64,000 bases of DNA from NCBI GenBank assembly GCA_965242865.1, contig CBDETK010000013.1, positions 896,001-960,000 on the forward strand, in the 5' to 3' direction. Source of the DNA: Candidatus Latescibacterota bacterium (GTDB lineage: Bacteria; Latescibacterota; UBA2968; UBA8231). How positions within the stretch are numbered: the stretch's first letter is position 1; each line of letters opens with the position of its first letter. The notes beneath the pieces are model-generated. The model worked only from the letters and a program-made list of their open reading frames with translations, was not told the origin of the DNA and made no database searches. The position numbers and the translations under genes were made by a program. Positions 1 to 64,000 of the stretch are shown one piece after another.

Positions 1-238
1 CATCGTGCCGCAAAACAGCTTCGCGGCGCGCAATGGATTCGAGGTCAACGTGGTCCTTGACGCGCTCGTAGGCGCTGATGGCTGCGGCCGGCACTTTGAG
101 GTTTAGGTCGCGCTGGGCTCTGAGAATGGCAATCCACAGGGTGCGCTCGAGGACGATGCGCCCGCGTTCAGACCACAGTTCTTGGATCGCCTCGCTGGCG
201 TAGCGTTGGGCGAGGACATTGGCAATGGCTGTAGGCAT
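1..238 (-). CDS. purB: Adenylosuccinate lyase, N-terminal part (runs off window)
   Basis: Manual translation from ATG 238: MPTAIANVLAQRYASEAIQELWSERGRIVLERTLWIAILRAQ...RREAVLRHD. Matches the PurB N-terminus (RYAS, RHD motifs). Not in ORF track. Confidence 0.85.
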   Translation of the reverse strand, partial: MPTAIANVLAQRYASEAIQELWSERGRIVLERTLWIAILRAQRDLNLKVPAAAISAYERVKDHVDLESIARREAVLRHD

Positions 239-284
239 GGCGTGCTTATCATAAGCATTGTGCATCCCCCACGCCACCAGCCCG

Positions 285-1781
285 TTAAATCAGCCCTAGC
301 CCCCGCCAATAGAGCAGGTTGAGCGGACAGAGTACGACCAAGGAGGCGGTGGAGATGAGGCCCTGGGCGAGGACGAGCTGCCGCATGGATAGCTGCCGAA
401 ACCCATAAGCCACCATGAACGGCGCCGACTGGTAGGGCAAAAAGGCCAAGGTGGTGGCCATGGCCACGCTGAATGCGGCCGGCAGCGGCGCAATTCCGTG
501 CTGGCCCCCGAGCTCCATCAGGGGAATGGTCGCCACACCGGCCACCGCGGCGACATCCATCAGGAAATTGAGCGGCAGGGCCGCCAAGCAAAGCGACAGG
601 TGCTTGCCCAGCCAGCCGTATTCCGCCAACGCCCAATACTCGCTGAAAGACCCGATGAACAGGTGGTTAAAGCCAACTTCGTCGAGGGCGTGGCCCAACG
701 CGAGCAGGGCGACGATGTACGCGAGCAGCGCGAACCGGACCTCGACTAAGTCGCCCAACCGGAGCGGCCCCCAGCGCGGCCAGACGAACAGCACCACCAA
801 GCCCAAGCCCACATAGACGGGTTGGATATGGTGCAGCAGGTCCGTGGCCCACAAGCCCACTCCCGCCAGCAGGATGGACAGGGTGCGCCGCTGGACGCGG
901 GTCAGGGGCGCGGGGCGCGGGGCAGCGGCCCACTCAATGCCGGGGCCGTTGAGGTGGCGGCCAAAGAGCAGCCAAATCGCCCCGAGCGATACCAAGGTGC
1001 GCAACAAGCCGATGATCGGAAACATCCAATACAGCCAAGTGGCCCAAAAGATGGGGTCGCCTTGGATCTTTTCGTATTGACCGGCCAAGACCAAGTTGGG
1101 CACGGACCCGGTCAACAGCCCACAACCGCCAAAGTAGGTGCTGCAAAGCAAGGAGAGCAGGACCGCGGCCTTTAGCTGCGGCGATGGCCCCCCGCGCAGG
1201 CGTGCGACGAGGGCCATGCCAATCGGCATCAGGAACAGGACGCGGATGACCCCCGATGGGATCAGGAAGGCCGTCACCAGCCCGATCAGATGCAGTTGGC
1301 CGAGCAGGAAAAAGGGGCGTTGCGACAGCCGGAACTCGAGCCAAGCTGCCAGCGCGTGGCCGAGGCCGGTTTTGGCCACCCCTAGGCTCAGGGCCATGCC
1401 GGCGAGGACGAGCCAGACCGTCTGGGAGGCCAAAGGAGCGAGGCTCTGCTCGAAACTCAGCAGGCCAACCGCGGGAAGCAGGAGGAGGACGCTGGCCGAA
1501 CTCAGCCCGATCGGGATGGGTTCAGTCGTCCAAAAAAACAGGGCAAACACGGCGATGCCGAGGGCGTTTTGCACCGGGCTGGGCAGCGCGGCCCAAGGAG
1601 CGGCCCAACCCAAAAGGAGGGCCGCGGTCCCCAACAGCAAGCCCACCCATTGCTTGGGTGCTAATTGGGGTCGGGTCGGAAAGAGTCGGCGGGACAAGGG
1701 ACCTTGAGGGGTTTGGGGTAGAGCACAAAATAAAACAGGCTCGGATTTTGCAAAGAGCGGCTCCAGCCTATTATTGTGCAT
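285..1781 (-). CDS. SLC13/DASS family anion transporter (start uncertain)
   Basis: Many hydrophobic TM segments; FWTTEPIP, LIPSG and LLTGSVPN motifs. Confidence 0.8.
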   Translation of the reverse strand: MHNNRLEPLFAKSEPVLFCALPQTPQGPLSRRLFPTRPQLAPKQWVGLLLGTAALLLGWAAPWAALPSPVQNALGIAVFALFFWTTEPIPIGLSSASVLLLLPAVGLLSFEQSLAPLASQTVWLVLAGMALSLGVAKTGLGHALAAWLEFRLSQRPFFLLGQLHLIGLVTAFLIPSGVIRVLFLMPIGMALVARLRGGPSPQLKAAVLLSLLCSTYFGGCGLLTGSVPNLVLAGQYEKIQGDPIFWATWLYWMFPIIGLLRTLVSLGAIWLLFGRHLNGPGIEWAAAPRPAPLTRVQRRTLSILLAGVGLWATDLLHHIQPVYVGLGLVVLFVWPRWGPLRLGDLVEVRFALLAYIVALLALGHALDEVGFNHLFIGSFSEYWALAEYGWLGKHLSLCLAALPLNFLMDVAAVAGVATIPLMELGGQHGIAPLPAAFSVAMATTLAFLPYQSAPFMVAYGFRQLSMRQLVLAQGLISTASLVVLCPLNLLYWRGLGLI

Positions 1782-1806
1782 AGAGGAAGAGGGAGGATAG
1801 CGTGCC

Positions 1807-3231
1807 ATGGCTCAACTAAAGTCAATTCGCCTGCGCTTGGACAAGCCCTTGACCGGGCCGTACGACCGGCTTTTGCGCCGCCCCGGCCCGGAAGTCGCCG
1901 CGCTGGCCGCGGGCGAAACCATGGCGATCGTGCGCGGCACGCGCCTGCTGAAGGCCATGCCCTTGTGGGAAAGCGAGATCGCGTGTTATCGCCCCCAAGG
2001 GAAGCGGCGCAGCAAGTGGACGCCGGAAGAGTTTAGCAACGCCGAGCGAGCCGCGGGCTGGGCCGAGAAGGGGCGGGTAGATGCGCTGGCCGTGCCCGTC
2101 GGCTACTTCAAGCTGCCCAATGCCGCTTGGGTCAGCGCGCTGGCCGCCGAACTGACGCCGTGGACCGCCCCAGCGGTCGAAGCGTGGCGGGCGGGGATTA
2201 AGGGGGATATTTGGCTGACCGTGCTGCGGGTGCATCGCTGCGCGCCTGTCCAACCGGAATTGTTGCGGCCAACCGCCTCGCATCTTCGCGTTAGGCCCTT
2301 TGAGGTGGGGCCGTTGCAACCCGTCGTTTTAGAACGCGAGTTTGAGCAGCGCATGGACCAGATCCAAGAGGCCGTAGAACGGCATGCGCGCGGCCGCGCC
2401 CGGGCGAGCGAGTGCTACGACGCCTCGATGTTCACTGCGGAGACCGGGTACAACGCCGACCAGCTAACGGACTGGGTGGCCCAATGGCGGCGCAAGCAGC
2501 AGCTCATCCTGTACGGCCCGCCCGGCACCGGCAAGACGTACTTGGCCGAGCGGTTGGCGCGCTATCTGGTGGCTGGCGGCGGTTTTAGCCAACTCGTGCA
2601 ATTCCACGCCTCGTACGCGTACGAGGATTTTGTCCAAGGGATTCGGCCGCAGGTCGTAGAGGGCGCGTTGCACTACGAATTGGCGGCCGGGCACTTTCTG
2701 CGGTTTTGCACCAAGGCCCACCAAGCCGGCGACAAGCCCTGTGTGCTGATCATCGACGAAGTCAATCGCGCCAATCTGGCGCGCGTTTTTGGCGAGCTCA
2801 TGTACCTCTTGGAATATCGCCATCGCCCGCTCGCGTTGGCCGCGGGCGGAGCCGAGTTTTCCATTCCCGCCAACGTCTATCTCATCGGCACCATGAACAC
2901 GGCCGACCGGTCGATTGCCTTAGTCGATCAAGCCATGCGGCGGCGGTTCAGTTTTATCCGCTTGCGGCCCAACTATTTGCTTTTGGCCAATTATCTCGAC
3001 GACCAAGGCGTCCCCCCACAGCCGTTGGTCGCGCTCCTAAAGGAAGTAAACCAAGCCATTGGGGATGAGGACTGCGCGTTGGGCATTTCCTTCTTCATGA
3101 TCGATGACCTCGCAACCGCGCTGGCGCACGTTTGGCAAGGCGAGGTCGAGCCGTATCTCGAAGAGGTGTTTTTCGACCGCCCGGACCAGATGGCGCGCTT
3201 TCGCTGGGCCAAGGTGGCCGGGCGGTTTTAG
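1807..3231 (+). CDS. mcrB: McrB-family AAA+ GTPase (type IV restriction) with atypical N-terminal domain
   Basis: GPPGTGKT, QFHASYAYEDFVQG, IIDEVNRANLARVFGEL, GTMNTADRS signature. Confidence 0.9.
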   Translation: MAQLKSIRLRLDKPLTGPYDRLLRRPGPEVAALAAGETMAIVRGTRLLKAMPLWESEIACYRPQGKRRSKWTPEEFSNAERAAGWAEKGRVDALAVPVGYFKLPNAAWVSALAAELTPWTAPAVEAWRAGIKGDIWLTVLRVHRCAPVQPELLRPTASHLRVRPFEVGPLQPVVLEREFEQRMDQIQEAVERHARGRARASECYDASMFTAETGYNADQLTDWVAQWRRKQQLILYGPPGTGKTYLAERLARYLVAGGGFSQLVQFHASYAYEDFVQGIRPQVVEGALHYELAAGHFLRFCTKAHQAGDKPCVLIIDEVNRANLARVFGELMYLLEYRHRPLALAAGGAEFSIPANVYLIGTMNTADRSIALVDQAMRRRFSFIRLRPNYLLLANYLDDQGVPPQPLVALLKEVNQAIGDEDCALGISFFMIDDLATALAHVWQGEVEPYLEEVFFDRPDQMARFRWAKVAGRF

Positions 3232-3239
3232 GAGTAAGC

Positions 3240-4400
3240 GTGCGACGCTACGCGCTGGTCGAAGAGGAAGTCGCTGCGATTCCAGCGGCCGAGCTGGCGG
3301 TCGAACAGGCCCTGCACCTGCACGCCCAATACCCCAAAGAGCTGGAGCTCGGCTTTCCCAGCCCGCTCAATGGCCGGTGTTATCAAATCCGGTCGCGGGG
3401 CTATGTCGGCGTGGTGCCATTGGGCGCGGAGGCCGCCTTGGAGATCAATCCCAAAATACGCTGCTCCCTGCTCCTGCCCATGCTGGAGTACGCCTATCAG
3501 TTGCCCAAGATCAGTGCCCACAAGGCGCCGGCCACGATGGGGGATATTTACGAGTTTTGGGCCGAGGTCTTGGCGCGCCAAGTTTTGCAGCGGGTGCGGC
3601 GCGGGCTGTTTTGGGATTACCAAACCCGCGAAGGGTCGAGCCGGTGGGTGCGGGGGCGCATGTACCCCGAGCGGAGTGGCTTGGGAATCCACCCCTACTG
3701 CCGGTTTGCAGAACACACGCCCGATATCATGGACAACCGCATCTTGGCCAGCGCATTGCACGGCCTGCGGCGCTTTGCCTTTCGCCGCGAAAGCATTCGG
3801 CAGATGGTCGGCCGCGCTTGGGGGGCGCTGAGCGAGCTAAACTACCGCCCCATTCGCCCGGCCGATTGCCTCGGCGTACCGTACCACCGGCTAAACGAGG
3901 ACTACCGCCCCATGCATGCGCTGTGCTACCCCTTGCTCCAACAGCGGAGTCCGGCTTGGGGGCTGGGGGCCGAGGAAGGGCCGGCGTATCTGCTGCACAT
4001 GCCGACCTTGTTCGAGCGGTTTTGCACGGCCTTTATCGACCACAAGCTCAAGCACCAGGTCGAACTAAAGGCCCAGTATCACACGCGCCTCAAGGGCGCC
4101 AAGCGGCTTTCCTTCCGCTTGGACATGGCCCTGTTTTCAGCGGCCACCGGGCAGCCGCTGGCGGTAATTGATGCAAAGTACAAGGCCGACGGTCCCGTAG
4201 AAAGCGACGTGCAGCAGGTGGTGGCCTACGCAGTGCAGCTCGGGACGCAGCGGGCCTTTTTGCTCTATCCCAACCGCGATAGGGACGAGCAATTTGAGGT
4301 CGGCCCGGTGGCCGTGCAGACGCTGGGGTACGATCTCGAAGCGGACGATCTGGAAGAAGCGGGCGAGTTCGTGATCTGCAGCTTAGAAAACGCCATATAA
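3240..4400 (+). CDS. mcrC: McrC-family PD-(D/E)xK nuclease subunit
   Basis: GTG 3240 after AGGAG; GYVGVV, INPKI, LFERF, RLDM...VIDAKYK, DVQQVVAY; follows mcrB. Confidence 0.88.
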   Translation: MRRYALVEEEVAAIPAAELAVEQALHLHAQYPKELELGFPSPLNGRCYQIRSRGYVGVVPLGAEAALEINPKIRCSLLLPMLEYAYQLPKISAHKAPATMGDIYEFWAEVLARQVLQRVRRGLFWDYQTREGSSRWVRGRMYPERSGLGIHPYCRFAEHTPDIMDNRILASALHGLRRFAFRRESIRQMVGRAWGALSELNYRPIRPADCLGVPYHRLNEDYRPMHALCYPLLQQRSPAWGLGAEEGPAYLLHMPTLFERFCTAFIDHKLKHQVELKAQYHTRLKGAKRLSFRLDMALFSAATGQPLAVIDAKYKADGPVESDVQQVVAYAVQLGTQRAFLLYPNRDRDEQFEVGPVAVQTLGYDLEADDLEEAGEFVICSLENAI

Positions 4401-4417
4401 AGATTTTTATGTAAATA
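4390..4417 (+). repeat. dif-like site A: ACGCCATATAA-AGATTT-TTATGTAAATA
   Basis: 11-6-11 layout with ATAA-N6-TTATGTAAA core; contains mcrC stop codon. Confidence 0.7.
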
Positions 4418-4436
4418 AAACCAAAATCATCTAAAA

Positions 4437-4463
4437 CTGGATTCCCGCGTTCGCGGGAATGAC
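4437..4463. repeat. REP/dRS3-like palindrome CTGGATTCCCGCGTTCGCGGGAATGAC
   Basis: ATTCCC-N8-GGGAAT hairpin; copies at 26405, 37821, 37861. Confidence 0.85.
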
Positions 4464-4525
4464 ATAAGTAGAAAAGACCGTGCCGACTTAAAAGGAATCG
4501 GCGACATACAAATGACACAAAAAAT

Positions 4526-5779
4526 TTAAGACTCAACCAAGAACAAACTCAAATCAGCCCAGTACGTAATCACGACCAAGCAAGCTAACAAAATGAACAG
4601 AAAGGGCAGGGAGACCCGGTAGAGCCGATGGACGGGTTGTTCAAAGCGAATGCTGGCAATAAAGAGGTTGAGGCCAACCGGCGGCGTTGAGTAGCCGATT
4701 TCCAAGTTGGTTAAAAAGATGATCCCGAGGTGAATGGGGTGAACGTCGTATGCCGCGGCAATGGGCAAAATTAGGGGCACGACGATGAGCAGGGCCGAGA
4801 ACATGTCGATCATGCAGCCAACCGCTAGCAGAAATACATTGAGGAGAATCAAGAACAGCAGACGGCTGCTGATGTGAGCCTCGATGTACGCGAGTAAGCG
4901 CGTTGGAATTTCTGCATCGACGAGGTAATTGGTGTAAGCCATGGCCGCGGCCAAGACCACGAAAATTCCGCCGACCAGCACCATGCTGTCGCAGATGATT
5001 TTGGGCAGTTGCCGGATGGATACCCCGCGGCGGATTAGCACCGCCACCACCAAAGCGTACAGGGTGCTCAGGGCCGCGGCCTCGCTGACGGCGATGAACC
5101 CTCCGTAGATCCCCCCGAAGATCACCACCGGCAACAAAAGCTCCCAACTACAAGCGACAAAGGTCTGCGGCAATTGACGCCAGCCGATGGAGTGCTGGGG
5201 GGCCGGGCACCGCCGACCTTGGAACAAGCTGTAGCCAGACAAGGCTCCCACCAAGAGCAAGCCCGGGGCAATGCCGGCGATAAAAAGCTGATCGACCGGC
5301 GTCTCGGATACGATGCCGTAGATGATCAGGGGCAAGCTGGGCGGAAAGAGCAAGCCCAAGCTGCCCGAGGTGGTAATCAGGCCGAGCGAAAACGAATCGG
5401 GCAGACGCTGTTGTCGCAGCGCGGGCAACAGCAACCCACCGAGCGCGACAATGGTCATCCCGGACGCGCCGGTCAACGCCGTGAAGAGGGCGCAGACGAC
5501 AATGGCCATGATGGCCAGCCCCCCGGGCAGCCAGCCGAGCAAGGCTTGCGAAAAGCGCACGAGCCGGGCGGGGGCGCCGCTTTCGGCGAGGAGAAAGCCC
5601 GTCAGGGCGAAGAGCGGAATAGCCGTTAAGGTCGGCGTTTCGGCTATCCGGTACATCTCGATGAAAACGACGGTTAAATCGATCTCGGCGAGGGAAAAGT
5701 GCAAAAGGGCCAGCGCGCTGATGACCACAAAGAGCGGGACCCCGGCCAGGGCGGCGAGGGCGGCGAGGAGGCTGCTCAC
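4526..5779 (-). CDS. TRAP transporter large permease (DctM family)
   Basis: LTAIPLF, GSLGLLFPPS, TPPVGLNLF; GTG start overlaps the DctQ stop. Confidence 0.92.
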   Translation of the reverse strand: MSSLLAALAALAGVPLFVVISALALLHFSLAEIDLTVVFIEMYRIAETPTLTAIPLFALTGFLLAESGAPARLVRFSQALLGWLPGGLAIMAIVVCALFTALTGASGMTIVALGGLLLPALRQQRLPDSFSLGLITTSGSLGLLFPPSLPLIIYGIVSETPVDQLFIAGIAPGLLLVGALSGYSLFQGRRCPAPQHSIGWRQLPQTFVACSWELLLPVVIFGGIYGGFIAVSEAAALSTLYALVVAVLIRRGVSIRQLPKIICDSMVLVGGIFVVLAAAMAYTNYLVDAEIPTRLLAYIEAHISSRLLFLILLNVFLLAVGCMIDMFSALLIVVPLILPIAAAYDVHPIHLGIIFLTNLEIGYSTPPVGLNLFIASIRFEQPVHRLYRVSLPFLFILLACLVVITYWADLSLFLVES

Positions 5780-6249
5780 GGGGCCGCGGGGGCGCGGAGG
5801 CGTCGCCCGCCCTGCAAGAGGAAGCGCAGCCCCATCAGGCCAAAGACCAGGGGAAAGCACAGCTGGGCGACCCAAGCGGGAACCGCAAAGAAAGCCGTGG
5901 TGCCAAATGCGCGTTCATCGAGCACAAAGCCCCCGGCGATATAGGCTAGATAGGCGCAAAGCGCGGCGGCAAAACAGTCCGCGCAACCCAAGGCGATGGC
6001 TCGCACCCGGGCGGGCAGCAGGCGCAAGGCCGCGTCAATGCGGATGTGTTTGTCGAGCCGGGTGGCCACCAAAGCACCGACCAGCCCAATCCACAACACG
6101 AGGTGCCGCACGAGGCTTTCGCTGCCCAAGAAGGTGATGGAGAACAGGTTGCGCATGAGAATCTGCCCGCAGGTCAGCGCCAGCAGGCAGGCGACCAACA
6201 GGACGAGGAAGCCGATCTCGAGCCGGTGGAGGACGCGCTGGACGCTCAA
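5776..6249 (-). CDS. TRAP transporter small permease (DctQ family)
   Basis: 4 TM, KHIRID motif; probable TTG start overlaps the DctP stop. Confidence 0.85.
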   Translation of the reverse strand: MSVQRVLHRLEIGFLVLLVACLLALTCGQILMRNLFSITFLGSESLVRHLVLWIGLVGALVATRLDKHIRIDAALRLLPARVRAIALGCADCFAAALCAYLAYIAGGFVLDERAFGTTAFFAVPAWVAQLCFPLVFGLMGLRFLLQGGRRLRAPAAP

Positions 6250-7250
6250 GGGGCCGTCCGGCAGGCTTGGAGGTGGCGCGCTATTTGTGCGTGGGCTGCT
6301 TGGGAAAAGGCGCGCCCCACGAGCTCGGCTTCGGCGCGGGCGACGAGGTGCTTGAAGGCCTCTACGTCTTTGGGGCGTACCTCGACCAACGACAGGCCGT
6401 TGTCCTGCAACACGGCCATGGCCTCGTCGTTTTCGCGGCGGTTTTGTTGTCTCAAGGCGACGAGGTGCTGCTGGGCGATGCGGTGGATGGCTTGGCGATC
6501 GCCTGCGGGAATTTTGGCGAAAGCTCGCTTGTCGAGCAAGAGCGCGCCTAAGGCGTAGTTGATGGGAAGTTGGGTGACGTATTTTGTATGGGTAAACCAC
6601 TGGAGGACGATGGTCACCGACGGCGAGGCGTACACCGCATCGATTAGGTTGGCCTGCAACCCGAGGAGCACATCCGGGATGCTCAGGGGAACCGAAGTGA
6701 CGCCGGCCAACCGGAAGAGCACCGAGGTCAGCGGTTCATCGGGTAGCTGCCATACCTTTTGGGCGCGCAGGTCCTCGACGGACGCTACGGGTTGCTGCGA
6801 GAGGATGTGGACAAAGCCGATGTCGGTCCAACCGAGAAAGACATAGTCGCGTTTTTCGTATCCCTGCCGGTAAAAGGCGTCCATTTGCTCTAGTACGCAA
6901 TCGACCTCGGCATAGCTGTCGAAGAGGAAGGGCATTTCCAGCGCGAGGACGTCGGGCAGGGTTTGGCTGATGCCTTGGCCGCCAAAGTTCCCGCCGTGGA
7001 GTTGGCCGATGCGCATCTTGCGCAAGACGACTTTTTCGTCGCCGTGGACGCCGCCGGGATAGATTTTGAACCCCACGTTGCCGGCCGTCTCCCGCCGTAT
7101 ATCTGCGTCCATGGTGCGGAGCACCTTGGCCCAACTGCTTCCTTCCGGGGCGAGAGTCGCAATTTTGAGGAGGTGATTGGGTTGGGGTTGGGCCGCAACC
7201 GAGCTGGCGACGAGCGCGGCCACCGCAAAAAGCCCCTTAAAAGAAGTCAT
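6246..7250 (-). CDS. TRAP substrate-binding protein (DctP/TatP family)
   Basis: Signal peptide; KIATLAPEGSSW, IYPGGVHGDE, KMRIGQL. Confidence 0.9.
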   Translation of the reverse strand: MTSFKGLFAVAALVASSVAAQPQPNHLLKIATLAPEGSSWAKVLRTMDADIRRETAGNVGFKIYPGGVHGDEKVVLRKMRIGQLHGGNFGGQGISQTLPDVLALEMPFLFDSYAEVDCVLEQMDAFYRQGYEKRDYVFLGWTDIGFVHILSQQPVASVEDLRAQKVWQLPDEPLTSVLFRLAGVTSVPLSIPDVLLGLQANLIDAVYASPSVTIVLQWFTHTKYVTQLPINYALGALLLDKRAFAKIPAGDRQAIHRIAQQHLVALRQQNRRENDEAMAVLQDNGLSLVEVRPKDVEAFKHLVARAEAELVGRAFSQAAHAQIARHLQACRTAP

Positions 7251-8112
7251 CGGCTTGGTCCAGCAGGATCTGCGCCTGTCTTTGGGCGGCGATGTTTTGC
7301 AAGGTAAGCTCCGGTACGGCGTCCGCCGGTTGGGTTAGGGCTTGGTTGAGCAGGGATTCGTAGAGCGCGCGGTCAAAAGTGCTCCGAGCGTAGAATTTGG
7401 CCTTGGCTACGTACACCATGAGCACCTGTCCTTGGCTGATAGCTACGGCTCGGTCGAAATGCGCGGCCGCCTTTGCCGGGTCGCCGCCCAACATCGGCGG
7501 CAGGGCTGCGTAATAGGAGCCCAAGAAGACATGGGAACTCCCGTATTGAAAAGTCTCGTCTTGGGCCACGATCCACTGCATGAGGTTAATCACTTTGGGC
7601 AATTCGGCCAGTGCCGCCATGGATTCGGTATTGGCGCTGATCCAAGCACCCCAACTCGAAGCCGCCCAAAACGCGACCGGCAGATCGTCGGCTTCTAGAT
7701 CGTCGGTGACGCGGACAAATTCGGCATAAGGGGCTTGGAGCAAATCGGGTTGACTCAGGCGCAGCGCCAGCGCTTTGAGGCCGTTTACCTTGCCCCGGTG
7801 GTACAGGTGCTTGGCTCGCTGGGGATCGCTGACTTCGACCAAGGTGGCGTAGGAAGTATAGATTTCAGAGGCACTTAAGAGCAGTTGCGGGTCTTGGGGA
7901 TTGGCCACCAGCAGCCCCTCTAACAAGAGCAGGAAGGTCGGTATGCCCGCGGCGACTAAGTCCAAGTCGTCGTGGCGGGCGGTGGCCGCGCTGACGTCCT
8001 CTATCAGCGACCCCACCAACGCAGACTGCAACCTAGCGGCGCACCCCAGCGGGCCCAAGGCGAGGACCGCCAGCAAGATCGCCGTCAAAATGCGACGCCG
8101 GCTAGGACGCAC
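7237..8112 (-). CDS. TRAP transporter TatT component (TPR-like lipoprotein)
   Basis: Lipobox PLGC; YYAALPPMLGGDP..A..HF motif; upstream of dctPQM; start approximate. Confidence 0.82.
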   Translation of the reverse strand: MRPSRRRILTAILLAVLALGPLGCAARLQSALVGSLIEDVSAATARHDDLDLVAAGIPTFLLLLEGLLVANPQDPQLLLSASEIYTSYATLVEVSDPQRAKHLYHRGKVNGLKALALRLSQPDLLQAPYAEFVRVTDDLEADDLPVAFWAASSWGAWISANTESMAALAELPKVINLMQWIVAQDETFQYGSSHVFLGSYYAALPPMLGGDPAKAAAHFDRAVAISQGQVLMVYVAKAKFYARSTFDRALYESLLNQALTQPADAVPELTLQNIAAQRQAQILLDQADDFF

Positions 8113-9163
8113 GGCTCGCCTCCTCGGCCTTGATGGTGACGCGCAGGCACTGCCAAGGAGCGTCCTCTTCAGCGCAGGTGGCAAACATGTCCAAGGCACT
8201 GGCCAAGTCCTCGTCGCAGGCGCGATAAACAGCGGCAAAGAGCGCTAGATTGGCATTGTAGCGGCGATAAGACAAGAGCCGGGCATTGTTTAGCTCCCAC
8301 TCGAGGAACCCAGCGTAGCGGTTGTGGGTAAACTGCGCCTGAATGAGGGCGAAAGCGCGCTGACGCTGGGCAAAAACGACCTGCCGCTCGCGCAGTACCG
8401 CGCTGCGGGGCAAGCCCAGCGAGTAGAGGCTGTCGAGGGCCGCGACGGTCTCGGCCATGAAGTGCCGAAAGAGGGCCGCGTCCGCTCGGCGCGCTTGGGC
8501 CTGTTGCAAGAGCGGGGTATTGGGGCCGAAGTGCTGCGCCAAGAAGAGCAAGGCACCTTGGCGGCCGACGAAGGTCGCCAAGCTCTCGTTAAAATCGGTC
8601 TGACCGGGGGCATAGACGCGGGCGTGCGTCAGCTCGTGGAGGATCAAATCGGCCAGCTGGTCGGGCGCGTAGCCGAGCATTGAACTGAGAATTGGATCGG
8701 AGAAAAAGCCCAAGGTGCTGTAGGCACTGACCGGGCGGACCATGGCGTCGTACCCCTCGGCCGCGAGGGCAGCGCGCTCGGCGTCGGCCCAATCGCGGCG
8801 AAAGAACCCTTTGTAGGGGACCGCGCCGACGATCGGAAAATCCCAAGTGTAGGGGACGAAGCGGTCGGGCGGGCAAGCACTGACGTTCCAACTGATCGGG
8901 CCGCCCCCCGTATCGTAGAAGGTCGTGTACTGATCGTCGGGTTGCAGCCCCACGCTTTCGGCATAGCTGAGAACGGCTTGGATTAGCTCCAGTTGCGTCC
9001 GGGTGGGTTCGGCTAAGTCGGAGCGGGCGAGGAGGGCTTGGACGGGTAGGCGCTTGGACAGGACGCGGCTTTGGCCGCGGGCGAGATGCCAGTAGTAATT
9101 GAGATTGCAGCCCCAGCCGCCCAATAGGCTAAGCCCGATGAGAACTCGGTATAGACAAGTCAT
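8102..9163 (-). CDS. Putative zinc aminopeptidase lipoprotein
   Basis: GWGC lipobox, AYSTLGFFSDP, HELTH...FNESLA zincin motif. Confidence 0.8.
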   Translation of the reverse strand: MTCLYRVLIGLSLLGGWGCNLNYYWHLARGQSRVLSKRLPVQALLARSDLAEPTRTQLELIQAVLSYAESVGLQPDDQYTTFYDTGGGPISWNVSACPPDRFVPYTWDFPIVGAVPYKGFFRRDWADAERAALAAEGYDAMVRPVSAYSTLGFFSDPILSSMLGYAPDQLADLILHELTHARVYAPGQTDFNESLATFVGRQGALLFLAQHFGPNTPLLQQAQARRADAALFRHFMAETVAALDSLYSLGLPRSAVLRERQVVFAQRQRAFALIQAQFTHNRYAGFLEWELNNARLLSYRRYNANLALFAAVYRACDEDLASALDMFATCAEEDAPWQCLRVTIKAEEASRAS

Positions 9164-9198
9164 CTAGTCGGAGCACGGCTGGCAACCGCTTGCGGCCC

Positions 9199-9681
9199 TC
9201 AAGAGCGGACGATCTTTTCTCCATCGAAGATCACGTTGCCCTCTTTGTCGAGGACGCGGCCGTCGCTGGTAAACTCGTACTTCATGGATTGACCCAAGGT
9301 CAGGTGGCGCTGTACTTCCTCTAAGTCTTGGTATTTCTCGATTAGCTTTTCAATCGGCCCCTCAAACGAAGTCTGCTGCCACTTGGGCCGGTCCTTGTTG
9401 TGGGCCGCCCGCTCTTCGGCCGTCATAATGGGCAGACGCTCGGCCGCGGGGGTGAACCGCCCAGCCATGGCCTGTTGGCGGCGGTATTTCTCGTGGCGCT
9501 TTTCCGATTCGGTCAGCATTTCCTCGGGCATGGCCTCGAAGCTGGTGTCTTGGTCGCCTCCTTGTTCCCGGCGCTTTTGCTGCTCTTCTTGGACCTCGCG
9601 CGCCAGGCGCTGTTGACGCTCGTGGTCCAAGCTATTGTCGGTGCCTAATCTCCTCAGTACATGTCGCGCGGCCTTGTTCAT
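9199..9681 (-). CDS. Hypothetical charged protein
   Basis: 160-aa ORF with G-rich RBS-like sequence upstream; no family recognised. Confidence 0.55.
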   Translation of the reverse strand: MNKAARHVLRRLGTDNSLDHERQQRLAREVQEEQQKRREQGGDQDTSFEAMPEEMLTESEKRHEKYRRQQAMAGRFTPAAERLPIMTAEERAAHNKDRPKWQQTSFEGPIEKLIEKYQDLEEVQRHLTLGQSMKYEFTSDGRVLDKEGNVIFDGEKIVRS

Positions 9682-9880
9682 AGCGAATGGGCTACCCCCT
9701 GAAAATTGCGTGGAAGGTGTTCAAAATTGGCTAGCGATAAATATAAAGGGGGCGGGTGATTTGGCAAATCCAAATCCCCTTAGTTATTATAGATAGGCAG
9801 TAGCAGATGCTCTCGATGCCGAGGTACTAGTGCTAAGGCTAAGGCAGTCGAGATTTAACTTTTTGGTATGGAGATATAGG

Positions 9881-10900
9881 ATGAGTTTTTTATCGCGTCT
9901 CTTTTCTCATGAAATAGGCATAGATTTGGGCACCGCCAATACCTTGGTGTTTGTCAAAGGCAAGGGAATCGTCCTCAACGAGCCTTCGGTTGTCGCCCGC
10001 CAAGTCTCCACCCAAAAAGTCATTGCCGTCGGCGAAGAAGCCAAAGAGATGATGGGGCGTGAAAACGCCGGCATTCAAATAACTCGCCCCCTGAAGGACG
10101 GCGTCATCGCCGATTTTGAAGTTACCGAAGAGATGATTCGCAGTTTTATTCGCAAAATAAAAAAGAACAAACTTTTCGTGCGGCCCAAGATCGTGGTAGC
10201 GGTCCCGGCGGGTAGCACGGAAGTAGAAAAGCGGGCCGTGCGAAACTCCTGCGAGCGCGTGGGCGCTAGAGAAGTCCATCTGGTCAGCGAACCCATGGCC
10301 GCGGCCATCGGCATGGGCCTGCCCGTCGATCAAGCGGTCGGCTCCATGGTCATTGATATTGGTGGCGGGACGACCGAGGTCGCCGTAATCGCCCTTTCAG
10401 GGCTCGTCGAACACGAATCGCTGCGGGTGGCTGGGGCGGCTATGGATCAGGCTATTGTCGAGTGGATGCGCCGAAAGCACAACCTGCTCATTGGCATTCA
10501 GGGCGCCGAGGTCATCAAGTGGCAAATCGGCTCGGCGACGGAATTGAATACAGAAGAAACCATTCCGGTGCGCGGGCGCGACACCATAGCTGGGCTACCC
10601 AAAGTCTTGCAGGTGGATTCGGTTGAGATCCGCGAAGCCTTATCCGGTTCCGTGACCCAAATCGTCGCCAGCGTGCGCCGAGTGCTGGAGAGGATGCCCC
10701 CCGAATTGGCGGCGGATATCCTCGATAGAGGCATGGTGCTCTGCGGTGGGGGGAGCCTGCTGCGGGGATTGAAGGAACACCTGCTCAAGGCGACCAATTT
10801 GCCGACTTATATCGCCAGCGAAGACCCGCTCTCAGCCGTGGTGCGGGGCAACGCCCGCATTCTCGAAGAGTTCGATCACTACCGCCAGGTTTTGATCTAA
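9881..10900 (+). CDS. mreB: Rod shape-determining protein MreB
   Basis: IGIDLGTANT, RPLKDGVIADF, DIGGGTTE. Confidence 0.97.
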   Translation: MSFLSRLFSHEIGIDLGTANTLVFVKGKGIVLNEPSVVARQVSTQKVIAVGEEAKEMMGRENAGIQITRPLKDGVIADFEVTEEMIRSFIRKIKKNKLFVRPKIVVAVPAGSTEVEKRAVRNSCERVGAREVHLVSEPMAAAIGMGLPVDQAVGSMVIDIGGGTTEVAVIALSGLVEHESLRVAGAAMDQAIVEWMRRKHNLLIGIQGAEVIKWQIGSATELNTEETIPVRGRDTIAGLPKVLQVDSVEIREALSGSVTQIVASVRRVLERMPPELAADILDRGMVLCGGGSLLRGLKEHLLKATNLPTYIASEDPLSAVVRGNARILEEFDHYRQVLI

Positions 10901-10905
10901 TTGGC

Positions 10906-11667
10906 ATGGCCAATACTCGGGATCTGCTCGTCATTGGACTAGCCGTTGTCTGCGCCTTGCTCTTGATGAGCCTGCCTTTATCCTATAAGACCTATATCGC
11001 GGAGCGCTGCCAAGTCGGTTTATTGGTATCCGGTCAAGCCCTGTTTTCACGAGTTACCCGCCACGCCCACAACCAAGAAAAGAGCCGTTTTCTCCTGGCC
11101 CAGAACGCAGCCCTAGCGCTCGACAATATGCAGATGCAGGAGGCTGCATGGGAAAACATGCGCCTGCGCAAGGCCCTGTCTTTTCGGCCTATCAATAAAG
11201 GTACGAGCGTTATTTCTGCCGAGGTAATCGGCCGCGACCCCGACCACATTTACGACACGGTTGTCATCAACGCTGGCCGCGACCTCGGCGTACATAAGGA
11301 TATGCCCGTGGTGACGCCCGAAGGGCTCGTCGGGCACATTACCCAAGTTGGGGCCTCGGACTCGGTCGTGCAGCTATTAATGCGGACGCGGGTTAGTGCT
11401 TTGATCCAAGCGACGCGCGCCCAAGGCATTGTCTCGTGGACCGATGGCCAGTTCCGGTTGCGATTCGTCGAAGCGAGTAATTTGGTGCAGGAGGGCGATC
11501 TGGTCGTGTCGTCCGGGTTAGGCGGGCGCTACCCCAAGGGCATACCGATTGGCACGGTGGTGGAGGTAAATCAGGCGGAACGAGCCCCGGTCTTTTTGCT
11601 GGTCGTCCTCGAATCCGTCGTGGATTTCTCTACGCTCGAAGAGGTGTTCGTTCTTGGCAAATCTTGA
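10906..11667 (+). CDS. mreC: Rod shape-determining protein MreC
   Basis: N-terminal TM, coiled coil, SGLGGRYPKGIPIG; follows mreB. Confidence 0.93.
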   Translation: MANTRDLLVIGLAVVCALLLMSLPLSYKTYIAERCQVGLLVSGQALFSRVTRHAHNQEKSRFLLAQNAALALDNMQMQEAAWENMRLRKALSFRPINKGTSVISAEVIGRDPDHIYDTVVINAGRDLGVHKDMPVVTPEGLVGHITQVGASDSVVQLLMRTRVSALIQATRAQGIVSWTDGQFRLRFVEASNLVQEGDLVVSSGLGGRYPKGIPIGTVVEVNQAERAPVFLLVVLESVVDFSTLEEVFVLGKS

Positions 11668-11755
11668 CAGAGTATGCTCCGTTCCATATTCTTTAGAACT
11701 GTTTGCTGGCGTGAGAGTTAACAAATTTCAATCCACCCGAGTAGAGAGTGCAGTC

Positions 11756-12097
11756 TTGACGAAAGCTGATATTGTGCGTCTAATCGCCGAGGGGACAGGG
11801 CTTACCAAGTCGGATACCGCGGCGGTCGTCAATGGCCTTATTGAATCCGTAGTTGAGGCTTTAGAACGGGAAGACCACATTGAAATTCGCGGTTTCGGCA
11901 CCTTCAAAGTCGTTGAGCGGGCACCGCGCATAGGTCGCAATCCATGCACCGGGGCCGAAGTAAAAATCGCCGGTCGCAAGGCCCCGACATTTAAGCCCTC
12001 AAAAGAATTGCGAGGGCGCGTCAATGGGAAAACCATAGAGGACAAAGGTCCGGGAGATAAAAAAGATGCCCTGTGGCAGGAAGAGAAAGCGGCATAA
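11756..12097 (+). CDS. HU/IHF family DNA-binding protein
   Basis: TKADIV, IEIRGFGTF, GRNP, PTFKPSK; TTG start at 11756. Confidence 0.9.
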   Translation: MTKADIVRLIAEGTGLTKSDTAAVVNGLIESVVEALEREDHIEIRGFGTFKVVERAPRIGRNPCTGAEVKIAGRKAPTFKPSKELRGRVNGKTIEDKGPGDKKDALWQEEKAA

Positions 12098-12161
12098 GAT
12101 CGCTACGCACAAGCGCAAGAAGAGACTGCGCAAGAATCGGCACAAGAAGAAGAACATTTAG
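12066..12161 (+). CDS. Small basic protein, bS22/mS38 (AURKAIP1/COX24)-like
   Basis: MPCGRKRKRHKIATHKRKKRLRKNRHKKKNI with GGGAG upstream; below ORF-track cutoff. Confidence 0.8.
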   Translation: MPCGRKRKRHKIATHKRKKRLRKNRHKKKNI

Positions 12162-12174
12162 GCTAATAGGCTAA

Positions 12175-12251
12175 GGGCTAATAGCTCAGCTGGATAGAGC
12201 GCCGGTCTCCGGAACCGGAGGTCCCAGGTTCGAATCCTGGTTAGCTCACCA
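12175..12251 (+). tRNA. tRNA-Arg(CCG)
   Basis: Cloverleaf; anticodon arm CCGGT-CTCCGGA-ACCGG; GGTTCGAATCC; CCA end. Confidence 0.95.
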
Positions 12252-12282
12252 TTTTGTCGTCACAGTATGGTCGGATAATTGT

Positions 12283-12360
12283 CGGGGTGTGGCGCAGCCC
12301 GGCTAGCGCGCTTCCTTGGGGTGGAAGAGGTCGCTGGTTCAAATCCAGTCACCCCGACCA
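12283..12360 (+). tRNA. tRNA-Pro(GGG)
   Basis: CGGGGTG acceptor; CTTCC-TTGGGGT-GGAAG; CCA end. Confidence 0.95.
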
Positions 12361-12397
12361 TTTTTTATTGTATCGTCTGTTTGTCCATATCGGGTAT

Positions 12398-12475
12398 CGG
12401 GGTGTAGCGCAGCCCGGCTAGCGCACCTGCTTCGGGAGCAGGGGGTCGCCGGTTCAAATCCGGCCACCCCGACCA
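12398..12475 (+). tRNA. tRNA-Pro(CGG)
   Basis: CCTGC-TTCGGGA-GCAGG; GGTTCAAATCC; CCA end. Confidence 0.95.
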
Positions 12476-12477
12476 TG

Positions 12478-12521
12478 ATTAAGTCCCTGTGAGATTTTTA
12501 CTTACAGGGACTTAATTTTTT
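12478..12521 (+). terminator. Intrinsic terminator after tRNA cluster
   Basis: ATTAAGTCCCTGT...ACAGGGACTTAAT followed by a T run. Confidence 0.85.
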
Positions 12522-12537
12522 GCGATTGATATGAGGT

Positions 12538-13629
12538 ATGGCTCTCTCCATCGGCATAATTGGCTTACCCAACGTAGGCAAATCAACGCTCTTCAACGCG
12601 CTAACGGGCGATGGGGCCGAGGTATCTAATTACCCGTTTTGCACCGTGTCTCCCAATGTGGGTACAGTCGACGTCCCCGACCCGCGCTTGGAGCGGCTAA
12701 GCGAGGTTATTCAGCCCCAATCCACGACGCCGACGAGCATCCACTTTGTCGATATTGCCGGGCTGGTGCGAGGCGCGCACCAAGGTGCTGGGTTGGGCAA
12801 TCAATTTCTCGCCCACATTAGAGACGTCGATGCCTTGGTCCACGTGGTGCGCTGTTTTGACGACGCGCAGGTAAGCCATGTCGATGGGGCGATCGACCCC
12901 TTGCGCGATATTGAGACCATTGAAACGGAGTTGCTGCTCGCTGATTTGGCGGTCATGGAAAAGGCCGTGCCTTATCTAGATAAAGTGGTCCGCTCTGAGC
13001 CGCGGAGTACGCGGACGCACGAGTTGGCGGCCGGCGTCAAGGTCTTAGAGGGGTTGCAACGCGGAACGAGCGCGGCGGCACTGGGATTGACTAAAGAAGA
13101 ACGGGACGCGCTCGCTCCGCATCGCTTGCTGACGGCAAGGCCGGTACTGTACGCGGCCAATGTCGGGGAAGCAGAGGCCGATGCGCCGGGCCCATGGGTG
13201 GCCCGACTGGTCGAGCGCTATGGAGCGGAGCAAGTGCTGGTCGTCTCGGCACCGCTCCAAGCGGAGATGGCCGGTCTAAGCCGAGCGGAGAGAGCGGCGT
13301 TCATGCGGGAATTGGGGCTGGAGCACGGGGGCGTTGAGGGCTTAGTCCAAGCCGGATACACGTTGCTGAATCTGATTACCTTCTACACGCTCGCCAACGG
13401 CAAGCTGCAGGCTTGGCAGTTGCCGCGTGGGGAAAAGGCACCGCGAGCGGCCGGGCGGATTCACTCGGACATGGAAACGGGGTTTATCCGCGCCGAACTG
13501 GCCTCTTGTGACCAACTGCTCGCGATGGGGGGGTGGGCACCGCTAAAGGCGGCGGGGCAATTGCGGAGCGAAGGCCGGGATTACACCGTCGCCGATGGAG
13601 ACGTCATCACCTTCCTTTTTAAGATTTGA
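12538..13629 (+). CDS. ychF: Redox-regulated ATPase YchF
   Basis: [27 protein letters not shown]. Confidence 0.96.
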
Positions 13630-13724
13630 GGCTTGGAAGACTCAGTACAGTGGCGTTGCTCGGTTCGGTCGCCTATCTTCTGCTGTCTAACACCCAGACC
13701 AATCCCCGGCGGCTGGATGGCTGT

Positions 13725-14555
13725 ATGATAATTTGGCTAAAAATCGCCTTGGCAATGGCCCTGCTCGGCTGTGCTGTATGGTATCTCAAACCGGACGAGC
13801 TCCTCGCGGCCGCAGGACAGGTGGGTAGGGACAAGGTGCTCGTCTGCGGGGCGATTGCCCTAGTGGGCATCGGCGTCCAGTGGATTAAGTGGCAGTTGTT
13901 GTTGCGCCCCCAAATTCCCGAGGCCAATGGGCGCGATGCCCTCTATTCGCTGCTGGGCGGCGCAGCCCTCGGTCTGGTGACGCCCAGCCGCTTAGGCGAG
14001 CTCGGGCGCGGCGTTTTCTTAGGGCGGAGCCGCACCAAGGCGGCGTTGCTGACGGCGGTGGACAAGGTGAGCTCGGCCACCGTCACGTTGGGGTTGGGGG
14101 CTGCCGCCGCTTGGGTTTTATGGCCTCATCTCAGGGGCTTTTTGCTGTTGCTGGTCTGCATCCTCGGCGCGCTGCTGTATTGGGGTTGGTGTCGCCGGCG
14201 TGCGGGCGGGCCGATTGCCTGGCCCCTCATCGCCGGTTTATCCGTCTTGTTCAACGGGGTATTCATGGCGCAATTTCTCTATTTGGTCTCCGCTGGTGTA
14301 GGCACTGACGCTGCGGTCGTGTTGGCGGTGCCGGTGGTGTTTGCCCTAAAAACCCTGTTGCCCTTGGGGTTTTTGGACCTCGGAGTCCGCGAGGCCGCGG
14401 CCGTCTTGGTGTTTAGCAGCCTCGGCCTAGAGCCGCAACCTGCTTTTGTGGCCAGCCTCTTGATTTTTGCCTGCAATGTGTGTTTACCGGCTGGCTTGGG
14501 CTGGCTGTGGATTGGCAGCCGTCGACTGCGGACGACGGAAAAGGGTGCCTTATGA
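13725..14555 (+). CDS. Lysylphosphatidylglycerol synthase TM-region (flippase-like) membrane protein
   Basis: TPSRLGELGR and LGVREA motifs; multi-TM. Confidence 0.75.
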   Translation: MIIWLKIALAMALLGCAVWYLKPDELLAAAGQVGRDKVLVCGAIALVGIGVQWIKWQLLLRPQIPEANGRDALYSLLGGAALGLVTPSRLGELGRGVFLGRSRTKAALLTAVDKVSSATVTLGLGAAAAWVLWPHLRGFLLLLVCILGALLYWGWCRRRAGGPIAWPLIAGLSVLFNGVFMAQFLYLVSAGVGTDAAVVLAVPVVFALKTLLPLGFLDLGVREAAAVLVFSSLGLEPQPAFVASLLIFACNVCLPAGLGWLWIGSRRLRTTEKGAL

Positions 14556-15274
14556 ATTCGGCATATTTAATAAAAAAGGAAATATGCGAAGTAGGGCACC
14601 GGGTCTATCAGCGCGGGTACGTAGCGGCCAACGACGGCAACATCAGCGTCCGCCTAGAGGACGACCGAGTGCTGTGTACGCCAACGGGCGTGAGCAAGGG
14701 CTATCTGAGCGCCGACATGCTGGCGACCTGCGACATGGAGGGTGAACAAGTAGCGGGGGCGCTGAAAATATCGTCGGAAATCCGCATGCACCTCGAAATC
14801 TACAAGTTGCGGCCCGATGTCCGCGCAGTCGTCCACGCGCATCCGCCGACCGCGACCGGGTTTGCCGTCGCGGGTATTCAACTGACCCAGTGCGTATTGC
14901 CCGAGGTTATCGTCAGCCTCGGGGGCATTCCACTGGCCGACTACGGCACGCCCGGCGGCCCGGACATCGTCGAGCCGATGAAGCCGCTTTTGCGGCAATA
15001 CGACGCCGTTCTAATGGCCAATCACGGGGTCGTAACCGTGGGCCACCACGTCATGGACGCCCATTTCAAGATGGAGACCGTTGAACACTTTGCCCAAATC
15101 GCCTTGGTGGCGCACCAACTCGGGGGGATGCGCACGCTGGAGGGCAAAGACGTGGAAGATCTCGCGAATCTGCGGCAGCGCTTTGGAATTGGGGATCGAC
15201 CGTCCTGCGAGCCGGCAGCAGAGAGCACACTGGTCGAGCGGATTACCGAGGAAGTCCTGCGCCAACTGCGCTAG
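14552..15274 (+). CDS. Class II aldolase/adducin family protein
   Basis: DGNISVR, SSEIRMH, VVHAHPP, NHG. Confidence 0.92.
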   Translation: MNSAYLIKKEICEVGHRVYQRGYVAANDGNISVRLEDDRVLCTPTGVSKGYLSADMLATCDMEGEQVAGALKISSEIRMHLEIYKLRPDVRAVVHAHPPTATGFAVAGIQLTQCVLPEVIVSLGGIPLADYGTPGGPDIVEPMKPLLRQYDAVLMANHGVVTVGHHVMDAHFKMETVEHFAQIALVAHQLGGMRTLEGKDVEDLANLRQRFGIGDRPSCEPAAESTLVERITEEVLRQLR

Positions 15275-15286
15275 TGCTGAGGGAGT

Positions 15287-16267
15287 ATGATATTTATAGG
15301 ACTGATTGCCGCGGTCATAGCGCTAGCAACTCCCGCGAGCGGCCAAGCCATCGTCGAGGCGATCCAGCGCGGAGACTCCCTGTCGGCGCAGGGCCAGCTT
15401 AAACAGGCCCTCGCCGAATACGAAAAGGCCCGCGCACTAGGGGCCGGCGGCGCGGTGTTTCTCAATCGCTTGGCCAGCCTTTACATGCAGACCGGCGGCT
15501 ATAAGCAGGCGGTCGAATCGCTGCAAACCTCGCTCGTGCCGGTTTACTCGGCGTTGGGGGAAGCCTTTTTGGCCATGGGCCAGCTCGATTCGTCCATTTT
15601 TTACGTCGAACGAGCGAGCATTTTGGCCCCGTCCGCAACCAAAATCCACAGCACCCTCGGGTATCTCTACATGCAGGCCGGGCAGAGCGAAAGGGCGCGC
15701 CACCGCCTCGACCGGGCCTTGGCATTGGACGGCAAAAACTCGGAAGCCTATCGCCTCTATGGGTATTACTACGCGCAACAGGACTCGGTCGACCGAGCCA
15801 TTGAATCCTATCAGAAGCTGGCGGAGTTGGCGCCGGAAAACGTCGAAGCCTACAACAACATCGCGTTTCTCCTCGCCGGCGCCGAGCGCTATCCCGAAGC
15901 GCTTGACTACTACAAACGGGCTAAAGAGCGGACGCAAGACCCGTACCTAGCCGAGGCGATCGCGGCCAAGGTCGAAGAGGTGCAGGCGATCCTAGCCGGT
16001 GAGATGCGGGCGCGCTACATCTTGGTCGAAACCGAAGCGTCCGCTCGTGCAGTGCTCGAAAAAATGGCTCGAGGAGCCGATTTTTCCCAGCTAGCGCAGC
16101 AGCTTTCCATCGCCCCCAACGCCCGTCAAGGGGGGGATTTGGGGTTTTTTGGGCCGGGTGAACTCATGCCCGAAATTGAGGAAGTGGTGGTCAAACTGAA
16201 GGTGGGGGAGCTGAGCCCGGTCGTGGAAATCCAAATGGGGTACATCGTAGTACAGCGATTGAACTAA
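15287..16267 (+). CDS. Secreted TPR protein with C-terminal parvulin-type PPIase domain
   Basis: Signal peptide, TPR repeats, GADFSQLA...GGDLGFF. Confidence 0.85.
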   Translation: MIFIGLIAAVIALATPASGQAIVEAIQRGDSLSAQGQLKQALAEYEKARALGAGGAVFLNRLASLYMQTGGYKQAVESLQTSLVPVYSALGEAFLAMGQLDSSIFYVERASILAPSATKIHSTLGYLYMQAGQSERARHRLDRALALDGKNSEAYRLYGYYYAQQDSVDRAIESYQKLAELAPENVEAYNNIAFLLAGAERYPEALDYYKRAKERTQDPYLAEAIAAKVEEVQAILAGEMRARYILVETEASARAVLEKMARGADFSQLAQQLSIAPNARQGGDLGFFGPGELMPEIEEVVVKLKVGELSPVVEIQMGYIVVQRLN

Positions 16268-16304
16268 AGCAAGGCGCGGCCCCACCCCAACAGAGCGAAT
16301 TGGC

Positions 16305-17663
16305 ATGCCCCATTCCTATACTACTTGGTTCCAGTGTCTCAAGTGCGACGACGAGCACTATCCCCTAAACGAAATAGTCTATGACTGTCAAAAGTGTGGG
16401 GGCCTGCTCGAAGTGCGCCACGATATGGAAGCCTTACAGCGGCGGTCGGGCGGCGAGTGGCGGACGCTGTTTGATCAGCGCTACATGAGTTCGGTGCATC
16501 CCTACGGGAGCTCGGTTTGGGGCAAGAAAGAGATCGTGTGCCCCCTCGTCGAAGACGAGAACGTGGTCTCCATGTACGAGGGAGGGAGCAATTTGCTCTG
16601 GGCCGAGCGGTTGGGGGCCGAGCTGGGCATGGAGGATTTGTGGATAAAGCAGTGCGGCAATAGCCACACCGGTTCGTTCAAGGACTTGGGCATGACGGTC
16701 TTGGTTTCCATGGTCAACCAGATGATTGCCGAAGGCCAGCGCATCCCCGCGGTCGCCTGTGCCTCAACCGGCGACACCTCGGCCGCGTTGGCCGCGTATT
16801 GCGCGGCGGCTGGCATCCCGGCCATCGTCTTATTGCCCAAAGACATGATCTCCACCGCCCAGCTCATCCAGCCCATAGCCAACGGCGCGTTGACGCTGGC
16901 CTTGCGCACGGATTTCGATGGGTGCATGGCTTTGGTGCAGGAAATCTGCCGCCGCGACCAAATTTATCTGGCCAACTCCATGAATTCGCTCCGCATTGAG
17001 GGGCAAAAGACCATAGCCATTGAGTTATTACAGCAGTTTCACTGGGAGGTCCCCGATTGGGTCATCATCCCCGGCGGCAATCTGGGCAATGTCAGCGCCT
17101 TGGGGAAGGGGTTTATCGAGGGCCAGCAGATGGGGCTTATCGACAAGCTGCCGCGCCTTGCCGTCGCCCAAGCCGCGCAGGCCAACCCGCTCTATCGCAG
17201 CTATCTCGACCGGTTCCGCACCTTTGAGCCGCAAACGGCCGGCGACACATTGGCCAGCGCCATAAAGATCGGCAACCCGGTAAGCCGGGAGCGGGCCATT
17301 CGCACCCTGCAGCGCTTTGACGGCATCGTCGAGGTGGCCACGGAAGACGAATTGGCCAACGCTTGTGCAAGGGCTGACCGCAATGGGCTGTTCACCTGTC
17401 CCCACACGGGCGTTGCCCTAGCCGCGCTAGACAAAATGATCGCGGCCGGGCACATCGAGCCGCACAGCCGAGTGATCGTACTATCTACGGCGCACGGGCT
17501 GAAGTTTCCAGATTTCAAAGTGAAATACCACGAAGACCAATTGCGGGAGTTCCACGTCGAGCCGAGGTATCGCAATGAGCCGGTTGAAGTTGAAGCCGAA
17601 TACGAAGCAGTGCATCGGGCTGTCCTCGAGGCCGTTGAGCAGCGGCCGCCCGCTTCCGCTTGA
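16305..17663 (+). CDS. thrC: Threonine synthase (plant-like type)
   Basis: HTGSFKDLGM PLP lysine, CASTGDTSA, PGGNLGN, STAHGLKF. Confidence 0.95.
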   Translation: MPHSYTTWFQCLKCDDEHYPLNEIVYDCQKCGGLLEVRHDMEALQRRSGGEWRTLFDQRYMSSVHPYGSSVWGKKEIVCPLVEDENVVSMYEGGSNLLWAERLGAELGMEDLWIKQCGNSHTGSFKDLGMTVLVSMVNQMIAEGQRIPAVACASTGDTSAALAAYCAAAGIPAIVLLPKDMISTAQLIQPIANGALTLALRTDFDGCMALVQEICRRDQIYLANSMNSLRIEGQKTIAIELLQQFHWEVPDWVIIPGGNLGNVSALGKGFIEGQQMGLIDKLPRLAVAQAAQANPLYRSYLDRFRTFEPQTAGDTLASAIKIGNPVSRERAIRTLQRFDGIVEVATEDELANACARADRNGLFTCPHTGVALAALDKMIAAGHIEPHSRVIVLSTAHGLKFPDFKVKYHEDQLREFHVEPRYRNEPVEVEAEYEAVHRAVLEAVEQRPPASA

Positions 17664-17675
17664 AAGAGCCAATCA

Positions 17676-18863
17676 ATGAACCGCACCGACGATGGTTTTG
17701 TAGGAGAGTCCACTCGTTCCGTCCACCAGGGCGTGGAACGCGATAAGTTCGCCCAGTCGCTCATCGACCCCATTGCCCAGACCGCCACCTTCACCTTTGC
17801 CGATCTAGATGAATTTGCCGCCTTTAAGGCCGGCGAAAAGGTGCTCTACGAATACGGGCGCTATGGCAATCCGACCCAGCGGGCGGCCGAGCGCAAAATA
17901 GCGGCCTTGGAAAACGCCGCGGCCGCTTTGCTCTTTTCCTCGGGCATGAGCGCGATCACCTCGGTGCTCTATGCCATGTTGCGCCATGGGCAACACTTGG
18001 TGCTCATGGAGGATTGCTATCGCATGACGGCCAAGTTCTGCGAGGTCTTGGCCAAATTCGGCGTTGAATCGACCCTAGTTAAACCCGGGGATATGGAGGC
18101 GTTGGCCGCGGCCGTGCGCCCAGAGACCCGCTTGATCTTTACGGAGTCGCCGACCAATCCCCACCTGCACGTCCTCGACTTGGACCAGCTCGTCGCCTTT
18201 GCCAAACGCCGGCGGCTCAAGGTCATCATCGACAGTACCTTGGCCACGCCCGTTAATCAGAGGCCGCTCGATTTCGGGGTCGATCTGGTCATCCACAGCG
18301 CCACCAAGTACCTCGGCGGGCACAACGATCTGATGGCGGGAGCGGTCTGCGGCCGCGCTCCTTTAGTTGAGGCCATTGGCGAATACCAGCGGATCACCGG
18401 CGGAATCATCGACCCGAATACCTCGTATTTGTTGATCCGCGGGTTAAAGACCCTGGCCTTGCGCGTTGAGCGGCAAAACGATACAGCCCTGACCGTGGCC
18501 CGGTTCCTAGCCGGGCATCCCAAAATCCGGGCGGTCTTTTACCCGGGCCTCGAAAGCCACGTCGATCATTGCGTCGCCAAAGCGCAAATGCGCGGGTTTG
18601 GCGGGTTGGTCAGCTTTGAGATTGACGGAACCCTCGAGCAGACGCGGAATTTTATCCATCGGCTGGCCGTGCCGTACATCGCGCCGAGCTTGGGCGGGGT
18701 CGAGACCTTGGTCTCGCATCCGGCCACTGTTTCCTACTACGATTTGAGCCGGAAGGAGCGGCTGGCCATTGGCATCACCGACCAGTTGGTGCGCTATGCC
18801 GTGGGCATTGAGGACGCGGCCGAGCTGGTCGGCGATCTAGAGCAGGCGCTTGAGAAGGTGTAA
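17676..18863 (+). CDS. metB: Cystathionine gamma-synthase family PLP enzyme
   Basis: EYGRYGNP, ESPTNP, HSATKYLGGHND. Confidence 0.82.
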   Translation: MNRTDDGFVGESTRSVHQGVERDKFAQSLIDPIAQTATFTFADLDEFAAFKAGEKVLYEYGRYGNPTQRAAERKIAALENAAAALLFSSGMSAITSVLYAMLRHGQHLVLMEDCYRMTAKFCEVLAKFGVESTLVKPGDMEALAAAVRPETRLIFTESPTNPHLHVLDLDQLVAFAKRRRLKVIIDSTLATPVNQRPLDFGVDLVIHSATKYLGGHNDLMAGAVCGRAPLVEAIGEYQRITGGIIDPNTSYLLIRGLKTLALRVERQNDTALTVARFLAGHPKIRAVFYPGLESHVDHCVAKAQMRGFGGLVSFEIDGTLEQTRNFIHRLAVPYIAPSLGGVETLVSHPATVSYYDLSRKERLAIGITDQLVRYAVGIEDAAELVGDLEQALEKV

Positions 18864-18867
18864 GAGG

Positions 18868-19296
18868 TCAGAAGTTCAAGTCGGCCAAGAGCGCGGTCCA
18901 AGGCAGGGACGCGACGCGGCGGTACAGGTCGCTGTCGCTGGTCACGGCTTGGCAGCGGAGCTGGGCCCCCAAGGCAATAAAGCCCGCCGCGTACATGCTA
19001 ATGGAATGCTCAAAGGCGATTTGCGCGGCTCGGCGGATAATTTCGGGGTTGTAGGGCACGATATCCAAGTGCATGTACTCCAAGCTGGCCAACGCATCGT
19101 CTATATGGGTGCGATCGAATTGGCGGCTTTCCTTGAGGACGTGGGCTAGCTCGTAGATAGATTGGTCGAGCACGGTGAGTTCAACGCGCTCGGCTAGCTG
19201 TTCTTGGCGAAGCCCCAGGGCCTTGTGGGAGTCCACATCGTGGGCTGGAGAAAACCACCTCAGCATAACCGAGGTATCGAGCGCGTAGCGAATCAC
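18868..19296 (-). CDS. vapC: PIN-domain toxin (VapC family)
   Basis: ALDTSV N-terminus, conserved E, VTSD; paired with RHH gene. Confidence 0.8.
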   Translation of the reverse strand: MIRYALDTSVMLRWFSPAHDVDSHKALGLRQEQLAERVELTVLDQSIYELAHVLKESRQFDRTHIDDALASLEYMHLDIVPYNPEIIRRAAQIAFEHSISMYAAGFIALGAQLRCQAVTSDSDLYRRVASLPWTALLADLNF

Positions 19297-19299
19297 GAA

Positions 19300-19557
19300 T
19301 CACGGCCCTCGCCGCTCCGCGCGCAGAACTTGGAGCGGATCCCAAGGCAGGGCCTTTTGGCGCAAGCTGTCTTGGAGCGTCATCCCGTGTTCAATCGCGG
19401 CCTGTTTGCGCTGGTTCTCATATACTGCTTCCCGTTGTTGGCAGTACGCCATAAAGGCCAAACGCAGGAGCTTGCTGCGGCTTACGCCCTCCTGCTGGGC
19501 CACTTGATCGATGCGCTCGAGCAAATCGTCCGGCAGCATGATGTTTACGCGCGCCAT
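19300..19557 (-). CDS. Ribbon-helix-helix (CopG-like) antitoxin
   Basis: MARVNIMLPDDLLERIDQVAQQEGVSRSKLLR; AGGAAAGGGG upstream. Confidence 0.82.
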   Translation of the reverse strand: MARVNIMLPDDLLERIDQVAQQEGVSRSKLLRLAFMAYCQQREAVYENQRKQAAIEHGMTLQDSLRQKALPWDPLQVLRAERRGP

Positions 19558-19689
19558 AACCCCTTTCCTTTTGTTTGTTGCCTGAAGCGGGCGTAAAATG
19601 GCCAAATTAGTTTTGCCGCAACCGGCTGTCAAGGCGGCCCTCTTGCCTTAGTTTGGGTCGGTCTTTAATGTTACAATTAAGAGTAAGGC

Positions 19690-20640
19690 ATGAAAAATCA
19701 CCTGAAAATATTGTCCGGTTCGAGCAATCCAGACCTAGCCCAAGAAATATGTACGTACTTGGCGATCCCGCCGGCGCGCCGCCAGATCGTCCGTGCGCCC
19801 AACGACAACATAAAGGTTAAAATCGAGGAGAATGTGCGCGAAGACGACGTCTTCGTCATCCAGACATCAGCCCCTCCGGTCAACCACCACTTCGTTGAAC
19901 TGCTGTTGCTGATTGACGCGCTCAAGTACGCGTCGTCGCGCCGAATTACGGCCGTGCTGCCCTATTATCCTTATGTGCGCTCCGACAAAAAGGACGAACC
20001 GCGCATTTCCATTAGCGCGCGCCTCGTCGCCGACTTGCTGCAAGCGGCCGGGGCCGACCGAATTTTGACCATTGCCTTGCACAGTCCGCAAATCGTGGCG
20101 TTCTCGCGCATTCCGGTTGACCAACTGTGGGCTACGAGCCTGCTGTGCAACTTTATGCAGCTAAAAGACCTCAGCAACGCGGTGGTGGTGTCGCCCGATG
20201 TGGGGAGCGCCGATGAAGCGAGTGCTTATGCGCGTCGGCTCGGCTTGCCCATGGCCATTATGGACAAACGCCGCCACGCGGACGACGAAAAGGCCACCAT
20301 CAAAACCATGATCGGCGAGGTCGAGGGGCGCGACGCCTTGCTCTTCGACGACGAAGTGCTGACGGGGGGGTCCATGATGGAGTCCATCCGGGTTCTCAAA
20401 GAAAGGGGCGTGCGCCGAATACTGGCCGGCTGTACGCACGGCGTTTTTTCTGGGCGTGCGCTAGAGCGAATTGAGGCCTCCTCGGTGGAAGCATTCGCCA
20501 CCACAAACACCATTCCCTTGCCGGCGGGCAAGCCGAGGCGCAAAATCGCCGTATTGAGCGTCGCCCGGTTGCTAGGGGATGCAATCAAGGCCATTCACCG
20601 CGGCGAATCCGTCAGCCGCTTAATTGAGTGGGAGGGTTAG
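19690..20640 (+). CDS. prs: Ribose-phosphate pyrophosphokinase
   Basis: PYYPYVRSDKK, VSPDVG, DKRR, DDEVLTGGS. Confidence 0.93.
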   Translation: MKNHLKILSGSSNPDLAQEICTYLAIPPARRQIVRAPNDNIKVKIEENVREDDVFVIQTSAPPVNHHFVELLLLIDALKYASSRRITAVLPYYPYVRSDKKDEPRISISARLVADLLQAAGADRILTIALHSPQIVAFSRIPVDQLWATSLLCNFMQLKDLSNAVVVSPDVGSADEASAYARRLGLPMAIMDKRRHADDEKATIKTMIGEVEGRDALLFDDEVLTGGSMMESIRVLKERGVRRILAGCTHGVFSGRALERIEASSVEAFATTNTIPLPAGKPRRKIAVLSVARLLGDAIKAIHRGESVSRLIEWEG

Positions 20641-20643
20641 GTA

Positions 20644-20805
20644 ATGCCAAGTAAGCTGACTATTTTCTCTGAGTTATGGGATTTTATGAAGGTCCGCAAA
20701 AAGTGGTGGTTGGGGCCGATATTCGCCGTTTTGATCCTGCTCGGGCTGCTCATTGTCACCACCCAAGGGTCGGCGGTGGCGCCTTTCATTTACACGCTGT
20801 TTTAG
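20644..20805 (+). CDS. Small membrane protein, DUF5989-like (53 aa)
   Basis: MPSKLTIFSELWDFMKVRKKWWLGPIFAVLILLGLLIVTTQGSAVAPFIYTLF; missed by ORF track. Confidence 0.85.
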   Translation: MPSKLTIFSELWDFMKVRKKWWLGPIFAVLILLGLLIVTTQGSAVAPFIYTLF

Positions 20806-20831
20806 TGCTCATAAAGATTTTTATGTAAATG
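20804..20831 (+). repeat. dif-like site B: AGTGCTCATAA-AGATTT-TTATGTAAATG
   Basis: Left arm 9/11 identical to E. coli XerC arm GGTGCGCATAA; ends in apt ATG. Confidence 0.75.
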
Positions 20832-21341
20832 AACCTCAAAGAACTCATCCGCGAAGTCCCCAACTTCCCGCAAGCCGGCGTCTCCTACAAGGACATCACG
20901 CCGCTGCTCAAAGACCCGGTTGGTTTGGCCGCCGCAGTCCAAGCCATGCTGGTCCCCTTTGCGGACGCCAAGGTCGATCTCGTCGCCGGCATTGAGGCGC
21001 GCGGCTTTGTATTTGCCGCGCCAATCGCCCTCGAACTGGGATGTGGTTTGGTGCCGGTGCGCAAGCCGGGCAAGCTCCCGGCGGCCACCTTGCGCCGCGA
21101 ATACGCGCTCGAATACGGCGAGACGGCCTTAGAAGTCCACACCGATGCGGTCGCCCCCGGGCAAAAGATCTTGGTCGTGGACGACGTCTTGGCCACCGGC
21201 GGGACCTTGGCGGCGACCTGCCACGTGCTCAAAACGCTAGGGGCGGTGGTCGCCGGCATCAGCGTGTTGGTCGAGTTGAGCTTTTTAGCGGGCCGCGACC
21301 GCTTGCCCGGCTACCCATTGGAAACCGCTATCGTCTATTGA
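20829..21341 (+). CDS. apt: Adenine phosphoribosyltransferase
   Basis: GIEARGF, RKPGKLP, YALEYG, VDDVLATGGT. Confidence 0.97.
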   Translation: MNLKELIREVPNFPQAGVSYKDITPLLKDPVGLAAAVQAMLVPFADAKVDLVAGIEARGFVFAAPIALELGCGLVPVRKPGKLPAATLRREYALEYGETALEVHTDAVAPGQKILVVDDVLATGGTLAATCHVLKTLGAVVAGISVLVELSFLAGRDRLPGYPLETAIVY

Positions 21342-21382
21342 ACCCCAACCCCAACCCCAAACGATGGAGCCATCATACCTTC

Positions 21383-22054
21383 ATGTCGAGTGAACGCCGT
21401 AAACTGAGCAAGAGCGAACTCCGCGAAGACGAGTTTGTCGAATGGATCATGCAGGCGGTCGAGTACGTCAAGGAGCGCGCCCGCCTCTTTGGCAGCGGGG
21501 CCGTCGCCGTGGTCGCGGTCATTGTGGCCATCAATTATTTCATCGAGTCCAAGGAGGCCAGTCGGCTCCAAGCCGCGGCCCTGCTCGGAGATGTGCTGAT
21601 GGTCGAGCAGGGCGGAGAGCCGACCGAAGCCATTCGCTTGGCCGAAGAGCTGGTGTCCTCCGCCTATGCTGGGACGGCGGCCGCGGCCCAAGGGACCGTG
21701 CTGTTGGCCCATCTCCACTACGCCGAGGGGCGCTATGCCGAGGCGCGGCGGTACTACCAAAGCTACTTGGACAACTACGAGCCGGTGGATGTCTTGGTGT
21801 ACGCCGCCCAAAGCGGTCTGGCCGCCTGTCTCGAAGCCGAGGGGCAGCTTTTGGCCGCGGCCCAGCACTACGAAGGGTATGCGGCTCAACAGGCCGGGAC
21901 GATCCACGAGGCCCGGGCCCAGATGGAAGCTGCCCGCATCTATGGGTTAGCCGGCGAGCGCACCGAGCAACAGGCCCTGCTCGAAGCGGTCCGGCGCGCA
22001 TTCCCCCAGTACCCCATTGCCGCACGCGCCCGCGCTGCTCTAGCCCTGTTCTAG
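21383..22054 (+). CDS. YfgM-like membrane-anchored TPR protein
   Basis: KSELREDEF, single TM, TPR helices. Confidence 0.75.
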   Translation: MSSERRKLSKSELREDEFVEWIMQAVEYVKERARLFGSGAVAVVAVIVAINYFIESKEASRLQAAALLGDVLMVEQGGEPTEAIRLAEELVSSAYAGTAAAAQGTVLLAHLHYAEGRYAEARRYYQSYLDNYEPVDVLVYAAQSGLAACLEAEGQLLAAAQHYEGYAAQQAGTIHEARAQMEAARIYGLAGERTEQQALLEAVRRAFPQYPIAARARAALALF

Positions 22055-22063
22055 GTAAAGGGC

Positions 22064-22984
22064 ATGGGGAGTACCGATCTCAAGGTGTTTGCCGGGCGGA
22101 GCAATCCCGCCTTGGCCGCAGGCATTTACCAGGCGCTGGCCATTGAGCCGGGGGGCATTGAGTTCATCGACTTTAGCAACGAAAACATCAAAGTAAAGAT
22201 CTGCGAAAACGTGCGCGGCCGCGATGTGTTCTTTATTCAAACGTCGTGTCCGCCGGTTAGCTCCTACTTGATGGAGCTGCTCATCGCCCTCGACGCCCTA
22301 AAATACGCCTCGGCCGGCCGCATCACCGCGGTCTTGCCGTACTACCCTTACGCGCTGGCCGACAGCAAGGACGAGCCGCGGATTTCCGTGGCCGGCCGCT
22401 TGGTGGCCGACCTGATCGCTGAAGCTGGGGCCGACCGCATTCTCACCATGACCTTACACAGCCCGCAGACGATGGGGTTTAGCCGGATTCTAGTGGACCA
22501 ACTGAGCGGCGTCCCCGCGATATGCGCTTACTACGCCGACCTCGGCCGCGACGGCTTGGTCGCGGCCGCGCCAGACATCAGCCGCGCCAAGGTCACCGAG
22601 ACGTATGCCCAGCGCTTGGGATTGCCCTTGGTGGTCGTGGATCAGGGGGCCGGGGAAAACAGGGTCATTGGCGACGTCGCCGACCGCGATGTCGTATTTT
22701 TCGACGATGCGATCATCACCGGCGCTTCCATCCTCGCCGGCGCCGCGGCCGTCAAGGAGCGCGGGGCGCGCAAAATCTACGCCGGCTGCGTCCACGGCAC
22801 CCTAACCGAGCCGACCATAGCCCGCTTGGAGCAATCCAGCCTCCAAGCCTTGGCCATCACCGACACGATCCCCGTGCCAGCCGCCGCCGGTCCCATAGTA
22901 CAGGTCTGCTCGGTGGCCCCTCTTTTTGCCAGTGCCATCCGCGCTATCCACGAAGAGACCTCCATTAGCGCGCTATTCAACTGA
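22064..22984 (+). CDS. Second PRPP synthetase paralog with degenerate catalytic motifs
   Basis: Colinear with Prs but YALAD, APDIS and VDQG replace YxRxD, SPDxG and DKRR. Confidence 0.85.
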   Translation: MGSTDLKVFAGRSNPALAAGIYQALAIEPGGIEFIDFSNENIKVKICENVRGRDVFFIQTSCPPVSSYLMELLIALDALKYASAGRITAVLPYYPYALADSKDEPRISVAGRLVADLIAEAGADRILTMTLHSPQTMGFSRILVDQLSGVPAICAYYADLGRDGLVAAAPDISRAKVTETYAQRLGLPLVVVDQGAGENRVIGDVADRDVVFFDDAIITGASILAGAAAVKERGARKIYAGCVHGTLTEPTIARLEQSSLQALAITDTIPVPAAAGPIVQVCSVAPLFASAIRAIHEETSISALFN

Positions 22985-22993
22985 GGCGGCCCC

Positions 22994-23716
22994 GTGAAGA
23001 TCGCAGTGCTCGCCGACATTCACGCCAATCTCGAAGCGCTAGAGGCCGTATTGATCGCCGCGGCCCACGCCGGGGCCGAGCGCGTTATCTGCCTAGGCGA
23101 CATCGTGGGGTACGGGCCCGACCCGTTGGGCTGTATCTATCGGCTCAAGGAGGTCGAGGCCCAGATCGTATTGGGCAACCACGACCAAGCCGCGTTGGAG
23201 CCCCAGCGCATCCAGTCCTTTAACGCACTGGCCCGTCCCTCGCTATACCAAGCCTACGAGGCGCTGGGGCCGGAAGAACGCGATTTTTTAGAACAGGGAG
23301 TCTTTCGGCGCGTAGAGCGCAATGCAGGGCTGGCCCACGCCAACCCCCTCCAGCCGGAAGCGTGGGAGCCCCTCCTCCTGTACGATCGCGTTGCTTGGTG
23401 TATGCGGCAGCTCAAGTGGCCCTTGGCTTTTGTCGGCCACACCCACGAAGCGCGCATCTACTGCAAGCTGGGCGACGAGCCCGTGCTGTTGACCTCGGCC
23501 ACGGCCGCCATCGGGGAGCACCAATACTTGGTTACGGTCGGCAGCGTCGGCCAGCCCCGCGATGGCGACTGGCGGTCGGCCTATACCCTGTGGGATGTCG
23601 ATGAACAATGGGTCGAGCTCCAGCGCGTCGAATACCCGGTCAAGCGAACCCAAGCAAAGATCAACACCCTCGGCTATCCCCACTACTTGGCCGAGCGCTT
23701 GGCCAAAGGGGAGTAG
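22994..23716 (+). CDS. Metallophosphoesterase
   Basis: DIHAN, GDIVGYG, GNHD, GHTH, GSVGQPRDG. Confidence 0.92.
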   Translation: MKIAVLADIHANLEALEAVLIAAAHAGAERVICLGDIVGYGPDPLGCIYRLKEVEAQIVLGNHDQAALEPQRIQSFNALARPSLYQAYEALGPEERDFLEQGVFRRVERNAGLAHANPLQPEAWEPLLLYDRVAWCMRQLKWPLAFVGHTHEARIYCKLGDEPVLLTSATAAIGEHQYLVTVGSVGQPRDGDWRSAYTLWDVDEQWVELQRVEYPVKRTQAKINTLGYPHYLAERLAKGE

Positions 23717-23731
23717 GCTAGGCCGGTTGGC

Positions 23732-24637
23732 ATGCAGGGCCGCATCCTTAGAGTCTCTGGGCGGCAGTGCCTCGTCGAGGTTGAGCAGCGCGACTGGCAA
23801 TGCAAAATTAGGGGCCGGCTCAAGGCGGGAGCCCGCAAGACCCACTCCCCGGTCGTCGCCGGCGACTGGGTTGAGATTGTGCCGACGGCCGAGCGGACGG
23901 GCGTCATCGAAGCGGTGCATCCCCGGTCGTCCAAGTTCTCGCGCGGGGGCCGGGGGATGCGCCCGGTTGAGCAGATCCTCTTCGTCAATATGGAGCAATT
24001 GGTGGTCGTCGTGGCCGCTTGCCAGCCGAGGCCGCGGCGAGGTTTTATGGACCGAGCGCTTGTCATGGCCCTCCAGGGGAATCTCCAGCCCGTGATCTGC
24101 ATCAACAAAATCGACTTAGTCGCCCAAGAAGCCGTGGACGCCCTGACCGCGCCCTACGAAGCCTTGGGGTATCCAATCTATCGCACCAGCGCGGTACAGG
24201 GCACTGGAATGGGCGAGTTCAAAAAGGCCCTGAGCCAGCGCCGCACGGCCGTGGTCGGCCAATCCGGGGTCGGTAAATCGACCTTGCTCAACGGCGTTGA
24301 ACGCGGGTTGGGCCTCAAGACTAAGGAGATAATGAAACGCCGCGATCGCGGCCGGCACACCACCGCGGCCGTGCATCTGTTCAAGTTGCGCGCCGGCGGC
24401 TATGTGGCCGATACCCCTGGGGTTGACGCGCTCCGCTTATGGGGGATAAAACCGGCCGAGCTCGCGGCGTATTACCCCGAGCTCGACCCATTGCGCGGCC
24501 AGTGTCAATTCGGCGATTGCAGTCACGTGCGCGAATCCGGTTGCGCGGTGCAGGCGGCCGTAGCGGCTGGCCGGGTGGCCGCGGCGCGCTACGAAGGCTA
24601 CCGGCGCATTTTCGCCAGCTTGAGCCGCGATGAGTGA
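23732..24637 (+). CDS. rsgA: Ribosome small subunit-dependent GTPase A
   Basis: NKID, GQSGVGKS, GRHTT, DTPG, CQFGDCSH..E.GC. Confidence 0.96.
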   Translation: MQGRILRVSGRQCLVEVEQRDWQCKIRGRLKAGARKTHSPVVAGDWVEIVPTAERTGVIEAVHPRSSKFSRGGRGMRPVEQILFVNMEQLVVVVAACQPRPRRGFMDRALVMALQGNLQPVICINKIDLVAQEAVDALTAPYEALGYPIYRTSAVQGTGMGEFKKALSQRRTAVVGQSGVGKSTLLNGVERGLGLKTKEIMKRRDRGRHTTAAVHLFKLRAGGYVADTPGVDALRLWGIKPAELAAYYPELDPLRGQCQFGDCSHVRESGCAVQAAVAAGRVAAARYEGYRRIFASLSRDE

Positions 24638-25577
24638 ACTATCCATCGAGGAGTTGCTCGCCACCTACGGGCCACAGCTGCGACTCGAGCTCATCGCCGG
24701 GGCCGAGGGGTTGCAGCGGACCATCAACAACAGCGACATCCATCGCCCCGGCTTGGCTCTGACGGGCTTTGTCGAGTTGTTTACCTTGGATCAAGTGCAA
24801 CTGTTGGGCAATACCGAAGTGGAGTACCTGCGCAGCTTATCCCCACAGCGGCGGCGGCAAGCCCTCAAAATCATCTATCAATTCGACATTCCATGCGTGG
24901 TCTTGACCGGGCGGGGGCGCATGCACTCTGAGCTGCGGGCACTTGCCGACGAGTGCGCGGTCCCGCTGCTCAAGTCCGAATTCAGCACGGCCGAGCTGAC
25001 CCACCTGATCCGCTTTTATCTCGACGAAGTGTTCGCACCCCAAGTGTCCGTGCATGGGACGCTGGTCGATGTCTCCGGGGTAGGGCTGCTCTTTCGCGGT
25101 CGCAGCGGCATTGGCAAAAGCGAGGTCGCCTTGGATTTGGTCGAGCGCGGGCATCGGTTGGTGGCCGACGACGTGGTCATCATCAACCGCAAGCCCCAAG
25201 GCATTTTGGTGGGGCGCAGCTCGGCAATGCTCCAAGATCACATTGAAATTCGCGGCATTGGCATCCTAGACGTAAAAAAGATGTTTGGCGCGTGGCGAAC
25301 TCGGCGGCAGAAGCGGGTGGAGATATTGGTCAACCTCGTTGATTGGGACGAAAAATACGCGTACGAACGCCTCGGCCTCGAAGACAATAAGGTGGTAATC
25401 CTCGGCGTTGAGGTGCCCGAGGTCTTCATCCCGCTGTTTCCCGGCAAAAACATCACGGTACTCGCCGAGACCATCGCGATAGATTATCTCTTGCGCTTGG
25501 ACGGGGGGTACGCGGCCCGGACCTTTAGCCAGCGGCTCCAAGAGCGCATTAGGGGGAGGGGGGACGAAAAGCCATGA
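24630..25577 (+). CDS. hprK: HPr kinase/phosphorylase
   Basis: HRPGLAL, GRSGIGKSE, GHRLVADD, EIRGIGI. Confidence 0.96.
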   Translation: MSELSIEELLATYGPQLRLELIAGAEGLQRTINNSDIHRPGLALTGFVELFTLDQVQLLGNTEVEYLRSLSPQRRRQALKIIYQFDIPCVVLTGRGRMHSELRALADECAVPLLKSEFSTAELTHLIRFYLDEVFAPQVSVHGTLVDVSGVGLLFRGRSGIGKSEVALDLVERGHRLVADDVVIINRKPQGILVGRSSAMLQDHIEIRGIGILDVKKMFGAWRTRRQKRVEILVNLVDWDEKYAYERLGLEDNKVVILGVEVPEVFIPLFPGKNITVLAETIAIDYLLRLDGGYAARTFSQRLQERIRGRGDEKP

Positions 25578-26458
25578 TGACGCTCGGCGTGGCCGGCCAT
25601 GCCCGCGAGGTGGCGGTCCATCGGCAGGCTCTGCGGGGTTGCCGCGAGATTCGACTGGTGTATCGCGCCGATTGCGCCGCGGTCTTACGCGAAAAAATAG
25701 ATGGGCTGGTGTTGTTGCACGTAGAGGACAAGGCGCATTGGCTCGACGCGGCCAGCGCGGCCGGTCTCCACGTCATGGCGACCCATCCCGTCCAAGAGGT
25801 GAACCATCCGTCCAAGGTCTGCGTGCTGTCGCTGGGGAGGCACACGCGCTTTGGCTCGGCGTTGGCCCGACCGGGCGTGGCGCATTACTCGTTGGAGCTT
25901 TCTTTTACGTCGGCTTCCTTTGAGCGCGTGGACCGCGAGGCGATTTGCAATCAAGCGGCCTTGGATATGTGCGACCTGCTGTTGGGTGCTTGGGGGCCGG
26001 TCGATGTGCTGTACAGCAGGATGCGCAACTTCTTTCATCCCGGTCGCGTGGAGGACGCGTCGGTCGCGCTGCTGAGAATGCACAATGGCGTCGAAGGTTC
26101 GGTCGCGCTCTTCGACGTGGCGGGGGGGACCCCGACCTTGCGGATTCGGTTGTACGCAGCCGACGAGGTCGTGGATGCGTCTTGGCCTTGGGCATGGGCC
26201 GCAGACGATTTGGCGGCGTACTATCGCAATTTCGTCGCTTGTATCCAAGGGCGGGCCCAGCCCCTGTTGGGATTGGGGCAGGTCGCCGAAAGCTATCGGC
26301 TCTTGGCATGGCTGCGCGCCTCGGCGCGACAAGATGCGATAATGTCTTATAAAGATTTTTATGTAAATAAAAAAACAAAAGACAAAAACCATCATCATTC
26401 AGAACTGGATTCCCGCGTTCGTGGGAATGACGACTGTATGCAAAAACAGGGCCGATGA
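25574..26458 (+). CDS. Divergent Gfo/Idh/MocA-like protein with repeat-derived C-terminal tail
   Basis: AGLHV and VEDASVALLRMHNGVEG resemble Gfo/Idh/MocA; the last ~38 codons read through dif-like site C and the palindrome. Confidence 0.55.
   Translation: MMTLGVAGHAREVAVHRQALRGCREIRLVYRADCAAVLREKIDGLVLLHVEDKAHWLDAASAAGLHVMATHPVQEVNHPSKVCVLSLGRHTRFGSALARPGVAHYSLELSFTSASFERVDREAICNQAALDMCDLLLGAWGPVDVLYSRMRNFFHPGRVEDASVALLRMHNGVEGSVALFDVAGGTPTLRIRLYAADEVVDASWPWAWAADDLAAYYRNFVACIQGRAQPLLGLGQVAESYRLLAWLRASARQDAIMSYKDFYVNKKTKDKNHHHSELDSRVRGNDDCMQKQGR
26342..26369 (+). repeat. dif-like site C: ATGTCTTATAA-AGATTT-TTATGTAAATA
   Basis: Left arm identical to sites D and E; spacer identical to A and B. 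Confidence 0.78.
26405..26431. repeat. REP/dRS3-like palindrome copy
   Basis: CTGGATTCCCGCGTTCGTGGGAATGAC. Confidence 0.85.
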
Positions 26459-26482
26459 ACATTCCATTAGGACAGCTATATA

Positions 26483-27016
26483 ATGTATAAGTCATCGTCA
26501 TCCGCCGCGCCTCCCACGTACTTCGCGCTTGGGTTAGCGTCTTTCTTGTTGGCGATTGTGTTGCTGTTCAACCTGCTCAGTCCTATGACCGTGCCGGTTA
26601 CCAAGGAGCAGTTTGAGCAGATTAGAGAGGCCGACCTGATTGAGTATCTAATCGTGCAACCCCGGGGATTTGCTTGGCAGCTCAAACGGGCCGTGCGCGT
26701 CCAAGGGACCAACGGCCCGACTCAGGCCCAGCGGATCGCGCTCGCCGAGCCGGACTCAACGATGGCCGAAAATTGGCAACAAAAGGGGGGTGCGGTGCGG
26801 CAAGAGCGCGATGTTTCGCAGTGGGGGGGGATGATCTTCATGGCCTTGTTGCTCGGCGTGGGGGGGTGGCATATCTGGTCCCAAATACGGCTCGATCTCA
26901 AAGGGGGAGGGGGGCCTCGCCGTCGCTTGCGCGACCTAGAAACCGCGCTCAAACAAGGCAAAATTACCCAAGCCGAATTCCGGCAGCAGGCCGAGCGGCT
27001 GTGGGCCGAATTGTGA
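26483..27016 (+). CDS. Hypothetical 2-TM membrane protein with SHOCT-like C-terminus
   Basis: Two TM segments; LKQGKITQAEF. Confidence 0.6.
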   Translation: MYKSSSSAAPPTYFALGLASFLLAIVLLFNLLSPMTVPVTKEQFEQIREADLIEYLIVQPRGFAWQLKRAVRVQGTNGPTQAQRIALAEPDSTMAENWQQKGGAVRQERDVSQWGGMIFMALLLGVGGWHIWSQIRLDLKGGGGPRRRLRDLETALKQGKITQAEFRQQAERLWAEL

Positions 27017-27030
27017 GGAGCTATGGCGAG
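27010..27030 (+). repeat. 21-bp direct repeat, left copy (duplicate of mutL RBS and start)
   Basis: ATTGTGAGGAGCTATGGCGAG identical to 28268-28288. Confidence 0.92.
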
Positions 27031-27048
27031 AGGTGGGGACGCTTCCAA

Positions 27049-27075
27049 GGCTGGAGGGCAGGACGCCCTCCAGCC
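27049..27075. terminator. GC hairpin downstream of LRR gene 1 (related copy at 30081-30111)
   Basis: GGCTGGAGGGC-AGGAC-GCCCTCCAGCC; no clear U tract. Confidence 0.55.
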
Positions 27076-27136
27076 CGGATGCATTGCAAACAACACGTAG
27101 GTCTGTGTGCTATCGGCGTCGGGGACGCCATCCCCG

Positions 27137-28108
27137 TTACTGTCTGTCGGGCAGGTCAGGGTTGGGTGGGACTGGCTTTGACGCTACGACGCGCCTTGAG
27201 CCAGGTCTTGCTCTCAAGGAGTCGATTGCGGCTCTTGATGCTTCGGAGAGGGGACAACCAGAAATCGATATAAGTTTCAAGTTGGGCAGCTTGCCCGGCA
27301 GGCCGAAGTCACTCAAATCCGAAACCGCGCACGACCTGTTACCTTTGCTATGCATCCTCAGCGTATCCAAGTTGGTCAAATTTGCCAACGGATTCACATT
27401 CGTAAGAAGGGGGTTGCCCATCAGCCTCAGGTGTCGCAAGTTGGTCAAATTTGCCAACGGATTCACATCCGCAAGAAGGTCGTTGTTGGTCAGCCTCAGG
27501 TGTCGCAAGTTGGTCAAACTGTCCAATGGACTCAAGTCCATAAGAAGGTCGTTGGCATCCAGATACAGGTGTCGCAAGTTGGTCAAACTTCTCAATGGAC
27601 TCAAGTCCGTAAGAAGGTCGTTGTCGCCCAGCCGCAGCCACTTCAAGTTGGTCAAACTGGCCAACGGAGTCACATCCGTAAGAAGGGGATTGCTGCTCAG
27701 AGCCAGCGAGTCCAAGTTGGTCAGACGGGCTAACGGAGTCATATCCGAAATCGCGTTGTCGTTCAGATTCAGGAATCGCAAGTTGGTCAAGTGTTCAAGG
27801 CCTTCCAAACGCTGAATGTTTTTACTGCTCGCGTCGAGCTTTGTCAGGAGAGCCAGATCATTTGCGGTAAGGGGCGTCACGTGCGCCAAGTTGGGGGGGA
27901 TGTCCAACAAGGGGTCCAGTGTCTTCCGCACCGCACGCTCCAGATTGGGGTCGATGAAAGGCGAAACTGGGCAGGATGTGCTTGTACTCAGGTGGGCTTT
28001 GCCGGCCGGATGGGGGGCAACCGGCGCGGAGTCGGCGCATCCCATCCAAGTGGCGATGAGGGCCAACAGGGCGAATCCCAGCAGGGTTTTTAGGGGGGTC
28101 AACAACAT
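27137..28108 (-). CDS. Internalin-like leucine-rich-repeat lipoprotein 1
   Basis: WMGC lipobox, DPNLERAVR cap, LxxLTNLxxLxLxxN repeats (mostly 23 aa). Confidence 0.9.
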   Translation of the reverse strand: MLLTPLKTLLGFALLALIATWMGCADSAPVAPHPAGKAHLSTSTSCPVSPFIDPNLERAVRKTLDPLLDIPPNLAHVTPLTANDLALLTKLDASSKNIQRLEGLEHLTNLRFLNLNDNAISDMTPLARLTNLDSLALSSNPLLTDVTPLASLTNLKWLRLGDNDLLTDLSPLRSLTNLRHLYLDANDLLMDLSPLDSLTNLRHLRLTNNDLLADVNPLANLTNLRHLRLMGNPLLTNVNPLANLTNLDTLRMHSKGNRSCAVSDLSDFGLPGKLPNLKLISISGCPLSEASRAAIDSLRARPGSRRVVASKPVPPNPDLPDRQ

Positions 28109-28206
28109 TTTTCCTCTCCTTTCCTTTATCTGGTATGGAGGTTAGGAGGGGGCTAGTCCTAGGAAACGCCCCTCCTTATTTGGTTTATAGGCCGTAGTAT
28201 CTCCAC

Positions 28207-28223
28207 TGCCCGTTATCATTAGT
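28207..28223. repeat. Recombination half-site upstream of LRR1: TGCCCG-TTATCATTAGT
   Basis: 15/17 match to the inverted copy of 31346-31362. Confidence 0.7.
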
Positions 28224-28267
28224 TACTTGAAGGGGGTTAGGCGAGGTCTGGTGGTCTTTGATTCTAT

Positions 28268-28288
28268 ATTGTGAGGAGCTATGGCGAG
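28268..28288 (+). repeat. 21-bp direct repeat, right copy (functional mutL RBS and ATG)
   Basis: Identical to 27010-27030. Confidence 0.92.
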
Positions 28289-30035
28289 TATTATTCGCGT
28301 TCTCGACGAAAATCTGGTTGGAAAAATCGCCGCTGGTGAAGTCGTGGAACGGCCGGCCTCGGTCGTGAAGGAATTGGTCGAAAACTCAATTGATGCGGGG
28401 GCTACAAAAATCCGCGTGGAGATCAAGGCCGGCGGCAAGCAGTTGATTGCGGTGACCGACGATGGCTCGGGCATGACCCGGGAGGATATCGCCTTGTGTG
28501 TGCGCCGGCATGCCACGAGCAAGATGGCCTCGGCGGCCGACCTGTTCTGCATTCAGACGCTGGGCTTTCGCGGCGAAGCCCTAGCCAGCATTGGTGCGGT
28601 CGCTCAGTTGGCCATTGAATCGCGCACCCCGCAAGACGAGGTGGGGACGCGCTTGGTCGTGGAAGGAGGGATAGAGCGCGAGATGCACAGCATGGGACGG
28701 GCGCACGGCACGACCATTGTGGTAAAGAACCTGTTTTTTAATACGCCGGCGCGGCGCAAATTCCTCCGGTCCATCAATGCGGAAGCCCGCCACGTGGCCC
28801 AGACCGTCATCCACTTAGCGGCTGGCTACCCGGCCCTTGGCTTTGAACTAGCACACCAAGACCGCCCGGTCTTGAACTACGCCCCGGCCTCTCGGCGAGC
28901 GCGGGCGGCCGAGTTGCTGGGCTTTCCAGCCGCCGAACTGTTGGAGTTGGCGCACGAGGAGGAGGGTCTCAAAATCGAAGGGGTCTTGGCCGGTCCCGAG
29001 CGCTGCGGCCCCAGCAAGGGCAAGCAATATCTCATTGTACAGGGACGGCCCATTGCTTCGCGGCTGATGACCCGTGCGGTACAGCGGTGTTTTGAGGGCC
29101 TGCTGCCCGAAGGACACCATCCGGTATTCATGCTCTGGATCGATATGGATCCCAAGAAAATCGACGTCAATGTCCACCCGACCAAGCGGGAGATTCGCTT
29201 GGCCAACGAGGGGCAGGTCGTCGCGGCCATTGAAACTAGCGTCCGGCACAGCTTGCGCCTGCCCGAGGTGCAATCCTTTGTCTATGCTCCTCCGCGCTCC
29301 AGCGAGACCGGCCGCGATGAGGGCAGCGAGCCGGTCGCGGTCCGCGTGGGCGAGCCAGCGTCACCAGTGCTGCACACCCTGCCCGCGTCCGGCCCCCCGG
29401 AGGCAACTGCCGGCGACCAACTCGCGATGACCTTTGTCGCCCCGGGCGAGGCCAAAGTCGCTGTCGCCGCAGACGCTGCGATGTGGCAGGTTCACAATCA
29501 GTACATCCTCGTCGAGGTGGCCGATGGCTTGCTTTTTGTCGATCAGCAGGCCGCGCACGAGCGCATCCACTACGACCGGGCCATGGCGCAGCTCGATGGC
29601 GCGACCGGGGAAAGCCAGCAGTTGCTCTTTCCCATCCAGCTAGAAATGGGGGCCGCGGATTTCGAGGTCTTCAACCAAGTGCGGGATGACATTGCCAAGC
29701 TGGGCTTTGTCGTGCGGGACTTTGGGGCGCGGACGGTGTTGGTGGAAGCTGTTCCTGCGGCCTTGGATCGCTTTGGCGAGGGCGACGCTTTTTATCAGCT
29801 CTTGAACGACGTGCGCGATGGCCAGCATTCGGGGCACGCTTGGCGCGAAGCCCTCGTCTTAGCTTATGCGCGCAAGGCGAGTATCGAGAAGGGGCAACGC
29901 CTGAATGCCGAGGCGCAGGCGCATTTGATCAGGGCACTGCTCCAAGTGGAGCGGCCGCACGTAAGCCCGACGGACAAGCCGATTATGGCGCGGATGAAGT
30001 TGAGCGATATGGAGCGGCTGCTACGGAAGTTCTAA
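28281..30035 (+). CDS. mutL: DNA mismatch repair protein MutL
   Basis: IAAGEVVERPASVVKELVENSIDAGA, GFRGEAL, DVNVHPTKRE, DQQAAHER. Confidence 0.97.
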   Translation: MASIIRVLDENLVGKIAAGEVVERPASVVKELVENSIDAGATKIRVEIKAGGKQLIAVTDDGSGMTREDIALCVRRHATSKMASAADLFCIQTLGFRGEALASIGAVAQLAIESRTPQDEVGTRLVVEGGIEREMHSMGRAHGTTIVVKNLFFNTPARRKFLRSINAEARHVAQTVIHLAAGYPALGFELAHQDRPVLNYAPASRRARAAELLGFPAAELLELAHEEEGLKIEGVLAGPERCGPSKGKQYLIVQGRPIASRLMTRAVQRCFEGLLPEGHHPVFMLWIDMDPKKIDVNVHPTKREIRLANEGQVVAAIETSVRHSLRLPEVQSFVYAPPRSSETGRDEGSEPVAVRVGEPASPVLHTLPASGPPEATAGDQLAMTFVAPGEAKVAVAADAAMWQVHNQYILVEVADGLLFVDQQAAHERIHYDRAMAQLDGATGESQQLLFPIQLEMGAADFEVFNQVRDDIAKLGFVVRDFGARTVLVEAVPAALDRFGEGDAFYQLLNDVRDGQHSGHAWREALVLAYARKASIEKGQRLNAEAQAHLIRALLQVERPHVSPTDKPIMARMKLSDMERLLRKF

Positions 30036-30169
30036 AGCTGAGCGCAGATCGGCTATCGGCTTACTACACGACACCAGCGACCCGCCGGAGGGTAGGACGC
30101 CCTCCAGCGGGAGCATTGGAACAACACACGTAGGTCTATGTGCTATCGGCGTCGGGGACGCCGTCCCCG

Positions 30170-31111
30170 TTACTGTCTGTCGGGCAGGTCAGGGTCAGGT
30201 GGGACTGGCTTTGACGCTACGACGCGCCTTGCGCCAGGTCTTGCTTCCAAGGCACGGATTGCGGCTCTTGATGCTTCGGAGAGGGGACAACCAGAAATCG
30301 ATATAAGTTTCAAGCTGGGCAGCTTGCCCGGCAGGCCGAAGTCACTCAAATCCGAAACCTTGCACTCGGAGCTATGCATCTTCAGCGTATCCAAGTTGGC
30401 CAGATTGGCCAATGAATTCACATTCGTAAGATCGGGGTTGCCAGACAGCCTCAGATATTGCAAGTTGGTCAAACTGGCCAGCGGAGTCACATCCGAAATC
30501 GAGTTTGCGCCCAATGTCAACCTTTGCAAGTTGGTCAAACTGGCCAGCGGAGTCACATCCGAAATCGAGTTTACGTTCAGCCTCAGGACTCGCAAGTTGG
30601 TTAAACTTCTCAACGGACTTACATCCGAAATCGAGTTCACGGCCAGCCACAGAGAGTCCAAATTCGTAGCGTGTTGGAGGCCGTCCAAGCTCCCAATGTT
30701 TTTATTTTTTGCGTTGAGCACGGTCAGGGTAGCCAGATCCGTCACTCTAAGGGGCGGCACGGTAGGGTCCGTCAAGCTGCTGGTGGGGTCCCCCCCCACC
30801 TGGGCCCCTAGTGCTGTCCGCACCGCACGCTCCAGACTGGAGTCGGCGAACGTAACGTAGGTCGGTGTGCTATCGGCGTCGGGGATGCCGTCCCCGTCCG
30901 AATCGGTGGCGGTCTGGGTACTGTCGGCGTCGGGTATGCCGTCCCCATCAGAATCGGCGGCAGTCTGGGTGCTGTCTGGACAGGTCAGGGTCAGGTGGGC
31001 TTTGCCGGCCGGATGGGGGGCAACCGGCGCGGAGTCGGCGCATCCCATCCAAGCGGCGATGAATCCCAACAGGGCGAAGCCGAGCAGGGTTTTTATGGGG
31101 TTCAACATCAT
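30170..31111 (-). CDS. Internalin-like leucine-rich-repeat lipoprotein 2 with two DSDGDGIPD motifs
   Basis: Paralog of LRR1; mostly 22-aa LRRs; AGGAGG upstream of ATG 31111. Confidence 0.9.
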   Translation of the reverse strand: MMLNPIKTLLGFALLGFIAAWMGCADSAPVAPHPAGKAHLTLTCPDSTQTAADSDGDGIPDADSTQTATDSDGDGIPDADSTPTYVTFADSSLERAVRTALGAQVGGDPTSSLTDPTVPPLRVTDLATLTVLNAKNKNIGSLDGLQHATNLDSLWLAVNSISDVSPLRSLTNLRVLRLNVNSISDVTPLASLTNLQRLTLGANSISDVTPLASLTNLQYLRLSGNPDLTNVNSLANLANLDTLKMHSSECKVSDLSDFGLPGKLPSLKLISISGCPLSEASRAAIRALEARPGARRVVASKPVPPDPDLPDRQ

Positions 31112-31156
31112 TTTTTCTCTCCTCCTTATTTGGTTTATAGGCCGTGGTATCTCCAC

Positions 31157-31173
31157 TGCCCGTTATCGGTAGT
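31157..31173. repeat. Left inverted repeat TGCCCGTTATCGGTAGT upstream of LRR2
   Basis: Exact reverse complement of 31346-31362. Confidence 0.88.
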
Positions 31174-31320
31174 TACTTGAAGGGGTGAATAGTGGAGGCG
31201 AGGTCTGGTGGGCTTTGATTCCGGTCTGGTAGTCTCTGATTCCATCAGACCGGAAAGCATCCTGCAGTTAATCAGCAATTGGACGTTCAGTCTTTTTATG
31301 AGAGAACTGAAATTTCGTCC

Positions 31321-31348
31321 TTGACTTTTATTTTTTACAACCTATACT
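31321..31348 (+). promoter_or_regulatory. Sigma70-like promoter TTGACT-16 bp-TATACT
   Basis: Near-consensus hexamers pointing to the recombinase; -10 overlaps the palindromic site. Confidence 0.7.
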
Positions 31349-31376
31349 ACCGATAACGGGCATTATCGGTAGTATA
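31343..31376. other. Perfect palindromic tyrosine-recombinase-type site TATACTACCGATAA-CGGGCA-TTATCGGTAGTATA
   Basis: 14-bp arms, 6-bp asymmetric spacer, ATAA-N6-TTAT core; ~110 bp upstream of the recombinase. Confidence 0.85.
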
Positions 31377-31486
31377 AAAACTAGGCGAAGCCCTCGCAAA
31401 ACGCGGCGGCAAAATGCCGCGGTGTTCGCTATATTTATTTTATTCTTTAGCCACTGTTAAGAACATCGCGGATATTTATCCATTTA

Positions 31487-32467
31487 ATGAGTGAGACGAT
31501 CAAACCAATCGTCCGCCGACTGACGCCAACGCCCGCGTTGGTTGCGGACGACCCCCTCGAACAATTTCTCAGCGGCCAGCTCAGCGAGCGCACTCGGCGT
31601 GCGTACTACGCCGACCTCCAGCACTTTTTTGCATCCATCGGCATGGAACTCGCAGACGTCTCCCTCGCCATCTTACGCACGATCACCTTTGAACACGTAG
31701 TCGCCTTTAGAAACCAACTCGCCAGCGAAGGCTACAAGCGCAGCAGCATCAATAGAAAATTGTCCAGCCTGAAGTCGTTGTTCAAGATGTTGGTCGCCTT
31801 GGGCCACATTGGGAAAAATCCGGCCGACTCCGCCTTGGTGCGCGGCTACAGATTGGACGAAACGCTGGTTGGCAAAGCACTTTCCAATGAGGTGTTGAAC
31901 AGACTACAGCAAGCCATTGCCGAGGAAGAAAACGACTTAGTCCGTACGCGCGATGCGGCCATGTTCCATTTGCTCATGTTCGGCGGGCTGCGCCGATCCG
32001 AAGTGGCGGGCGTCGCTTGGGAGGATATATCCTTGGAAGGCGTCTTTCACATTCTGCGCCTGCCCGATACGAAATCGGGCGTGACGCAGGAGATCAAACT
32101 GCAAAACATCGTCTTACATCATCTCGAACTATACAAACAACAGCTACAGAACGCGGGTTGGCCGACGACCGGCAAGGTCTTTATCAGCCTGTCGCGCAAC
32201 CAGTCTCGCGGCCAGCCCCTGACCGACCAGTCGGTAAATCACATCGTCAAGAAGTACGCCCGGCGCACCGGCCTCCCCCAAAACGTCACCGCGCACATGT
32301 TTCGCCATACATGCTGCACCCTAGCGATTGAAGGCGGCGCCAAGCCCCAGCAAGTGCAGGCCCACCTGCGCCACAAGGACCTAAAGACGACCATGCGCTA
32401 CTACGAAAACCGCGAAAAGCTGCTCGACAATGCGTCGGATTATATTAGGATGGGTATGGGTAGTTGA
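31487..32467 (+). CDS. Xer-like tyrosine recombinase
   Basis: TRRAYYADL N-domain, GLRRSE, TKSG, HMFRH, LRH...TTMRY; catalytic residues intact. Confidence 0.95.
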   Translation: MSETIKPIVRRLTPTPALVADDPLEQFLSGQLSERTRRAYYADLQHFFASIGMELADVSLAILRTITFEHVVAFRNQLASEGYKRSSINRKLSSLKSLFKMLVALGHIGKNPADSALVRGYRLDETLVGKALSNEVLNRLQQAIAEEENDLVRTRDAAMFHLLMFGGLRRSEVAGVAWEDISLEGVFHILRLPDTKSGVTQEIKLQNIVLHHLELYKQQLQNAGWPTTGKVFISLSRNQSRGQPLTDQSVNHIVKKYARRTGLPQNVTAHMFRHTCCTLAIEGGAKPQQVQAHLRHKDLKTTMRYYENREKLLDNASDYIRMGMGS

Positions 32468-32545
32468 GCTACCCGGATACACCCCCCGCTATCAGCTTTA
32501 GAACTCCCGCAACAGCCGCCTTATTTGTGTTTTGCTTTATTTTTT

Positions 32546-32573
32546 TGTTTACATAATATATTTTATAAGACAT
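32546..32573 (-). repeat. dif-like site D (best candidate for chromosomal dif): ATGTCTTATAA-AATATA-TTATGTAAACA
   Basis: Spacer plus right arm 15/17 identical to B. subtilis dif TATATA-TTATGTAAACT; intergenic at the gene-orientation switch. Confidence 0.8.
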
Positions 32574-32618
32574 CATATTACGGATATTGCAGATTGAGGT
32601 GTGTTGTGACCTCTCGTG

Positions 32619-33560
32619 TCACTCGGCGATATCCAAGTGCCGCTGAAAGGTCGCCAGATCGGCTGCTTGCACTGCCATGCGATGCAACTGCTTGAGCCGG
32701 TGCAAATCGTGAATCGCGGCAATGCGGGCGGCCAACGAATGGGCGGAGGCCGCCCCAAAGCGAATCTCCAACACGTCGAGAATATCTTCAATGGCGCGGT
32801 TGCGGCCCCCCTGCTCAATGCCCTGCTCAATGCCCTGCTCAATGCCCTGCTCAATGCCCTGCTCAATGCCCTGTTGGGTGAGGTGTTGAGCAAAGGATGA
32901 TTCGCGCATGATTGCGTCCATAAGACCCTCCTGGGAAATAATACGCTGAATGGTGGTCCACTCGTAAGCCAACCCACTCAGTATCGCCAAGCCGCCCAAA
33001 AAGTCAACCTTGACGGCCGGATCCAATGGCATCGCCTGGGTTGCCTGAATGCACTGGCGCAACCACGCTTCCGAGGCCATGCCGGCCGGCGGTTTCATCA
33101 AGGGCGTGAAAGGAAGCAAACCCGACGGACCGGCGCGGACAACCGCTTGTCCCTCGATTTCGCTCAACCGAATGACCTTGTATTGCACCAAGATGCAGTG
33201 GCCGGGCAGGTCTTGGGCGTAGTAGCCCGGATCGCGCCGCCCGGCTTGGGGCCGTAGGTAAATCACGCTGGAATAGACCGGCTGGCGATGTTGTTCAATG
33301 GCGCGGATGATATAGCTGGCCATGCGGAGCGGCATGGGCGGGTCGGTGCGGTCGGTGGTTTGAAACTCGTGATGGACCAACGCCTCTTCACCGGCGATTT
33401 GGGCGCGCATGAGGCTATCGGTTTGGTGGGTTTCGACGGTGGATTGCTCTGGGTTGATGACTTCGCAGGCCGCCACATCGTCTCGTTGGAGGGCGAAGCG
33501 GACGAAGTCGGCGGGATAGGCTTGGATCAGGTGTTTGGAAATGGTATCGTATTCGGCCAT
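32619..33560 (-). CDS. Rpn/YhgA-like PD-(D/E)xK nuclease (putative transposase family)
   Basis: YDTISKHL, TDSL..HEFQ, RMASY, QGIE repeats, LEIRFG tail. Confidence 0.85.
   Translation of the reverse strand: MAEYDTISKHLIQAYPADFVRFALQRDDVAACEVINPEQSTVETHQTDSLMRAQIAGEEALVHHEFQTTDRTDPPMPLRMASYIIRAIEQHRQPVYSSVIYLRPQAGRRDPGYYAQDLPGHCILVQYKVIRLSEIEGQAVVRAGPSGLLPFTPLMKPPAGMASEAWLRQCIQATQAMPLDPAVKVDFLGGLAILSGLAYEWTTIQRIISQEGLMDAIMRESSFAQHLTQQGIEQGIEQGIEQGIEQGIEQGGRNRAIEDILDVLEIRFGAASAHSLAARIAAIHDLHRLKQLHRMAVQAADLATFQRHLDIAE
32809..32873. repeat. 12-bp tandem repeat CCCTGCTCAATG x5 (QGIE)
   Basis: Direct reading. Confidence 0.95.
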
Positions 33561-33568
33561 AACAATTC

Positions 33569-36493
33569 CTACACCACAATATTGACGATCTTATTCGGCA
33601 CCCAGATAAATCGCTTTATCGCCGCTTCATCGGCCACGTACCGCTGGATGCTCTCCATGGCGAGCACCAAGGATTTTATCTCTTCCTCGCCGGTGTGGAC
33701 CGGCACTTCGACTTGTCCGCGCATTTTGCCATTGACCTGAATGGGTACTACGATCAAGTCCTCGGCGGCCTTTGCTGCATCCCACCGCGGCCAACTCTGA
33801 CGACTGAGGCCCTCCGCCTCCTCTGCCCCCAAGCCGGCCAACTCCCATAGCTCCTCGGCAAGGTGCGGCGCAAAGGGCGCGAGCAAGAGCAAGAAGGGCT
33901 TGGCGACGGCCTGCGGCACCTCGTCTAAGGACACCAACAAGTTGTTTAGCTCGATCAAGGCGGCAATGGCCGTGTTAAACCGCAGCCCCTCTATGTCCTC
34001 GGTCACCTTTTGGATGGTTTGGTGCAGCTTTCTTTCCAAGTCCGGGGTCAGTGCCGTGCTCGTCCCTATTTTTATGCGTCGCTCTGAATCGACGAAGTTG
34101 CGCCAAACCCGCTGCAAAAAACGCTGCATCCCGCGGATGCCTTCCATGCTCCACGGCGCACTCGCTTCGAGCGGCCCCATGTACATTTCGTACAGCCGCA
34201 GGGTATCCACGCCAAATTCCTCGCCGACTTCTTCGGGTGGCAACCCGTTTTTATAGCGTTTGCCCATCTTGCCGAAGGACCGGTGCAGCCGCTTCCCCGT
34301 CCCCTTCTCAACAGGCTCCCCGTCGTGGAACTCGACCTCGCGGATGTCGATATACACGCCGCGATCGTCTTGGAAAGCATCGGCCGTCATCATGCCTTGA
34401 TTGAACAGCTTCTTAAACGGCTCGGGCGTAGATACGTGGCCCAAGTCGTAGAGGGCCTTGTGCCAAAACCGGGCGTAGAGCAAGTGCAACACCGCGTGTT
34501 CAGCACCGCCGATGTACAGATCGACCGGCATGAAGTAGCCTTCCTTGGCCGGGTCGCAGAAGGCTTCTTCGTTGTGTGGGTCGATAAAGCGGAGATAGTA
34601 CCAGCACGAACCAGCCCATTGGGGCATGACGTTGAGTTCGCGCTGGCAGGCCACCCCGTCAATTGCTACAGTCGTCCATTCCGCGCCAGCCCGGTGCAGC
34701 GGCGGCGACACGGGTTGCGCGGGATCGTCCGAGGTCTCCGGCCTGAAATCCTTTAGGTCCGGCAGCACCACCGGAGGGCCGGCCGCGACCGAATATCCGT
34801 CGGGATGCGTGGCCAGTGGAAAGGGTTCGCCCCAATAGCGCTGCCGCGCAAAGGTCCAGTCGCGCAGCTTGTAGTGTACCGCGGCTTGGCCGCGCCTGTG
34901 GGCTTCTAGAGCGGCGACAATTTGGGCTTTGGCCGCGGCGGATGCCAAGCCGTTAATGGCATAAAAATTATCGCCGGCCGCTGGAACAGGAGGCGAATGG
35001 ATCGCGGTTCCCTCGCCAGCATACCACCCGGTCTGGCCAGCACCAGCCAGCGGAAGCACGGCCCCGCCTTCCTCTTCGGCCACCACGCGCACGATGTCCA
35101 AGCTATACGCGGTGGCAAAGGCAAAGTCGCGCTCGTCGTGGGCCGGCACGGCCATGATGGCCCCCGCGCCGTAGTCCATGCTGACGTAGTCCGCGACAAA
35201 GATGGGGATTTTTTGCTCATTGACTGGATTGCGGGCGTAGATGCCGGAGAAAATCCCGGTTTTTTCCTTGGTCTCATCGGCGGTGGCGACGGCAGCCTGA
35301 GCTACGTACTCGGCGACGGCTTCCCGGATGGAGGCTCCGCTCCCCTTCCACTGCGCCGGCGTCCCCTCGGGCCAAGCACTCGGAACCAAGTAGGATTCTG
35401 ACGCGGGATCGACCAGCGGATGCAGCGGAGCAATGGCCATAAAGGTCGCGCCAAAGAGCGTGTCGGGCCGGGTCGTGAACACGGGCAACGGCTCGACGAC
35501 CGCGTCGCTTTGCGAATCGAGGACATCGAAATGCACTTCCGCCCCTTCGCTGCGGCCGATCCAATTGCGCTGCATCCGCTTGATGGGTTCGGGCCAATCG
35601 AGGCAAAAGGGCGCGCCGTGGCGGTCCTCCAGCTCGGCGTCCAAATCCGCCAAGAGCCGCTCGGCGTAGGCTGTGATGCGCATCGTCCACTGCCGCAATG
35701 GCTTGCGATAGACCGGGAAATCGCCCCGCTCGCTGCGGCCTTCGTTGGTCACCTCCTCGTTGGCCAACACAGTGCCCAAGCGAGGGCACCAGTTGACGAC
35801 GGCCTCTTGCTGGTACGCCAAGCGGTAGTTGTTCAACACGGCTTGCCGTTCCACCGCGGTGAGGGCCGCCCAGTCGGCCTCCGAGTGGAGCGTTTGGCGG
35901 TCGGCGGGCGACAAGGCCCGGCCGGCCGCAAATTGGGCCTCTAAGTCGGCGAGAGGCTTGGCCCGCCCCTGTATGAGGCGTCCTTGGCTGTCTTCCCAAG
36001 TATCGTCTTCGTCGAAATAGCTATTGAAGAGTTGGGCAAAAATCCACTGGGTCCAGCGGTAGTACGACACCTGCGAGGTGACCACTTCGCGCTCCCAGTC
36101 AAACGACAGCCCGAGAAACTGCAACTGGCCGCGCATGGCCGCGATATTCTGCTCGGTAACGGTCGCGGGATGGATGTTGTGTTCGATGGCGTATTGCTCG
36201 GCCGGCAACCCAAAACTGTCGAACCCCATCGGGTGCAGGACGTTAAAGCCCTGCATCCTTTTGTAGCGGCTGTAGATGTCGCTGGCGATGTACCCTTTGG
36301 GATGGCCGATGTGCAACCCCGCGCCGCTGGGATAGGGAAACATATCGAGGATGTAGCACTTGGGTTTGCTGCCGTCAAACCCGGGATCGCCCGGTCCCCG
36401 CGTTTGATAGGTCTGCTCCCGCTGCCAATGGGACCGCCATTTGGCCTCGATGGTTTGGAAGTTGTACTGGTTTGTTTTCTCTTTGGTTGACAT
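33569..36493 (-). CDS. leuS: Leucine--tRNA ligase
   Basis: MFPYPSGAGLHIGH, GFDSFGLPAE, FTTRPDT, KMGKR (KMSKS variant); ATG 36493 after GGAG. Confidence 0.97.
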   Translation of the reverse strand: MSTKEKTNQYNFQTIEAKWRSHWQREQTYQTRGPGDPGFDGSKPKCYILDMFPYPSGAGLHIGHPKGYIASDIYSRYKRMQGFNVLHPMGFDSFGLPAEQYAIEHNIHPATVTEQNIAAMRGQLQFLGLSFDWEREVVTSQVSYYRWTQWIFAQLFNSYFDEDDTWEDSQGRLIQGRAKPLADLEAQFAAGRALSPADRQTLHSEADWAALTAVERQAVLNNYRLAYQQEAVVNWCPRLGTVLANEEVTNEGRSERGDFPVYRKPLRQWTMRITAYAERLLADLDAELEDRHGAPFCLDWPEPIKRMQRNWIGRSEGAEVHFDVLDSQSDAVVEPLPVFTTRPDTLFGATFMAIAPLHPLVDPASESYLVPSAWPEGTPAQWKGSGASIREAVAEYVAQAAVATADETKEKTGIFSGIYARNPVNEQKIPIFVADYVSMDYGAGAIMAVPAHDERDFAFATAYSLDIVRVVAEEEGGAVLPLAGAGQTGWYAGEGTAIHSPPVPAAGDNFYAINGLASAAAKAQIVAALEAHRRGQAAVHYKLRDWTFARQRYWGEPFPLATHPDGYSVAAGPPVVLPDLKDFRPETSDDPAQPVSPPLHRAGAEWTTVAIDGVACQRELNVMPQWAGSCWYYLRFIDPHNEEAFCDPAKEGYFMPVDLYIGGAEHAVLHLLYARFWHKALYDLGHVSTPEPFKKLFNQGMMTADAFQDDRGVYIDIREVEFHDGEPVEKGTGKRLHRSFGKMGKRYKNGLPPEEVGEEFGVDTLRLYEMYMGPLEASAPWSMEGIRGMQRFLQRVWRNFVDSERRIKIGTSTALTPDLERKLHQTIQKVTEDIEGLRFNTAIAALIELNNLLVSLDEVPQAVAKPFLLLLAPFAPHLAEELWELAGLGAEEAEGLSRQSWPRWDAAKAAEDLIVVPIQVNGKMRGQVEVPVHTGEEEIKSLVLAMESIQRYVADEAAIKRFIWVPNKIVNIVV

Positions 36494-36512
36494 AAAACTC
36501 CTTATAAGACAT
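36485..36512 (-). repeat. dif-like site E: ATGTCTTATAA-GGAGTT-TTATGTCAACC
   Basis: Spacer holds the leuS SD and the right arm holds the leuS ATG. Confidence 0.72.
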
Positions 36513-37805
36513 TTATGGATAGAGACGCTGCATGGTGCGCGGAAATGGAACGGCCTCGCGCACATGCTTGAGACCGCACACCCAAGCGACCACCCGCTCA
36601 ATGCCCATGCCAAAGCCGGCATGTTCGACCGAACCATAGCGCCGCAAGTCGAGATACCAGTTAAAGGCCGCTGGGGGCAGCTGATGCGCGGCTATTTTGT
36701 GCTGCAAGACCGCGAGATCGTCTTCGCGTTGCCCCCCGCCGACGATTTCCCCGTACCCTTCGGGCGCCAGCAGGTCCATGCACAGAGCCAAGCGGCGGTC
36801 TTGGGCATCTTCCTTCATGTAGAACGCTTTGACCGCCCGGGGATAGCGGTGGACGAAAACCGGCGACTCAAACTCGGAGGCGAGGAGCGTTTCGTCGTCT
36901 CCCCCCAGATCGTGCCCCCAAGCAATGTCGCTGCCCAAGGCGGTCAAGCGGTCGACCGCTTCGTCGTAGGTGATGCGCGGAAAGGGCCGGCGGACCTGCT
37001 CCAGCTTGGCGGAATCTCGGTCGAGCACCGTTAGCTCGGCGCGGCAGCGGTCGAGGACGCGGTCGAGCGCGTACAGGACCAGGTCTTCGGCCAAGGCCAT
37101 GGCCCCCGCTAGATCGCAATAGGCCATCTCCGGCTCAATCATCCAAAACTCGGTTAGGTGCCGGCGGGTCTTGGACTTTTCTGCGCGGAACGTCGGCCCA
37201 AAGCAATAGACCTGCCCCAAAGCCATGGCGGCCGCTTCCATATAGAGCTGGCCGCTCTGGGTCAAATAAGCCGTGTCGTCGAAATACGCGGTCTCAAACA
37301 GGGTTGAGGTGCCCTCGCAGGCCGCGGGCGTAAAAATCGGCGCATCCACGAGCACAAAGCGGCGCTCTTCCATGAAGTCGCGGCACGCTTGGCAGACTGT
37401 GCTGCGGATTTTGAGAATGGCCCGAGGCCGCATCGACCGCAGCCACAAGTGGCGGTGGTCGAGGAGAAAGGACACCCCGTGTTCCTTGGGCGCGATGGGA
37501 TACGGCTCGGCCTCCTGCACGACATCGAGGTGGCTAACCCCCACCTCATAGCCGATGGGGGCGCGAGCCTCTCGCCGCACTTGGCCGCGGACGACGAGCG
37601 AAGACTCTTGCGGCAAGCGAGCGCAGTGCTCGAATAGTTCGGGCGCGACATCGCCCTTAAACACGACGCATTGCACCACGCCACTGCCGTCGCGCAATTG
37701 CAGGAAGTGCAGCTTGCCACTAGAGCGCCTGTTGTACAACCAACCGCGCAACGCAACTTCTCGCCCCTCGTAGCGGCCAATATCAGCGACCTGAATCGAC
37801 TCCAT
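36513..37805 (-). CDS. asnS: Asparagine--tRNA ligase
   Basis: FLQLRDG, LTQSGQLY, FRAEKSKTRRHLTEFWM, GMGIER; start MESIQ. Confidence 0.96.
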   Translation of the reverse strand: MESIQVADIGRYEGREVALRGWLYNRRSSGKLHFLQLRDGSGVVQCVVFKGDVAPELFEHCARLPQESSLVVRGQVRREARAPIGYEVGVSHLDVVQEAEPYPIAPKEHGVSFLLDHRHLWLRSMRPRAILKIRSTVCQACRDFMEERRFVLVDAPIFTPAACEGTSTLFETAYFDDTAYLTQSGQLYMEAAAMALGQVYCFGPTFRAEKSKTRRHLTEFWMIEPEMAYCDLAGAMALAEDLVLYALDRVLDRCRAELTVLDRDSAKLEQVRRPFPRITYDEAVDRLTALGSDIAWGHDLGGDDETLLASEFESPVFVHRYPRAVKAFYMKEDAQDRRLALCMDLLAPEGYGEIVGGGQREDDLAVLQHKIAAHQLPPAAFNWYLDLRRYGSVEHAGFGMGIERVVAWVCGLKHVREAVPFPRTMQRLYP

Positions 37806-37819
37806 TTTCTCATCCGTAG

Positions 37820-37887
37820 CGTCATGCCCGCGAACGCGGGAATCCAGATGTGGGTATTCCGTCATGCCCGCGAACGCGGGAATCCAG
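37820..37887. repeat. Two tandem REP/dRS3-like palindromes (40-bp period)
   Basis: CGTCATGCCCGCGAACGCGGGAATCCAG at 37820 and 37860. Confidence 0.9.
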
Positions 37888-37906
37888 TCTTGCTATAACA
37901 TAAAGA

Positions 37907-37937
37907 GAAGGCTATCGAGATAGACTCGATAGCCTTC
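37907..37937 (-). terminator. Terminator hairpin after pnp
   Basis: 13-bp stem GAAGGCTATCGAG/CTCGATAGCCTTC followed by TCTTT on the - strand. Confidence 0.75.
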
Positions 37938-37960
37938 CCATCCTAGCCGAGACCAGCCCC

Positions 37961-40030
37961 CTACTTCTTTAACAGGGCCTTGTGGCTGAGTCGCATCTTG
38001 CCGCCGGTGTCAATTTCGAGGACCTTGACGGCGATTCGGTCCCCTTGCCCGACGACGTCCTCGACCTTGTCCACGCGCCGATGGGCCAGCTCGGAGATGT
38101 GCAACAGGCCCTCCTTGCCGGGCAAAATCTCGACGAAGGCCCCAAAGGGCATGACCCGCTTGACGACCCCGTCGTACTCCCGGCCCACCTCGGCGTCGGC
38201 CGTGATTCCCTCGATCATGCGCCGCGCCTCTTCGGCCGGGCCGGCTTCAACCGAGGCAATAGTAATCGTGCCGTCTTCATCGACATTGACCGTGGCCCCG
38301 GTCTTTTCGATCTCGCGGATGGTCTTGCCGCCCGGGCCGATGACCGCGCCGATTTTGCTCTGGTCAATTTTGACGAATTCAATGCGCGGCGCCCAGCGCG
38401 AAAGCTCGGACCGCGCCGCGCTCAGGCATTCGTTCATAAGGGCCAAGACCTGCTCGCGCCCCTGTTTGGCGCGGTCGAGGGCCTCCTTGAACACGCTGAG
38501 CGACAAGCCCTGGATTTTAATGTCCATCTGAATCGCGGTAATCCCGTCCTCGGTGCCAGCGACCTTGAGGTCCATGTCGCCGAGAAAATCTTCGGCGTCG
38601 CGGATGTCGGTCAGCAGCTCGTACTCGTCCCCTTCCTTGACCAAGCCCACGCCCGTCCCGCACACCGCGGTTTTGACCGGAATGCCGGCGTCCATCAAGG
38701 CGAGGGAGCAGCCGCACACCGTGGCCATGGAGCTGGAGCTGCTCGACTCAGTAATATCGGACACCAACCGAATCGTGTAGGGAAAGGACTCGACCGCTGG
38801 GATGACCGGCTCTAGGGCGCGCTCGGCCAGATGGCCATGGCCGATGTCCCGACGCCCCGGACCGCGCTCAAAGCGCACTTCCCCGACCGAATACGGGGGA
38901 AAGTTGTAATCCAAGTAGTAGGACTTAAACCGCTTGCCCTGCAGGTCGTCGGCCATGCGCTCGTCAAGCTTGGTCCCCAGCGTTGCCACGCACAGGGCTT
39001 GGGTCTGCCCGCGCGTAAAAAGCGCTGAGCCGTGCGCCCGCGGCAGCACCGCGCTTTCGCAGGTGACGTCGCGCACCGCGTCGAGCGCCCGGCCGTCAAT
39101 GCGCCGCTTCTCTTGGAGAATCATGGCGCGCATGTCGGCCTTGAGCAGCACCTCCAGCTCGTCCTTGATGAGCCTTTCGGCGTCGGGGAAACGCTCGGCC
39201 AAGCGCGCCAAGACATCGGCGTTGATCGCGTCGATGCGCGCTTGGCGCTCTTCTTTGACCGGGCTTCGGTTGGCCTCGGCAATGCGGTCGCCAGCCAACT
39301 CGGCCACGGCTTGGACCAGCGCGGGATCGGCCTCTTCGGTCTCGATGACGATTTTCTCCTGGCCGACTTCCGCGCTGAGTTGCTTTTGCAGCTCGACCAA
39401 TTCGACGATGCACTCGTGGCCAAAGGCCAACGCATCCACGAGGGCTTGCTCGGCAATCTCGTGGGCCCCGCCTTCGACGCTGACGATGGAATCGGCCGTG
39501 CCGCAGACCATGATCTCGAGATCGGAATCATCGAGCTCGGCCGGGGTCGGATTGGCCACGAACTCGCCGTTGATGCGCCCGACCCGCACGGCCCCGATCG
39601 GGCCGGCAAAGGGAATGTCCGAGATGCTCAGGGCGGCCGAGGCCCCGATTAAACCCAAGACGTCGGCGTCGTTTTCGCCGTCGTACGACAGCACCGAAAC
39701 ATAGACTTGGAGCTCGTAGGGGAACTTCTTGGGGAACATGGGCCGGATGGGGTGGTCGATCAACCGCGCACTCAGGGTCTCCTTTTCCGAGGGACGCCCT
39801 TCGCGCTTGAAGATGTTGCCCGGTATCTTGCCCCCAGCGTAGGCCTTTTCCCGATAATCTACGATCAAGGGCAAAAAGCCGCGGTCCTCCGGGGTGTTGG
39901 TGCGGCAGGCCGTGACCAGCACGACGGTCTCCCCGTATTGCACCCACACGGCCCCGTTGGCTTGCTTGGCGATGCGGCCGGTTTCGATCGACAGGCTCCG
40001 CCCGCCTATTTCGCGTTCTAGTTTAGTCAT
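37961..40030 (-). CDS. pnp: Polyribonucleotide nucleotidyltransferase
   Basis: RAHGSALFTRGQTQ, GDMDLKVAGT, KH and S1 domains. Confidence 0.97.
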   Translation of the reverse strand: MTKLEREIGGRSLSIETGRIAKQANGAVWVQYGETVVLVTACRTNTPEDRGFLPLIVDYREKAYAGGKIPGNIFKREGRPSEKETLSARLIDHPIRPMFPKKFPYELQVYVSVLSYDGENDADVLGLIGASAALSISDIPFAGPIGAVRVGRINGEFVANPTPAELDDSDLEIMVCGTADSIVSVEGGAHEIAEQALVDALAFGHECIVELVELQKQLSAEVGQEKIVIETEEADPALVQAVAELAGDRIAEANRSPVKEERQARIDAINADVLARLAERFPDAERLIKDELEVLLKADMRAMILQEKRRIDGRALDAVRDVTCESAVLPRAHGSALFTRGQTQALCVATLGTKLDERMADDLQGKRFKSYYLDYNFPPYSVGEVRFERGPGRRDIGHGHLAERALEPVIPAVESFPYTIRLVSDITESSSSSSMATVCGCSLALMDAGIPVKTAVCGTGVGLVKEGDEYELLTDIRDAEDFLGDMDLKVAGTEDGITAIQMDIKIQGLSLSVFKEALDRAKQGREQVLALMNECLSAARSELSRWAPRIEFVKIDQSKIGAVIGPGGKTIREIEKTGATVNVDEDGTITIASVEAGPAEEARRMIEGITADAEVGREYDGVVKRVMPFGAFVEILPGKEGLLHISELAHRRVDKVEDVVGQGDRIAVKVLEIDTGGKMRLSHKALLKK

Positions 40031-40092
40031 TGGATATATCTTTTGCTCTTTCCTTTGAGGTGAGGTTTGAAATCAACGAGCACCGCTACGAG

Positions 40093-40359
40093 CTAGCGGC
40101 GCAATCCAAGCTCGCGGATCAATGCCGCGTACGCCTGCGGGTTTTTCTTTTGGTAGTAGCTCTGCAATCGCCTCCTTTTGCCTATGAGTACGAGTAACCC
40201 TCGCCGCGTGGCAAAGTCCTTTTGCTGGTCCTTGAGATGTTCGGTCAGGTTCCGGATCCGCTCGGTGAGAATCGCGATCTGCACCGGGGTGGAACCCGGG
40301 CCGCCCTCTGGGCCAAACTTTTCAATCAGTTCCTTCTTGCGTTCGCTGGTTATGGACAC
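40093..40359 (-). CDS. rpsO: 30S ribosomal protein S15
   Basis: GSTPVQIAILTERI, RRGLL; GTG 40359 after GGAGG. Confidence 0.95.
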   Translation of the reverse strand: MSITSERKKELIEKFGPEGGPGSTPVQIAILTERIRNLTEHLKDQQKDFATRRGLLVLIGKRRRLQSYYQKKNPQAYAALIRELGLRR

Positions 40360-40786
40360 TTCCAACCTCCGTATTTCGTTTCGCACCGCGCTGTTGGCCA
40401 CGGGCGGCAAACAAGGCGCGTGCTCGATGAATGTCTCTGCGGATTTGCCCTACCAACTCAGCGGGGCAGGCAAATGCGCGTGGGTCGCGCAGCTTCTCTA
40501 GGAGGACGACCTGTAAGGTCTGGCCGTAGAGGTCGCCGGCAAAATCGAGGATGTGCAACTCGATGACGAGCGCTGCTTCGGCGAATGTGGGCCGAGGGCC
40601 GATATGCGCCACGGCCGGCAAAACCCCACTTTGGCGGTATTGCACTGCGGCGGCAAAGACCCCTTGGGGCAAGGGCGCATCGCTTGGGGGCTGCAAATTC
40701 GCCGTGGGAAACCCCAGTGTTCGGCCCCGGCCTTGGCCCTTGGTGACGCGGCCGGAAAAACGCACGCCAGCGCATTCCCATTCCAT
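40322..40786 (-). CDS. Monofunctional riboflavin kinase (RibF C-terminal domain only)
   Basis: GRGRTLGFPTAN, IGPRPTF, IELHILDFAGDLYG; 154 aa. Confidence 0.9.
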   Translation of the reverse strand: MEWECAGVRFSGRVTKGQGRGRTLGFPTANLQPPSDAPLPQGVFAAAVQYRQSGVLPAVAHIGPRPTFAEAALVIELHILDFAGDLYGQTLQVVLLEKLRDPRAFACPAELVGQIRRDIHRARALFAARGQQRGAKRNTEVGSVHNQRTQEGTD

Positions 40787-41677
40787 TTAAGGTTGGCGCA
40801 AAACGCACACCGGCCGCAACGCCCCCTGCTCCCACCGGGCGAGGCCAACCAAGGTTTCCGCCGCGTCAAAAACCGCGCAGACCGCGTGCGGCCCCGCCGG
40901 GTACTCGATTGGCTTGCCATGGGCGAAATCGGCTAGCTTGCCTTCGTTCAGCTCGACGACCGCTAGCCCACTCAGTGCCTGCCGCGGGTGGACCAGGGCC
41001 TCTTCAAGGCGACCCGCTCTACTCAGGCTCGCGACCTGCTCCAACGTCCGCGCTTGGGCCAAGCCGAGGTCACCGGATCGCAGCCGGCGCAATGTTGCCA
41101 AATAGGCACCCGTCCCCAAGACGCGCCCTAGATCCGCGGCCAGCGAGCGAATGTACGTCCCCGCCGAGCAACGGATTTTTACGCTTAGTCTGGGAAAATC
41201 GTACCCGAGCAATTCTAGGGTGTGGATGTGGACGCGGCGAGGTTTGAGGACGACCTGGTCCCCGCGCCGCGCCCGCTTGTACGAGCGCACCCCGGCCACT
41301 TTTACCGCTGAATGCGGCGGCGGCACTTGGTCTAGTGCCCCCGTAAAGGCGCGCAAGGCTCGGGCCACGCTTGGGACGTCGGGCGGCATGCCGTGCGCTT
41401 GGGGGCGAATCGGCCCCTCGGCGTCGCCCGTAGCACTGACCGCCCCCAGACAAATCTCGGCCTCGTATTCCTTGTCCGCGCCACTGAGCCATCGGTTGAG
41501 CCGAGTATAGCGCCCCAGACAGACGACTAAGACGCCGCTGGCCAAAGGGTCGAGCGTACCGCAGTGCCCAATGCGCCGCAACTGCAATAGACGCCGGAGC
41601 GAGGCGATTACGTCGTGGGAAGTGGGGCCTGTGGCTTTGTCGATGACCAACACCCCGGTCAAGGCCGAATCAGTCAT
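40787..41677 (-). CDS. truB: tRNA pseudouridine(55) synthase
   Basis: GHCGTLDPLASG, QVPP.HSAVK, CSAGTYIRSL. Confidence 0.96.
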   Translation of the reverse strand: MTDSALTGVLVIDKATGPTSHDVIASLRRLLQLRRIGHCGTLDPLASGVLVVCLGRYTRLNRWLSGADKEYEAEICLGAVSATGDAEGPIRPQAHGMPPDVPSVARALRAFTGALDQVPPPHSAVKVAGVRSYKRARRGDQVVLKPRRVHIHTLELLGYDFPRLSVKIRCSAGTYIRSLAADLGRVLGTGAYLATLRRLRSGDLGLAQARTLEQVASLSRAGRLEEALVHPRQALSGLAVVELNEGKLADFAHGKPIEYPAGPHAVCAVFDAAETLVGLARWEQGALRPVCVLRQP

Positions 41678-42029
41678 GCGGGGCTCCACCGAGACCGAGA
41701 CCATCGATCAGGGCCGTAACGCGCACGGCGCGCTCGGTGGTGTCGTCGTACACCACCCGCAACTGGGGCGCGTAGCGTAAGCGCAGGCGCTGGGCCATTG
41801 CTCGGCGTATAAAACCCAAGCCTCGGTGCATTCCTTGCAGCACCTGCTTTTTGTCGTCGTCGTCGCCGAGGGTGTTGACAAAGATCGTGGCATGGCTCAT
41901 GTCGGAGGAGAGTTCCACATCGGCGATTTGAACGAGCTGTAGCCGCGGATCGTTCATCCGACCTACAATGTCGGTCAACTCGCGCAGCAACTGCTCGCGC
42001 ACTCGGCTAATTCGTTGTGGGGAAGCCAC
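41670..42029 (-). CDS. rbfA: Ribosome-binding factor A
   Basis: DPRL, LRLRYAPQL; synteny. Confidence 0.93.
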   Translation of the reverse strand: MASPQRISRVREQLLRELTDIVGRMNDPRLQLVQIADVELSSDMSHATIFVNTLGDDDDKKQVLQGMHRGLGFIRRAMAQRLRLRYAPQLRVVYDDTTERAVRVTALIDGLGLGGAPHD

Positions 42030-42035
42030 CGGCGC

Positions 42036-42317
42036 TCAGTGTATTTCCATTTGGTAGTCGAGGATATGCACTCGGGGATCGCCTTCGACGAAGTTGACGA
42101 TTTTGGTCAACATCTCGTCGCAGTGTTCAACGGCCGAACTCACCACCGCAATCCCCAGCACCGACCGCTGCCACAGCGCGTGGTCATCTACTTCGGCTAC
42201 GGCCGCGTTAAAGCGGTTGCGGATGCGTCTCTTGAGGCTGTTGAGGACCTGCCGCTTGTTTTTGAGCGAATGGCTATCGCCGATGTAGATTTGCACCGCA
42301 CAACTCATGACGATCAA
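42036..42317 (-). CDS. DUF503 (YlxP-like) protein
   Basis: SHSLKNKR, FNAAVAEV..H.LWQRS. Confidence 0.88.
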   Translation of the reverse strand: MIVMSCAVQIYIGDSHSLKNKRQVLNSLKRRIRNRFNAAVAEVDDHALWQRSVLGIAVVSSAVEHCDEMLTKIVNFVEGDPRVHILDYQMEIH

Positions 42318-42340
42318 AACGGGTCAACAGCCCCCAACCC

Positions 42341-44692
42341 CTAGAGCGTCCGCTCCGTCTCGACCACAACCAGCGACTCGACGATGTCCCCTTCTGCGAT
42401 GTCGTCGAAGGCTGCAAACCCCATGCCGCACTCGAATCCCTCGGCGACCTCGCGCACATCGTCCTTGAACCGCCGCAACGAGGTAAGCTCCCCGGTAAAG
42501 ACGACTTGACCGTCGCGCAAAATCCGCACCTGATTGCTGCGGGTGATGGTGCCGTCTTGCACCAAACAACCCCCGATCGTCCCCATGCGGGACGAGGTAA
42601 AGATCTGGCGGATTTCGGCCCGGCCCACCACCTGCTCTTCGGTCGTCGGGGCCAAAAGGCCGGCCAAGGCCGCGCGCACATCCTCAATGACTTCGTAGAT
42701 GATGCGGTAGTTGCGAATTTCCACGCCTTCTTGGACCGCGAGGTCGCGCGCAGAAGGTTGGGTGGTTACGTGGAAACCGAGCAAAATGGCGTTGGAGGCC
42801 GCGGCCAACAGCACGTCCGATTCCGAGATGGCCCCCACCGCGCTGTGAATGACGTTGACCCGCACTTCTTCGTGCGCGATGCGGCCCAACTCTTCGGCGA
42901 TGGCCTCGACCGATCCATCGACATCGCCTTTGACCACCACCCGCAGCTCTTGGATGTGGCCCTGCTGGATTTGATCGTGTAAATCGCTGAGTGTGACCGT
43001 GCGCAGCTTGCGGTGATCTTGCTCGCGCTTGATGAGCTGCCGCCGCTGGCTCAGGTCCTTGGCCTCGCGCTCGGAGTTGGCAACGGCAAACACATCCCCC
43101 GCTTGCGGGACCCCGGGCAATCCAAGCACTTGGACGGGCACGGAGGGCTTTGCTTGGGAGACGCGCTGGCCGTGTTCGTCGAGCAGGGCGCGCACCCGGC
43201 CGCTGTGGACGCCGGTAATAAAAGGCTCGCCAATGCGCAACGTCCCCTCTTGCACCAAGACCGTAGCCACAGGCCCCCGTCCCTTGTCGAGGTGGGCTTC
43301 GACGATCGTCCCGCGGGCTTTTTTGTAGGGGTTGGCCTGCAACTCGAGCAACTCGGCCACGATGAGGAGCACTTCGAGCAAGTGGTCTAGGCCCTGCCCG
43401 GTCTTGGCCGAGATTTCGGCGCAAGGAATCTGCCCGCCCCACTCTTCGACTAAGACCCCCTTTTCTGCTAATTCCCGCTTGATCTTGTCTGGGTCGGCCG
43501 TAGGGAGGTCGATTTTGTTGATCGCCACGACTAAGGGGACCTGCGCGGCCTTGGCGTGGTCGATCGCTTCGATGGTTTGGGGCATGACGCTGTCGTCGGC
43601 CGCCACGACTAGGATCACGATGTCGGTGACCCGCGAACCGCGCGCCCGCATCGCCGTAAACGCCGCATGCCCTGGGGTATCGAGAAACGTCACGCCGCGC
43701 CCGTCTTCGACGCTGATCACGTACGCCCCGATGTGCTGGGTAATGCCTCCGGACTCGCCTTCGACCACCTTGCTTTCGCGCAAGTGGTCGAGCAACGAGG
43801 TTTTGCCGTGGTCGACATGGCCCATCACGGTGATGACCGGAGGCCGCGGCTCGGGCTCGCCGACTTCTTCCTCCTCGACGATGTCGTCCAACTCGGCTTC
43901 TTCGGCCTCCAGCGGCACCACTTCAAAGCCCAATTCGTCGGCCAGCGTCTGCATGGTGTCCATATCGAGGCGCTGATTGATGGTCGCCATGGTGCCCATC
44001 TGCAGACACAGGGCGATTACTTCGCTGGCCTTGACCCCGAGTTGTTCGGCAAATTCGCCGAGCGTGATAAACTCGCTAACCTTGATCTGGGGGGTCGGAC
44101 CATCTTCGCCGGCCCCGTCTTCGTGCGGGCCGCGATCGTAGCGGCGGCGCACCCGGCCTTCGTTGAGCTGACTCAAGGTCCGCCGGACGCTTTCTTGCAC
44201 CGCCTTGGCATCGGGCACCCCTTTGCGCCGCCGCCCCCGCCGGCGCTTGGGCGGCGCCCCCGGCAAATTGGCCTGGGCCGTTACCTCCCGCTTCTCGCCC
44301 AATTCGCGGATGCTTTCTAGGCCGTTTTGGCCCTTGCCGCGGCGGCGCCGACGGCGGCCTCCTTCGGGCTTGTCCGGCAGCGGCGCGGTGCGCTCGGTGG
44401 CTGGCCCCGCCGTGCCCGGCTTGCGAGTTGCCGAGCCCTTGTCGCGGCGGCGCTCGGACCGCGAGCGACCGGCCTGTTTGCGACTGTCCTCTTTGGCCTT
44501 CTGCCGCTTTACTTCCTCTATCGAGCTCTTCTTCTCTTCATCTAGTTTGCGGTTGATGGCCTCCAGCATTTCGGGCGTAACTACGCTCATGTGGCTTCTT
44601 ACTTCCATATCCATGCCCTTCAGCATGGATATGAGCGCATCGCTGGACAACTTCTGTTCCTTGGCTACTTGATAAACCCGGCGCTTTTCCAA
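42341..44692 (-). CDS. infB: Translation initiation factor IF-2
   Basis: MGHVDHGKT, GGITQHIGA, DTPGH, KGDVDGS. Confidence 0.98.
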   Translation of the reverse strand: MEKRRVYQVAKEQKLSSDALISMLKGMDMEVRSHMSVVTPEMLEAINRKLDEEKKSSIEEVKRQKAKEDSRKQAGRSRSERRRDKGSATRKPGTAGPATERTAPLPDKPEGGRRRRRRGKGQNGLESIRELGEKREVTAQANLPGAPPKRRRGRRRKGVPDAKAVQESVRRTLSQLNEGRVRRRYDRGPHEDGAGEDGPTPQIKVSEFITLGEFAEQLGVKASEVIALCLQMGTMATINQRLDMDTMQTLADELGFEVVPLEAEEAELDDIVEEEEVGEPEPRPPVITVMGHVDHGKTSLLDHLRESKVVEGESGGITQHIGAYVISVEDGRGVTFLDTPGHAAFTAMRARGSRVTDIVILVVAADDSVMPQTIEAIDHAKAAQVPLVVAINKIDLPTADPDKIKRELAEKGVLVEEWGGQIPCAEISAKTGQGLDHLLEVLLIVAELLELQANPYKKARGTIVEAHLDKGRGPVATVLVQEGTLRIGEPFITGVHSGRVRALLDEHGQRVSQAKPSVPVQVLGLPGVPQAGDVFAVANSEREAKDLSQRRQLIKREQDHRKLRTVTLSDLHDQIQQGHIQELRVVVKGDVDGSVEAIAEELGRIAHEEVRVNVIHSAVGAISESDVLLAAASNAILLGFHVTTQPSARDLAVQEGVEIRNYRIIYEVIEDVRAALAGLLAPTTEEQVVGRAEIRQIFTSSRMGTIGGCLVQDGTITRSNQVRILRDGQVVFTGELTSLRRFKDDVREVAEGFECGMGFAAFDDIAEGDIVESLVVVETERTL

Positions 44693-44706
44693 AACGACTC
44701 CCTCAG

Positions 44707-46059
44707 CTACTCAACCCTTGGGTCTGCCTCATCGCCCGCAGCAGGCGCGGCGAGCGCCTCTTCCCCCTCAGCCTCAGCAGCGGTCAATGACTCGATATCG
44801 ACCTCGCCGTGCTCGGCAAGGTACGCGGCGGCGGCCGCCTTTACTCCGTGGGCGGCTTCGGCTGGCTCTAGGCCTGGCACGGTCTGCAATAGCTCCAACT
44901 CGGCCTCGGCAACCGAGGTAATGGAGTCGAAACCGGACGTGGTCAAACTCAGGGCAATCAGTTCGCTAATGCCATCTATCTGGCGGAATACTTGCTGGTA
45001 CTGCTCCTGTTTGGCTCGGCGCTCTTGGTATTGCTCATCGGTGATAATATCGAGGCCCCAACCTGTGAGTTGGCTCGCGAGTTTGGTGTTTTGCCCCCCC
45101 TTGCCAATGGCCAGCGACAGCTGCTCCTCTTCGACGAGCACGACGGCGTGCCGACGGCGCGAATCCGTGATGCAGCGCATTACATTGGCGGGGCTTAGGG
45201 CCCGACTTATGAATATATCCGGCTCGTCGATCCAAGGAACGATGTCTATGCGCTCGCCGCTCAATTCTCGGACGACGGCTTGGACCCGCGACCCTTTCAC
45301 GCCGACACAGGCTCCCACGGGGTCCACGCGCTCGTCGCTGCTGCTGACCGCGATTTTTGCCCGCTCGCCCGGGTCGCGGGCTACGCCGTGAATTTCGACG
45401 GTGCCCTCGGCTATCTCGGGCACTTCCGTAGCAAAGAGCTTTCTGAGGAATTCGGGCCGCGTGCGGGAGAGCAAAACCTGAGGCCCCCGGCTCGACTTGA
45501 GCACCTCGTATATATAGCCTCGCACTGCATCGCCTTGGCGATAGCGCTCGCGGCGGATTTGCTCTTTGTATGGAACGGCCGCTTCGGCCCGGCCGAGGTT
45601 GAGGATGATGTCGCCGTGGCTGATCTGCTGCACAGAACCGGACTCGACGAGGCCGACCCGGCCGATAAATTCGTCGTATATTCGCTCGCGCTCGGCTTCG
45701 CGGACCCGCTGAATGAGAATTTGCTTTGCGGTTTGGATGGCATTGCGGCCAAAGTCGGCAAAATTGAGCTGTTGCACCAGCACGGAACCCAACTGGACAT
45801 GCGGGTCTAGGTCCTGCGCGTCGGCGAGGAGGATTTCCATGGACGGCTCGACCACTTCTTCGACGACGGTCTTGCGGGCGTACACGGCCATTTTGCCTTG
45901 GGCCGCGTCGATGTCAACTTCGTAGTTTTCAGTATTGCCGTAGTGCCTTTTGGCGGCTGAAATCAGGGCGTCGGCCAAGGTCTGCACCACCAATTCCCGG
46001 TCGACGTTTTTTTCGCGGGCAATCTGTCCCAAAGCTTCAACAATATTGGCGTTGTTCAT
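44707..46059 (-). CDS. nusA: Transcription termination/antitermination factor NusA
   Basis: FGRNAIQTAKQ, DPVGACVG, LAIGKGGQN. Confidence 0.97.
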   Translation of the reverse strand: MNNANIVEALGQIAREKNVDRELVVQTLADALISAAKRHYGNTENYEVDIDAAQGKMAVYARKTVVEEVVEPSMEILLADAQDLDPHVQLGSVLVQQLNFADFGRNAIQTAKQILIQRVREAERERIYDEFIGRVGLVESGSVQQISHGDIILNLGRAEAAVPYKEQIRRERYRQGDAVRGYIYEVLKSSRGPQVLLSRTRPEFLRKLFATEVPEIAEGTVEIHGVARDPGERAKIAVSSSDERVDPVGACVGVKGSRVQAVVRELSGERIDIVPWIDEPDIFISRALSPANVMRCITDSRRRHAVVLVEEEQLSLAIGKGGQNTKLASQLTGWGLDIITDEQYQERRAKQEQYQQVFRQIDGISELIALSLTTSGFDSITSVAEAELELLQTVPGLEPAEAAHGVKAAAAAYLAEHGEVDIESLTAAEAEGEEALAAPAAGDEADPRVE

Positions 46060-46082
46060 GTTTTTTGCTCGACCTTTGACGC

Positions 46083-46535
46083 TTACAATTCTGGTTCGAT
46101 GTTGGCTCTAGCAATGTCGGCCCGCGCTACGAACCCCGCGGGGCTATCGAGTTGAATTCGGTCGGCTTCCCAAGCGACCAACCGGCCTTTAACTACTTGG
46201 CCGGACGCGAGAACGACTTTTAGCAACCGGCCCCGGGCGCGGCTGAAATCCCCTTCGGTCTCTAGGGGTCGGTCCAATCCTGGGGAGGTAACTTCGAGCC
46301 GATACCGTCCGGCAATCGGGTCTTCTATGTCGAAAAGATCGGCCACTTCGCGGCTGATTGACTCGCAGGTGGCCAAGGTTACGCCGCACTTTTTGTGAAC
46401 CAATAATCGAACTAGCGGATTGCCGTGGCCGCCGCTGAGTTCAATATCGACCAGTTCGGCCTCGTGCTCGCGGATAATGGGTTCGGCCAGAGCGACTAAA
46501 TGGGCCTTTAGTGCGAATGTATCGACAGCGGAAAT
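46083..46535 (-). CDS. rimP: Ribosome maturation factor RimP (no canonical start; ATT 46535 proposed)
   Basis: ELVDIE, CESISR, YRLEVTSPGLDRPL; homology extends upstream of the ORF-track start. Confidence 0.85.
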   Translation of the reverse strand: MSAVDTFALKAHLVALAEPIIREHEAELVDIELSGGHGNPLVRLLVHKKCGVTLATCESISREVADLFDIEDPIAGRYRLEVTSPGLDRPLETEGDFSRARGRLLKVVLASGQVVKGRLVAWEADRIQLDSPAGFVARADIARANIEPEL

Positions 46536-46562
46536 ACGCGCTTTTCCCCATTTTCCCCAGTA

Positions 46563-46590
46563 AGAAAAAAGTGGGCTATGATGCCCACTT
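46563..46590 (-). promoter_or_regulatory. rimP leader hairpin with U tract (attenuator-like)
   Basis: AAGTGGGC-ATCATA-GCCCACTT-TTTT, just downstream of TATAAT (46594-46599). Confidence 0.7.
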
Positions 46591-46658
46591 GGGATTATAA
46601 AATATGGGATTGTATTGATTTAGGCAAGACGACTTAACAGCCCTCGCCAAATGCCCAG

Positions 46659-47054
46659 TCAGAGGAGGCGCAAAATCTCGCGCAGCTCCTTTTGGGCCTC
46701 TTTGAGCATTCTGAATGCGGCCTCTCGCTCTGGTGCGGGATCCGGCGGCCGCCGCTCCCCAACCGAAACGAGCGGGACTTGCTCGCCAGCTTGGCGCAGG
46801 AGCTCGGGCTCGTCTTTGAGCTTCTTCTTTACGCCCTGCGTCGTATAACGCTCCTCGTAGAGGAGGCGTTTGAGCAACAAGATGATCCCTATGTCGCGCT
46901 CCCGATAGGCCCTGTTTTTACCACCGCGTGCGCGCCGCGGCCGCAAACAGGCAAACTCCTTCTCCCACGCCCTGAGCGTATAGGGTTGCAGTTGAGTAAG
47001 TTCGGCAACCTCGCTGATGCTGTAATACAGCTTGTTTTGCAATGGGTTTTTCAC
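46659..47054 (-). CDS. MerR-family HTH regulator
   Basis: KLYYSISEVA, LRAWEKEF, LLYEERYT. Confidence 0.85.
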   Translation of the reverse strand: MKNPLQNKLYYSISEVAELTQLQPYTLRAWEKEFACLRPRRARGGKNRAYRERDIGIILLLKRLLYEERYTTQGVKKKLKDEPELLRQAGEQVPLVSVGERRPPDPAPEREAAFRMLKEAQKELREILRLL

Positions 47055-48406
47055 GATCGCCCTTCCCTCGAACTCTTGCGCCGACGCCAGACGATGCGCA
47101 GGGGCGTTCCCTCGAAATCAAACTCCGACCGCAGCCGATTTTCAATGTGGCGTCGATAATTTTCTGGCACGGAGCGGGACCGATTCGTAAAGATCGTAAA
47201 CGCCGGCGGGTTGATCGCGTGTTGGGTGGCGTAGAGCAGGCGGATGTCTCGGCCTGCTTGGGCCGCCAAGTACTCGCCGGAGAGTTGCTGAATGATCTTG
47301 TTCAAGCGCGGGGTGGGAATCCGCGTCCGGCGCTTGTTGCCCACAGCGGCCACCACTTCGAGACACTTATGGACCCGCCGCCCGGTCAAGCCCGACAGGC
47401 ACAGCACCGGATAGTCGCGCAAAAAGGGATAGCGGTCGCGCAACGCCCGGCGGTACTCGGCCGCGGTGCCCTCGGCGACTAAATCCCATTTGTTGATCGC
47501 CACCACCAAGCCGCCGCCAGATTTTATCACTTGCTCCATGATGCGGACATCTTGCATAACCCACCCCTCGGCGCCGTCTAGCAGCACGACCGCCACATCG
47601 GCTTGGGCAATGCTGTTGGCCGCCCGGCGCGTACTGTAGAATTCCACCGGATCATCCACCTTAGACCGCCGCCGCAACCCGGCCGTATCCACGAACAGTA
47701 AGCGGCTATCTTGCCAAGTCAAGCGCAGTTGCGTTGGGTCCCGGGTGGTCCCGGGCTGAGGGTGGACGATGGAAACCTGATGGCCGGCGAGGCGGTTGAT
47801 CAGCGTGGACTTGCCCACGTTGGGCCGCCCGACTAAAGCGACCCGGATCGCCTCGTCATCCCATTCCGGCCCATGCCCCCCAGCCTCGTCAAAGAGCGCG
47901 ATCAGCGCGTCGAGCACCGCGCCGGAACGCCGCCCGGTAACGGCCGAGAGCGGCAGGGGGTCTCCCAAGCCGAGCCGGTAAAATTCGTCGAGCGCAGCGA
48001 CCGGCCCCACCTCGTCGATCTTGTTGACGGCCAGCAAGCACTTCCCGCCCCGGCTGCGCAGCATGGCCCCCAATTCTTGGTCGAGATCGGTCAAACCCGT
48101 GGTCCCGTCGCAGAGAAAAATCGCGATATCCGCCTCGGCCAGTGCCCGGGCCGCTTGCGCGCGCACGGCCGCCGCGAGCGCGTCTTGGGCACCGGGCATA
48201 TAGCCTCCGGTATCGACCAGCGTGAAAGACCGGCCTCCCCACTCGGCCGCGGCAAAAATCGGATCGCGCGTGACCCCGGGCTGGCCGTCGGTTATGGCCC
48301 ACCGGGTGCCCAAGATGCGGTTGAAAAGCGTGGACTTGCCCACGTTGGGCCGCCCGACAATCGCCACGATGGGCCGGCGTTGATTCTCGATGGTTTGGGT
48401 GCTCAC
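47051..48406 (-). CDS. der: Ribosome biogenesis GTPase Der
   Basis: Two GRPNVGKST G domains, DTGG/DTAG, FDFEGTPL; GTG 48406. Confidence 0.96.
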   Translation of the reverse strand: MSTQTIENQRRPIVAIVGRPNVGKSTLFNRILGTRWAITDGQPGVTRDPIFAAAEWGGRSFTLVDTGGYMPGAQDALAAAVRAQAARALAEADIAIFLCDGTTGLTDLDQELGAMLRSRGGKCLLAVNKIDEVGPVAALDEFYRLGLGDPLPLSAVTGRRSGAVLDALIALFDEAGGHGPEWDDEAIRVALVGRPNVGKSTLINRLAGHQVSIVHPQPGTTRDPTQLRLTWQDSRLLFVDTAGLRRRSKVDDPVEFYSTRRAANSIAQADVAVVLLDGAEGWVMQDVRIMEQVIKSGGGLVVAINKWDLVAEGTAAEYRRALRDRYPFLRDYPVLCLSGLTGRRVHKCLEVVAAVGNKRRTRIPTPRLNKIIQQLSGEYLAAQAGRDIRLLYATQHAINPPAFTIFTNRSRSVPENYRRHIENRLRSEFDFEGTPLRIVWRRRKSSREGRS

Positions 48407-49761
48407 TTTGCGCGCCCTATGTAATAGCCCAGCTCGGTTAGCTGCCGCCCTTCCCCTTGGACCTTCACCCGCTGATCGGCCCAAAGGCCCTCGAGCGATT
48501 CGACCAAGTCGTACCCCCCTACCGCGAGGGGGACGCCGACCTCGTCCGCAAGCTGCGGCACGGTCCGGTCGTCCAGCGTCAGGCCCTCGCCATTGATGCA
48601 GTTGGGCGGCAACAAGACCCAATCCCGCTGAACTCCGTCGCACGCCCTCGCGGCCATGTCGCGGCCGGTCAGCAGGCCCGATACCGTGATGCCGTGGCCG
48701 AAAAAGTCGTTGTCTATCGGCAGGAGATCAATCTGCACGTTTTCAATGGCGTTCAGCCTCGCCATTAGGGGCGCGAGGATGGGCTCGGCCAAGCGGCCGG
48801 TCAGCAGGCCGATTCGGACGGCCTGGGCCACGCGCCCGGGCAGCCGCTGGCTCGCCGCGTCCCAAGTGTCGAGGAAGGAGCGGGACATGCCGATGCCGTT
48901 TTCTAGCTGGGGAAACGCATCGTAATAGGATGCCTCGGGCAGGGGCCGCCCCATCAGCAGAAAGATCTCGTCCGCCGCATAGACAAACCGCTCGCCAAAG
49001 CGCGCCTTGAATTGCAAGCCCCACGCTTCGGCCGCGGCCGCGTACTCAGCGGCCTTGGCCGGAGTCACCGGCTCGAGCGCGACGAGCTGGTGCCGATGAT
49101 CGGTCAGCCCCACGGGCACCAGGGCCACCGAGCGCACCGCGGGATAGTACGCCGCCAGGTCGGCCACTGTGCGCGCTAGGTGCGGCCCGTCGTTCCAGCC
49201 CGGGCAGAGCACGACTTGGGTGTGCATCTCAATGCCGTTGGCCGCTAGTTTGCGCAAGCGCTCGGTGATATCGACCGTCGCTTTGGTGCGCCCGAGCATG
49301 ACTTGCCGCAACTCGGGGTCGGTGGCATGGACCGAGATGTATTGCGGCGTCAGCCCTTGTTCAATGATGCGGTCAATATCGCTTTCGCGGACGTTGGTCA
49401 AGGTCACGTACGAGCCGTGGAGAAAGGAGAGCCGAAAATCGTCGTCCTCAAAATACAGGCTGCGCCGCATGCCCTTGGGCATTTGGTGGATGAAGCAGAA
49501 GACGCATTGGTTGTTGCAGCTCCGCAAGCGCATGTCTTCAAAGACGAGCCCCAAGGGCTCGCCGCTTTGGCGCTCGATTTCGGCCTCGTACCGGTCTGGG
49601 CCGCGCTCAATTTCTACGCAGATCACGTCCTCGGCGCTGTTGACCTGAACATCGATCAAATCGCGCACTTCTTCGCCATTGATGCGCAAAATGCGATCGC
49701 CAATGCAAAATCCCGCCCGCGCCCCGAGGCTGTTGGGTTCGATGTTTTTTACGACGACCAT
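48403..49761 (-). CDS. PDZ + radical SAM-like DUF512 protein
   Basis: CNNQCVFC, DDFRLSFLHG, QLENGIG, TVSGLLTG. Confidence 0.88.
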   Translation of the reverse strand: MVVVKNIEPNSLGARAGFCIGDRILRINGEEVRDLIDVQVNSAEDVICVEIERGPDRYEAEIERQSGEPLGLVFEDMRLRSCNNQCVFCFIHQMPKGMRRSLYFEDDDFRLSFLHGSYVTLTNVRESDIDRIIEQGLTPQYISVHATDPELRQVMLGRTKATVDITERLRKLAANGIEMHTQVVLCPGWNDGPHLARTVADLAAYYPAVRSVALVPVGLTDHRHQLVALEPVTPAKAAEYAAAAEAWGLQFKARFGERFVYAADEIFLLMGRPLPEASYYDAFPQLENGIGMSRSFLDTWDAASQRLPGRVAQAVRIGLLTGRLAEPILAPLMARLNAIENVQIDLLPIDNDFFGHGITVSGLLTGRDMAARACDGVQRDWVLLPPNCINGEGLTLDDRTVPQLADEVGVPLAVGGYDLVESLEGLWADQRVKVQGEGRQLTELGYYIGRAK

Positions 49762-49870
49762 CGTGAATTAAGCAATTAATCTACGCTAGGTATCATGCTG
49801 TGGGGCAAGATGTTCTATAAAATATAAGGTATGTGGATAGTACGCTGGCGGCAATACCTGCGAAAAGAAT

Positions 49871-49907
49871 AAAAAATCCGCCCGACCAAGGTGTTGGCCG
49901 GGCGGAT
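49871..49907 (-). terminator. Intrinsic terminator after tRNA-Gly
   Basis: ATCCGCCCG...CGGGCGGAT stem with A6 on the + strand. Confidence 0.8.
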
Positions 49908-49909
49908 GC

Positions 49910-49984
49910 TGGAGCGGGAGACGGGAATCGAACCCGCGACATCAAGCTTGGGAAGCTTGCGCTCTACCCCTGAGCTACTCCCGC
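49910..49984 (-). tRNA. tRNA-Gly(CCC)
   Basis: GCGGGAG acceptor; CAAGC-TTCCCAA-GCTTG; CCA end. Confidence 0.95.
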
Positions 49985-50021
49985 TGATTTTTCTTTAAGG
50001 TAGAAGAGGCCCCAACCCCTG

Positions 50022-50966
50022 TCAACCCATCCCCCAGCGATACTCCCACTCGCCGACGATGCGCTCAACGACGCCGGTCTTTCCCCATACATCGAGATCG
50101 AGTACGCGCAAGCGGCGGTCGCGGCGGCACCACGTGGTTTGTCGTTTGGCCAAGTGCCGGGTGCGCTGTTTGGTCTGCTCAATGGCTTCGCGCCAAGGGC
50201 AATGCCCGGCCAGCGCGCGGCACAATTCAAAATAGCCCAAAGTCCCCAAGGCGCTGTCGCCGCGCTCGTATCCCAAGGCGCGCAAGGCGCGCACTTCTTC
50301 GATCCATCCTCGTTCCACCATTTGCTCGACCCGCTCGTCAATCCGCTCGTAGAGCCGGCCGCGGGCCATGGTCAGGCAGATCATCTGCGGCTGCTGCACG
50401 AGCGGCTGCCCGGTGCGCTCCCGACACAGGGTGCTGAGCGTACTCTTTCCGGCCAGCGCGACCTCCAACGCCCGCAAAATCCGCTGCCCGTCGCCCGGGT
50501 GCAACCGCGCTTGCGCGACCGGATCCCGATGGCCCAACTCCTCGTATAAGGAGGCAATTCCCTCGCCGTGCAGGCGATTGCACAATTCAGCGCGGATCGG
50601 CGCGTATTCGGTGTCGTCCGCAAAGCAGCCATCCAACGCGCTCTGCCAGTACAGGCCCGTCCCGCCGACCATCACGGGCAGGCCCCCTCGGTTCCAGACC
50701 TGCCCAATGACGCGCCGCGCCGCACGAGCGTACGCGCCCGCGCTGTAGTTTTTCTCCGGCGGGAGCACATCGAGCAGGTGATGGGGGCATTGGTTTTGCT
50801 GTTCAGGGGTTGGCTTGGCCGTGCCAATATCCAGGTAGCGATAGATTTGCCGCGAGTCGGCTGAGATGATTTCCACGTTGGGCAAGCGCTGGGCTACTTC
50901 GAGGGCTATTTCCGTTTTGCCGGTGGCGGTGGGGCCGGTGATTAGGATGAGTGGTTTGCTTGACAT
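50022..50966 (-). CDS. miaA: tRNA dimethylallyltransferase
   Basis: GPTATGKT, SADSRQIY, DIGTAKP, AKRQ.TW. Confidence 0.96.
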   Translation of the reverse strand: MSSKPLILITGPTATGKTEIALEVAQRLPNVEIISADSRQIYRYLDIGTAKPTPEQQNQCPHHLLDVLPPEKNYSAGAYARAARRVIGQVWNRGGLPVMVGGTGLYWQSALDGCFADDTEYAPIRAELCNRLHGEGIASLYEELGHRDPVAQARLHPGDGQRILRALEVALAGKSTLSTLCRERTGQPLVQQPQMICLTMARGRLYERIDERVEQMVERGWIEEVRALRALGYERGDSALGTLGYFELCRALAGHCPWREAIEQTKQRTRHLAKRQTTWCRRDRRLRVLDLDVWGKTGVVERIVGEWEYRWGMG

Positions 50967-50985
50967 AATTACAATTATGGGAACT
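50958..50985 (-). repeat. dif-like site F: AGTTCCCATAA-TTGTAA-TTATGTCAAGC
   Basis: Fills the rqcH-miaA gap; the right arm holds the miaA ATG. Confidence 0.65.
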
Positions 50986-52654
50986 ATTCAACCGCTTCCT
51001 CTTTTTTTAACAAAGCCGGCTCCACGACGATCGTTTTCTCGCGGCGCAACAGGGCCTGCCCGGGCGCGCCGCCTCGCGGCTTAGTGACGTGTTTGACCAA
51101 GGTGTACGCCACCGAGACCTTTTTCGCTGTTTTGCCCTTGCTCCAATACGCGGCTAAGGCCGCCGCCTCGGCAATCGTCTGCTTGCTGGGGGCTTCCTTG
51201 CGGCCTTCGCTCCGCAGGACGACGTGCGATCCCGAATACCCTCGGGCGTGAAACCAGCGATCGTTTTGGGCGGCCATTTTGTGCGTTAGCACGTCGTTTT
51301 CCTTGTTGTTGCGCCCGGCCCACACCGACCACCCGGTGGAGGTCCTATAACGCCGGGGATGGGCTTGGGGCTGCCTGCGCGCCGGTTTGTCGCGGTGGGT
51401 CACCTTGCTCTCCAACCAGTTTTGCAGCGCGCCATTGGCTTCCCAAGTACCGGCATCCACCGCACGCACCCAATGCTCGTATTGGGTGCATTGCCGCCCG
51501 AGCGCGGCTAGGTGCTGCGGCAGGACTCGTTGGCGGCGCTCGTATTTTTGCGCGGTCTTTAGATAGAACGCGGCGTTTTCCACCCAGTTGCGGTTTACGT
51601 CCAAATCAATTCGCAGCGTCGAGTGCCCCTCCGCATCGAAGAAGTCCGCGAGCTCGACCTGCGCGGGCCGCCCGGATAGCTGCCCTAGGTTGGCCCACAG
51701 CGCGTGGCCTTTTCGCTTGTATTCCTCGGCGCGGGCCGCCTCATCGAGCTCGACCTGCATGGCGGCCAACCGGCGCCGGGCGTTTTTCAAGGCTTGGTTC
51801 AGCCGCCGGCGGAGCTGTTGCTGGGTCTGCTGCGCCCGGCCGCGCGCCCGCTCCTTTTGGTACGCCGCCCAGATCCCGGTGCTGACCGCGTCAAACGGCT
51901 CGTACGCCCCTTGCAACCGGCGCGGCTCAAGGGCGGAACAGTGAAACCGGCCCCCCTCTTCCCACACGTAGCTGCGGCCCGATGGCGCGCTGGTGTACGC
52001 CGCTGTGGCCGCGGCCCATAGAGCGGCCGGTTCGCCGGTCCCAGCCGGCTCGCGGCGGAAGATCAGCTCGCGCACCACCGTGCGGTCCGCGCCGGCCAAC
52101 CAGCGGCTCGCGGCCTTTTCTAAGGGAACATCCGCGCTCGCCAGCCGGTCGCACCACGTGCTAAGCGCGTCCGCGCCGGGCAGCAGGCGGCCCGACGGCT
52201 CGGGCGGCTGGTACGGCGTCCCCACGAGCGGCTTGCCCTTGGCCGGGCCCCAGTAGCCCAAAATCGCGCCATTGGCTTGGCGATGGAGGACAAAGCGCAC
52301 CTTGTTGGGAATGAGTTCACATACCAAGACGCCATAGCTGGCCCGGCCAGCGCGGTCCCGGCGCTCTAGGCGCAAGCGCAAGACGCGCTCGCGGCCCTCG
52401 GCTTCGACGGCCGCAATCCGCGCACGCACCAAGTACTTTTCCGGGCCATCGCCCGCCCGCCAAGGCCGCGGCCACGCCTCCCGCCGCAGGCAGAGCAAGC
52501 CCTCCCTGCCACCCGCGCCGTACAGCCACTCGCCCGCGTCCACCGCCAAGGCGAGCTCGGTCGGCTGGGCATAGGCCCGCTCGATGAGTGCCCCTTGCAG
52601 GCGCGCCCGCAACTCCTGCGCGAGGGCCTGAATGGTGAAGTAATCAAACGCCAT
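50984..52654 (-). CDS. RqcH/NFACT (FbpA-like) ribosome quality control protein
   Basis: MAFD N-terminus, GRNNKEND.LT, WFHARGYSGSHV. Confidence 0.9.
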   Translation of the reverse strand: MAFDYFTIQALAQELRARLQGALIERAYAQPTELALAVDAGEWLYGAGGREGLLCLRREAWPRPWRAGDGPEKYLVRARIAAVEAEGRERVLRLRLERRDRAGRASYGVLVCELIPNKVRFVLHRQANGAILGYWGPAKGKPLVGTPYQPPEPSGRLLPGADALSTWCDRLASADVPLEKAASRWLAGADRTVVRELIFRREPAGTGEPAALWAAATAAYTSAPSGRSYVWEEGGRFHCSALEPRRLQGAYEPFDAVSTGIWAAYQKERARGRAQQTQQQLRRRLNQALKNARRRLAAMQVELDEAARAEEYKRKGHALWANLGQLSGRPAQVELADFFDAEGHSTLRIDLDVNRNWVENAAFYLKTAQKYERRQRVLPQHLAALGRQCTQYEHWVRAVDAGTWEANGALQNWLESKVTHRDKPARRQPQAHPRRYRTSTGWSVWAGRNNKENDVLTHKMAAQNDRWFHARGYSGSHVVLRSEGRKEAPSKQTIAEAAALAAYWSKGKTAKKVSVAYTLVKHVTKPRGGAPGQALLRREKTIVVEPALLKKEEAVE

Positions 52655-55414
52655 CTAGGCTTCGACGCGCTCAAGGCTGGCGGTTAGCTTTTCCCGAGTG
52701 GCGCGGTATTCGGCTTGGCGTTGGCGCTCTTGCGCGACGATTTTGGGCGGCGCTTTGGCGAGGAAGCGTTCATTAGCCAGTTTGGCGTCTAGGCCTTTGA
52801 GCAAGCTGTCCATCTTTTGGATTTCTCGTTTGAGCCGCTGCCGCTCGGCCCCTAGGTCGATCAACCCCGCTAAGGGCACGAAAATCTCGGCCGCGGCCGT
52901 CATCGCGCTCCCGGCCGCCGGCGGCCGGACCAGCCCCTGCCCGACTTGCACGGAGGCGGCCCGGCTCAACAGCGCGATGTAAGGGACGGCTCGGCGCAGG
53001 GTCTGCTCCACCTCGTCCGAGGCGGCCGAAATCAAGACCTCGACTTGACGACCGGGCGGGACATTCCGCTCGCCGCGAATGATCCGCACGCCGGTCACCA
53101 CCTCTTGCAGGCACTGCATGCGCGCTTCGGCCTCTGGGTCTATTAGCTCGTCATCGCAGGTCGGCCAAGCCGCGACCATGATGCTGTTGGCCGACGCGCC
53201 GTGCGGCAGCGCCTGCCACAAGGTCTCGGTGATAAAGGGCATAATGGGGTGCAACAGCCGCAGAGCGGTTTCGAGCACCTGCACGAGGTGCGCTTGGGCG
53301 GTGCGCCGTGCTTGGCGATCTCCTTCCTGCAAGCGCGCTTTGGCCAATTCGAGATACCAATCGCAATAGTCGCGCCAGACAAAGTCGTAAATGGCTCGCG
53401 TCAGGTCGCTGAAGCGGTGGGATTGCAGGGCCGCGGTCATCTCGCGCACGGTTCCCTGCAACCGACTCCAGATCCAGCGGTCAACCCATTCGCTCCGCTC
53501 GCCCGGGCCTCGCTCGTATCCGTCGATGTTCATCAGCACGAAGCGGGTCGCATTCCACAGCTTGTTGCCAAAGTTGCGGCCGGCCTCCGCGCTGGCCGAA
53601 GCCTGTACTTGGTTGTCGGCCACCACGGCATCAAAGCGCACATCTTGGACAGCCCCGGCCTGCGCCAACAGACAGTACCGGGTCGCATCCGCGCCGTAGC
53701 GCGCCACCAAGTCAAGCGGATTGAGGCCCGTGCCCAAGCTCTTGCTCATGCGGCGGCCGTCGCGCGTCAGGATAGTCGGGTGAACCAGCACGGTCTTAAA
53801 GGGAATTTGCTCTACGCACTCTAGCGAGGTCATGGCCATCCGCAACACCCACAAATAGAGAATGTCGCGGGCCGTGATGAGCAAATCCGTGGGATAAAAG
53901 TACGTTAGCGCGTCGCTGCGCTGGGGCCAGCCGAGCGTGGCAAAGGGCCACAGGGCGGAAGAAAACCACGTGTCGAGCACGTCTGGGTCCTGTACCCAAG
54001 CCCGGCCCCCGCAGTCGGCGCAGGCGGCCGGCTCGGTCGCGCTGACCACCGGCTTGGCCCCGGCCGCCACCGAGACCCTAAAGTTGCCCTCGCGCAGGGC
54101 TTCCTCCCGGTTCAAGTCGAACATGGGGATCAGCGCGTCCCCGCTGCACTGGGTGCAATACCAAGCGGGAATGCGATGCCCCCACCAGATCTGCCGCGAC
54201 AAGGGCCAGTCGCGTATTTGGTCCAACCACTCAATGGCATAGTGGCGGAAGCGGTCGGGCGCGTATTGGATGTCCCCCTGCACGAGCGCGGGCCGCGCCT
54301 TGGCCGCCAACTCCTTCATGTTCATAAACCACTGCTCCATCGGCAGGGGTTCGACGACCGTGCCGCACTTGTCGTGGTGCGGCACCGCGTGTTCGTGCTC
54401 TTCTATTTTTGCCAGCAGCCCCTCGGCTTCCAGCGCAGCCACGACCGCTTTGCGGGCCGCGTGGCGATCCAACCCGGTAAAACGACCCGCCGCCTCGGTC
54501 ATGACCCCGTCAAAGCCGATGACTTGGATTTGCGCCAGCTCGTGCCGCCGGCCCAGCGCGTAGTCGTTGGGATCGTGGGCCGGCGTGACCTTGACGGCGC
54601 CGCTGCCCAACTCGGGATCGGCGTATTCGTCGGCGACGATGGGAATGGCTCGATCCGTCAGCGGCAACTCGACTTGCTGGCCAATGGCCTCGCGCCAGCG
54701 GTCGTCGGTCGGGTGGACGGCCACGGCCGTGTCCCCGAGCATGGTCTCCGGCCGCGTAGTCGCGACCACGACTTGCAGCCCGCCCGCTCGGGCCGGGTAG
54801 CGAATGTGCCACAAGTGGCCGGCCACCTCGCGCTCTTCGGTCTCTAGGTCGGAAATGACCGTGCGGCACTGCGGGCACCAGTTGATCATGCGGGTGCCGC
54901 GGTAAATCCACCCTTGCGTGGCAAAATGGGTGAAGGCCTGCAAGACAGCCTCGACGTAGTCCTCGTCGAGCGTGAACCGCTCCCGACGCCAATCGTAGCT
55001 GGCGCCGAGTTGGCGCAGTTGGCGGTAGATGGCGTCGCCGTATTTTTCCTTCCACTGCCAAATCCGGTCGATCATGGCGGCCCGCCCCAAGTCGTAGCGA
55101 GTCTTGCCTTCGACCTGCAACAGCTCTTGCTCGACCTTCAGATGGGTGGCAATGCCCGCGTGGTCCGTGCCCGGCAGGCAGAGCGTCTCAAAGCCCTGCA
55201 TCCGCTTCCACCGGACGACTAAGTCGTGGATGGCGTGTTGAATCGCGTGGCCCATGTGCAACTCGCCGGTGACGTTGGGCGGGGGAATGGCGATGCAGTA
55301 CGGGGGCTTGTCCGGGTTGATCTCCGCATTAAAGAGGCCATTTTCCTCCCAGAAATCGCCCCATTTTTTTTCTATGGCCCCAGGATCATACGTCTTGGCC
55401 AATTCTTCGGTCAT
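52655..55414 (-). CDS. valS: Valine--tRNA ligase
   Basis: PPPNVTGELHMGH, DHAGIAT, SRQIWWGH, RMSKS. Confidence 0.98.
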   Translation of the reverse strand: MTEELAKTYDPGAIEKKWGDFWEENGLFNAEINPDKPPYCIAIPPPNVTGELHMGHAIQHAIHDLVVRWKRMQGFETLCLPGTDHAGIATHLKVEQELLQVEGKTRYDLGRAAMIDRIWQWKEKYGDAIYRQLRQLGASYDWRRERFTLDEDYVEAVLQAFTHFATQGWIYRGTRMINWCPQCRTVISDLETEEREVAGHLWHIRYPARAGGLQVVVATTRPETMLGDTAVAVHPTDDRWREAIGQQVELPLTDRAIPIVADEYADPELGSGAVKVTPAHDPNDYALGRRHELAQIQVIGFDGVMTEAAGRFTGLDRHAARKAVVAALEAEGLLAKIEEHEHAVPHHDKCGTVVEPLPMEQWFMNMKELAAKARPALVQGDIQYAPDRFRHYAIEWLDQIRDWPLSRQIWWGHRIPAWYCTQCSGDALIPMFDLNREEALREGNFRVSVAAGAKPVVSATEPAACADCGGRAWVQDPDVLDTWFSSALWPFATLGWPQRSDALTYFYPTDLLITARDILYLWVLRMAMTSLECVEQIPFKTVLVHPTILTRDGRRMSKSLGTGLNPLDLVARYGADATRYCLLAQAGAVQDVRFDAVVADNQVQASASAEAGRNFGNKLWNATRFVLMNIDGYERGPGERSEWVDRWIWSRLQGTVREMTAALQSHRFSDLTRAIYDFVWRDYCDWYLELAKARLQEGDRQARRTAQAHLVQVLETALRLLHPIMPFITETLWQALPHGASANSIMVAAWPTCDDELIDPEAEARMQCLQEVVTGVRIIRGERNVPPGRQVEVLISAASDEVEQTLRRAVPYIALLSRAASVQVGQGLVRPPAAGSAMTAAAEIFVPLAGLIDLGAERQRLKREIQKMDSLLKGLDAKLANERFLAKAPPKIVAQERQRQAEYRATREKLTASLERVEA

Positions 55415-55565
55415 GCCGCGTCCTTATCCTTGTGTTTAATGAAGGTTAAATGAAAATACGCACTTATACGCACTTTCGTAGATTAAGGATCGAGGGCTAG
55501 ACGCACTAGCCCACGCTTTTTTAGAGGGGTTGCGTTTGAAAATTAGCGAGTGAGATAAGGCTAAA

Positions 55566-55842
55566 TCAGGATGGCCAAAATCTCAAAATAGCTACGGCAA
55601 TAGTTACGGCGGTACCAGCGGCAAGAATCATTCCAGCAATAACGCCAGAGAGACACCAAATTTTTATATCCTTCAAATCCGATTTGGTTGCGACGTACTT
55701 CATGTCAGTCTCCAATGTCGTCTTGGACGAAGAAGATATTTTCCGAAAACTCGAATGACTTAGGCTCAGGATAGAAGTTTTCAACCCTTTCCCGCAGCTT
55801 GGGACTAGCGTTGTCGTCTAAGGTAATAACGAAAATAGACAT
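55566..55842 (-). pseudogene. Low-GC remnant with two short ORFs (45 aa, 55705-55842; membrane-tailed ORF ending 55566)
   Basis: AGGAGG + MSIFVITLDD...; then MKYVATKSDLKDIKIWCLSGVIAG plus TM. Confidence 0.45.
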
Positions 55843-56083
55843 AGGGAGAACCTCCTGTGTTTGAGTACGCATTTTCTGGCGTTCCCGCTACATCCGGGAT
55901 CGAGGGCGTCTCGCCCTCGACAAGGGCAAGATGTCCTCGACCCTTGGAAGGTGGGGTTGGTGTCGTGTACTTAGCTGACACACTAAAAATATAACCCTTT
56001 CCCCGGCCCTGACAATTTTGCTCGCCGCGCCCTGCTCGCTATTTTGTATCCCCTTTACTTCACCTGTACTAGGCGATTCAATC

Positions 56084-57010
56084 ATGGGCAATTGGTCCGC
56101 TCTACAAACCGAACAGCGCAATCCGGCCACTGAGCGCATCGACGAGGTCTCGACGCTGGAGATGCTGGCGCTCATCAATCGAGAAGACGCCCTCGTGCCG
56201 GCCACGGTCGCCACGCAATTGACGCCCATTGCCGACGCGGTTGACTTGGTGGCCAGCCAACTCGGAAACGGAGGTCGCCTGTTCTACCTCGGCGCGGGGA
56301 CCAGCGGGCGGCTCGGCGTGCTAGACGCCGCTGAATGCCCCCCCACCTTTGGCACCCCCCCCCAGTGGGTGCAGGGCCTGATCGCCGGCGGGCCAACGGC
56401 CTTGGGCCAAGCCGTAGAAGGCGCGGAGGACGACTGGGAGGCCGCGCCCCGTGCATTATCGCAGCGGGGCTTGGCGCCGGCCGACGTGGTCATGGGCATT
56501 GCCGCTAGCGGCGTAACCCCTTTTGTTATCAGCGGCCTACAACACGCCATCCAGCGGCCGTGCCCGACGATCTTTTTTACGTGTAATCCCACAGCCGCCG
56601 AAGCCGTGGCCGCCTCGATCAAGATCGTCCCCGAGGTCGGCCCGGAAGTCATCACCGGATCAACGCGGATGAAGGCCGGGACCGCGACTAAGCTGGTCCT
56701 CAACATGATCAGCACCGGCGTCATGGTGAAATTGGGCAAGACTTATGGCAACCTCATGGTCGATCTCCAACCCACCAATGCCAAGTTGCGCGACCGCGCC
56801 GAGCGCATCTTGGCGACCCTGACCGAGGCCTCGCCGCAAGCGGCCGCGGCCCGGCTGCACGCGGCCCAAGGCAGCCTGAAGCTGGCACTGGTCATGGAGT
56901 GGTGCCACCTAGAGTACCCCCAAGCCCAACGCCTCCTCGACGCCTGCGGCGGAAGCGTCAAGGCCGCCACCCTCGCCACTGGAGCAGCCCCTTGCAAAAC
57001 GCAACCCTAG
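56084..57010 (+). CDS. murQ: N-acetylmuramic acid 6-phosphate etherase
   Basis: GAGTSGRLGVLDAAECPPTF, GSTRMKAGTA, GNLMVD. Confidence 0.96.
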   Translation: MGNWSALQTEQRNPATERIDEVSTLEMLALINREDALVPATVATQLTPIADAVDLVASQLGNGGRLFYLGAGTSGRLGVLDAAECPPTFGTPPQWVQGLIAGGPTALGQAVEGAEDDWEAAPRALSQRGLAPADVVMGIAASGVTPFVISGLQHAIQRPCPTIFFTCNPTAAEAVAASIKIVPEVGPEVITGSTRMKAGTATKLVLNMISTGVMVKLGKTYGNLMVDLQPTNAKLRDRAERILATLTEASPQAAAARLHAAQGSLKLALVMEWCHLEYPQAQRLLDACGGSVKAATLATGAAPCKTQP

Positions 57011-58110
57011 GCCACCTCATACCCACCCCCGGCCAAGCCGTGGGCGATTTAGAGACCCCGGTGCTGCTGCTCGATCTCGAGCGCTTTGAAGCCAATGTGC
57101 GGCACTTGGCCGCGTATTGCCGCGACCACGGTAAGGCGTGGCGGCCCCACAGCAAGGCGCACAAATCGCCGGCCATCGCCCACATCGAACTGGCCAACGG
57201 GGCCTGTGGCATCACCTGCGCCAAACTGAGCGAAGCCGAGTGGATGGTCGCGCATGGCGTCCCTTCCATCTTGCTGGCCAACCAGATCGTCACCCCGGGG
57301 AAATTCGCCGCCCTAGCTCGCCTGCAGCACCAAGCCCAAGTCATTGCCGCCGTGGACAATATCGCGGTCGTCGAACCTATGGCCGTGGCGGCCGAGGCCG
57401 AGGGGGCCTGCATCCCGGTGGTCGTGGAGATCGACATTGGCATGAAGCGGGTCGGCGCGGTGCCGGGGGCTCCGGTCCTCGCTTTGTCCCGGGCCATCAG
57501 CGACCAACCTCGGCTGGCGTTCAAGGGGCTGATGGGCTACGAGGGGCACGCGCTCGACTGCTGGCCGCACTCGGCCAAGCAAAGGGCCTGTTACCAAGCA
57601 CTCGATCTATTAGTAGAGGCGCGCAATGGGCTCGAAGACAACGGGATCCCAGTGGAGATCGTCAGCGCGGGCGGCACGGGTTCATACGAGATCAGCGCCC
57701 TCCACGACGGAATCACCGAAATTCAAGCCGGCGGCGGCGTGTTCATGGACGCCATGTATCGCCGGACCTGTCACGTCGAACCCCTCGCCCCGGCCCTCAC
57801 GGTGCTCACCACGGTTACGAGCCGCGCGGCCGACCGGGTCGTCGTCGATGCCGGCTTTAAGACCCTGTCCTCCGACCACCAGCCGCCGGAGGTGCTCGGG
57901 CGCGACGATCTGCATTTGCGCTACTTGTCTGCTGAACACGGAGTGTTCGACATCGCCCAAGGCCGAGCCGGGCCGGCCTTGGGCGAGCGCCTTGAACTGC
58001 TCGTCGGCTATTCGGATTCGACGACTTTCCTCCACAATTACTTCGTCGCCGTCCGCCAGGGGCGCGTGGAGAAAATATGGGACATCTCGGCGCGGGGCCT
58101 TTTGCTCTGA
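56992..58110 (+). CDS. DSD1/D-threonine aldolase family PLP enzyme
   Basis: RPHSKAHK, GLMGYEGH, SAGGTG, SAEHG; start approximate. Confidence 0.87.
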   Translation: MQNATLGHLIPTPGQAVGDLETPVLLLDLERFEANVRHLAAYCRDHGKAWRPHSKAHKSPAIAHIELANGACGITCAKLSEAEWMVAHGVPSILLANQIVTPGKFAALARLQHQAQVIAAVDNIAVVEPMAVAAEAEGACIPVVVEIDIGMKRVGAVPGAPVLALSRAISDQPRLAFKGLMGYEGHALDCWPHSAKQRACYQALDLLVEARNGLEDNGIPVEIVSAGGTGSYEISALHDGITEIQAGGGVFMDAMYRRTCHVEPLAPALTVLTTVTSRAADRVVVDAGFKTLSSDHQPPEVLGRDDLHLRYLSAEHGVFDIAQGRAGPALGERLELLVGYSDSTTFLHNYFVAVRQGRVEKIWDISARGLLL

Positions 58111-58145
58111 CGCCGATTCACCGCAACGGACAACGGAGAACGCAG

Positions 58146-58430
58146 ATGACTAAAGCCGAGATCGCCCAGCAGCTAGCCCACAGTACTGGGCTTTGCCAAG
58201 TGGATACCGCGGCCGTTATCGAAGGCTTCATCGAAGCCATAGCCCAAGCCCTAGCCGAGGGCGACCGCGTCGAACTGCGCGGCTTTGGCACCTTCAAGGT
58301 CGTGGACCGCGCCCCGCGCACCGGCCGCAACCCCAAAGCCGGCGCGACCATTGCAATCCCCAAGCGCAAGGCCCCGACCTTTAAGCCTTCCGACGCCGTC
58401 AAGAGCCGAATCGTCCAGCGCACCCCATGA
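58146..58430 (+). CDS. HU/IHF family DNA-binding protein (second copy)
   Basis: MTKAEIA, ELRGFGTF, GRNPK, PTFKPS. Confidence 0.92.
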   Translation: MTKAEIAQQLAHSTGLCQVDTAAVIEGFIEAIAQALAEGDRVELRGFGTFKVVDRAPRTGRNPKAGATIAIPKRKAPTFKPSDAVKSRIVQRTP

Positions 58431-59536
58431 ACCTGCTGTTGATTTCGGTCGATAGCTTGCGCTTGGATTTTGCCCCGGGAGTTAGTGCAACCGTGCGCAC
58501 GCCCCGATTTTCCGACTTGACGCGCGATTTTCACCTCTGCCCGCACTGCTTTTCGGTTTCTTCGGCAACTCGCCCGGTCCACACCTCGCTTTTTACCGGG
58601 CTGTACCCGTTTGAACACGGCATCGAAGGCCAGCAGTCGCCCGCGATGCGGCAGGGCGTTGCCGATCTCTTCGACCTTTGCCAACACGCCGGCTATGCCG
58701 TCGGCGCGTTCTCAGAGGCTCCAGACATTTTCACCGGTCTGAGCTACGCCGACCGCATCGCCCCCTTGCCCGGCGACGAGCCGCTTGCCGGTTGGTTACA
58801 ACGCCGCGCACCGACCGTGGTCTTTGTTCACTACTGGAGCGTTCATCCCCCGTACGGCGCCGCAGACGGGCGGGCCTTTGGGGAGGTGGGCCGGTTGCTA
58901 GCGGCGGGGCGCATCGACTTGGTGCAGACGCGCTATCGCGCTGCCATTGAACAGCTCTTTGAGCGGCACATCGCCCGGTTGCTGGCGGCTTTGGACCGGA
59001 GCGCGTGGGCCGTTTTCATCATCAGCGATCACGGCCAGAGTTGGCGGGCCGACGAACCCTATCACGGCCAGACCCTGTGCAACGACGTGTTGCGGGTGCC
59101 TTTGTACTACCGCCTGCCCGGCGCGGACAACCCCGCCCCGGGACGCGGGTTAATTTCCCTCGTCGATCTGTTCCCTACCTTCCTGTCGCTCTTGGAGTTA
59201 GAGCATCCCTACCGCGGCTTTGCCCGCGACATTCGCTCCCCGCTCTCGCCCCAGTACTACCTCGCTGAAATCGACCCCGGCCCAACGGCCCCTCACTATG
59301 GTCGCCAGTGGTCGCTGTTTGACGCGGACGCCAAATTCAGCTACGACGAAGCGACTCAACGCGAGAGCTTGGTCTCCACCTTCAGCGAAACGCCGCGCTC
59401 GGCCTTGGGCCACCAGTACCACGCGGCTTATGCCGCGCTCAAGGCCGCGTCGAACTACGGGCACGCGGATTGGGGACCGGCCGTCGATCGCACGGTGTTG
59501 GAGCAGCGGCTGCGGCAGTTGGGCTATCTAGAGTGA
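58427..59536 (+). CDS. Sulfatase-like/alkaline phosphatase superfamily hydrolase
   Basis: ISVDSLR, TRPVHTSLFTGLYP..HG, SDHG, LRQLGYLE. Confidence 0.85.
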   Translation: MNLLLISVDSLRLDFAPGVSATVRTPRFSDLTRDFHLCPHCFSVSSATRPVHTSLFTGLYPFEHGIEGQQSPAMRQGVADLFDLCQHAGYAVGAFSEAPDIFTGLSYADRIAPLPGDEPLAGWLQRRAPTVVFVHYWSVHPPYGAADGRAFGEVGRLLAAGRIDLVQTRYRAAIEQLFERHIARLLAALDRSAWAVFIISDHGQSWRADEPYHGQTLCNDVLRVPLYYRLPGADNPAPGRGLISLVDLFPTFLSLLELEHPYRGFARDIRSPLSPQYYLAEIDPGPTAPHYGRQWSLFDADAKFSYDEATQRESLVSTFSETPRSALGHQYHAAYAALKAASNYGHADWGPAVDRTVLEQRLRQLGYLE

Positions 59537-59576
59537 GTCACGGTGGTGTATTCGTTTGAAATGAAAGGAGACAGGT

Positions 59577-59912
59577 ATGGATGTCAGAAATGAGGTCTGC
59601 TACAGGGTGCAGCAGTCGCGCCGGCAGGCGGGAATAACCCAAGAGAAGCTAGCAGAGCTTACGGGACTTAGCGTGGATGGGATCAGGAAAATCGAGGGCC
59701 GGCGAGCGACGCCGAGCCTAGAAACGCTCTATAAAATTGCAAAAGCGTTGCGGATACAGCTCGTGGATTTGATGCGATATGAAGAGGAAATGCAAACGGA
59801 AAAGGGCCGAGAGCTCCAAGAGTTTCGCATGTATTTATCGACGAAAAAGCTGGAGGAGATTAGGCTGGCTAAGCGGATAACAAAAGCAGTGATGGAAGAA
59901 CTGGACGAATAA
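59577..59912 (+). CDS. XRE-family HTH regulator
   Basis: TQEKLAE..GLS, IE..RATPSL..L.KIA.AL. Confidence 0.9.
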   Translation: MDVRNEVCYRVQQSRRQAGITQEKLAELTGLSVDGIRKIEGRRATPSLETLYKIAKALRIQLVDLMRYEEEMQTEKGRELQEFRMYLSTKKLEEIRLAKRITKAVMEELDE

Positions 59913-59942
59913 CGAGCAGTCCGAAACGAGCCCGTATAGACT

Positions 59943-61520
59943 TCACGCCTGTTCCATCTCAAAGGCGACCACAGTGCGCGTCTGCGGGCTAAACTCCACG
60001 CCCACAAGGTAAATCGCCGCCCCGCGCCCGCGATACTTGGCCGCGTAGTCCCGCGCCTGCAACTGACCCAACGCCGACCCCGACGGAGACCGTTCCACCA
60101 CCTTGAACTCGAACAGATACACGTTCTCATTGAACGCCACCGCCATGTCCAACCGTCCCTCCCGGCTGCTGTCCTCCACCGTAATCGAAAGCCCCAGCGA
60201 CGCAAAGTACGAGTAAAACACGCTGGCGTAATAGCCCTCGTAGTGAGCAATCTCATTATTCGTATGCCACTGATAGGGAATGCTGGCAAAGAACGCCTTG
60301 AATAGGGCTTCCAAACCCGCGAAGTCGTTGACCAGCAGCAGATCGTACAGCCGCGCACTGTGCTCAACTCGGCGCGCCGGGTTGCCCGTCAGGTGGCTCA
60401 GCAAGCTCTTGTTCAGGCTCTGCTGCACCTCCCGATTGGGATAGCCCAGCCGATAGTAGGGCTCCCCGCCGCGCACCTCGGCGCGGCGAATAGTCAGGTA
60501 GCCGGTCTGGAACAGCAACGCCTCCGTCGCAATGTGATCCACGTCAAACGACGACAGCAACTCCTCGCTGCCCAGCAGATCCTCCAACGCCAAGGAGCTA
60601 ATCCCCCGCTCCAACAACATCTCCAGCAGAAACGTCGGCGTTCCCGTCTCAAACCAATAGGGCGCGAACTGGCGGCGGTCGAACAGCAGGAGGACATCAA
60701 AGGGGTTGTACACTTGTTCCTCCCCCAGCCAGTTGTAGCCATTGTACCACGTGCGGATGGCTTCGCGGTCCAAGCCGGGCAGTTCCGCGGCAAACACCGC
60801 GTCCAAGTCCGCCTCCGTGTAGCCGCAAATCGCCGAGTAGCGCGGGTCTAAGGTAATGTCTTTGAGGTTGTTGAGGCCGGAGAATAGGCTGACCTTGGAA
60901 AACTTGCTCACCCCAGTGAGAAAGCTAAACGCGATGTGCGCGTCGCAGTCCTTGATCGTCGAATACAATCCGCGCAGGAAGTCGCGGTTCGCCCGCGCCA
61001 CCTCCGGCACCTCTAGCGCGTCTAAGATCGGCTTGTCGTACTCGTCAATCAGCACCACCACCCGGCGACCAGTCTGTTGATGCAGCATCTTCAGCACATG
61101 CCGGAAACGCCCCCGTGCCGTGTCGTAGCTGGCCTCCACCGAAACCGCACGCTCCACCTCGTCCAACTGCTCCAGCACGTCTTGGTGCAGGTCGCCCGGA
61201 TCCTTGAAATGGCCGCTGCCAAAGCTCAGCCGCACCACCGGATGGCGCACCGACCAGTCCCACTGCGGGTGGATGGCCAATCCCGCAAACAGCGGCTCGT
61301 TGCCCGCGAACAATTCCTTCAGCGTATCCAGAAACAGGCTCTTGCCAAACCGACGAGGACGAGACAGAAAATAGTGCTTGCCCTCGGCCACTAACCCACC
61401 GATGTAGCCAGTCTTATCGACGTAGTAGCAGTTATCCTCGCGGATCTCGCGGAAGGTCTGAATGCCAATGGGCAATTTGCGACGAGCCGACGGACCCGCG
61501 TCAGGTTTTATCAGTAGCAT
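59943..61520 (-). CDS. AAA-ATPase-like protein with C-terminal PD-(D/E)xK nuclease
   Basis: LPIGIQTF, SRPRRFGKS, LIDEYDKP, GRLD...FEFK. Confidence 0.9.
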   Translation of the reverse strand: MLLIKPDAGPSARRKLPIGIQTFREIREDNCYYVDKTGYIGGLVAEGKHYFLSRPRRFGKSLFLDTLKELFAGNEPLFAGLAIHPQWDWSVRHPVVRLSFGSGHFKDPGDLHQDVLEQLDEVERAVSVEASYDTARGRFRHVLKMLHQQTGRRVVVLIDEYDKPILDALEVPEVARANRDFLRGLYSTIKDCDAHIAFSFLTGVSKFSKVSLFSGLNNLKDITLDPRYSAICGYTEADLDAVFAAELPGLDREAIRTWYNGYNWLGEEQVYNPFDVLLLFDRRQFAPYWFETGTPTFLLEMLLERGISSLALEDLLGSEELLSSFDVDHIATEALLFQTGYLTIRRAEVRGGEPYYRLGYPNREVQQSLNKSLLSHLTGNPARRVEHSARLYDLLLVNDFAGLEALFKAFFASIPYQWHTNNEIAHYEGYYASVFYSYFASLGLSITVEDSSREGRLDMAVAFNENVYLFEFKVVERSPSGSALGQLQARDYAAKYRGRGAAIYLVGVEFSPQTRTVVAFEMEQA

Positions 61521-61661
61521 AGCTTGATCCACCTCAACGTGTAGCTTGGGCAGGTACGGACCTAGTACCGACAAGATAGACGACCGGGACAACCCATGCA
61601 AAGAGGAATTGGCTACCGAGCGCCGACTGTACGCGCTTGCAACAGCGGCTGAGACTTTGGC

Positions 61662-62222
61662 TTATCTCGACCGCTCGGAGGCGACGAACTCGGGTTTTAG
61701 GGCCTGATAATCGGCCCCCAAGCGGGCAAAGATGTCGGCCCAGCGGCGCGGGTAGGACGGATGGCTGCTATTGGGCGCGAAGCCCAACTTGAGATAGCAG
61801 CGCAGGGCCGGAAGGCGGAAGTCGTCGGTCAGCAGGTATATGGGCCGTGGTCCCAACGACTTGGCTTGGGCCACCGCCGCCCCGACGATCAACTTGCTCA
61901 AGCCGCGCCCCTGAAAGGCCGGATGGACCGCAACCCAACCGATTTCCCAACAAGGCCGCAGCTCGCGGGTGCGGTCGTTGCAACCCGTACAGGCGACGAT
62001 CTGCCCCTCGCACTCAACAAAGAGCTGGACCCGAGTTTCTTTTAGGACGCTCTCTAGCCGCGGCCGGTCCCAACGGCCCAATTCGCCGTTGGCTTGCAAT
62101 AGGGCCAACCAGCCCTCCTCGTCGCCCGGGCGATACGTCCGCAGCCGATAGCCGGCCCTTTCCGACCAGTCCGGGGCCGCCTCGCGTCCATACCAGAGGA
62201 TGAGTTGGGGTGCGGGATTCAA
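61662..62222 (-). CDS. GNAT N-acetyltransferase
   Basis: VAVHPAFQGRGL, YLKLGF. Confidence 0.88.
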   Translation of the reverse strand: MNPAPQLILWYGREAAPDWSERAGYRLRTYRPGDEEGWLALLQANGELGRWDRPRLESVLKETRVQLFVECEGQIVACTGCNDRTRELRPCWEIGWVAVHPAFQGRGLSKLIVGAAVAQAKSLGPRPIYLLTDDFRLPALRCYLKLGFAPNSSHPSYPRRWADIFARLGADYQALKPEFVASERSR

Positions 62223-62629
62223 GGGCGGCTTTCCCGACGCCGAAAGAGAGACGACTTAAACTGCTCGGGGCGATGGGGTTGGAGAACGACGATTTCGCAC
62301 TGGGGGAAGGCTTCGGCCAAGCCGGCGGGCCTCCTTTGATCGTAGCCGAGGGCAATGATGTGGGGAGCAACCTCGCCGACGACGCGCAAAAAGTTACACC
62401 CCTCGTGGCCGAGGCGGACTTCGGCGACTTCGGGCAGCTTTGCCAGCGCGGCTTTGCGCTCCTCTTGGGATTGGTCTGGATAGTACCCCTTGATGCGCCG
62501 GACGTTTTCGTCGCGAGCTACCACCACGAACAGTTCGTCGCCCAGCGCAGCCGCCTGCGCGATGAAGGAGCGATGCCCCGGATGCAGGTAATCAAAAGTG
62601 CCGCAGCACAATACGCGCGTTTTATTCAT
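62219..62629 (-). CDS. RibL-like FAD synthetase / cytidylyltransferase family
   Basis: GTFDYLHPGH, VVVARD, IALGYDQ, KSS. Confidence 0.75.
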   Translation of the reverse strand: MNKTRVLCCGTFDYLHPGHRSFIAQAAALGDELFVVVARDENVRRIKGYYPDQSQEERKAALAKLPEVAEVRLGHEGCNFLRVVGEVAPHIIALGYDQRRPAGLAEAFPQCEIVVLQPHRPEQFKSSLFRRRESRP

Positions 62630-63077
62630 CGGTGCGTCGGTCTATCCAATACTCGACACTGTGGTCCTTGGCAAAAATGCGGCCAAAACGGTCGGCGTCG
62701 GCGTGCGTGGCAAAATAGCCGATCCGCACCCGCGCTCCGGCAGCGCTGTGGACGCTATAGGCCGGATAGCCCTCGTCCTTCAATTGGCGCACCCTCCGAC
62801 CGGCGCGCTGAGCGTCCCGATAGACGCCGACTTGAATGGTGAATTGGCCATCGGGATCAAAAAACACTGGGCTGGGAGCGCTGGGAGCGCTGGGAGCGGC
62901 TGCGGCTGGAGCGGCCTCAGCCCCAGAGTCAGCCGGCGTTAAGACTACGATCTCGCGGCGACTAGCCGGTTCGGGTTTGGGTTCGGGTTCGGGGGCCCCG
63001 TTGTCGGCACATCCCCCGGCCCAGAGGGCGGCCCCAGTGAGCATCCACAACAGCCGATTGAAATTCGCCGCGCTCAA
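62622..63077 (-). CDS. SPOR-domain lipoprotein
   Basis: AGGC lipobox, P/A-rich linker, FTIQVGVY...RVRIG. Confidence 0.8.
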   Translation of the reverse strand: MSAANFNRLLWMLTGAALWAGGCADNGAPEPEPKPEPASRREIVVLTPADSGAEAAPAAAAPSAPSAPSPVFFDPDGQFTIQVGVYRDAQRAGRRVRQLKDEGYPAYSVHSAAGARVRIGYFATHADADRFGRIFAKDHSVEYWIDRRTDE

Positions 63078-64000
63078 TGCACGGCCTTGAGGGCGGCAAA
63101 GTGAATGCGGAGCGTTTCTTCGATATCCCCTTCCCCGTGGGCGAGCGAGGGAAACATACATTCGTATTGAGAGGGAGCCAGATAAAGGCCCCGCTCTAGA
63201 CAGGCCCAGAAGTAGTGCTTAAAGCGCACCAGATCCACCGTGCCGACGCTGGCAAAATCCACCACCGGGCACGCGGTAAAAAACAGGCAGAGCATGGCGC
63301 CAACCCGGTTTATCGCGTAGTTCAAGCCCAGTTTTTGCAGGTTGTCGGCCATGCCGGCCGCCAAGTCCGCGCAACGCCTCTCCAGCGTTTCGTACGTCCC
63401 GGGTTCGGACAGCATGTTCAATTGCGCCAAGCCAGCGGCCATGGCGAGCGGGTTGCCCGATAAGGTGCCGGCCTGCGAGACCTTGATGCCCAGCGGCGAC
63501 GCGTTTTCCATGATCTCTCGCTTGCCGCCGTATGCGGCCGCCGGCAAGCCGCCGCCGACGATCTTGCCCAAACACGTCAAATCGGGCATCACGCCATATC
63601 GCTCTTGCGCCCCGCCCGGGCCAATTCGGAACCCCGTGATGACCTCGTCGAAGATGAGGACGATGCCCTCTTCGTCGGCTATTTGGCGCAGCGCGGGAAG
63701 AAACCCCTCGCCCGGAAGCACGGTTCCCATGTTACCCGCCACGGGCTCGACGATGATGGCCGCGATTTGGCCGCTGTTTTCTCGCGCGGCCGCCCGCACG
63801 GCAGCCGCGTCGTTGTACGGCAGGGTCAGGGTTGAATCAACCACGCTTTGCGGCACCCCGGGACTCGTGGGAACGCCCAAGGTCAGGGCCGACGACCCGG
63901 CCTCGCTCAAGAAGCTGTCCCCGTGCCCGTGCCAGCAGCCCTCGAATTTGGCGATTTTGTCCCGGCCGGTATGGCCGCGGGCTAGACGCACCGCCGCCAT
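63074..64000 (-). CDS. hemL: Glutamate-1-semialdehyde 2,1-aminomutase (5' end outside window)
   Basis: KFEGCWHGH, FDEVITGFR, GKIVGGGLP, QAGTLSGNP, PSQYE. Confidence 0.96.
   Translation of the reverse strand: MAAVRLARGHTGRDKIAKFEGCWHGHGDSFLSEAGSSALTLGVPTSPGVPQSVVDSTLTLPYNDAAAVRAAARENSGQIAAIIVEPVAGNMGTVLPGEGFLPALRQIADEEGIVLIFDEVITGFRIGPGGAQERYGVMPDLTCLGKIVGGGLPAAAYGGKREIMENASPLGIKVSQAGTLSGNPLAMAAGLAQLNMLSEPGTYETLERRCADLAAGMADNLQKLGLNYAINRVGAMLCLFFTACPVVDFASVGTVDLVRFKHYFWACLERGLYLAPSQYECMFPSLAHGEGDIEETLRIHFAALKAVH

Follow-up and report, generated by a model that had tools for sequence, protein, structure and literature searches.

Bacterial chromosomes are generally taught to have a single dif site. 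Xer-like enzymes are able to catalyse inversions, and Xer-like invertases are found in Mollicutes. The XerD binding sites (XDS) of Bacillus are XerD half-sites. In 2021 Karaboja et al. reportedly found that the XDS of the Bacillus subtilis terminus unload Smc-ScpAB. This Smc unloading is known through citing papers (PMC11840125, PMC11894783 and PMC10945525), in the sections of them that were available. One dif per chromosome, near the skew shift point, was predicted by Kono et al. 2011 (PMC3025954, accessible part). For the dif modules of Acinetobacter, the accessible part of PMC13141974 describes inversions and deletions between sites with identical or near-identical spacers, the crossover lying inside the site, as well as arrays in which C/D and D/C sites alternate.

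By full-text literature search, no description was found of an arrangement such as the one reported here. The window (the whole stretch of DNA analysed, 64,000 nucleotides) was scanned on both strands with the pattern ATAA-N6-TTATGT(A/C)AA, and exactly six matches were detected, with cores at 4397, 20811 and 26349 on the + strand and 32548, 36487 and 50960 on the - strand. The corresponding 28-bp sites are at 4390, 20804, 26342, 32546, 36485 and 50958, which reproduces all six positions of the initial annotation. Its statement that such matches are improbable by chance was borne out by dinucleotide shuffling of the window (n = 100), in which the mean was 0.00 matches compared to the six observed and 0/100 shuffles reached six. 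A genome-wide search (5,997,474 bases in 13 contigs) again matched the six array sites and nothing else, all inside 47 kb at the global GC-skew maximum. A genome scan by position matrix, also proposed in the initial annotation, gave 31.5-49.6 bits for the six sites and 21.9 bits for the best other match, scores biased in favor of the six sites from which the matrix was made. All six have an 11-6-11 architecture with a conserved XerD-type right arm and ATAA as the inner left arm. The 20-bp stretch (spacer plus right arm) common to sites A, B and C, beside differing left arms, and the left arm ATGTCTTATAA common to C, D and E were likewise found as previously described.

The cumulative GC skew of the window peaks at ~32 kb. 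Across the contig (C13), the skew maximum falls at 920-928 kb, equivalent to 24-32 kb of the window, and the minimum at ~3.66 Mb; thus, the array sits at the replication terminus. Three sites lie on either side of the skew maximum and all six are directed inward, every right (XerD-type) arm facing the terminus and the recombinase locus, in agreement with the orientation first noted. Local GC skew likewise flips at the inner pair in genome G132.

Site A (S0, 4390-4417, + strand) carries, as the TAA within its ATAA, the stop codon of an McrC-like gene (3132-4400). The final three bases of site B (S1, 20804-20831, + strand), whose spacer and right arm are the same as in A and C, are the ATG of apt (20829-21341; NF002636, 217.5 bits), which starts within the site. 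Site C (S2, 26342-26369, + strand), the left half of the inner inverted pair, is upstream of g26483-mutL-rec. Its partner, site D (S3, 32546-32573, - strand), is located at the GC-skew switch, 78 nt past the stop codon of rec; of all spacers in the array, that of D (AATATA) is the most canonically dif-like. Site E (S4, 36485-36512, - strand) occupies the 19-nt gap between a class II tRNA-synthetase gene (36513-37865) and leuS (33569-36493, - strand), with the leuS Shine-Dalgarno in its spacer and the ATG in its right arm. The right arm of site F (S5, 50958-50985, - strand) contains the ATG of miaA (50022-50966; TIGR00174, 245.3 bits), which starts there. Sites A and D are at 3' ends, between convergent genes. 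Core genes (apt, mutL, leuS, asnS-like, miaA and others) fill the stretches from one site to the next. Four array sites double as gene punctuation (the McrC-like stop and the apt, leuS and miaA starts), a feature that had escaped the initial annotation together with the site-for-site conservation in the genus, the inner inversion and the third Xer paralogue described below.

The inner segment (26370-32545) has C at one end and D, in inverted orientation, at the other, and is formally a D-type dif module, since its XerD-type arms are internal. Its length is 6.2 kb here compared to ~3.5 kb in most relatives, due to extra genes at 27137-28108 and 30170-31156. The first gene, g26483 (26483-27016, + strand), is a conserved 177-aa ORF kept beside mutL, for which profile search returned a single weak GvpG match, below cut-off. 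The DNA-repair gene mutL itself (28281-30035, + strand) was identified by matches to MutL_C (110.5 bits) and DNA_mis_repair (101.4 bits), and rec (31487-32467, + strand) by Phage_integrase (97.7 bits) plus a SAM-like N domain. No expression switch is evident in the segment, as both flanks read into it. Between D and leuS a multicopy gene, orf313 (32619-33560, - strand), has been inserted; it is outside the array proper, has 20 BLAST matches in the genome (one 92% identical across 942 nt), and was found at this position only here and in locus L021.

The product of rec is an Xer-family tyrosine recombinase whose catalytic R, H-x-x-R, H and Y align with Escherichia coli XerD. It reaches no equivalog cut-off among XerC, XerD, XerA and XerS, with scores far below each (132.7/335, 118.9/330, 111.7/220 and 91.8/267 bits, respectively), and is 25-26% identical to the XerD and XerC-like proteins of the same genome. 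That XerD scores 334.5 bits (cut-off 329.6), and the XerC-like protein, at 307.1 bits, is under the XerC equivalog cut-off of 335.15 but over the PRK00283 subfamily cut-off. With separate canonical XerD and XerC-like genes present, rec is therefore a third paralogue. An FtsK gamma domain, an Smc hinge and ScpB are all encoded, and no match to Tus (PF05472) or RTP (PF02334) was detected in the genome, which is 93.6% complete. By the genomes sampled, rec is restricted to the family: it is present in 59/75 other family members and in 0/92 genomes of other families in the phylum.

Conservation of the array was examined by pattern search of 31 genomes of the genus. In 23/23 genomes with matches together on one contig, all + sites preceded all - sites (4-6 sites each, 116 in total), at spacings resembling those of the window and with three stray matches elsewhere; a control pattern gave 0-2 matches per genome. 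Inspection of orthologous loci, suggested at the outset, revealed that the gene boundaries occupied by the sites are shared throughout the genus and, for some of the sites, by a second genus. Orthologues of site A were found at the same boundary in 11/11 relatives fetched for that boundary, as well as in genus g12, and those of site F in 5/5 relatives fetched for its own boundary, plus G132. S1 precedes apt in 20/22 genus rows, the exceptions being the row of the present genome, which stopped short of B, and L021, which had none; G132 has it too. S4 is present in 22/22 rows. The second genus, g12, has the inner pair as well as sites A, B and F, at the same boundaries, with rec 65% identical and neighbouring proteins 34-75% identical to those here. 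Across species the site arms are conserved and the spacers variable, and left arms co-vary over all sites of a lineage (ATGTCTTATAA-like in g1, ATGCCGTATAA-like in G132).

Among rec-bearing genomes, those of genera g15 and g14 yielded the inner pair alone at ≤1 mismatch, with no outer sites found, and those of g9 and g22 have one site beside rec or none; therefore, the outer sites are not needed wherever rec exists. Outer sites were also not found in two rec-less family members, of which G133 has the order leuS, single site, mutL and G167 has a pair of inverted sites separated by 30 bp. In other families of the phylum there is mostly one dif-type site, some with a second distant match, and these single dif sites share the right arm of the array.

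Orientation of the inner segment was mapped on a tree of 22 species, and 14 were found to have it one way and eight the other, the partial loci L026 and L040 having the second orientation as well. By leuS tree, at least five orientation changes are forced among the 22 species by well-supported branches. In two sister pairs homology changes partner within the 28-bp site, which places the crossover inside it. Both inner spacers were recovered in 21 genus rows, and in five of these the genome has the same spacer at C and D. Contigs from four runs, which drop rare forms, revealed no arrangement across B, C, D and E other than that of the reference, and no strand-changing joint. As read from the comparative sequences, the inner pair is recombinationally active, and the segment flips via site-specific crossover in the 28-bp site. 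By the same reading C and D are a duplicated chromosomal dif in inverted orientation, set around an operon whose last gene is rec, and the unit is built like a D-type dif module of the chromosome that entered an ancestral leuS-dif-mutL junction.

We consider it reasonably probable that these are real Xer-type sites forming a conserved, inward-pointing terminus array, in which a flipping inner pair is combined with outer sites that would act as landmarks. The initial annotation had likewise taken them for an undescribed family of Xer-type sites, and of the roles it offered, terminus organisation survives in conditional form. The outer sites (A, B, E and F) are fixed at gene boundaries, keep both arms and, in the proposed scheme, have each their own spacer, which should keep strand exchange from going to completion, be it with the inner pair or among the outer sites themselves, and would shield the essential genes between them from deletion. 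We infer that they may be protein-bound landmarks of the terminus, carrying XerD plus XerC and/or rec. The strict inward orientation suggests one-way action on machines coming from the origin side. Unloading or stalling of Smc-ScpAB, by analogy with the XDS of Bacillus subtilis, would be the leading candidate, with FtsK or replication forks as alternative targets. The identical spacers of A, B and C in this genome, which are in direct orientation, contradict strict spacer insulation and predict possible deletions. Sites B, E and F overlap gene starts, which binds their orientation to that of the genes concerned; as replication and transcription run the same way in genes near the terminus, polarity could in part be a passenger effect. 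A more speculative extension, to which we assign a low probability, is a rule like that of convergent CTCF: oriented Xer complexes, with rec as a dedicated terminus factor, would turn a single face to machines coming from the origin along both chromosome arms, stop or unload Smc-ScpAB (or FtsK or replisomes) in one direction and set off a terminus compartment of ~45 kb, in which the invertible central dif pair would show either arriving arm the same face of a resolvable dif.

It is unlikely that the outer sites are functionless by-products. In that scenario, after the extra recombinase and the duplicated dif had arisen, hybrid sites were spread to nearby AT-rich gene junctions by Xer-mediated exchange or by short-patch conversion, and survivors of lethal deletion came to show mirror polarity. 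The spacer and right arm common to A, B and C beside differing left arms are consistent with such an origin, as are the identical S1 and S2 spacers of the closest relative, G046, which point to sequence exchange among sites, and the absence of outer sites at ≤1 mismatch from rec-bearing g15 and g14 and from the rec-less G133 and G167. By contrast, the boundaries at which A, B and F lie are orthologous between two genera with no more than 34-75% identity in the neighbouring proteins, and both arms are conserved while spacers drift. Same-side direct repeats are moreover a deletion hazard, such that survivorship alone fails to predict the layout. A polar replication fork trap, with recombinase-bound sites admitting forks to the terminus and blocking their exit and the gene for the binder beside the innermost sites, is decidedly improbable. 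Opposed groups of oriented sites do flank the skew switch, which is at the inner pair both here and in G132, and with no Tus or RTP homologue in the 93.6% complete genome any trap would need another terminator; a skew switch at dif is, however, common in bacteria without a trap, and Xer-dif complexes are not known to arrest replisomes.

A role as operators, also raised in the initial annotation, does not hold in general, as A and D are found where convergent genes end. Four of the six sites (B, C, E and F) overlap the start of a gene in the same orientation or directly precede one, and C precedes the operon of the recombinase itself, so that autoregulation is conceivable. Nevertheless, the candidate targets share no pathway and the site sequences obey dif rules instead of typical operator symmetry, and we find it very doubtful that rec or XerCD bound at the apt, g26483-mutL-rec, leuS and miaA starts regulates or blocks transcription. 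Integration scars, the remaining suggestion of that annotation, are ruled out for the outer intervals, in which core genes are syntenic in relatives lacking outer sites or rec. The wider proposal of IMEX scars, or of boundaries of mobile dif modules with cargo, is extremely improbable on the same synteny. Multiple Xer sites with variable left arms do resemble IMEX junctions, and rec, flanked by two sites, has the look of a module put into an ancestral single dif, but the orientation here is mirrored, compared to direct in IMEX arrays and alternating in dif-module arrays (the latter from the accessible part of PMC13141974).

The conserved, inward-pointing array that we favor shares with dif/XerCD/FtsK the 28-bp 11-6-11 site, a right arm of canonical XerD type (TTATGTAAA(C/T)A), a position at the GC-skew switch, and genes for XerD, an XerC-like protein and FtsK-gamma. 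It departs from that system in having six copies here (4-6 per genome in the genus) instead of one, in mirror-image orientation, the central two being inverted around a third Xer gene and flipping the DNA between them. As in XerS/difSL and XerH/difH, a recombinase gene is directly beside its presumed site, but a canonical XerD and an XerC-like protein are encoded too and rec is below the XerS cut-off. Inversion is shared with the Xer-like invertases of Mollicutes, here without an evident expression switch. With Tus-Ter and RTP-Ter the likeness is one of geometry only, opposed polar groups flanking the terminus, together with a DNA-binding protein gene beside the innermost site; the sites here are of Xer type and no Tus or RTP homologue was found in the genome. 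Unlike IMEX, there are no directly repeated hybrid sites around an element missing from relatives.

The XDS, as far as the available sections of the citing papers describe them, are similar in that several dif-like sites besides dif are clustered at the terminus, and Smc and ScpB are encoded here. Apparent differences from XDS are that the array spans only ~47 kb, is strictly convergent, has sites that double as gene punctuation and keeps both arms conserved, which does not fit with half-sites. A whole lineage keeps six oriented dif-like copies at fixed boundaries around the terminus, among them a duplicated dif that flips and encloses an additional Xer recombinase. Should the outer sites be functional, their strict orientation would provide a natural test of one-way Xer-DNA action on SMC, FtsK or forks.

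Like the pdif/dif modules of Acinetobacter, the inner segment is bounded by inverse Xer sites with XerD arms internal (a D module), and it inverts via a crossover in the sites, whose spacers are often identical. It differs in its location at the terminus of a chromosome and in consisting of core DNA passed on vertically, with mutL and the recombinase as cargo instead of accessory genes moving between replicons, and the array has no alternation of the kind described there but three direct sites followed by three opposite ones. These data provide a clean example from nature in which the identity of the spacers appears to decide between which Xer sites recombination takes place. The inner cassette shows that an architecture of the dif-module type, known until now from plasmids and islands of Acinetobacter, can settle stably in the terminus of a chromosome and be inherited vertically.

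The pattern ATAA-N6-TTATGT(A/C)AA was searched on both strands of the window and matched six times, with cores at 4397, 20811 and 26349 on the + strand and at 32548, 36487 and 50960 on the - strand. Together with their flanks, these cores formed 28-bp dif-like sites of 11-6-11 layout at 4390 (A), 20804 (B), 26342 (C), 32546 (D), 36485 (E) and 50958 (F), and the coordinates, strands and shared sequences of the initial annotation were all reproduced. The 20 bp common to A, B and C were confirmed and consist of ATAA plus the AGATTT spacer and the right (XerD-type) arm, while the left arm ATGTCTTATAA was indeed common to C, D and E; a right arm of TTATGTCAA was present in E and F only. Dinucleotide shuffles of the window gave a mean of 0.00 pattern matches, and a search of the whole assembly (13 contigs, 5,997,474 bases) returned six matches that were exactly these six sites. 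The genome-wide matrix scan proposed in the annotation likewise set the sites apart (31.5-49.6 bits vs 21.9 bits for the next genomic match), with the matrix self-trained on the six sites such that only the size of this gap is meaningful. Chance matches in AT-rich DNA, judged improbable from the outset, were ruled out by the shuffles, the whole-assembly count and the matrix gap.

An McrC-like gene at 3132-4400 has its stop codon within the ATAA of site A, and the gene that follows is convergent. The last bases of site B are the ATG of apt. Site C is located upstream of a 177-aa ORF (g26483), mutL and the tyrosine recombinase gene rec (31487-32467, +), and site D is 78 nt past the rec stop codon. 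Site E occupies the 19-nt gap from a class II aminoacyl-tRNA synthetase gene to leuS, with the leuS Shine-Dalgarno in its spacer and the leuS ATG in its right arm; the right arm of site F carries the miaA ATG. The right-arm ATG of E and F thus serves as a start codon; with A at the variant position, the arm would read ATG-TAA. The A-to-C change in these two arms fits a coding constraint, as it avoids an ATG directly before TAA. A promoter or translation-start motif was rejected as the whole explanation of the sites, since ATG, Shine-Dalgarno or stop explains only a small part of the 22 conserved arm positions. The whole-assembly pattern search detected the site motif at no other gene start.

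Several features were noted in the vicinity of the sites. A gene pair at 1807-4400 (+) has a second member that matches McrC at 59.3 bits, far under the cut-off of 338; this pair is conserved beside site A across the genus, as also in a second genus (g12) of the family, which argues that it is core here and not a variable defence island. Sites A and C are each directly followed (4430-4520 and 26393-26470) by a REP-like repeat, about 75 nt long and containing a GC-rich hairpin, that has about 80 copies in the genome (79 and 80 BLAST matches for the two flanks). An ORF upstream of C (25574-26458, +) has no in-frame stop before 26458, and its mechanical call runs through site C into the REP-like repeat for about 39 extra codons, probably as a chance extension. 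The ORF orf313 (32619-33560, -) is multicopy, with 20 BLAST matches in the genome, one copy being 92% identical (contig C13, about 4.825 Mb), and has weak matches only, to Rpn-family nuclease/transposase and FliH models. It separates site D from leuS in this genome and its closest relative (L021) only, which indicates a recent insertion beside dif.

We also compared the position of the sites to that of the replication terminus. Along contig C13, of which the window is 896001-960000, cumulative GC skew peaked at 920-928 kb and was lowest near 3.66 Mb, roughly half a chromosome from the peak; the GC skew of the window changed sign at about 32 kb. Based on the skew maximum and the sign change at the sites, the array surrounds the replication terminus, on which it is centred, with all right arms facing the terminus and recombinase locus as the initial annotation had described. 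The cumulative skew of C13 was non-monotonic between origin and terminus (e.g., reversals near 0.2-0.4 Mb and 1.4-1.6 Mb), which suggests rearrangements or assembly joins.

Three tyrosine recombinase genes were detected in the genome. One encodes a canonical XerD (334.5 bits vs a cut-off of 329.6) and another an XerC-like protein with XerC as its best match (307.1 bits). The third, rec, scored far under every Xer equivalog cut-off by profile search and was 25-26% identical to the genome's own XerD and XerC-like proteins; alignment to E. coli XerD revealed that the R, H-x-x-R, H and Y residues are retained. At E <= 1e-30, a search for rec matched 59 of the 75 other family genomes and none of the 92 genomes examined from 13 other families of the phylum.

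The rec gene was next used as a query and yielded 50 loci, comprising 48 close relatives and two weak matches (23-26% identity). The close relatives were metagenome-assembled genomes, recorded mostly as Latescibacterota or Gemmatimonadota and including many complete chromosomes. Mapping of the proteins and sites onto these 48 loci revealed a conserved order (apt ... g25574, then g26483-mutL-rec, then leuS-asnS-like), with four central sites, one ahead of apt, one ahead of g26483, one past rec and one at the start of leuS. By whole-genome pattern search of 31 genomes of the genus, every + site preceded every - site in 23 of the 23 genomes with hits together on one contig (4-6 sites each, 116 in total), and these genomes had only three stray matches elsewhere; the other eight were fragmented, with hits scattered over separate contigs. 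Site spacings were about 17, 5.5, 3.5, 2.9 and 14.5 kb in relatives and 16.4, 5.5, 6.2, 3.9 and 14.5 kb in the source genome. The outermost sites followed the McrC-like stop in 11/11 and stood at the miaA start in 5/5 of the relatives fetched for those boundaries, with arms conserved and spacers that vary from species to species. In a genome of the second genus (G132), where rec is 65% and neighbouring proteins are 34-75% identical, sites were found past the McrC-like gene, at the start of miaA, before apt and on each side of rec; every site points at rec, and the inner pair marks a flip of the local GC skew. Left arms were ATGTCTTATAA-like or, in that second genus, ATGCCGTATAA-like, and were uniform among the sites within each genome, as expected if one protein reads all sites. 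The sites are conserved, unique in the genome, terminus-centred and convergent; their presence at orthologous loci, raised as a check in the initial annotation, extends to the same gene boundaries across the genus and in part to G132, and the original observation was correct and understated.

The g26483-mutL-rec segment between inner sites C and D occurred in both orientations relative to its flanks among genus members. A maximum-likelihood tree of leuS DNA was built with 22 rows (the source genome and 21 loci; three partial loci without leuS, L026, L040 and L041, fell outside it), of which 14 had one orientation and eight the other. At least five orientation changes were needed, all five forced by well-supported branches, compared to 6.7 on average for shuffled labels; orientation is thus almost unlinked to phylogeny. 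In each of two sister pairs whose orientations are opposed (L030/L024 and L036/L035), a site matched one partner in its outside flank and the other in its inside flank, with the left arm on one side of the switch in homology and the spacer or right arm on the other. Such a partner switch within the site is the signature of a site-specific crossover. At the level of sequence, these comparisons showed that the inner pair undergoes site-specific inversion. Of the 21 genus rows in which both inner spacers were found, five had the same spacer at the two sites; the spacers differed between genomes. Loci with identical inner spacers include, e.g., L024, L025, L028, L031 and L038. Spacers of the outer sites were site-specific, mostly CATATA before apt and GGATAA-like (the Shine-Dalgarno) at leuS, and no inversion between outer sites was detected in any genus locus mapped. 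The invertible segment of the source genome is 6.2 kb compared to about 3.5 kb in most relatives, and has extra ORFs on the - strand at 27137-28108 (323 aa) and 30170-31156 (a leucine-rich-repeat protein).

Logan contigs of four runs (X10-X13 of 14 listed) were aligned to 20000-38000 of the window as a population check. Contigs were colinear over B and C (20000-27160), D (31024-32703) and E (33447-38000), and no strand-changing joint was found among them; as contigs drop rare variants, this check carries little weight. Eight contig skips (96-1234 nt, sides of 21-48 nt) were inside genes away from the sites. Depth spikes in bins 26010-26610, 32621-33221 and 37429-38000 coincided with repeats found by BLAST, the first being due to the REP-like repeat. 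Runs labelled sponge metagenome, separate from those aligned, contained 0.34-0.45 of the sampled words.

Regarding function, the initial annotation had offered integration scars, including those of IMEX type, as one interpretation; this was wrong, as the synteny of relatives speaks against it. Its terminus-organising interpretation appears plausible: we infer that Xer proteins bind the outer sites (A, B, E and F) and that these sites influence the chromosome machinery, and the strict orientation rule suggests that they act directionally. FtsK-gamma, Smc hinge and ScpB are all present in the genome. Alternatively, the array may be a fork trap or an FtsK stop. Neither Tus nor RTP was matched in the genome (93.6% complete). 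A search for KOPS-like octamers of FtsK polarity gave ATTGAAAC as best word (144 vs 41), and no strongly skewed G-rich octamer of this type was found in the source genome.

Other results argue against a necessary function of the outer sites. In a check that covered ten complete genomes of the family, these sites were not found at <=1 mismatch in three rec-bearing genomes (G136, G137 and G138). Sites A, B and C of the source genome are homogenised, which shows that sites have exchanged sequence and sets up a deletion hazard. Where sites overlap gene starts, some of their polarity could derive from those genes, and the presence of only the reference arrangement in the contigs of four runs is a further point of this kind.

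Family members without rec have a single nearly palindromic site between leuS and mutL (G133) or two inverted sites separated by 30 bp at the leuS/mutL junction (G167, contig C1, 1057612-1057678); the 1.2 kb after the latter pair had no match to the source-genome proteins used. Several rec-bearing genera have an inverted pair around rec alone, 1.1-1.8 kb apart (L045, L047, L052, L059, L064, L067, G136, G137 and G138). In other families of the phylum, a single dif-type site that shares the right arm is the usual state, and a second, distant match occurs in some. As read from these arrangements, the simplest history would be that a D-type module, a recombinase gene between inverted Xer sites, inserted at an ancestral dif at the leuS/mutL junction, and that the outer sites would have arisen afterwards, in some members of the family, within a gene order already in place.

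The array combines conserved, convergent, full dif-like sites with a central dif pair that is invertible and encloses the recombinase gene, and represents a new variant of the Xer/dif system; neither a convergent multi-dif array nor an invertible terminus dif pair was described in the full-text literature searched, which leaves subscription journals mostly outside. In Acinetobacter dif modules, inversions and deletions are reported where two sites have the same or almost the same spacer, and the crossover falls within the site (PMC13141974); the inner-pair inversion agrees with this spacer-identity rule. For the outer sites, the closest functional precedent is provided by the dif-like XerD binding sites (XDS) of the B. 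subtilis terminus; according to citing papers, which give no XDS orientation, XerD bound at these sites unloads Smc-ScpAB (PMC11840125, PMC11894783, PMC10945525).

What the first reader, a model, noticed from the sequence alone, without database searches (positions are those of the whole stretch)
28207..32467. Candidate recombinase-controlled promoter switch serving two alternative LRR lipoprotein genes
Seen: a perfect 14-6-14 palindrome (31343-31376, spacer CGGGCA) precedes an intact tyrosine recombinase. Its left arm overlaps the -10 of a TTGACT-16-TATACT promoter. The same spacer plus arm occurs inverted and exact (17/17) at 31157-31173, ~45 bp upstream of LRR2, and at 15/17 at 28207-28223 upstream of LRR1. 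Known: tyrosine recombinases need matching spacers, and inverted sites give inversion (fim switch, shufflons). Inference: flipping 31157-31362 (~206 bp) would turn the promoter from the recombinase to LRR2. Flipping 28207-31362 (~3.2 kb) would aim it at LRR1 and invert mutL. This would be a three-state, self-limiting switch for surface LRR proteins. Caveat: the outer arms at the LRR sites (GTATCTCCAC) do not resemble the binding arm, so they are half-sites.
Basis: partly seen in the sequence, partly recalled or inferred. Interest (0 to 1): 0.9.

Follow-up and report, generated by a model that had tools for sequence, protein, structure and literature searches.

The report
Terminus recombinase site beside LRR genes
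The palindrome is the conserved target site of an extra Xer-type recombinase that sits at the point where chromosome replication ends; two recently inserted surface-protein genes carry partial copies of it that could allow DNA flipping, but no flipped form was seen.

Summary
In detail: the 14-6-14 palindrome (31343-31376), the exact inverted 17-mer at 31157-31173 and the 15/17 copy at 28207-28223 are all present and non-random.

The palindrome is not an LRR-specific switch. It is an 11-6-11 Xer-type core site that lies upstream of the same recombinase in 43 of 48 related loci. It sits at the replication terminus, 115 bp from the GC-skew maximum, and three other complete genomes sampled show the same skew flip across the gene. 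The recombinase is a third, lineage-specific Xer; XerD and an XerC-like protein also exist.

LRR1 and LRR2 are paralogous cassettes found only in this species (1 of 76 family genomes).

The half-sites (inner arm plus centre, inverted) are still meaningful. The only other such pair in the genome lies before a secreted-protein gene, has the same geometry, and recurs in 11 relatives with co-varying centres.

Inversion is therefore geometrically possible but unproven. Contigs at about 154x run through in the reference orientation, and no flipped form appears in any assembly. The proposed promoter is only a consensus match.

In passing, the whole block geneX-mutL-palindrome-recombinase flips recurrently between species (at least 7 times) at flanking inverted XerCD-like sites.

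The parts
31343..31376 (.). 'B' site: perfect 14-6-14 palindrome; functional core 11-6-11 (31346-31373) with ATAA/TTAT inner arms and asymmetric centre CGGGCA
   Evidence: I12; conserved 58-472 nt upstream of the orthologous recombinase in 43 of 48 loci; 115 bp from the cumulative GC-skew maximum
31487..32467 (+). 'xer3': third, lineage-specific Xer-family tyrosine recombinase (326 aa)
   Evidence: Pfam PF00589 8.4e-28 plus SAM-like N domain; NCBIfam XerC 132.7 and XerD 118.9 bits, both far below cut-offs; best solved relatives XerD 1a0p 6e-17 and XerA-like 4a8e 5e-12; 304 relatives at E<=1e-20, generic names only; catalytic-type motifs
31157..31173 (-). LRR2-leader hybrid site: inner arm (11 nt) plus centre (6 nt) identical to B, inverted; gene-side arm unrelated (4/11)
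   Evidence: (I3)
28207..28223 (-). LRR1-leader copy of the hybrid site (15/17; 17/17 in a related strain in run X1)
   Evidence: I7, D7; table 3 (28218 A>G, 28219 T>G in X1)
31174..31345 (.). 172-bp segment between the two sites, which would be inverted if they recombine; the left 48 nt belong to the duplicated LRR leader
   Evidence: (D8)
31321..31348 (+). sigma-70-like TTGACT-16-TATACT facing xer3; the -10 is the outer part of the B arm
   Evidence: 10/12; 2 sites found vs 1.2 expected in shuffles; flank shared only with L019
31371..31399 (-). mirror promoter-like site TTGCGA-17-TATACT facing LRR2; uses the other outer arm
   Evidence: 9/12
30170..31111 (-). LRR2: secreted or lipoprotein-like LRR protein with acidic DSDGDGIPD repeats
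   Evidence: Pfam LRR_4 2.2e-21; translation with ...AAWMGC; absent from relatives
27137..28108 (-). LRR1: paralogue of LRR2
   Evidence: Pfam LRR_4 4.1e-27; cassette 27031-28267 flanked by a 21-nt exact direct repeat (D17)
28281..30035 (+). mutL, directly followed by the B site in relatives
26342..26369 (+). type-A site (XerCD-type dif-like: ATGTCTTATAA-AGATTT-TTATGTAAATA), left border of the recurrently inverted block
32546..32573 (-). type-A site (ATGTCTTATAA-AATATA-TTATGTAAACA), right border of the block
26483..27016 (+). geneX, small conserved ORF, first gene of the block
   Evidence: only a weak GvpG hit below cut-off

Best explanation
The palindrome is the cognate core recombination site ('B', 11-6-11 with a 3-nt palindromic extension) of the adjacent recombinase. 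That recombinase is an extra, lineage-specific member of the Xer family ('xer3').

Site and gene form a vertically inherited module between mutL and leuS, at the replication terminus of this family of Latescibacterota-like bacteria. The genomes also keep XerD and an XerC-like protein.

By analogy with the single-recombinase systems XerS/difSL and XerA/dif, xer3 is inferred to bind both identical arms as a homodimer and to exchange strands across the asymmetric 6-nt centre. This step is inferred, not shown.

LRR1 and LRR2 are not what the module evolved for. They are paralogous cassettes of a very large LRR family, inserted into the block only in this species.

Each leader carries a hybrid site: a perfect inner arm plus the species-specific centre CGGGCA, with a degenerate gene-side arm, inverted relative to B. 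The same design lies in front of a secreted-protein gene at C13:4599244/4599507, where the two centres co-vary in 11 same-genus relatives.

I therefore think xer3 does use full-site plus hybrid-site pairs. The most likely product is inversion of the short segment between them. For LRR2 that is the 172-bp segment, which would carry the TTGACT/TATACT element toward LRR2.

Whether this happens at a useful rate is not shown.
For: Shown:
- Linkage. A B-type site lies 58-472 nt upstream of the orthologue in 43 of 48 loci (58-93% identity). Chance is about 0.03 per locus for the pattern used.
- Terminus. The cumulative GC-skew maximum is at C13:927,232 (window 31,232) and the minimum is 2.76 Mb away on a 5.61-Mb contig. 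Skew flips from + to - across xer3 in 3 of 3 other complete genomes sampled, one from another genus.
- Extra Xer. This genome has XerD (334.5 bits, cut-off 329.6) and an XerC-like protein (307 bits) elsewhere. All 15 same-genus genomes searched have all three; 5 of 6 genomes of a sister family have only two.
- The LRR cassettes are insertions. Five relatives compared show geneX-mutL-B-xer3 without them. The leader is found in 1 of 76 family genomes, which is this genome.
- Non-random pairs. A genome-wide scan finds exactly 2 inverted arm-plus-centre pairs with identical centres within 1.5 kb, against a null mean of 0.135.
- Second locus. It is present in 30 of 30 same-genus genomes. Both sites were recognised in 12 of 30 loci examined, and in all 12 the centres are reverse complements. 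Four centre variants occur (TACCCC 4, TATCCC 5, TGCCCC 2, TTCCCC 1) and one inner-arm position also co-varies.
- B-type palindromes with co-varying outer arms occur in many metagenome contigs. Two have a 35-38% identical recombinase about 150 nt away.
- A phage-like element of about 10.3 kb with a B-like site and no integrase lies on contigs C6, C9 and C12.
Against: - No inverted isomer was seen. X10 contigs (depth about 154) run 31024-32600 and 28021-30193 without a difference, and no strand-changing joint is listed. Contigs drop rare variants, so this only argues against a major flipped form.
- At the second locus the segment has the same orientation in all 25 loci where it could be scored.
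- In 13 of 24 genomes tested the second locus has lost the paired sites while keeping genes and leader, so the pair is dispensable.
- Inner-arm co-variation at locus 2 is not required by tyrosine-recombinase chemistry and would also fit base pairing.
- Because XerC and XerD are universal in these genomes, a dimer-resolution role for xer3 is not needed. The terminus position could be a frozen accident of where an element once integrated.
- The gene-side arm of the LRR sites matches the arm at only 4 of 11 positions.
- Promoters are consensus matches only.
Confidence: 0.6

Rival explanations
1. One reading: a three-state, self-limiting promoter shuttle. One promoter at the palindrome serves xer3, LRR2 (206-bp flip) or LRR1 (3.2-kb flip that also inverts mutL), as in the mycoplasma Xer1/Vpma lipoprotein switches.
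For: - The geometry is right and the centres are identical at all three sites.
- The LRR1 site is 17/17 in a related strain (X1).
- The paralogous lipoprotein-like genes share their 5' leader and signal peptide, as vpma genes do (PMC2268961 passages).
- A second locus has the same site geometry.
Against: - The module pre-dates the LRR genes and exists without them in the other 75 family genomes.
- No flipped junction was found.
- TATACT is an arm of the conserved site, and the promoter score is at chance level for the region.
- A mirror promoter-like site already faces LRR2 without any flip.
- xer3 has a conserved upstream element downstream of B in relatives, so it need not depend on TTGACT.
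- The 3.2-kb flip would turn mutL against replication and away from its upstream context.
Confidence: 0.12
2. The half-sites are attachment-site relics. The LRR cassette once moved as, or with, an Xer-exploiting element (IMEX or dif-module type). Its attachment site keeps only one arm plus the central region, and the sites have no present regulatory role.
For: - Arm plus central region identity with a divergent second arm is what is described for TLCphi attP and difGGI (PMC5357621, passages read).
- The cassettes are species-specific insertions next to the site.
- The closest relative, L006, has a different insert (an ankyrin-repeat fragment) between a degenerate site after mutL and a perfect B, in direct orientation.
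- Other B-like palindromes lie beside ankyrin-repeat genes.
- A phage-like element carries a B-like site and no integrase.
Against: - Integration at B predicts flanking sites in direct orientation and a hybrid site at the far (mutL) end of the cassette. Here the orientation is inverted, the site is at the near end, and no second hybrid site was found.
- LRR1 is flanked by a 21-nt duplication of the mutL start, not by B-type sites.
- The centre matches this lineage's own variant CGGGCA, which points to a local origin.
Confidence: 0.13
3. The 17-nt complementarity acts at the RNA level. If LRR2 is transcribed from the minus-strand promoter-like site in the right arm, the 5' end of the mRNA pairs with the leader 172 nt downstream. 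At locus 2 the analogous helix competes with a hairpin that hides the ribosome-binding site.
For: - There is a minus-strand TTGCGA-17-TATACT site at 31399-31371.
- At locus 2 the gene-side arm contains AAGGAG and the inner arm carries the complementary CUCC. The inner arm co-varies with its partner as a helix would.
- Predicted duplexes of -43 to -56 kcal/mol occur in 11 genomes.
Against: - The pairing is lost in 13 of 24 genomes although the leader stays conserved.
- The conserved promoter-like motif at locus 2 lies downstream of the distal site, so that site would not be transcribed unless by read-through.
- No Rfam family matches.
- All pairs are exact Watson-Crick with no G-U.
- The arms are the recombinase's arms; L013's B has the very same arms as the locus-2 sites found in most relatives.
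- LRR1 has no nearby partner.
Confidence: 0.07
4. B is mainly an operator. Xer3 represses its own promoter by sitting on the palindrome, and the single good arm in each LRR leader only recruits xer3 as a transcription factor, with no recombination.
For: - The -10-like boxes on both strands are inside the arms.
- In L019 the TTGACT-N17-TATACT element is the only upstream element and B lies 58 nt from the start codon.
Against: - It does not explain why the asymmetric centre is copied exactly in the leaders, nor why it co-varies at locus 2.
- It does not explain the B-like site on a phage-like element, nor the 11-6-11 ATAA/TTAT architecture shared with Xer sites.
Confidence: 0.08

Closest known systems
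XerS/difSL of streptococci and lactococci (also XerH/difH, XerA/dif): single-recombinase Xer systems
   Same: One Xer-family tyrosine recombinase genetically linked to its own atypical site; the site lies at the replication terminus; two arms around a short centre (PMC5357621 abstract and passages; PMC2731167 and PMC1914069 abstracts from the listing).
   Different: Here the arms are perfectly palindromic over 14 nt. The genome also keeps XerD and an XerC-like protein. Extra B-type sites exist. NCBIfam scores for XerS, XerA, XerC and XerD are all far below their cut-offs. Dimer resolution and FtsK dependence are untested.
Xer1/Vpma (Mycoplasma agalactiae), Mbr/Vsp, HvsR/Vsa: Xer-like recombinases that shuffle one promoter among surface-lipoprotein genes
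   Same: The recombinase gene lies next to paralogous lipoprotein genes with conserved 5' UTR and signal peptide, and the recombination sites are in the 5' UTRs (PMC2268961, passages).
   Different: Here there are only two genes and they are species-specific. The full site is an ancient terminus site. No switching has been observed. The leader sites are half-degenerate.
Invertible promoters (fimS with FimB/FimE; Bacteroides invertons)
   Same: Short inverted repeats (17 nt) flank a 172-236-bp segment with a promoter-like element directly upstream of a surface or secreted protein gene, and the recombinase is of the tyrosine type. This comparison is recalled knowledge; no paper was read for it.
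   Different: One of the two repeats is a full palindromic Xer-type site that also exists alone in every relative. Both orientations have not been observed.
IMEX attachment sites (TLCphi attP, difGGI) and Acinetobacter pdif modules
   Same: The secondary sites keep one arm plus the central region. Cargo genes sit beside the chromosomal site. Modules flanked by inverted Xer sites are known (PMC5357621 passages; PMC6449649, PMC12907356 and PMC9947245 abstracts from the listings).
   Different: The orientation and position of the LRR sites do not fit integration at B. The recombinase is not XerC/XerD.

Membership tests
Xer/dif-type site-specific recombination module (single-recombinase kind) | Tyrosine recombinase of the Xer clade with a complete catalytic set | tested here: met
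   PF00589 8.4e-28 plus PF02899. Best NCBIfam hits are XerC, XerD and XerA, all below their equivalog cut-offs. XerD 1a0p is the best solved relative. Motifs GGLRRSE, TKSG, HMFRH, LRH, MRYY are present (residue roles recalled).
Xer/dif-type site-specific recombination module (single-recombinase kind) | Core site of two ~11-bp arms around a 6-8-bp centre, inner arm ends ATAA/TTAT | tested here: met
   (43 of 48 loci)
Xer/dif-type site-specific recombination module (single-recombinase kind) | Site at the replication terminus | tested here: met
   115 bp from the skew maximum; skew sign change across the locus in 3 of 3 further genomes at +/-60 kb resolution
Xer/dif-type site-specific recombination module (single-recombinase kind) | Genetic linkage of site and recombinase gene (as XerS/difSL) | tested here: met
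Xer/dif-type site-specific recombination module (single-recombinase kind) | It is the only Xer system of the genome | tested here: not met
   XerD above cut-off and an XerC-like protein elsewhere; the same in 15 of 15 same-genus genomes. XerCD-type sites also cluster at the terminus.
Xer/dif-type site-specific recombination module (single-recombinase kind) | Resolves chromosome dimers; coupled to FtsK | not testable with these tools
   needs genetics or biochemistry
Invertible promoter / Xer1-Vpma-type lipoprotein switch | Inverted recombination sites with identical crossover region flanking a segment | tested here: met
   17/17 inverted, 172 bp apart; one of only 2 such pairs in the genome
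Invertible promoter / Xer1-Vpma-type lipoprotein switch | Both orientations present in a population or among close relatives | tested here: not met
   No strand-changing joint in contigs of 4 runs; 0 metagenome contigs with the leader site; the leader is absent from 75 other genomes; 0 of 25 flipped at locus 2. Raw reads were not available, so a rare isomer is not excluded.
Invertible promoter / Xer1-Vpma-type lipoprotein switch | Promoter inside the invertible segment and none fixed in front of the genes | tested here: inconclusive
   TTGACT-16-TATACT scores 10/12, but 2 sites were found against 1.2 expected, and a minus-strand site outside the segment already faces LRR2. No transcript data.
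Invertible promoter / Xer1-Vpma-type lipoprotein switch | Sites in the conserved 5' UTR of paralogous surface-lipoprotein genes next to the recombinase gene | tested here: met
   (D6, D7)
IMEX / dif module | Element flanked by the chromosomal site and a hybrid site in direct orientation; empty site in relatives | tested here: not met
   An empty site is seen in relatives, but the sites are inverted and no far-end hybrid site exists. The direct arrangement is seen in L006 with other cargo.
IMEX / dif module | Attachment site keeps one arm plus the central region | tested here: met
   feature as described in PMC5357621

The most novel reading that the evidence does not exclude
Xer3 is a terminus-anchored master invertase. 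Besides its own full site at the end of replication, it operates small invertons, each built from one full palindromic site and one gene-proximal hybrid site whose outer arm doubles as leader or ribosome-binding sequence. These invertons switch secreted and eukaryote-like surface proteins of a sponge-associated bacterium. New family members such as the LRR cassettes can be wired in simply by acquiring arm plus centre next to B. If strand exchange at B is coupled to chromosome segregation as for other Xer systems, switching would be tied to cell division.
Probability: 0.17. Interest if true: 0.85.

Novelty: new variant of a known kind. Interest (0 to 1): 0.6.

Why it matters
Xer systems are textbook housekeeping machines with one site per chromosome. 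Here a whole bacterial family carries an additional Xer-type recombinase with its own perfectly palindromic site at the terminus, on top of XerC/XerD. Further copies of that site lie in front of secreted or host-interaction-type genes and on a phage-like element.

If the secondary sites recombine, this would link the chromosome-segregation toolkit with phase variation of eukaryote-like proteins in an uncultured animal symbiont. It would also give a simple route by which newly duplicated surface genes become switchable.

Even if they do not recombine, the recurrent site-specific flipping of the terminus block between sister species is a clean natural example of inversion at dif-like sites.

Tried and rejected
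- Chance match: rejected.
- tRNA-like or known RNA element: Rfam finds nothing at E<=1 in window 26000-33000 or at locus 2.
- Terminator: the palindrome has no T-run, and the scan lists none there on the relevant strand.
- Paralogous invertase family: tblastn with the recombinase finds only itself at 1e-5.
- Half-sites in relatives: none of the 45 loci with a recognised site has a second exact copy of arm end plus centre within +/-6 kb. Thirteen loci gave 1-mismatch 11-mers without arm similarity.
- Cross-species isomers of the LRR segment: impossible, because the leader occurs only in this genome.
- Metagenome search for the leader site: 0 hits.
- Identical centres of the two type-A sites as evidence of exchange: only 5 of 22 pairs match and the centres are AT-rich, so not used.
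- Type-A sites as plain promoters: rejected, because two lie at gene 3' ends in convergent gaps.
- The 'skips 1798' joint is the paralogous LRR1 left end (27010-27074) laid on 28268-28288 and 30087. It is not a deletion.
- Zero depth of X1 over 31197-31353 and its loose ends at 31379 and 31411 are not interpreted.
- Supplementary files of the papers were not opened. The predicted dif lists of PMC3025954 may hold a Gemmatimonadetes site that bears on the type-A sites.

Full report
**1. Observation**

- A perfect 14-6-14 palindrome lies at 31343-31376 with centre CGGGCA.
- TTGACT-16-TATACT overlaps its left arm.
- An exact inverted copy of arm plus centre (17/17) lies at 31157-31173, 45 nt before the likely LRR2 start (ATG 31111 preceded by AGGAGG).
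- A 15/17 copy lies at 28207-28223.

The 17-mer gives 3 matches in the window at up to 3 mismatches, against 0.04 expected. In the whole 6.0-Mb genome no other place matches with 2 or fewer mismatches.

The two LRR-side copies are not independent. They lie in a duplicated leader (95% over 65 nt), so LRR1 and LRR2 are paralogous cassettes.

The ORFs are LRR1 (27137-28108, minus), mutL (28281-30035), LRR2 (30170-31111, minus), a tyrosine recombinase (31487-32467), an unknown ORF and leuS.

**2. What the palindrome and recombinase are**

The window is C13:896001-960000 of a 13-contig genome. A search of species-representative genomes returned 48 loci encoding a 58-93% identical recombinase, titled Latescibacterota or Gemmatimonadota MAGs.

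In 43 of the 48 loci an 11-6-11 site of the same type lies 58-472 nt upstream of the match. Its consensus is ACTAaCGATAA, a 6-nt centre, then TTATCnnTAGT, usually with the extra TAT/ATA. Two more loci have the site 2.5-4 kb away. Three have none, and two of those three lack upstream sequence.
- The centre is CAGGCA in most of the genus and CGGGCA here and in the closest relative, L006.
- It is flipped relative to the gene in five loci.

The synteny leftflank-mutL-site-recombinase-leuS holds even in the distant loci.

The cumulative GC skew of the 5.61-Mb contig peaks at 927,232, which is window 31,232 and 115 bp from the site. Its minimum lies 2.76 Mb away. By the usual reading of skew this is the replication terminus. 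In three other complete genomes, one from another genus, 20-kb samples at 60, 150 and 300 kb on either side of the gene are all positive on one side and all negative on the other.

The architecture, the linkage and the position are those of a dif-type site with its own recombinase, as in XerS/difSL (PMC5357621, abstract and passages).

The recombinase is not the only Xer of this genome.
- XerD (334.5 bits, above the cut-off) and an XerC-like protein (307 bits) are encoded elsewhere.
- All 15 same-genus genomes searched have all three, whereas 5 of 6 genomes of a sister family have only two.
- The window's enzyme scores far below every NCBIfam Xer cut-off. Its 304 close relatives carry only generic names.

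I call it xer3 and its site B.

**3. The LRR genes are newcomers**

In five relatives compared base by base the order is geneX, mutL, B, xer3. B lies about 20 nt after the mutL stop in most of them.
- LRR1 (27031-28267) sits between two exact 21-nt copies of the mutL start region.
- LRR2 plus the 172-bp segment fills the gap between mutL and B.
- The leader with the half-site was found in 1 of 76 genomes of the family, which is this genome.
- The LRR family itself is very large here (more than 100 blastn segments), but only LRR1 and LRR2 share the leader.
- L006 has other cargo at the same place. A degenerate B-like site right after mutL is followed by 1.46 kb with an ankyrin-repeat fragment, then a perfect B.

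So the module did not evolve as an LRR switch.

**4. Are the half-sites meaningful?**

The identity is exactly the inner arm (11 nt) plus the centre (6 nt). It stops at the arm's outer edge and at the far side of the centre. The gene-side arm matches at only 4 of 11 positions. The centre is this lineage's own variant.

A genome-wide scan for inverted arm-plus-centre pairs with identical centres within 1.5 kb finds exactly two, against a null mean of 0.135. One is B/LRR2. The other is at C13:4599244/4599507.

At that second locus:
- A full palindromic site follows the stop of one gene.
- 236 bp further on, a second site with the reverse-complementary centre lies 8 nt before the ATG of a secreted 298-aa protein.
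- Its gene-side arm is degenerate and contains the AAGGAG ribosome-binding sequence. The geometry is therefore the same as at LRR2.
- The locus is present in 30 of 30 same-genus genomes.
- Both sites were recognised in 12 of 30 loci examined. In all 12 the centres are reverse complements, although four different centres occur, and one inner-arm position co-varies too.

Matched crossover regions are what tyrosine recombinases need. This is the strongest argument that full-plus-hybrid pairs are used.

Evidence against:
- The segment has the same orientation in all 25 loci where it could be scored.
- In 13 of 24 genomes the pairing is lost while the genes, a promoter-like motif and a conserved ~150-nt leader remain.
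- Arm co-variation would also suit an RNA helix. No Rfam family matches.

**5. Direct tests for flipping at LRR2**

Public runs holding the region were available only as contigs. In X10 (depth about 154) one contig covers 31024-32600 and another covers 28021-30193 without a single difference. X8 shows the same two contigs at depth 3-3.5. No strand-changing joint is listed in any of the four runs. Contigs drop rare variants, so a minor isomer is not excluded.

A related strain in X1 has the LRR1 site as 17/17.

Metagenome contigs hold no copy of the leader site. Many of these have palindromic outer arms that co-vary, and two have a 35-38% identical recombinase about 150 nt away. The site and recombinase design is therefore widespread.

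**6. The promoter**

TATACT is the outer part of the conserved 14-nt arm. The TTGACT box is present only here and in L019, where B lies 58 nt from the xer3 start. It is therefore a plausible xer3 promoter overlapping the site.

The scan finds 2 promoter-like sites in 27950-31600 against 1.2 expected. The second is the mirror image on the minus strand (TTGCGA-17-TATACT, 31399-31371), which already faces LRR2. No transcript data could be obtained.

**7. A real inversion, with other end-points**

A search for XerCD-type arms found 7 sites in the genome. Six lie within 47 kb around the terminus: plus-strand sites to its left (window 4390, 20804, 26342) and minus-strand sites to its right (32573, 36512, 50985).

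The innermost two flank geneX-mutL-B-xer3. Both are present in 22 of the 25 loci examined, counting the window.

Relative to the flanks, this block is in one orientation in 14 genomes and the other in 10 of the 24. A mutL+xer3 tree needs at least 7 changes, 6 of them forced by well-supported branches, and that count is no lower than label shuffles give.

In four sister pairs the outer flank and the invariant arm ATGTCTTATAA stay in place. The variable 6-nt centre and the TATGTAAAYA arm travel with the block. The crossover is therefore at the arm/centre boundary of these sites.

Which enzyme does this is open. Both LRR cassettes lie inside this block.

**8. Verdict**

- The site is a real recombination-type site of the neighbouring enzyme, and the LRR leaders carry competent-looking partners.
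- The module is an ancient terminus feature, the LRR genes are recent guests, the promoter evidence is weak, and no flipped molecule has been seen.
- The three-state version has no support beyond identity.

Closest known systems are XerS/difSL-type modules for the site and enzyme, and Xer1/Vpma (PMC2268961, passages) for the proposed switch. It fails one defining test for each: it is not the sole Xer of the genome, and both orientations are not observed. I therefore file it as a new variant rather than a member.

Noticed in passing
window 26342-32573 (block) and loci L006-L028, L047: The block geneX-mutL-B-xer3 is flanked by inverted XerCD-type sites and occurs in both orientations among 24 close genomes. 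At least 7 flips are needed on the tree. The crossover maps to the boundary between the invariant arm ATGTCTTATAA and the variable centre.
   Followed up: yes
window 4390, 20804, 26342 (+) and 32573, 36512, 50985 (-): Six of the genome's seven XerCD-type dif-like sites cluster within 47 kb of the terminus, with polarity mirrored about it. Some overlap start codons (leuS, miaA-like) and some lie at gene 3' ends. True dif, fork-trap-like sites or something else: unresolved.
   Followed up: partly
G000 C13:4599244-4599534 (L004 4001-4291): Second full-site plus hybrid-site inverted pair, upstream of a secreted 298-aa protein. It recurs in 11 same-genus relatives with co-varying centres, and the segment holds a conserved promoter-like motif and a ~150-nt conserved leader of no known RNA family.
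   Followed up: yes
G000 contigs C6, C9, C12 (L005): A ~10.3-kb phage-like unit (terminase, portal, GH108 lysin), assembled as repeats, carries a B-like site (centre ATCCTA) and no integrase. It may exploit xer3. Bin contamination is 6.8%, so membership of this genome is uncertain.
   Followed up: partly
G000 C13:2038874, 3233543, 3504170 (L001-L003): Three further full B-like palindromes with other centres (3 mismatches of 22 each; about 0.014 expected by my own calculation). Two lie beside ankyrin-repeat genes. No partner half-sites were found.
   Followed up: partly
window 27010-27030 and 28268-28288: An exact 21-nt direct repeat of the geneX-stop/mutL-start junction flanks the LRR1 cassette. 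It is single-copy in relatives. The mechanism of this insertion is unknown.
   Followed up: partly
window 30014-30041 vs 32492-32519: A 28-nt inverted copy (89%) of the mutL 3' end lies between the xer3 stop and the right type-A site. Unexplained.
   Followed up: no
window 32619-33560 (-): A 313-aa ORF with no Pfam family is inserted between the right type-A site and leuS. It is present only here and partly in L006.
   Followed up: no
loci L023, L025, L033, L045, L052: The asymmetric centre of B is flipped relative to xer3 (TGCCTG instead of CAGGCA) while both flanks keep their order. This could be loop inversion within the perfect palindrome.
   Followed up: no
L006 4074-4101 and 5529-5556: The closest relative has a degenerate B-like site right after mutL and a perfect B 1.46 kb further on, in direct orientation. 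They enclose an ankyrin fragment and a duplicated small membrane-protein gene: an IMEX-like layout.
   Followed up: partly
G007:C1:1158607-1159548: The xer3 orthologue of this other-genus genome is reported with one in-frame TAG. Sequencing error, pseudogene or recoding was not examined.
   Followed up: no
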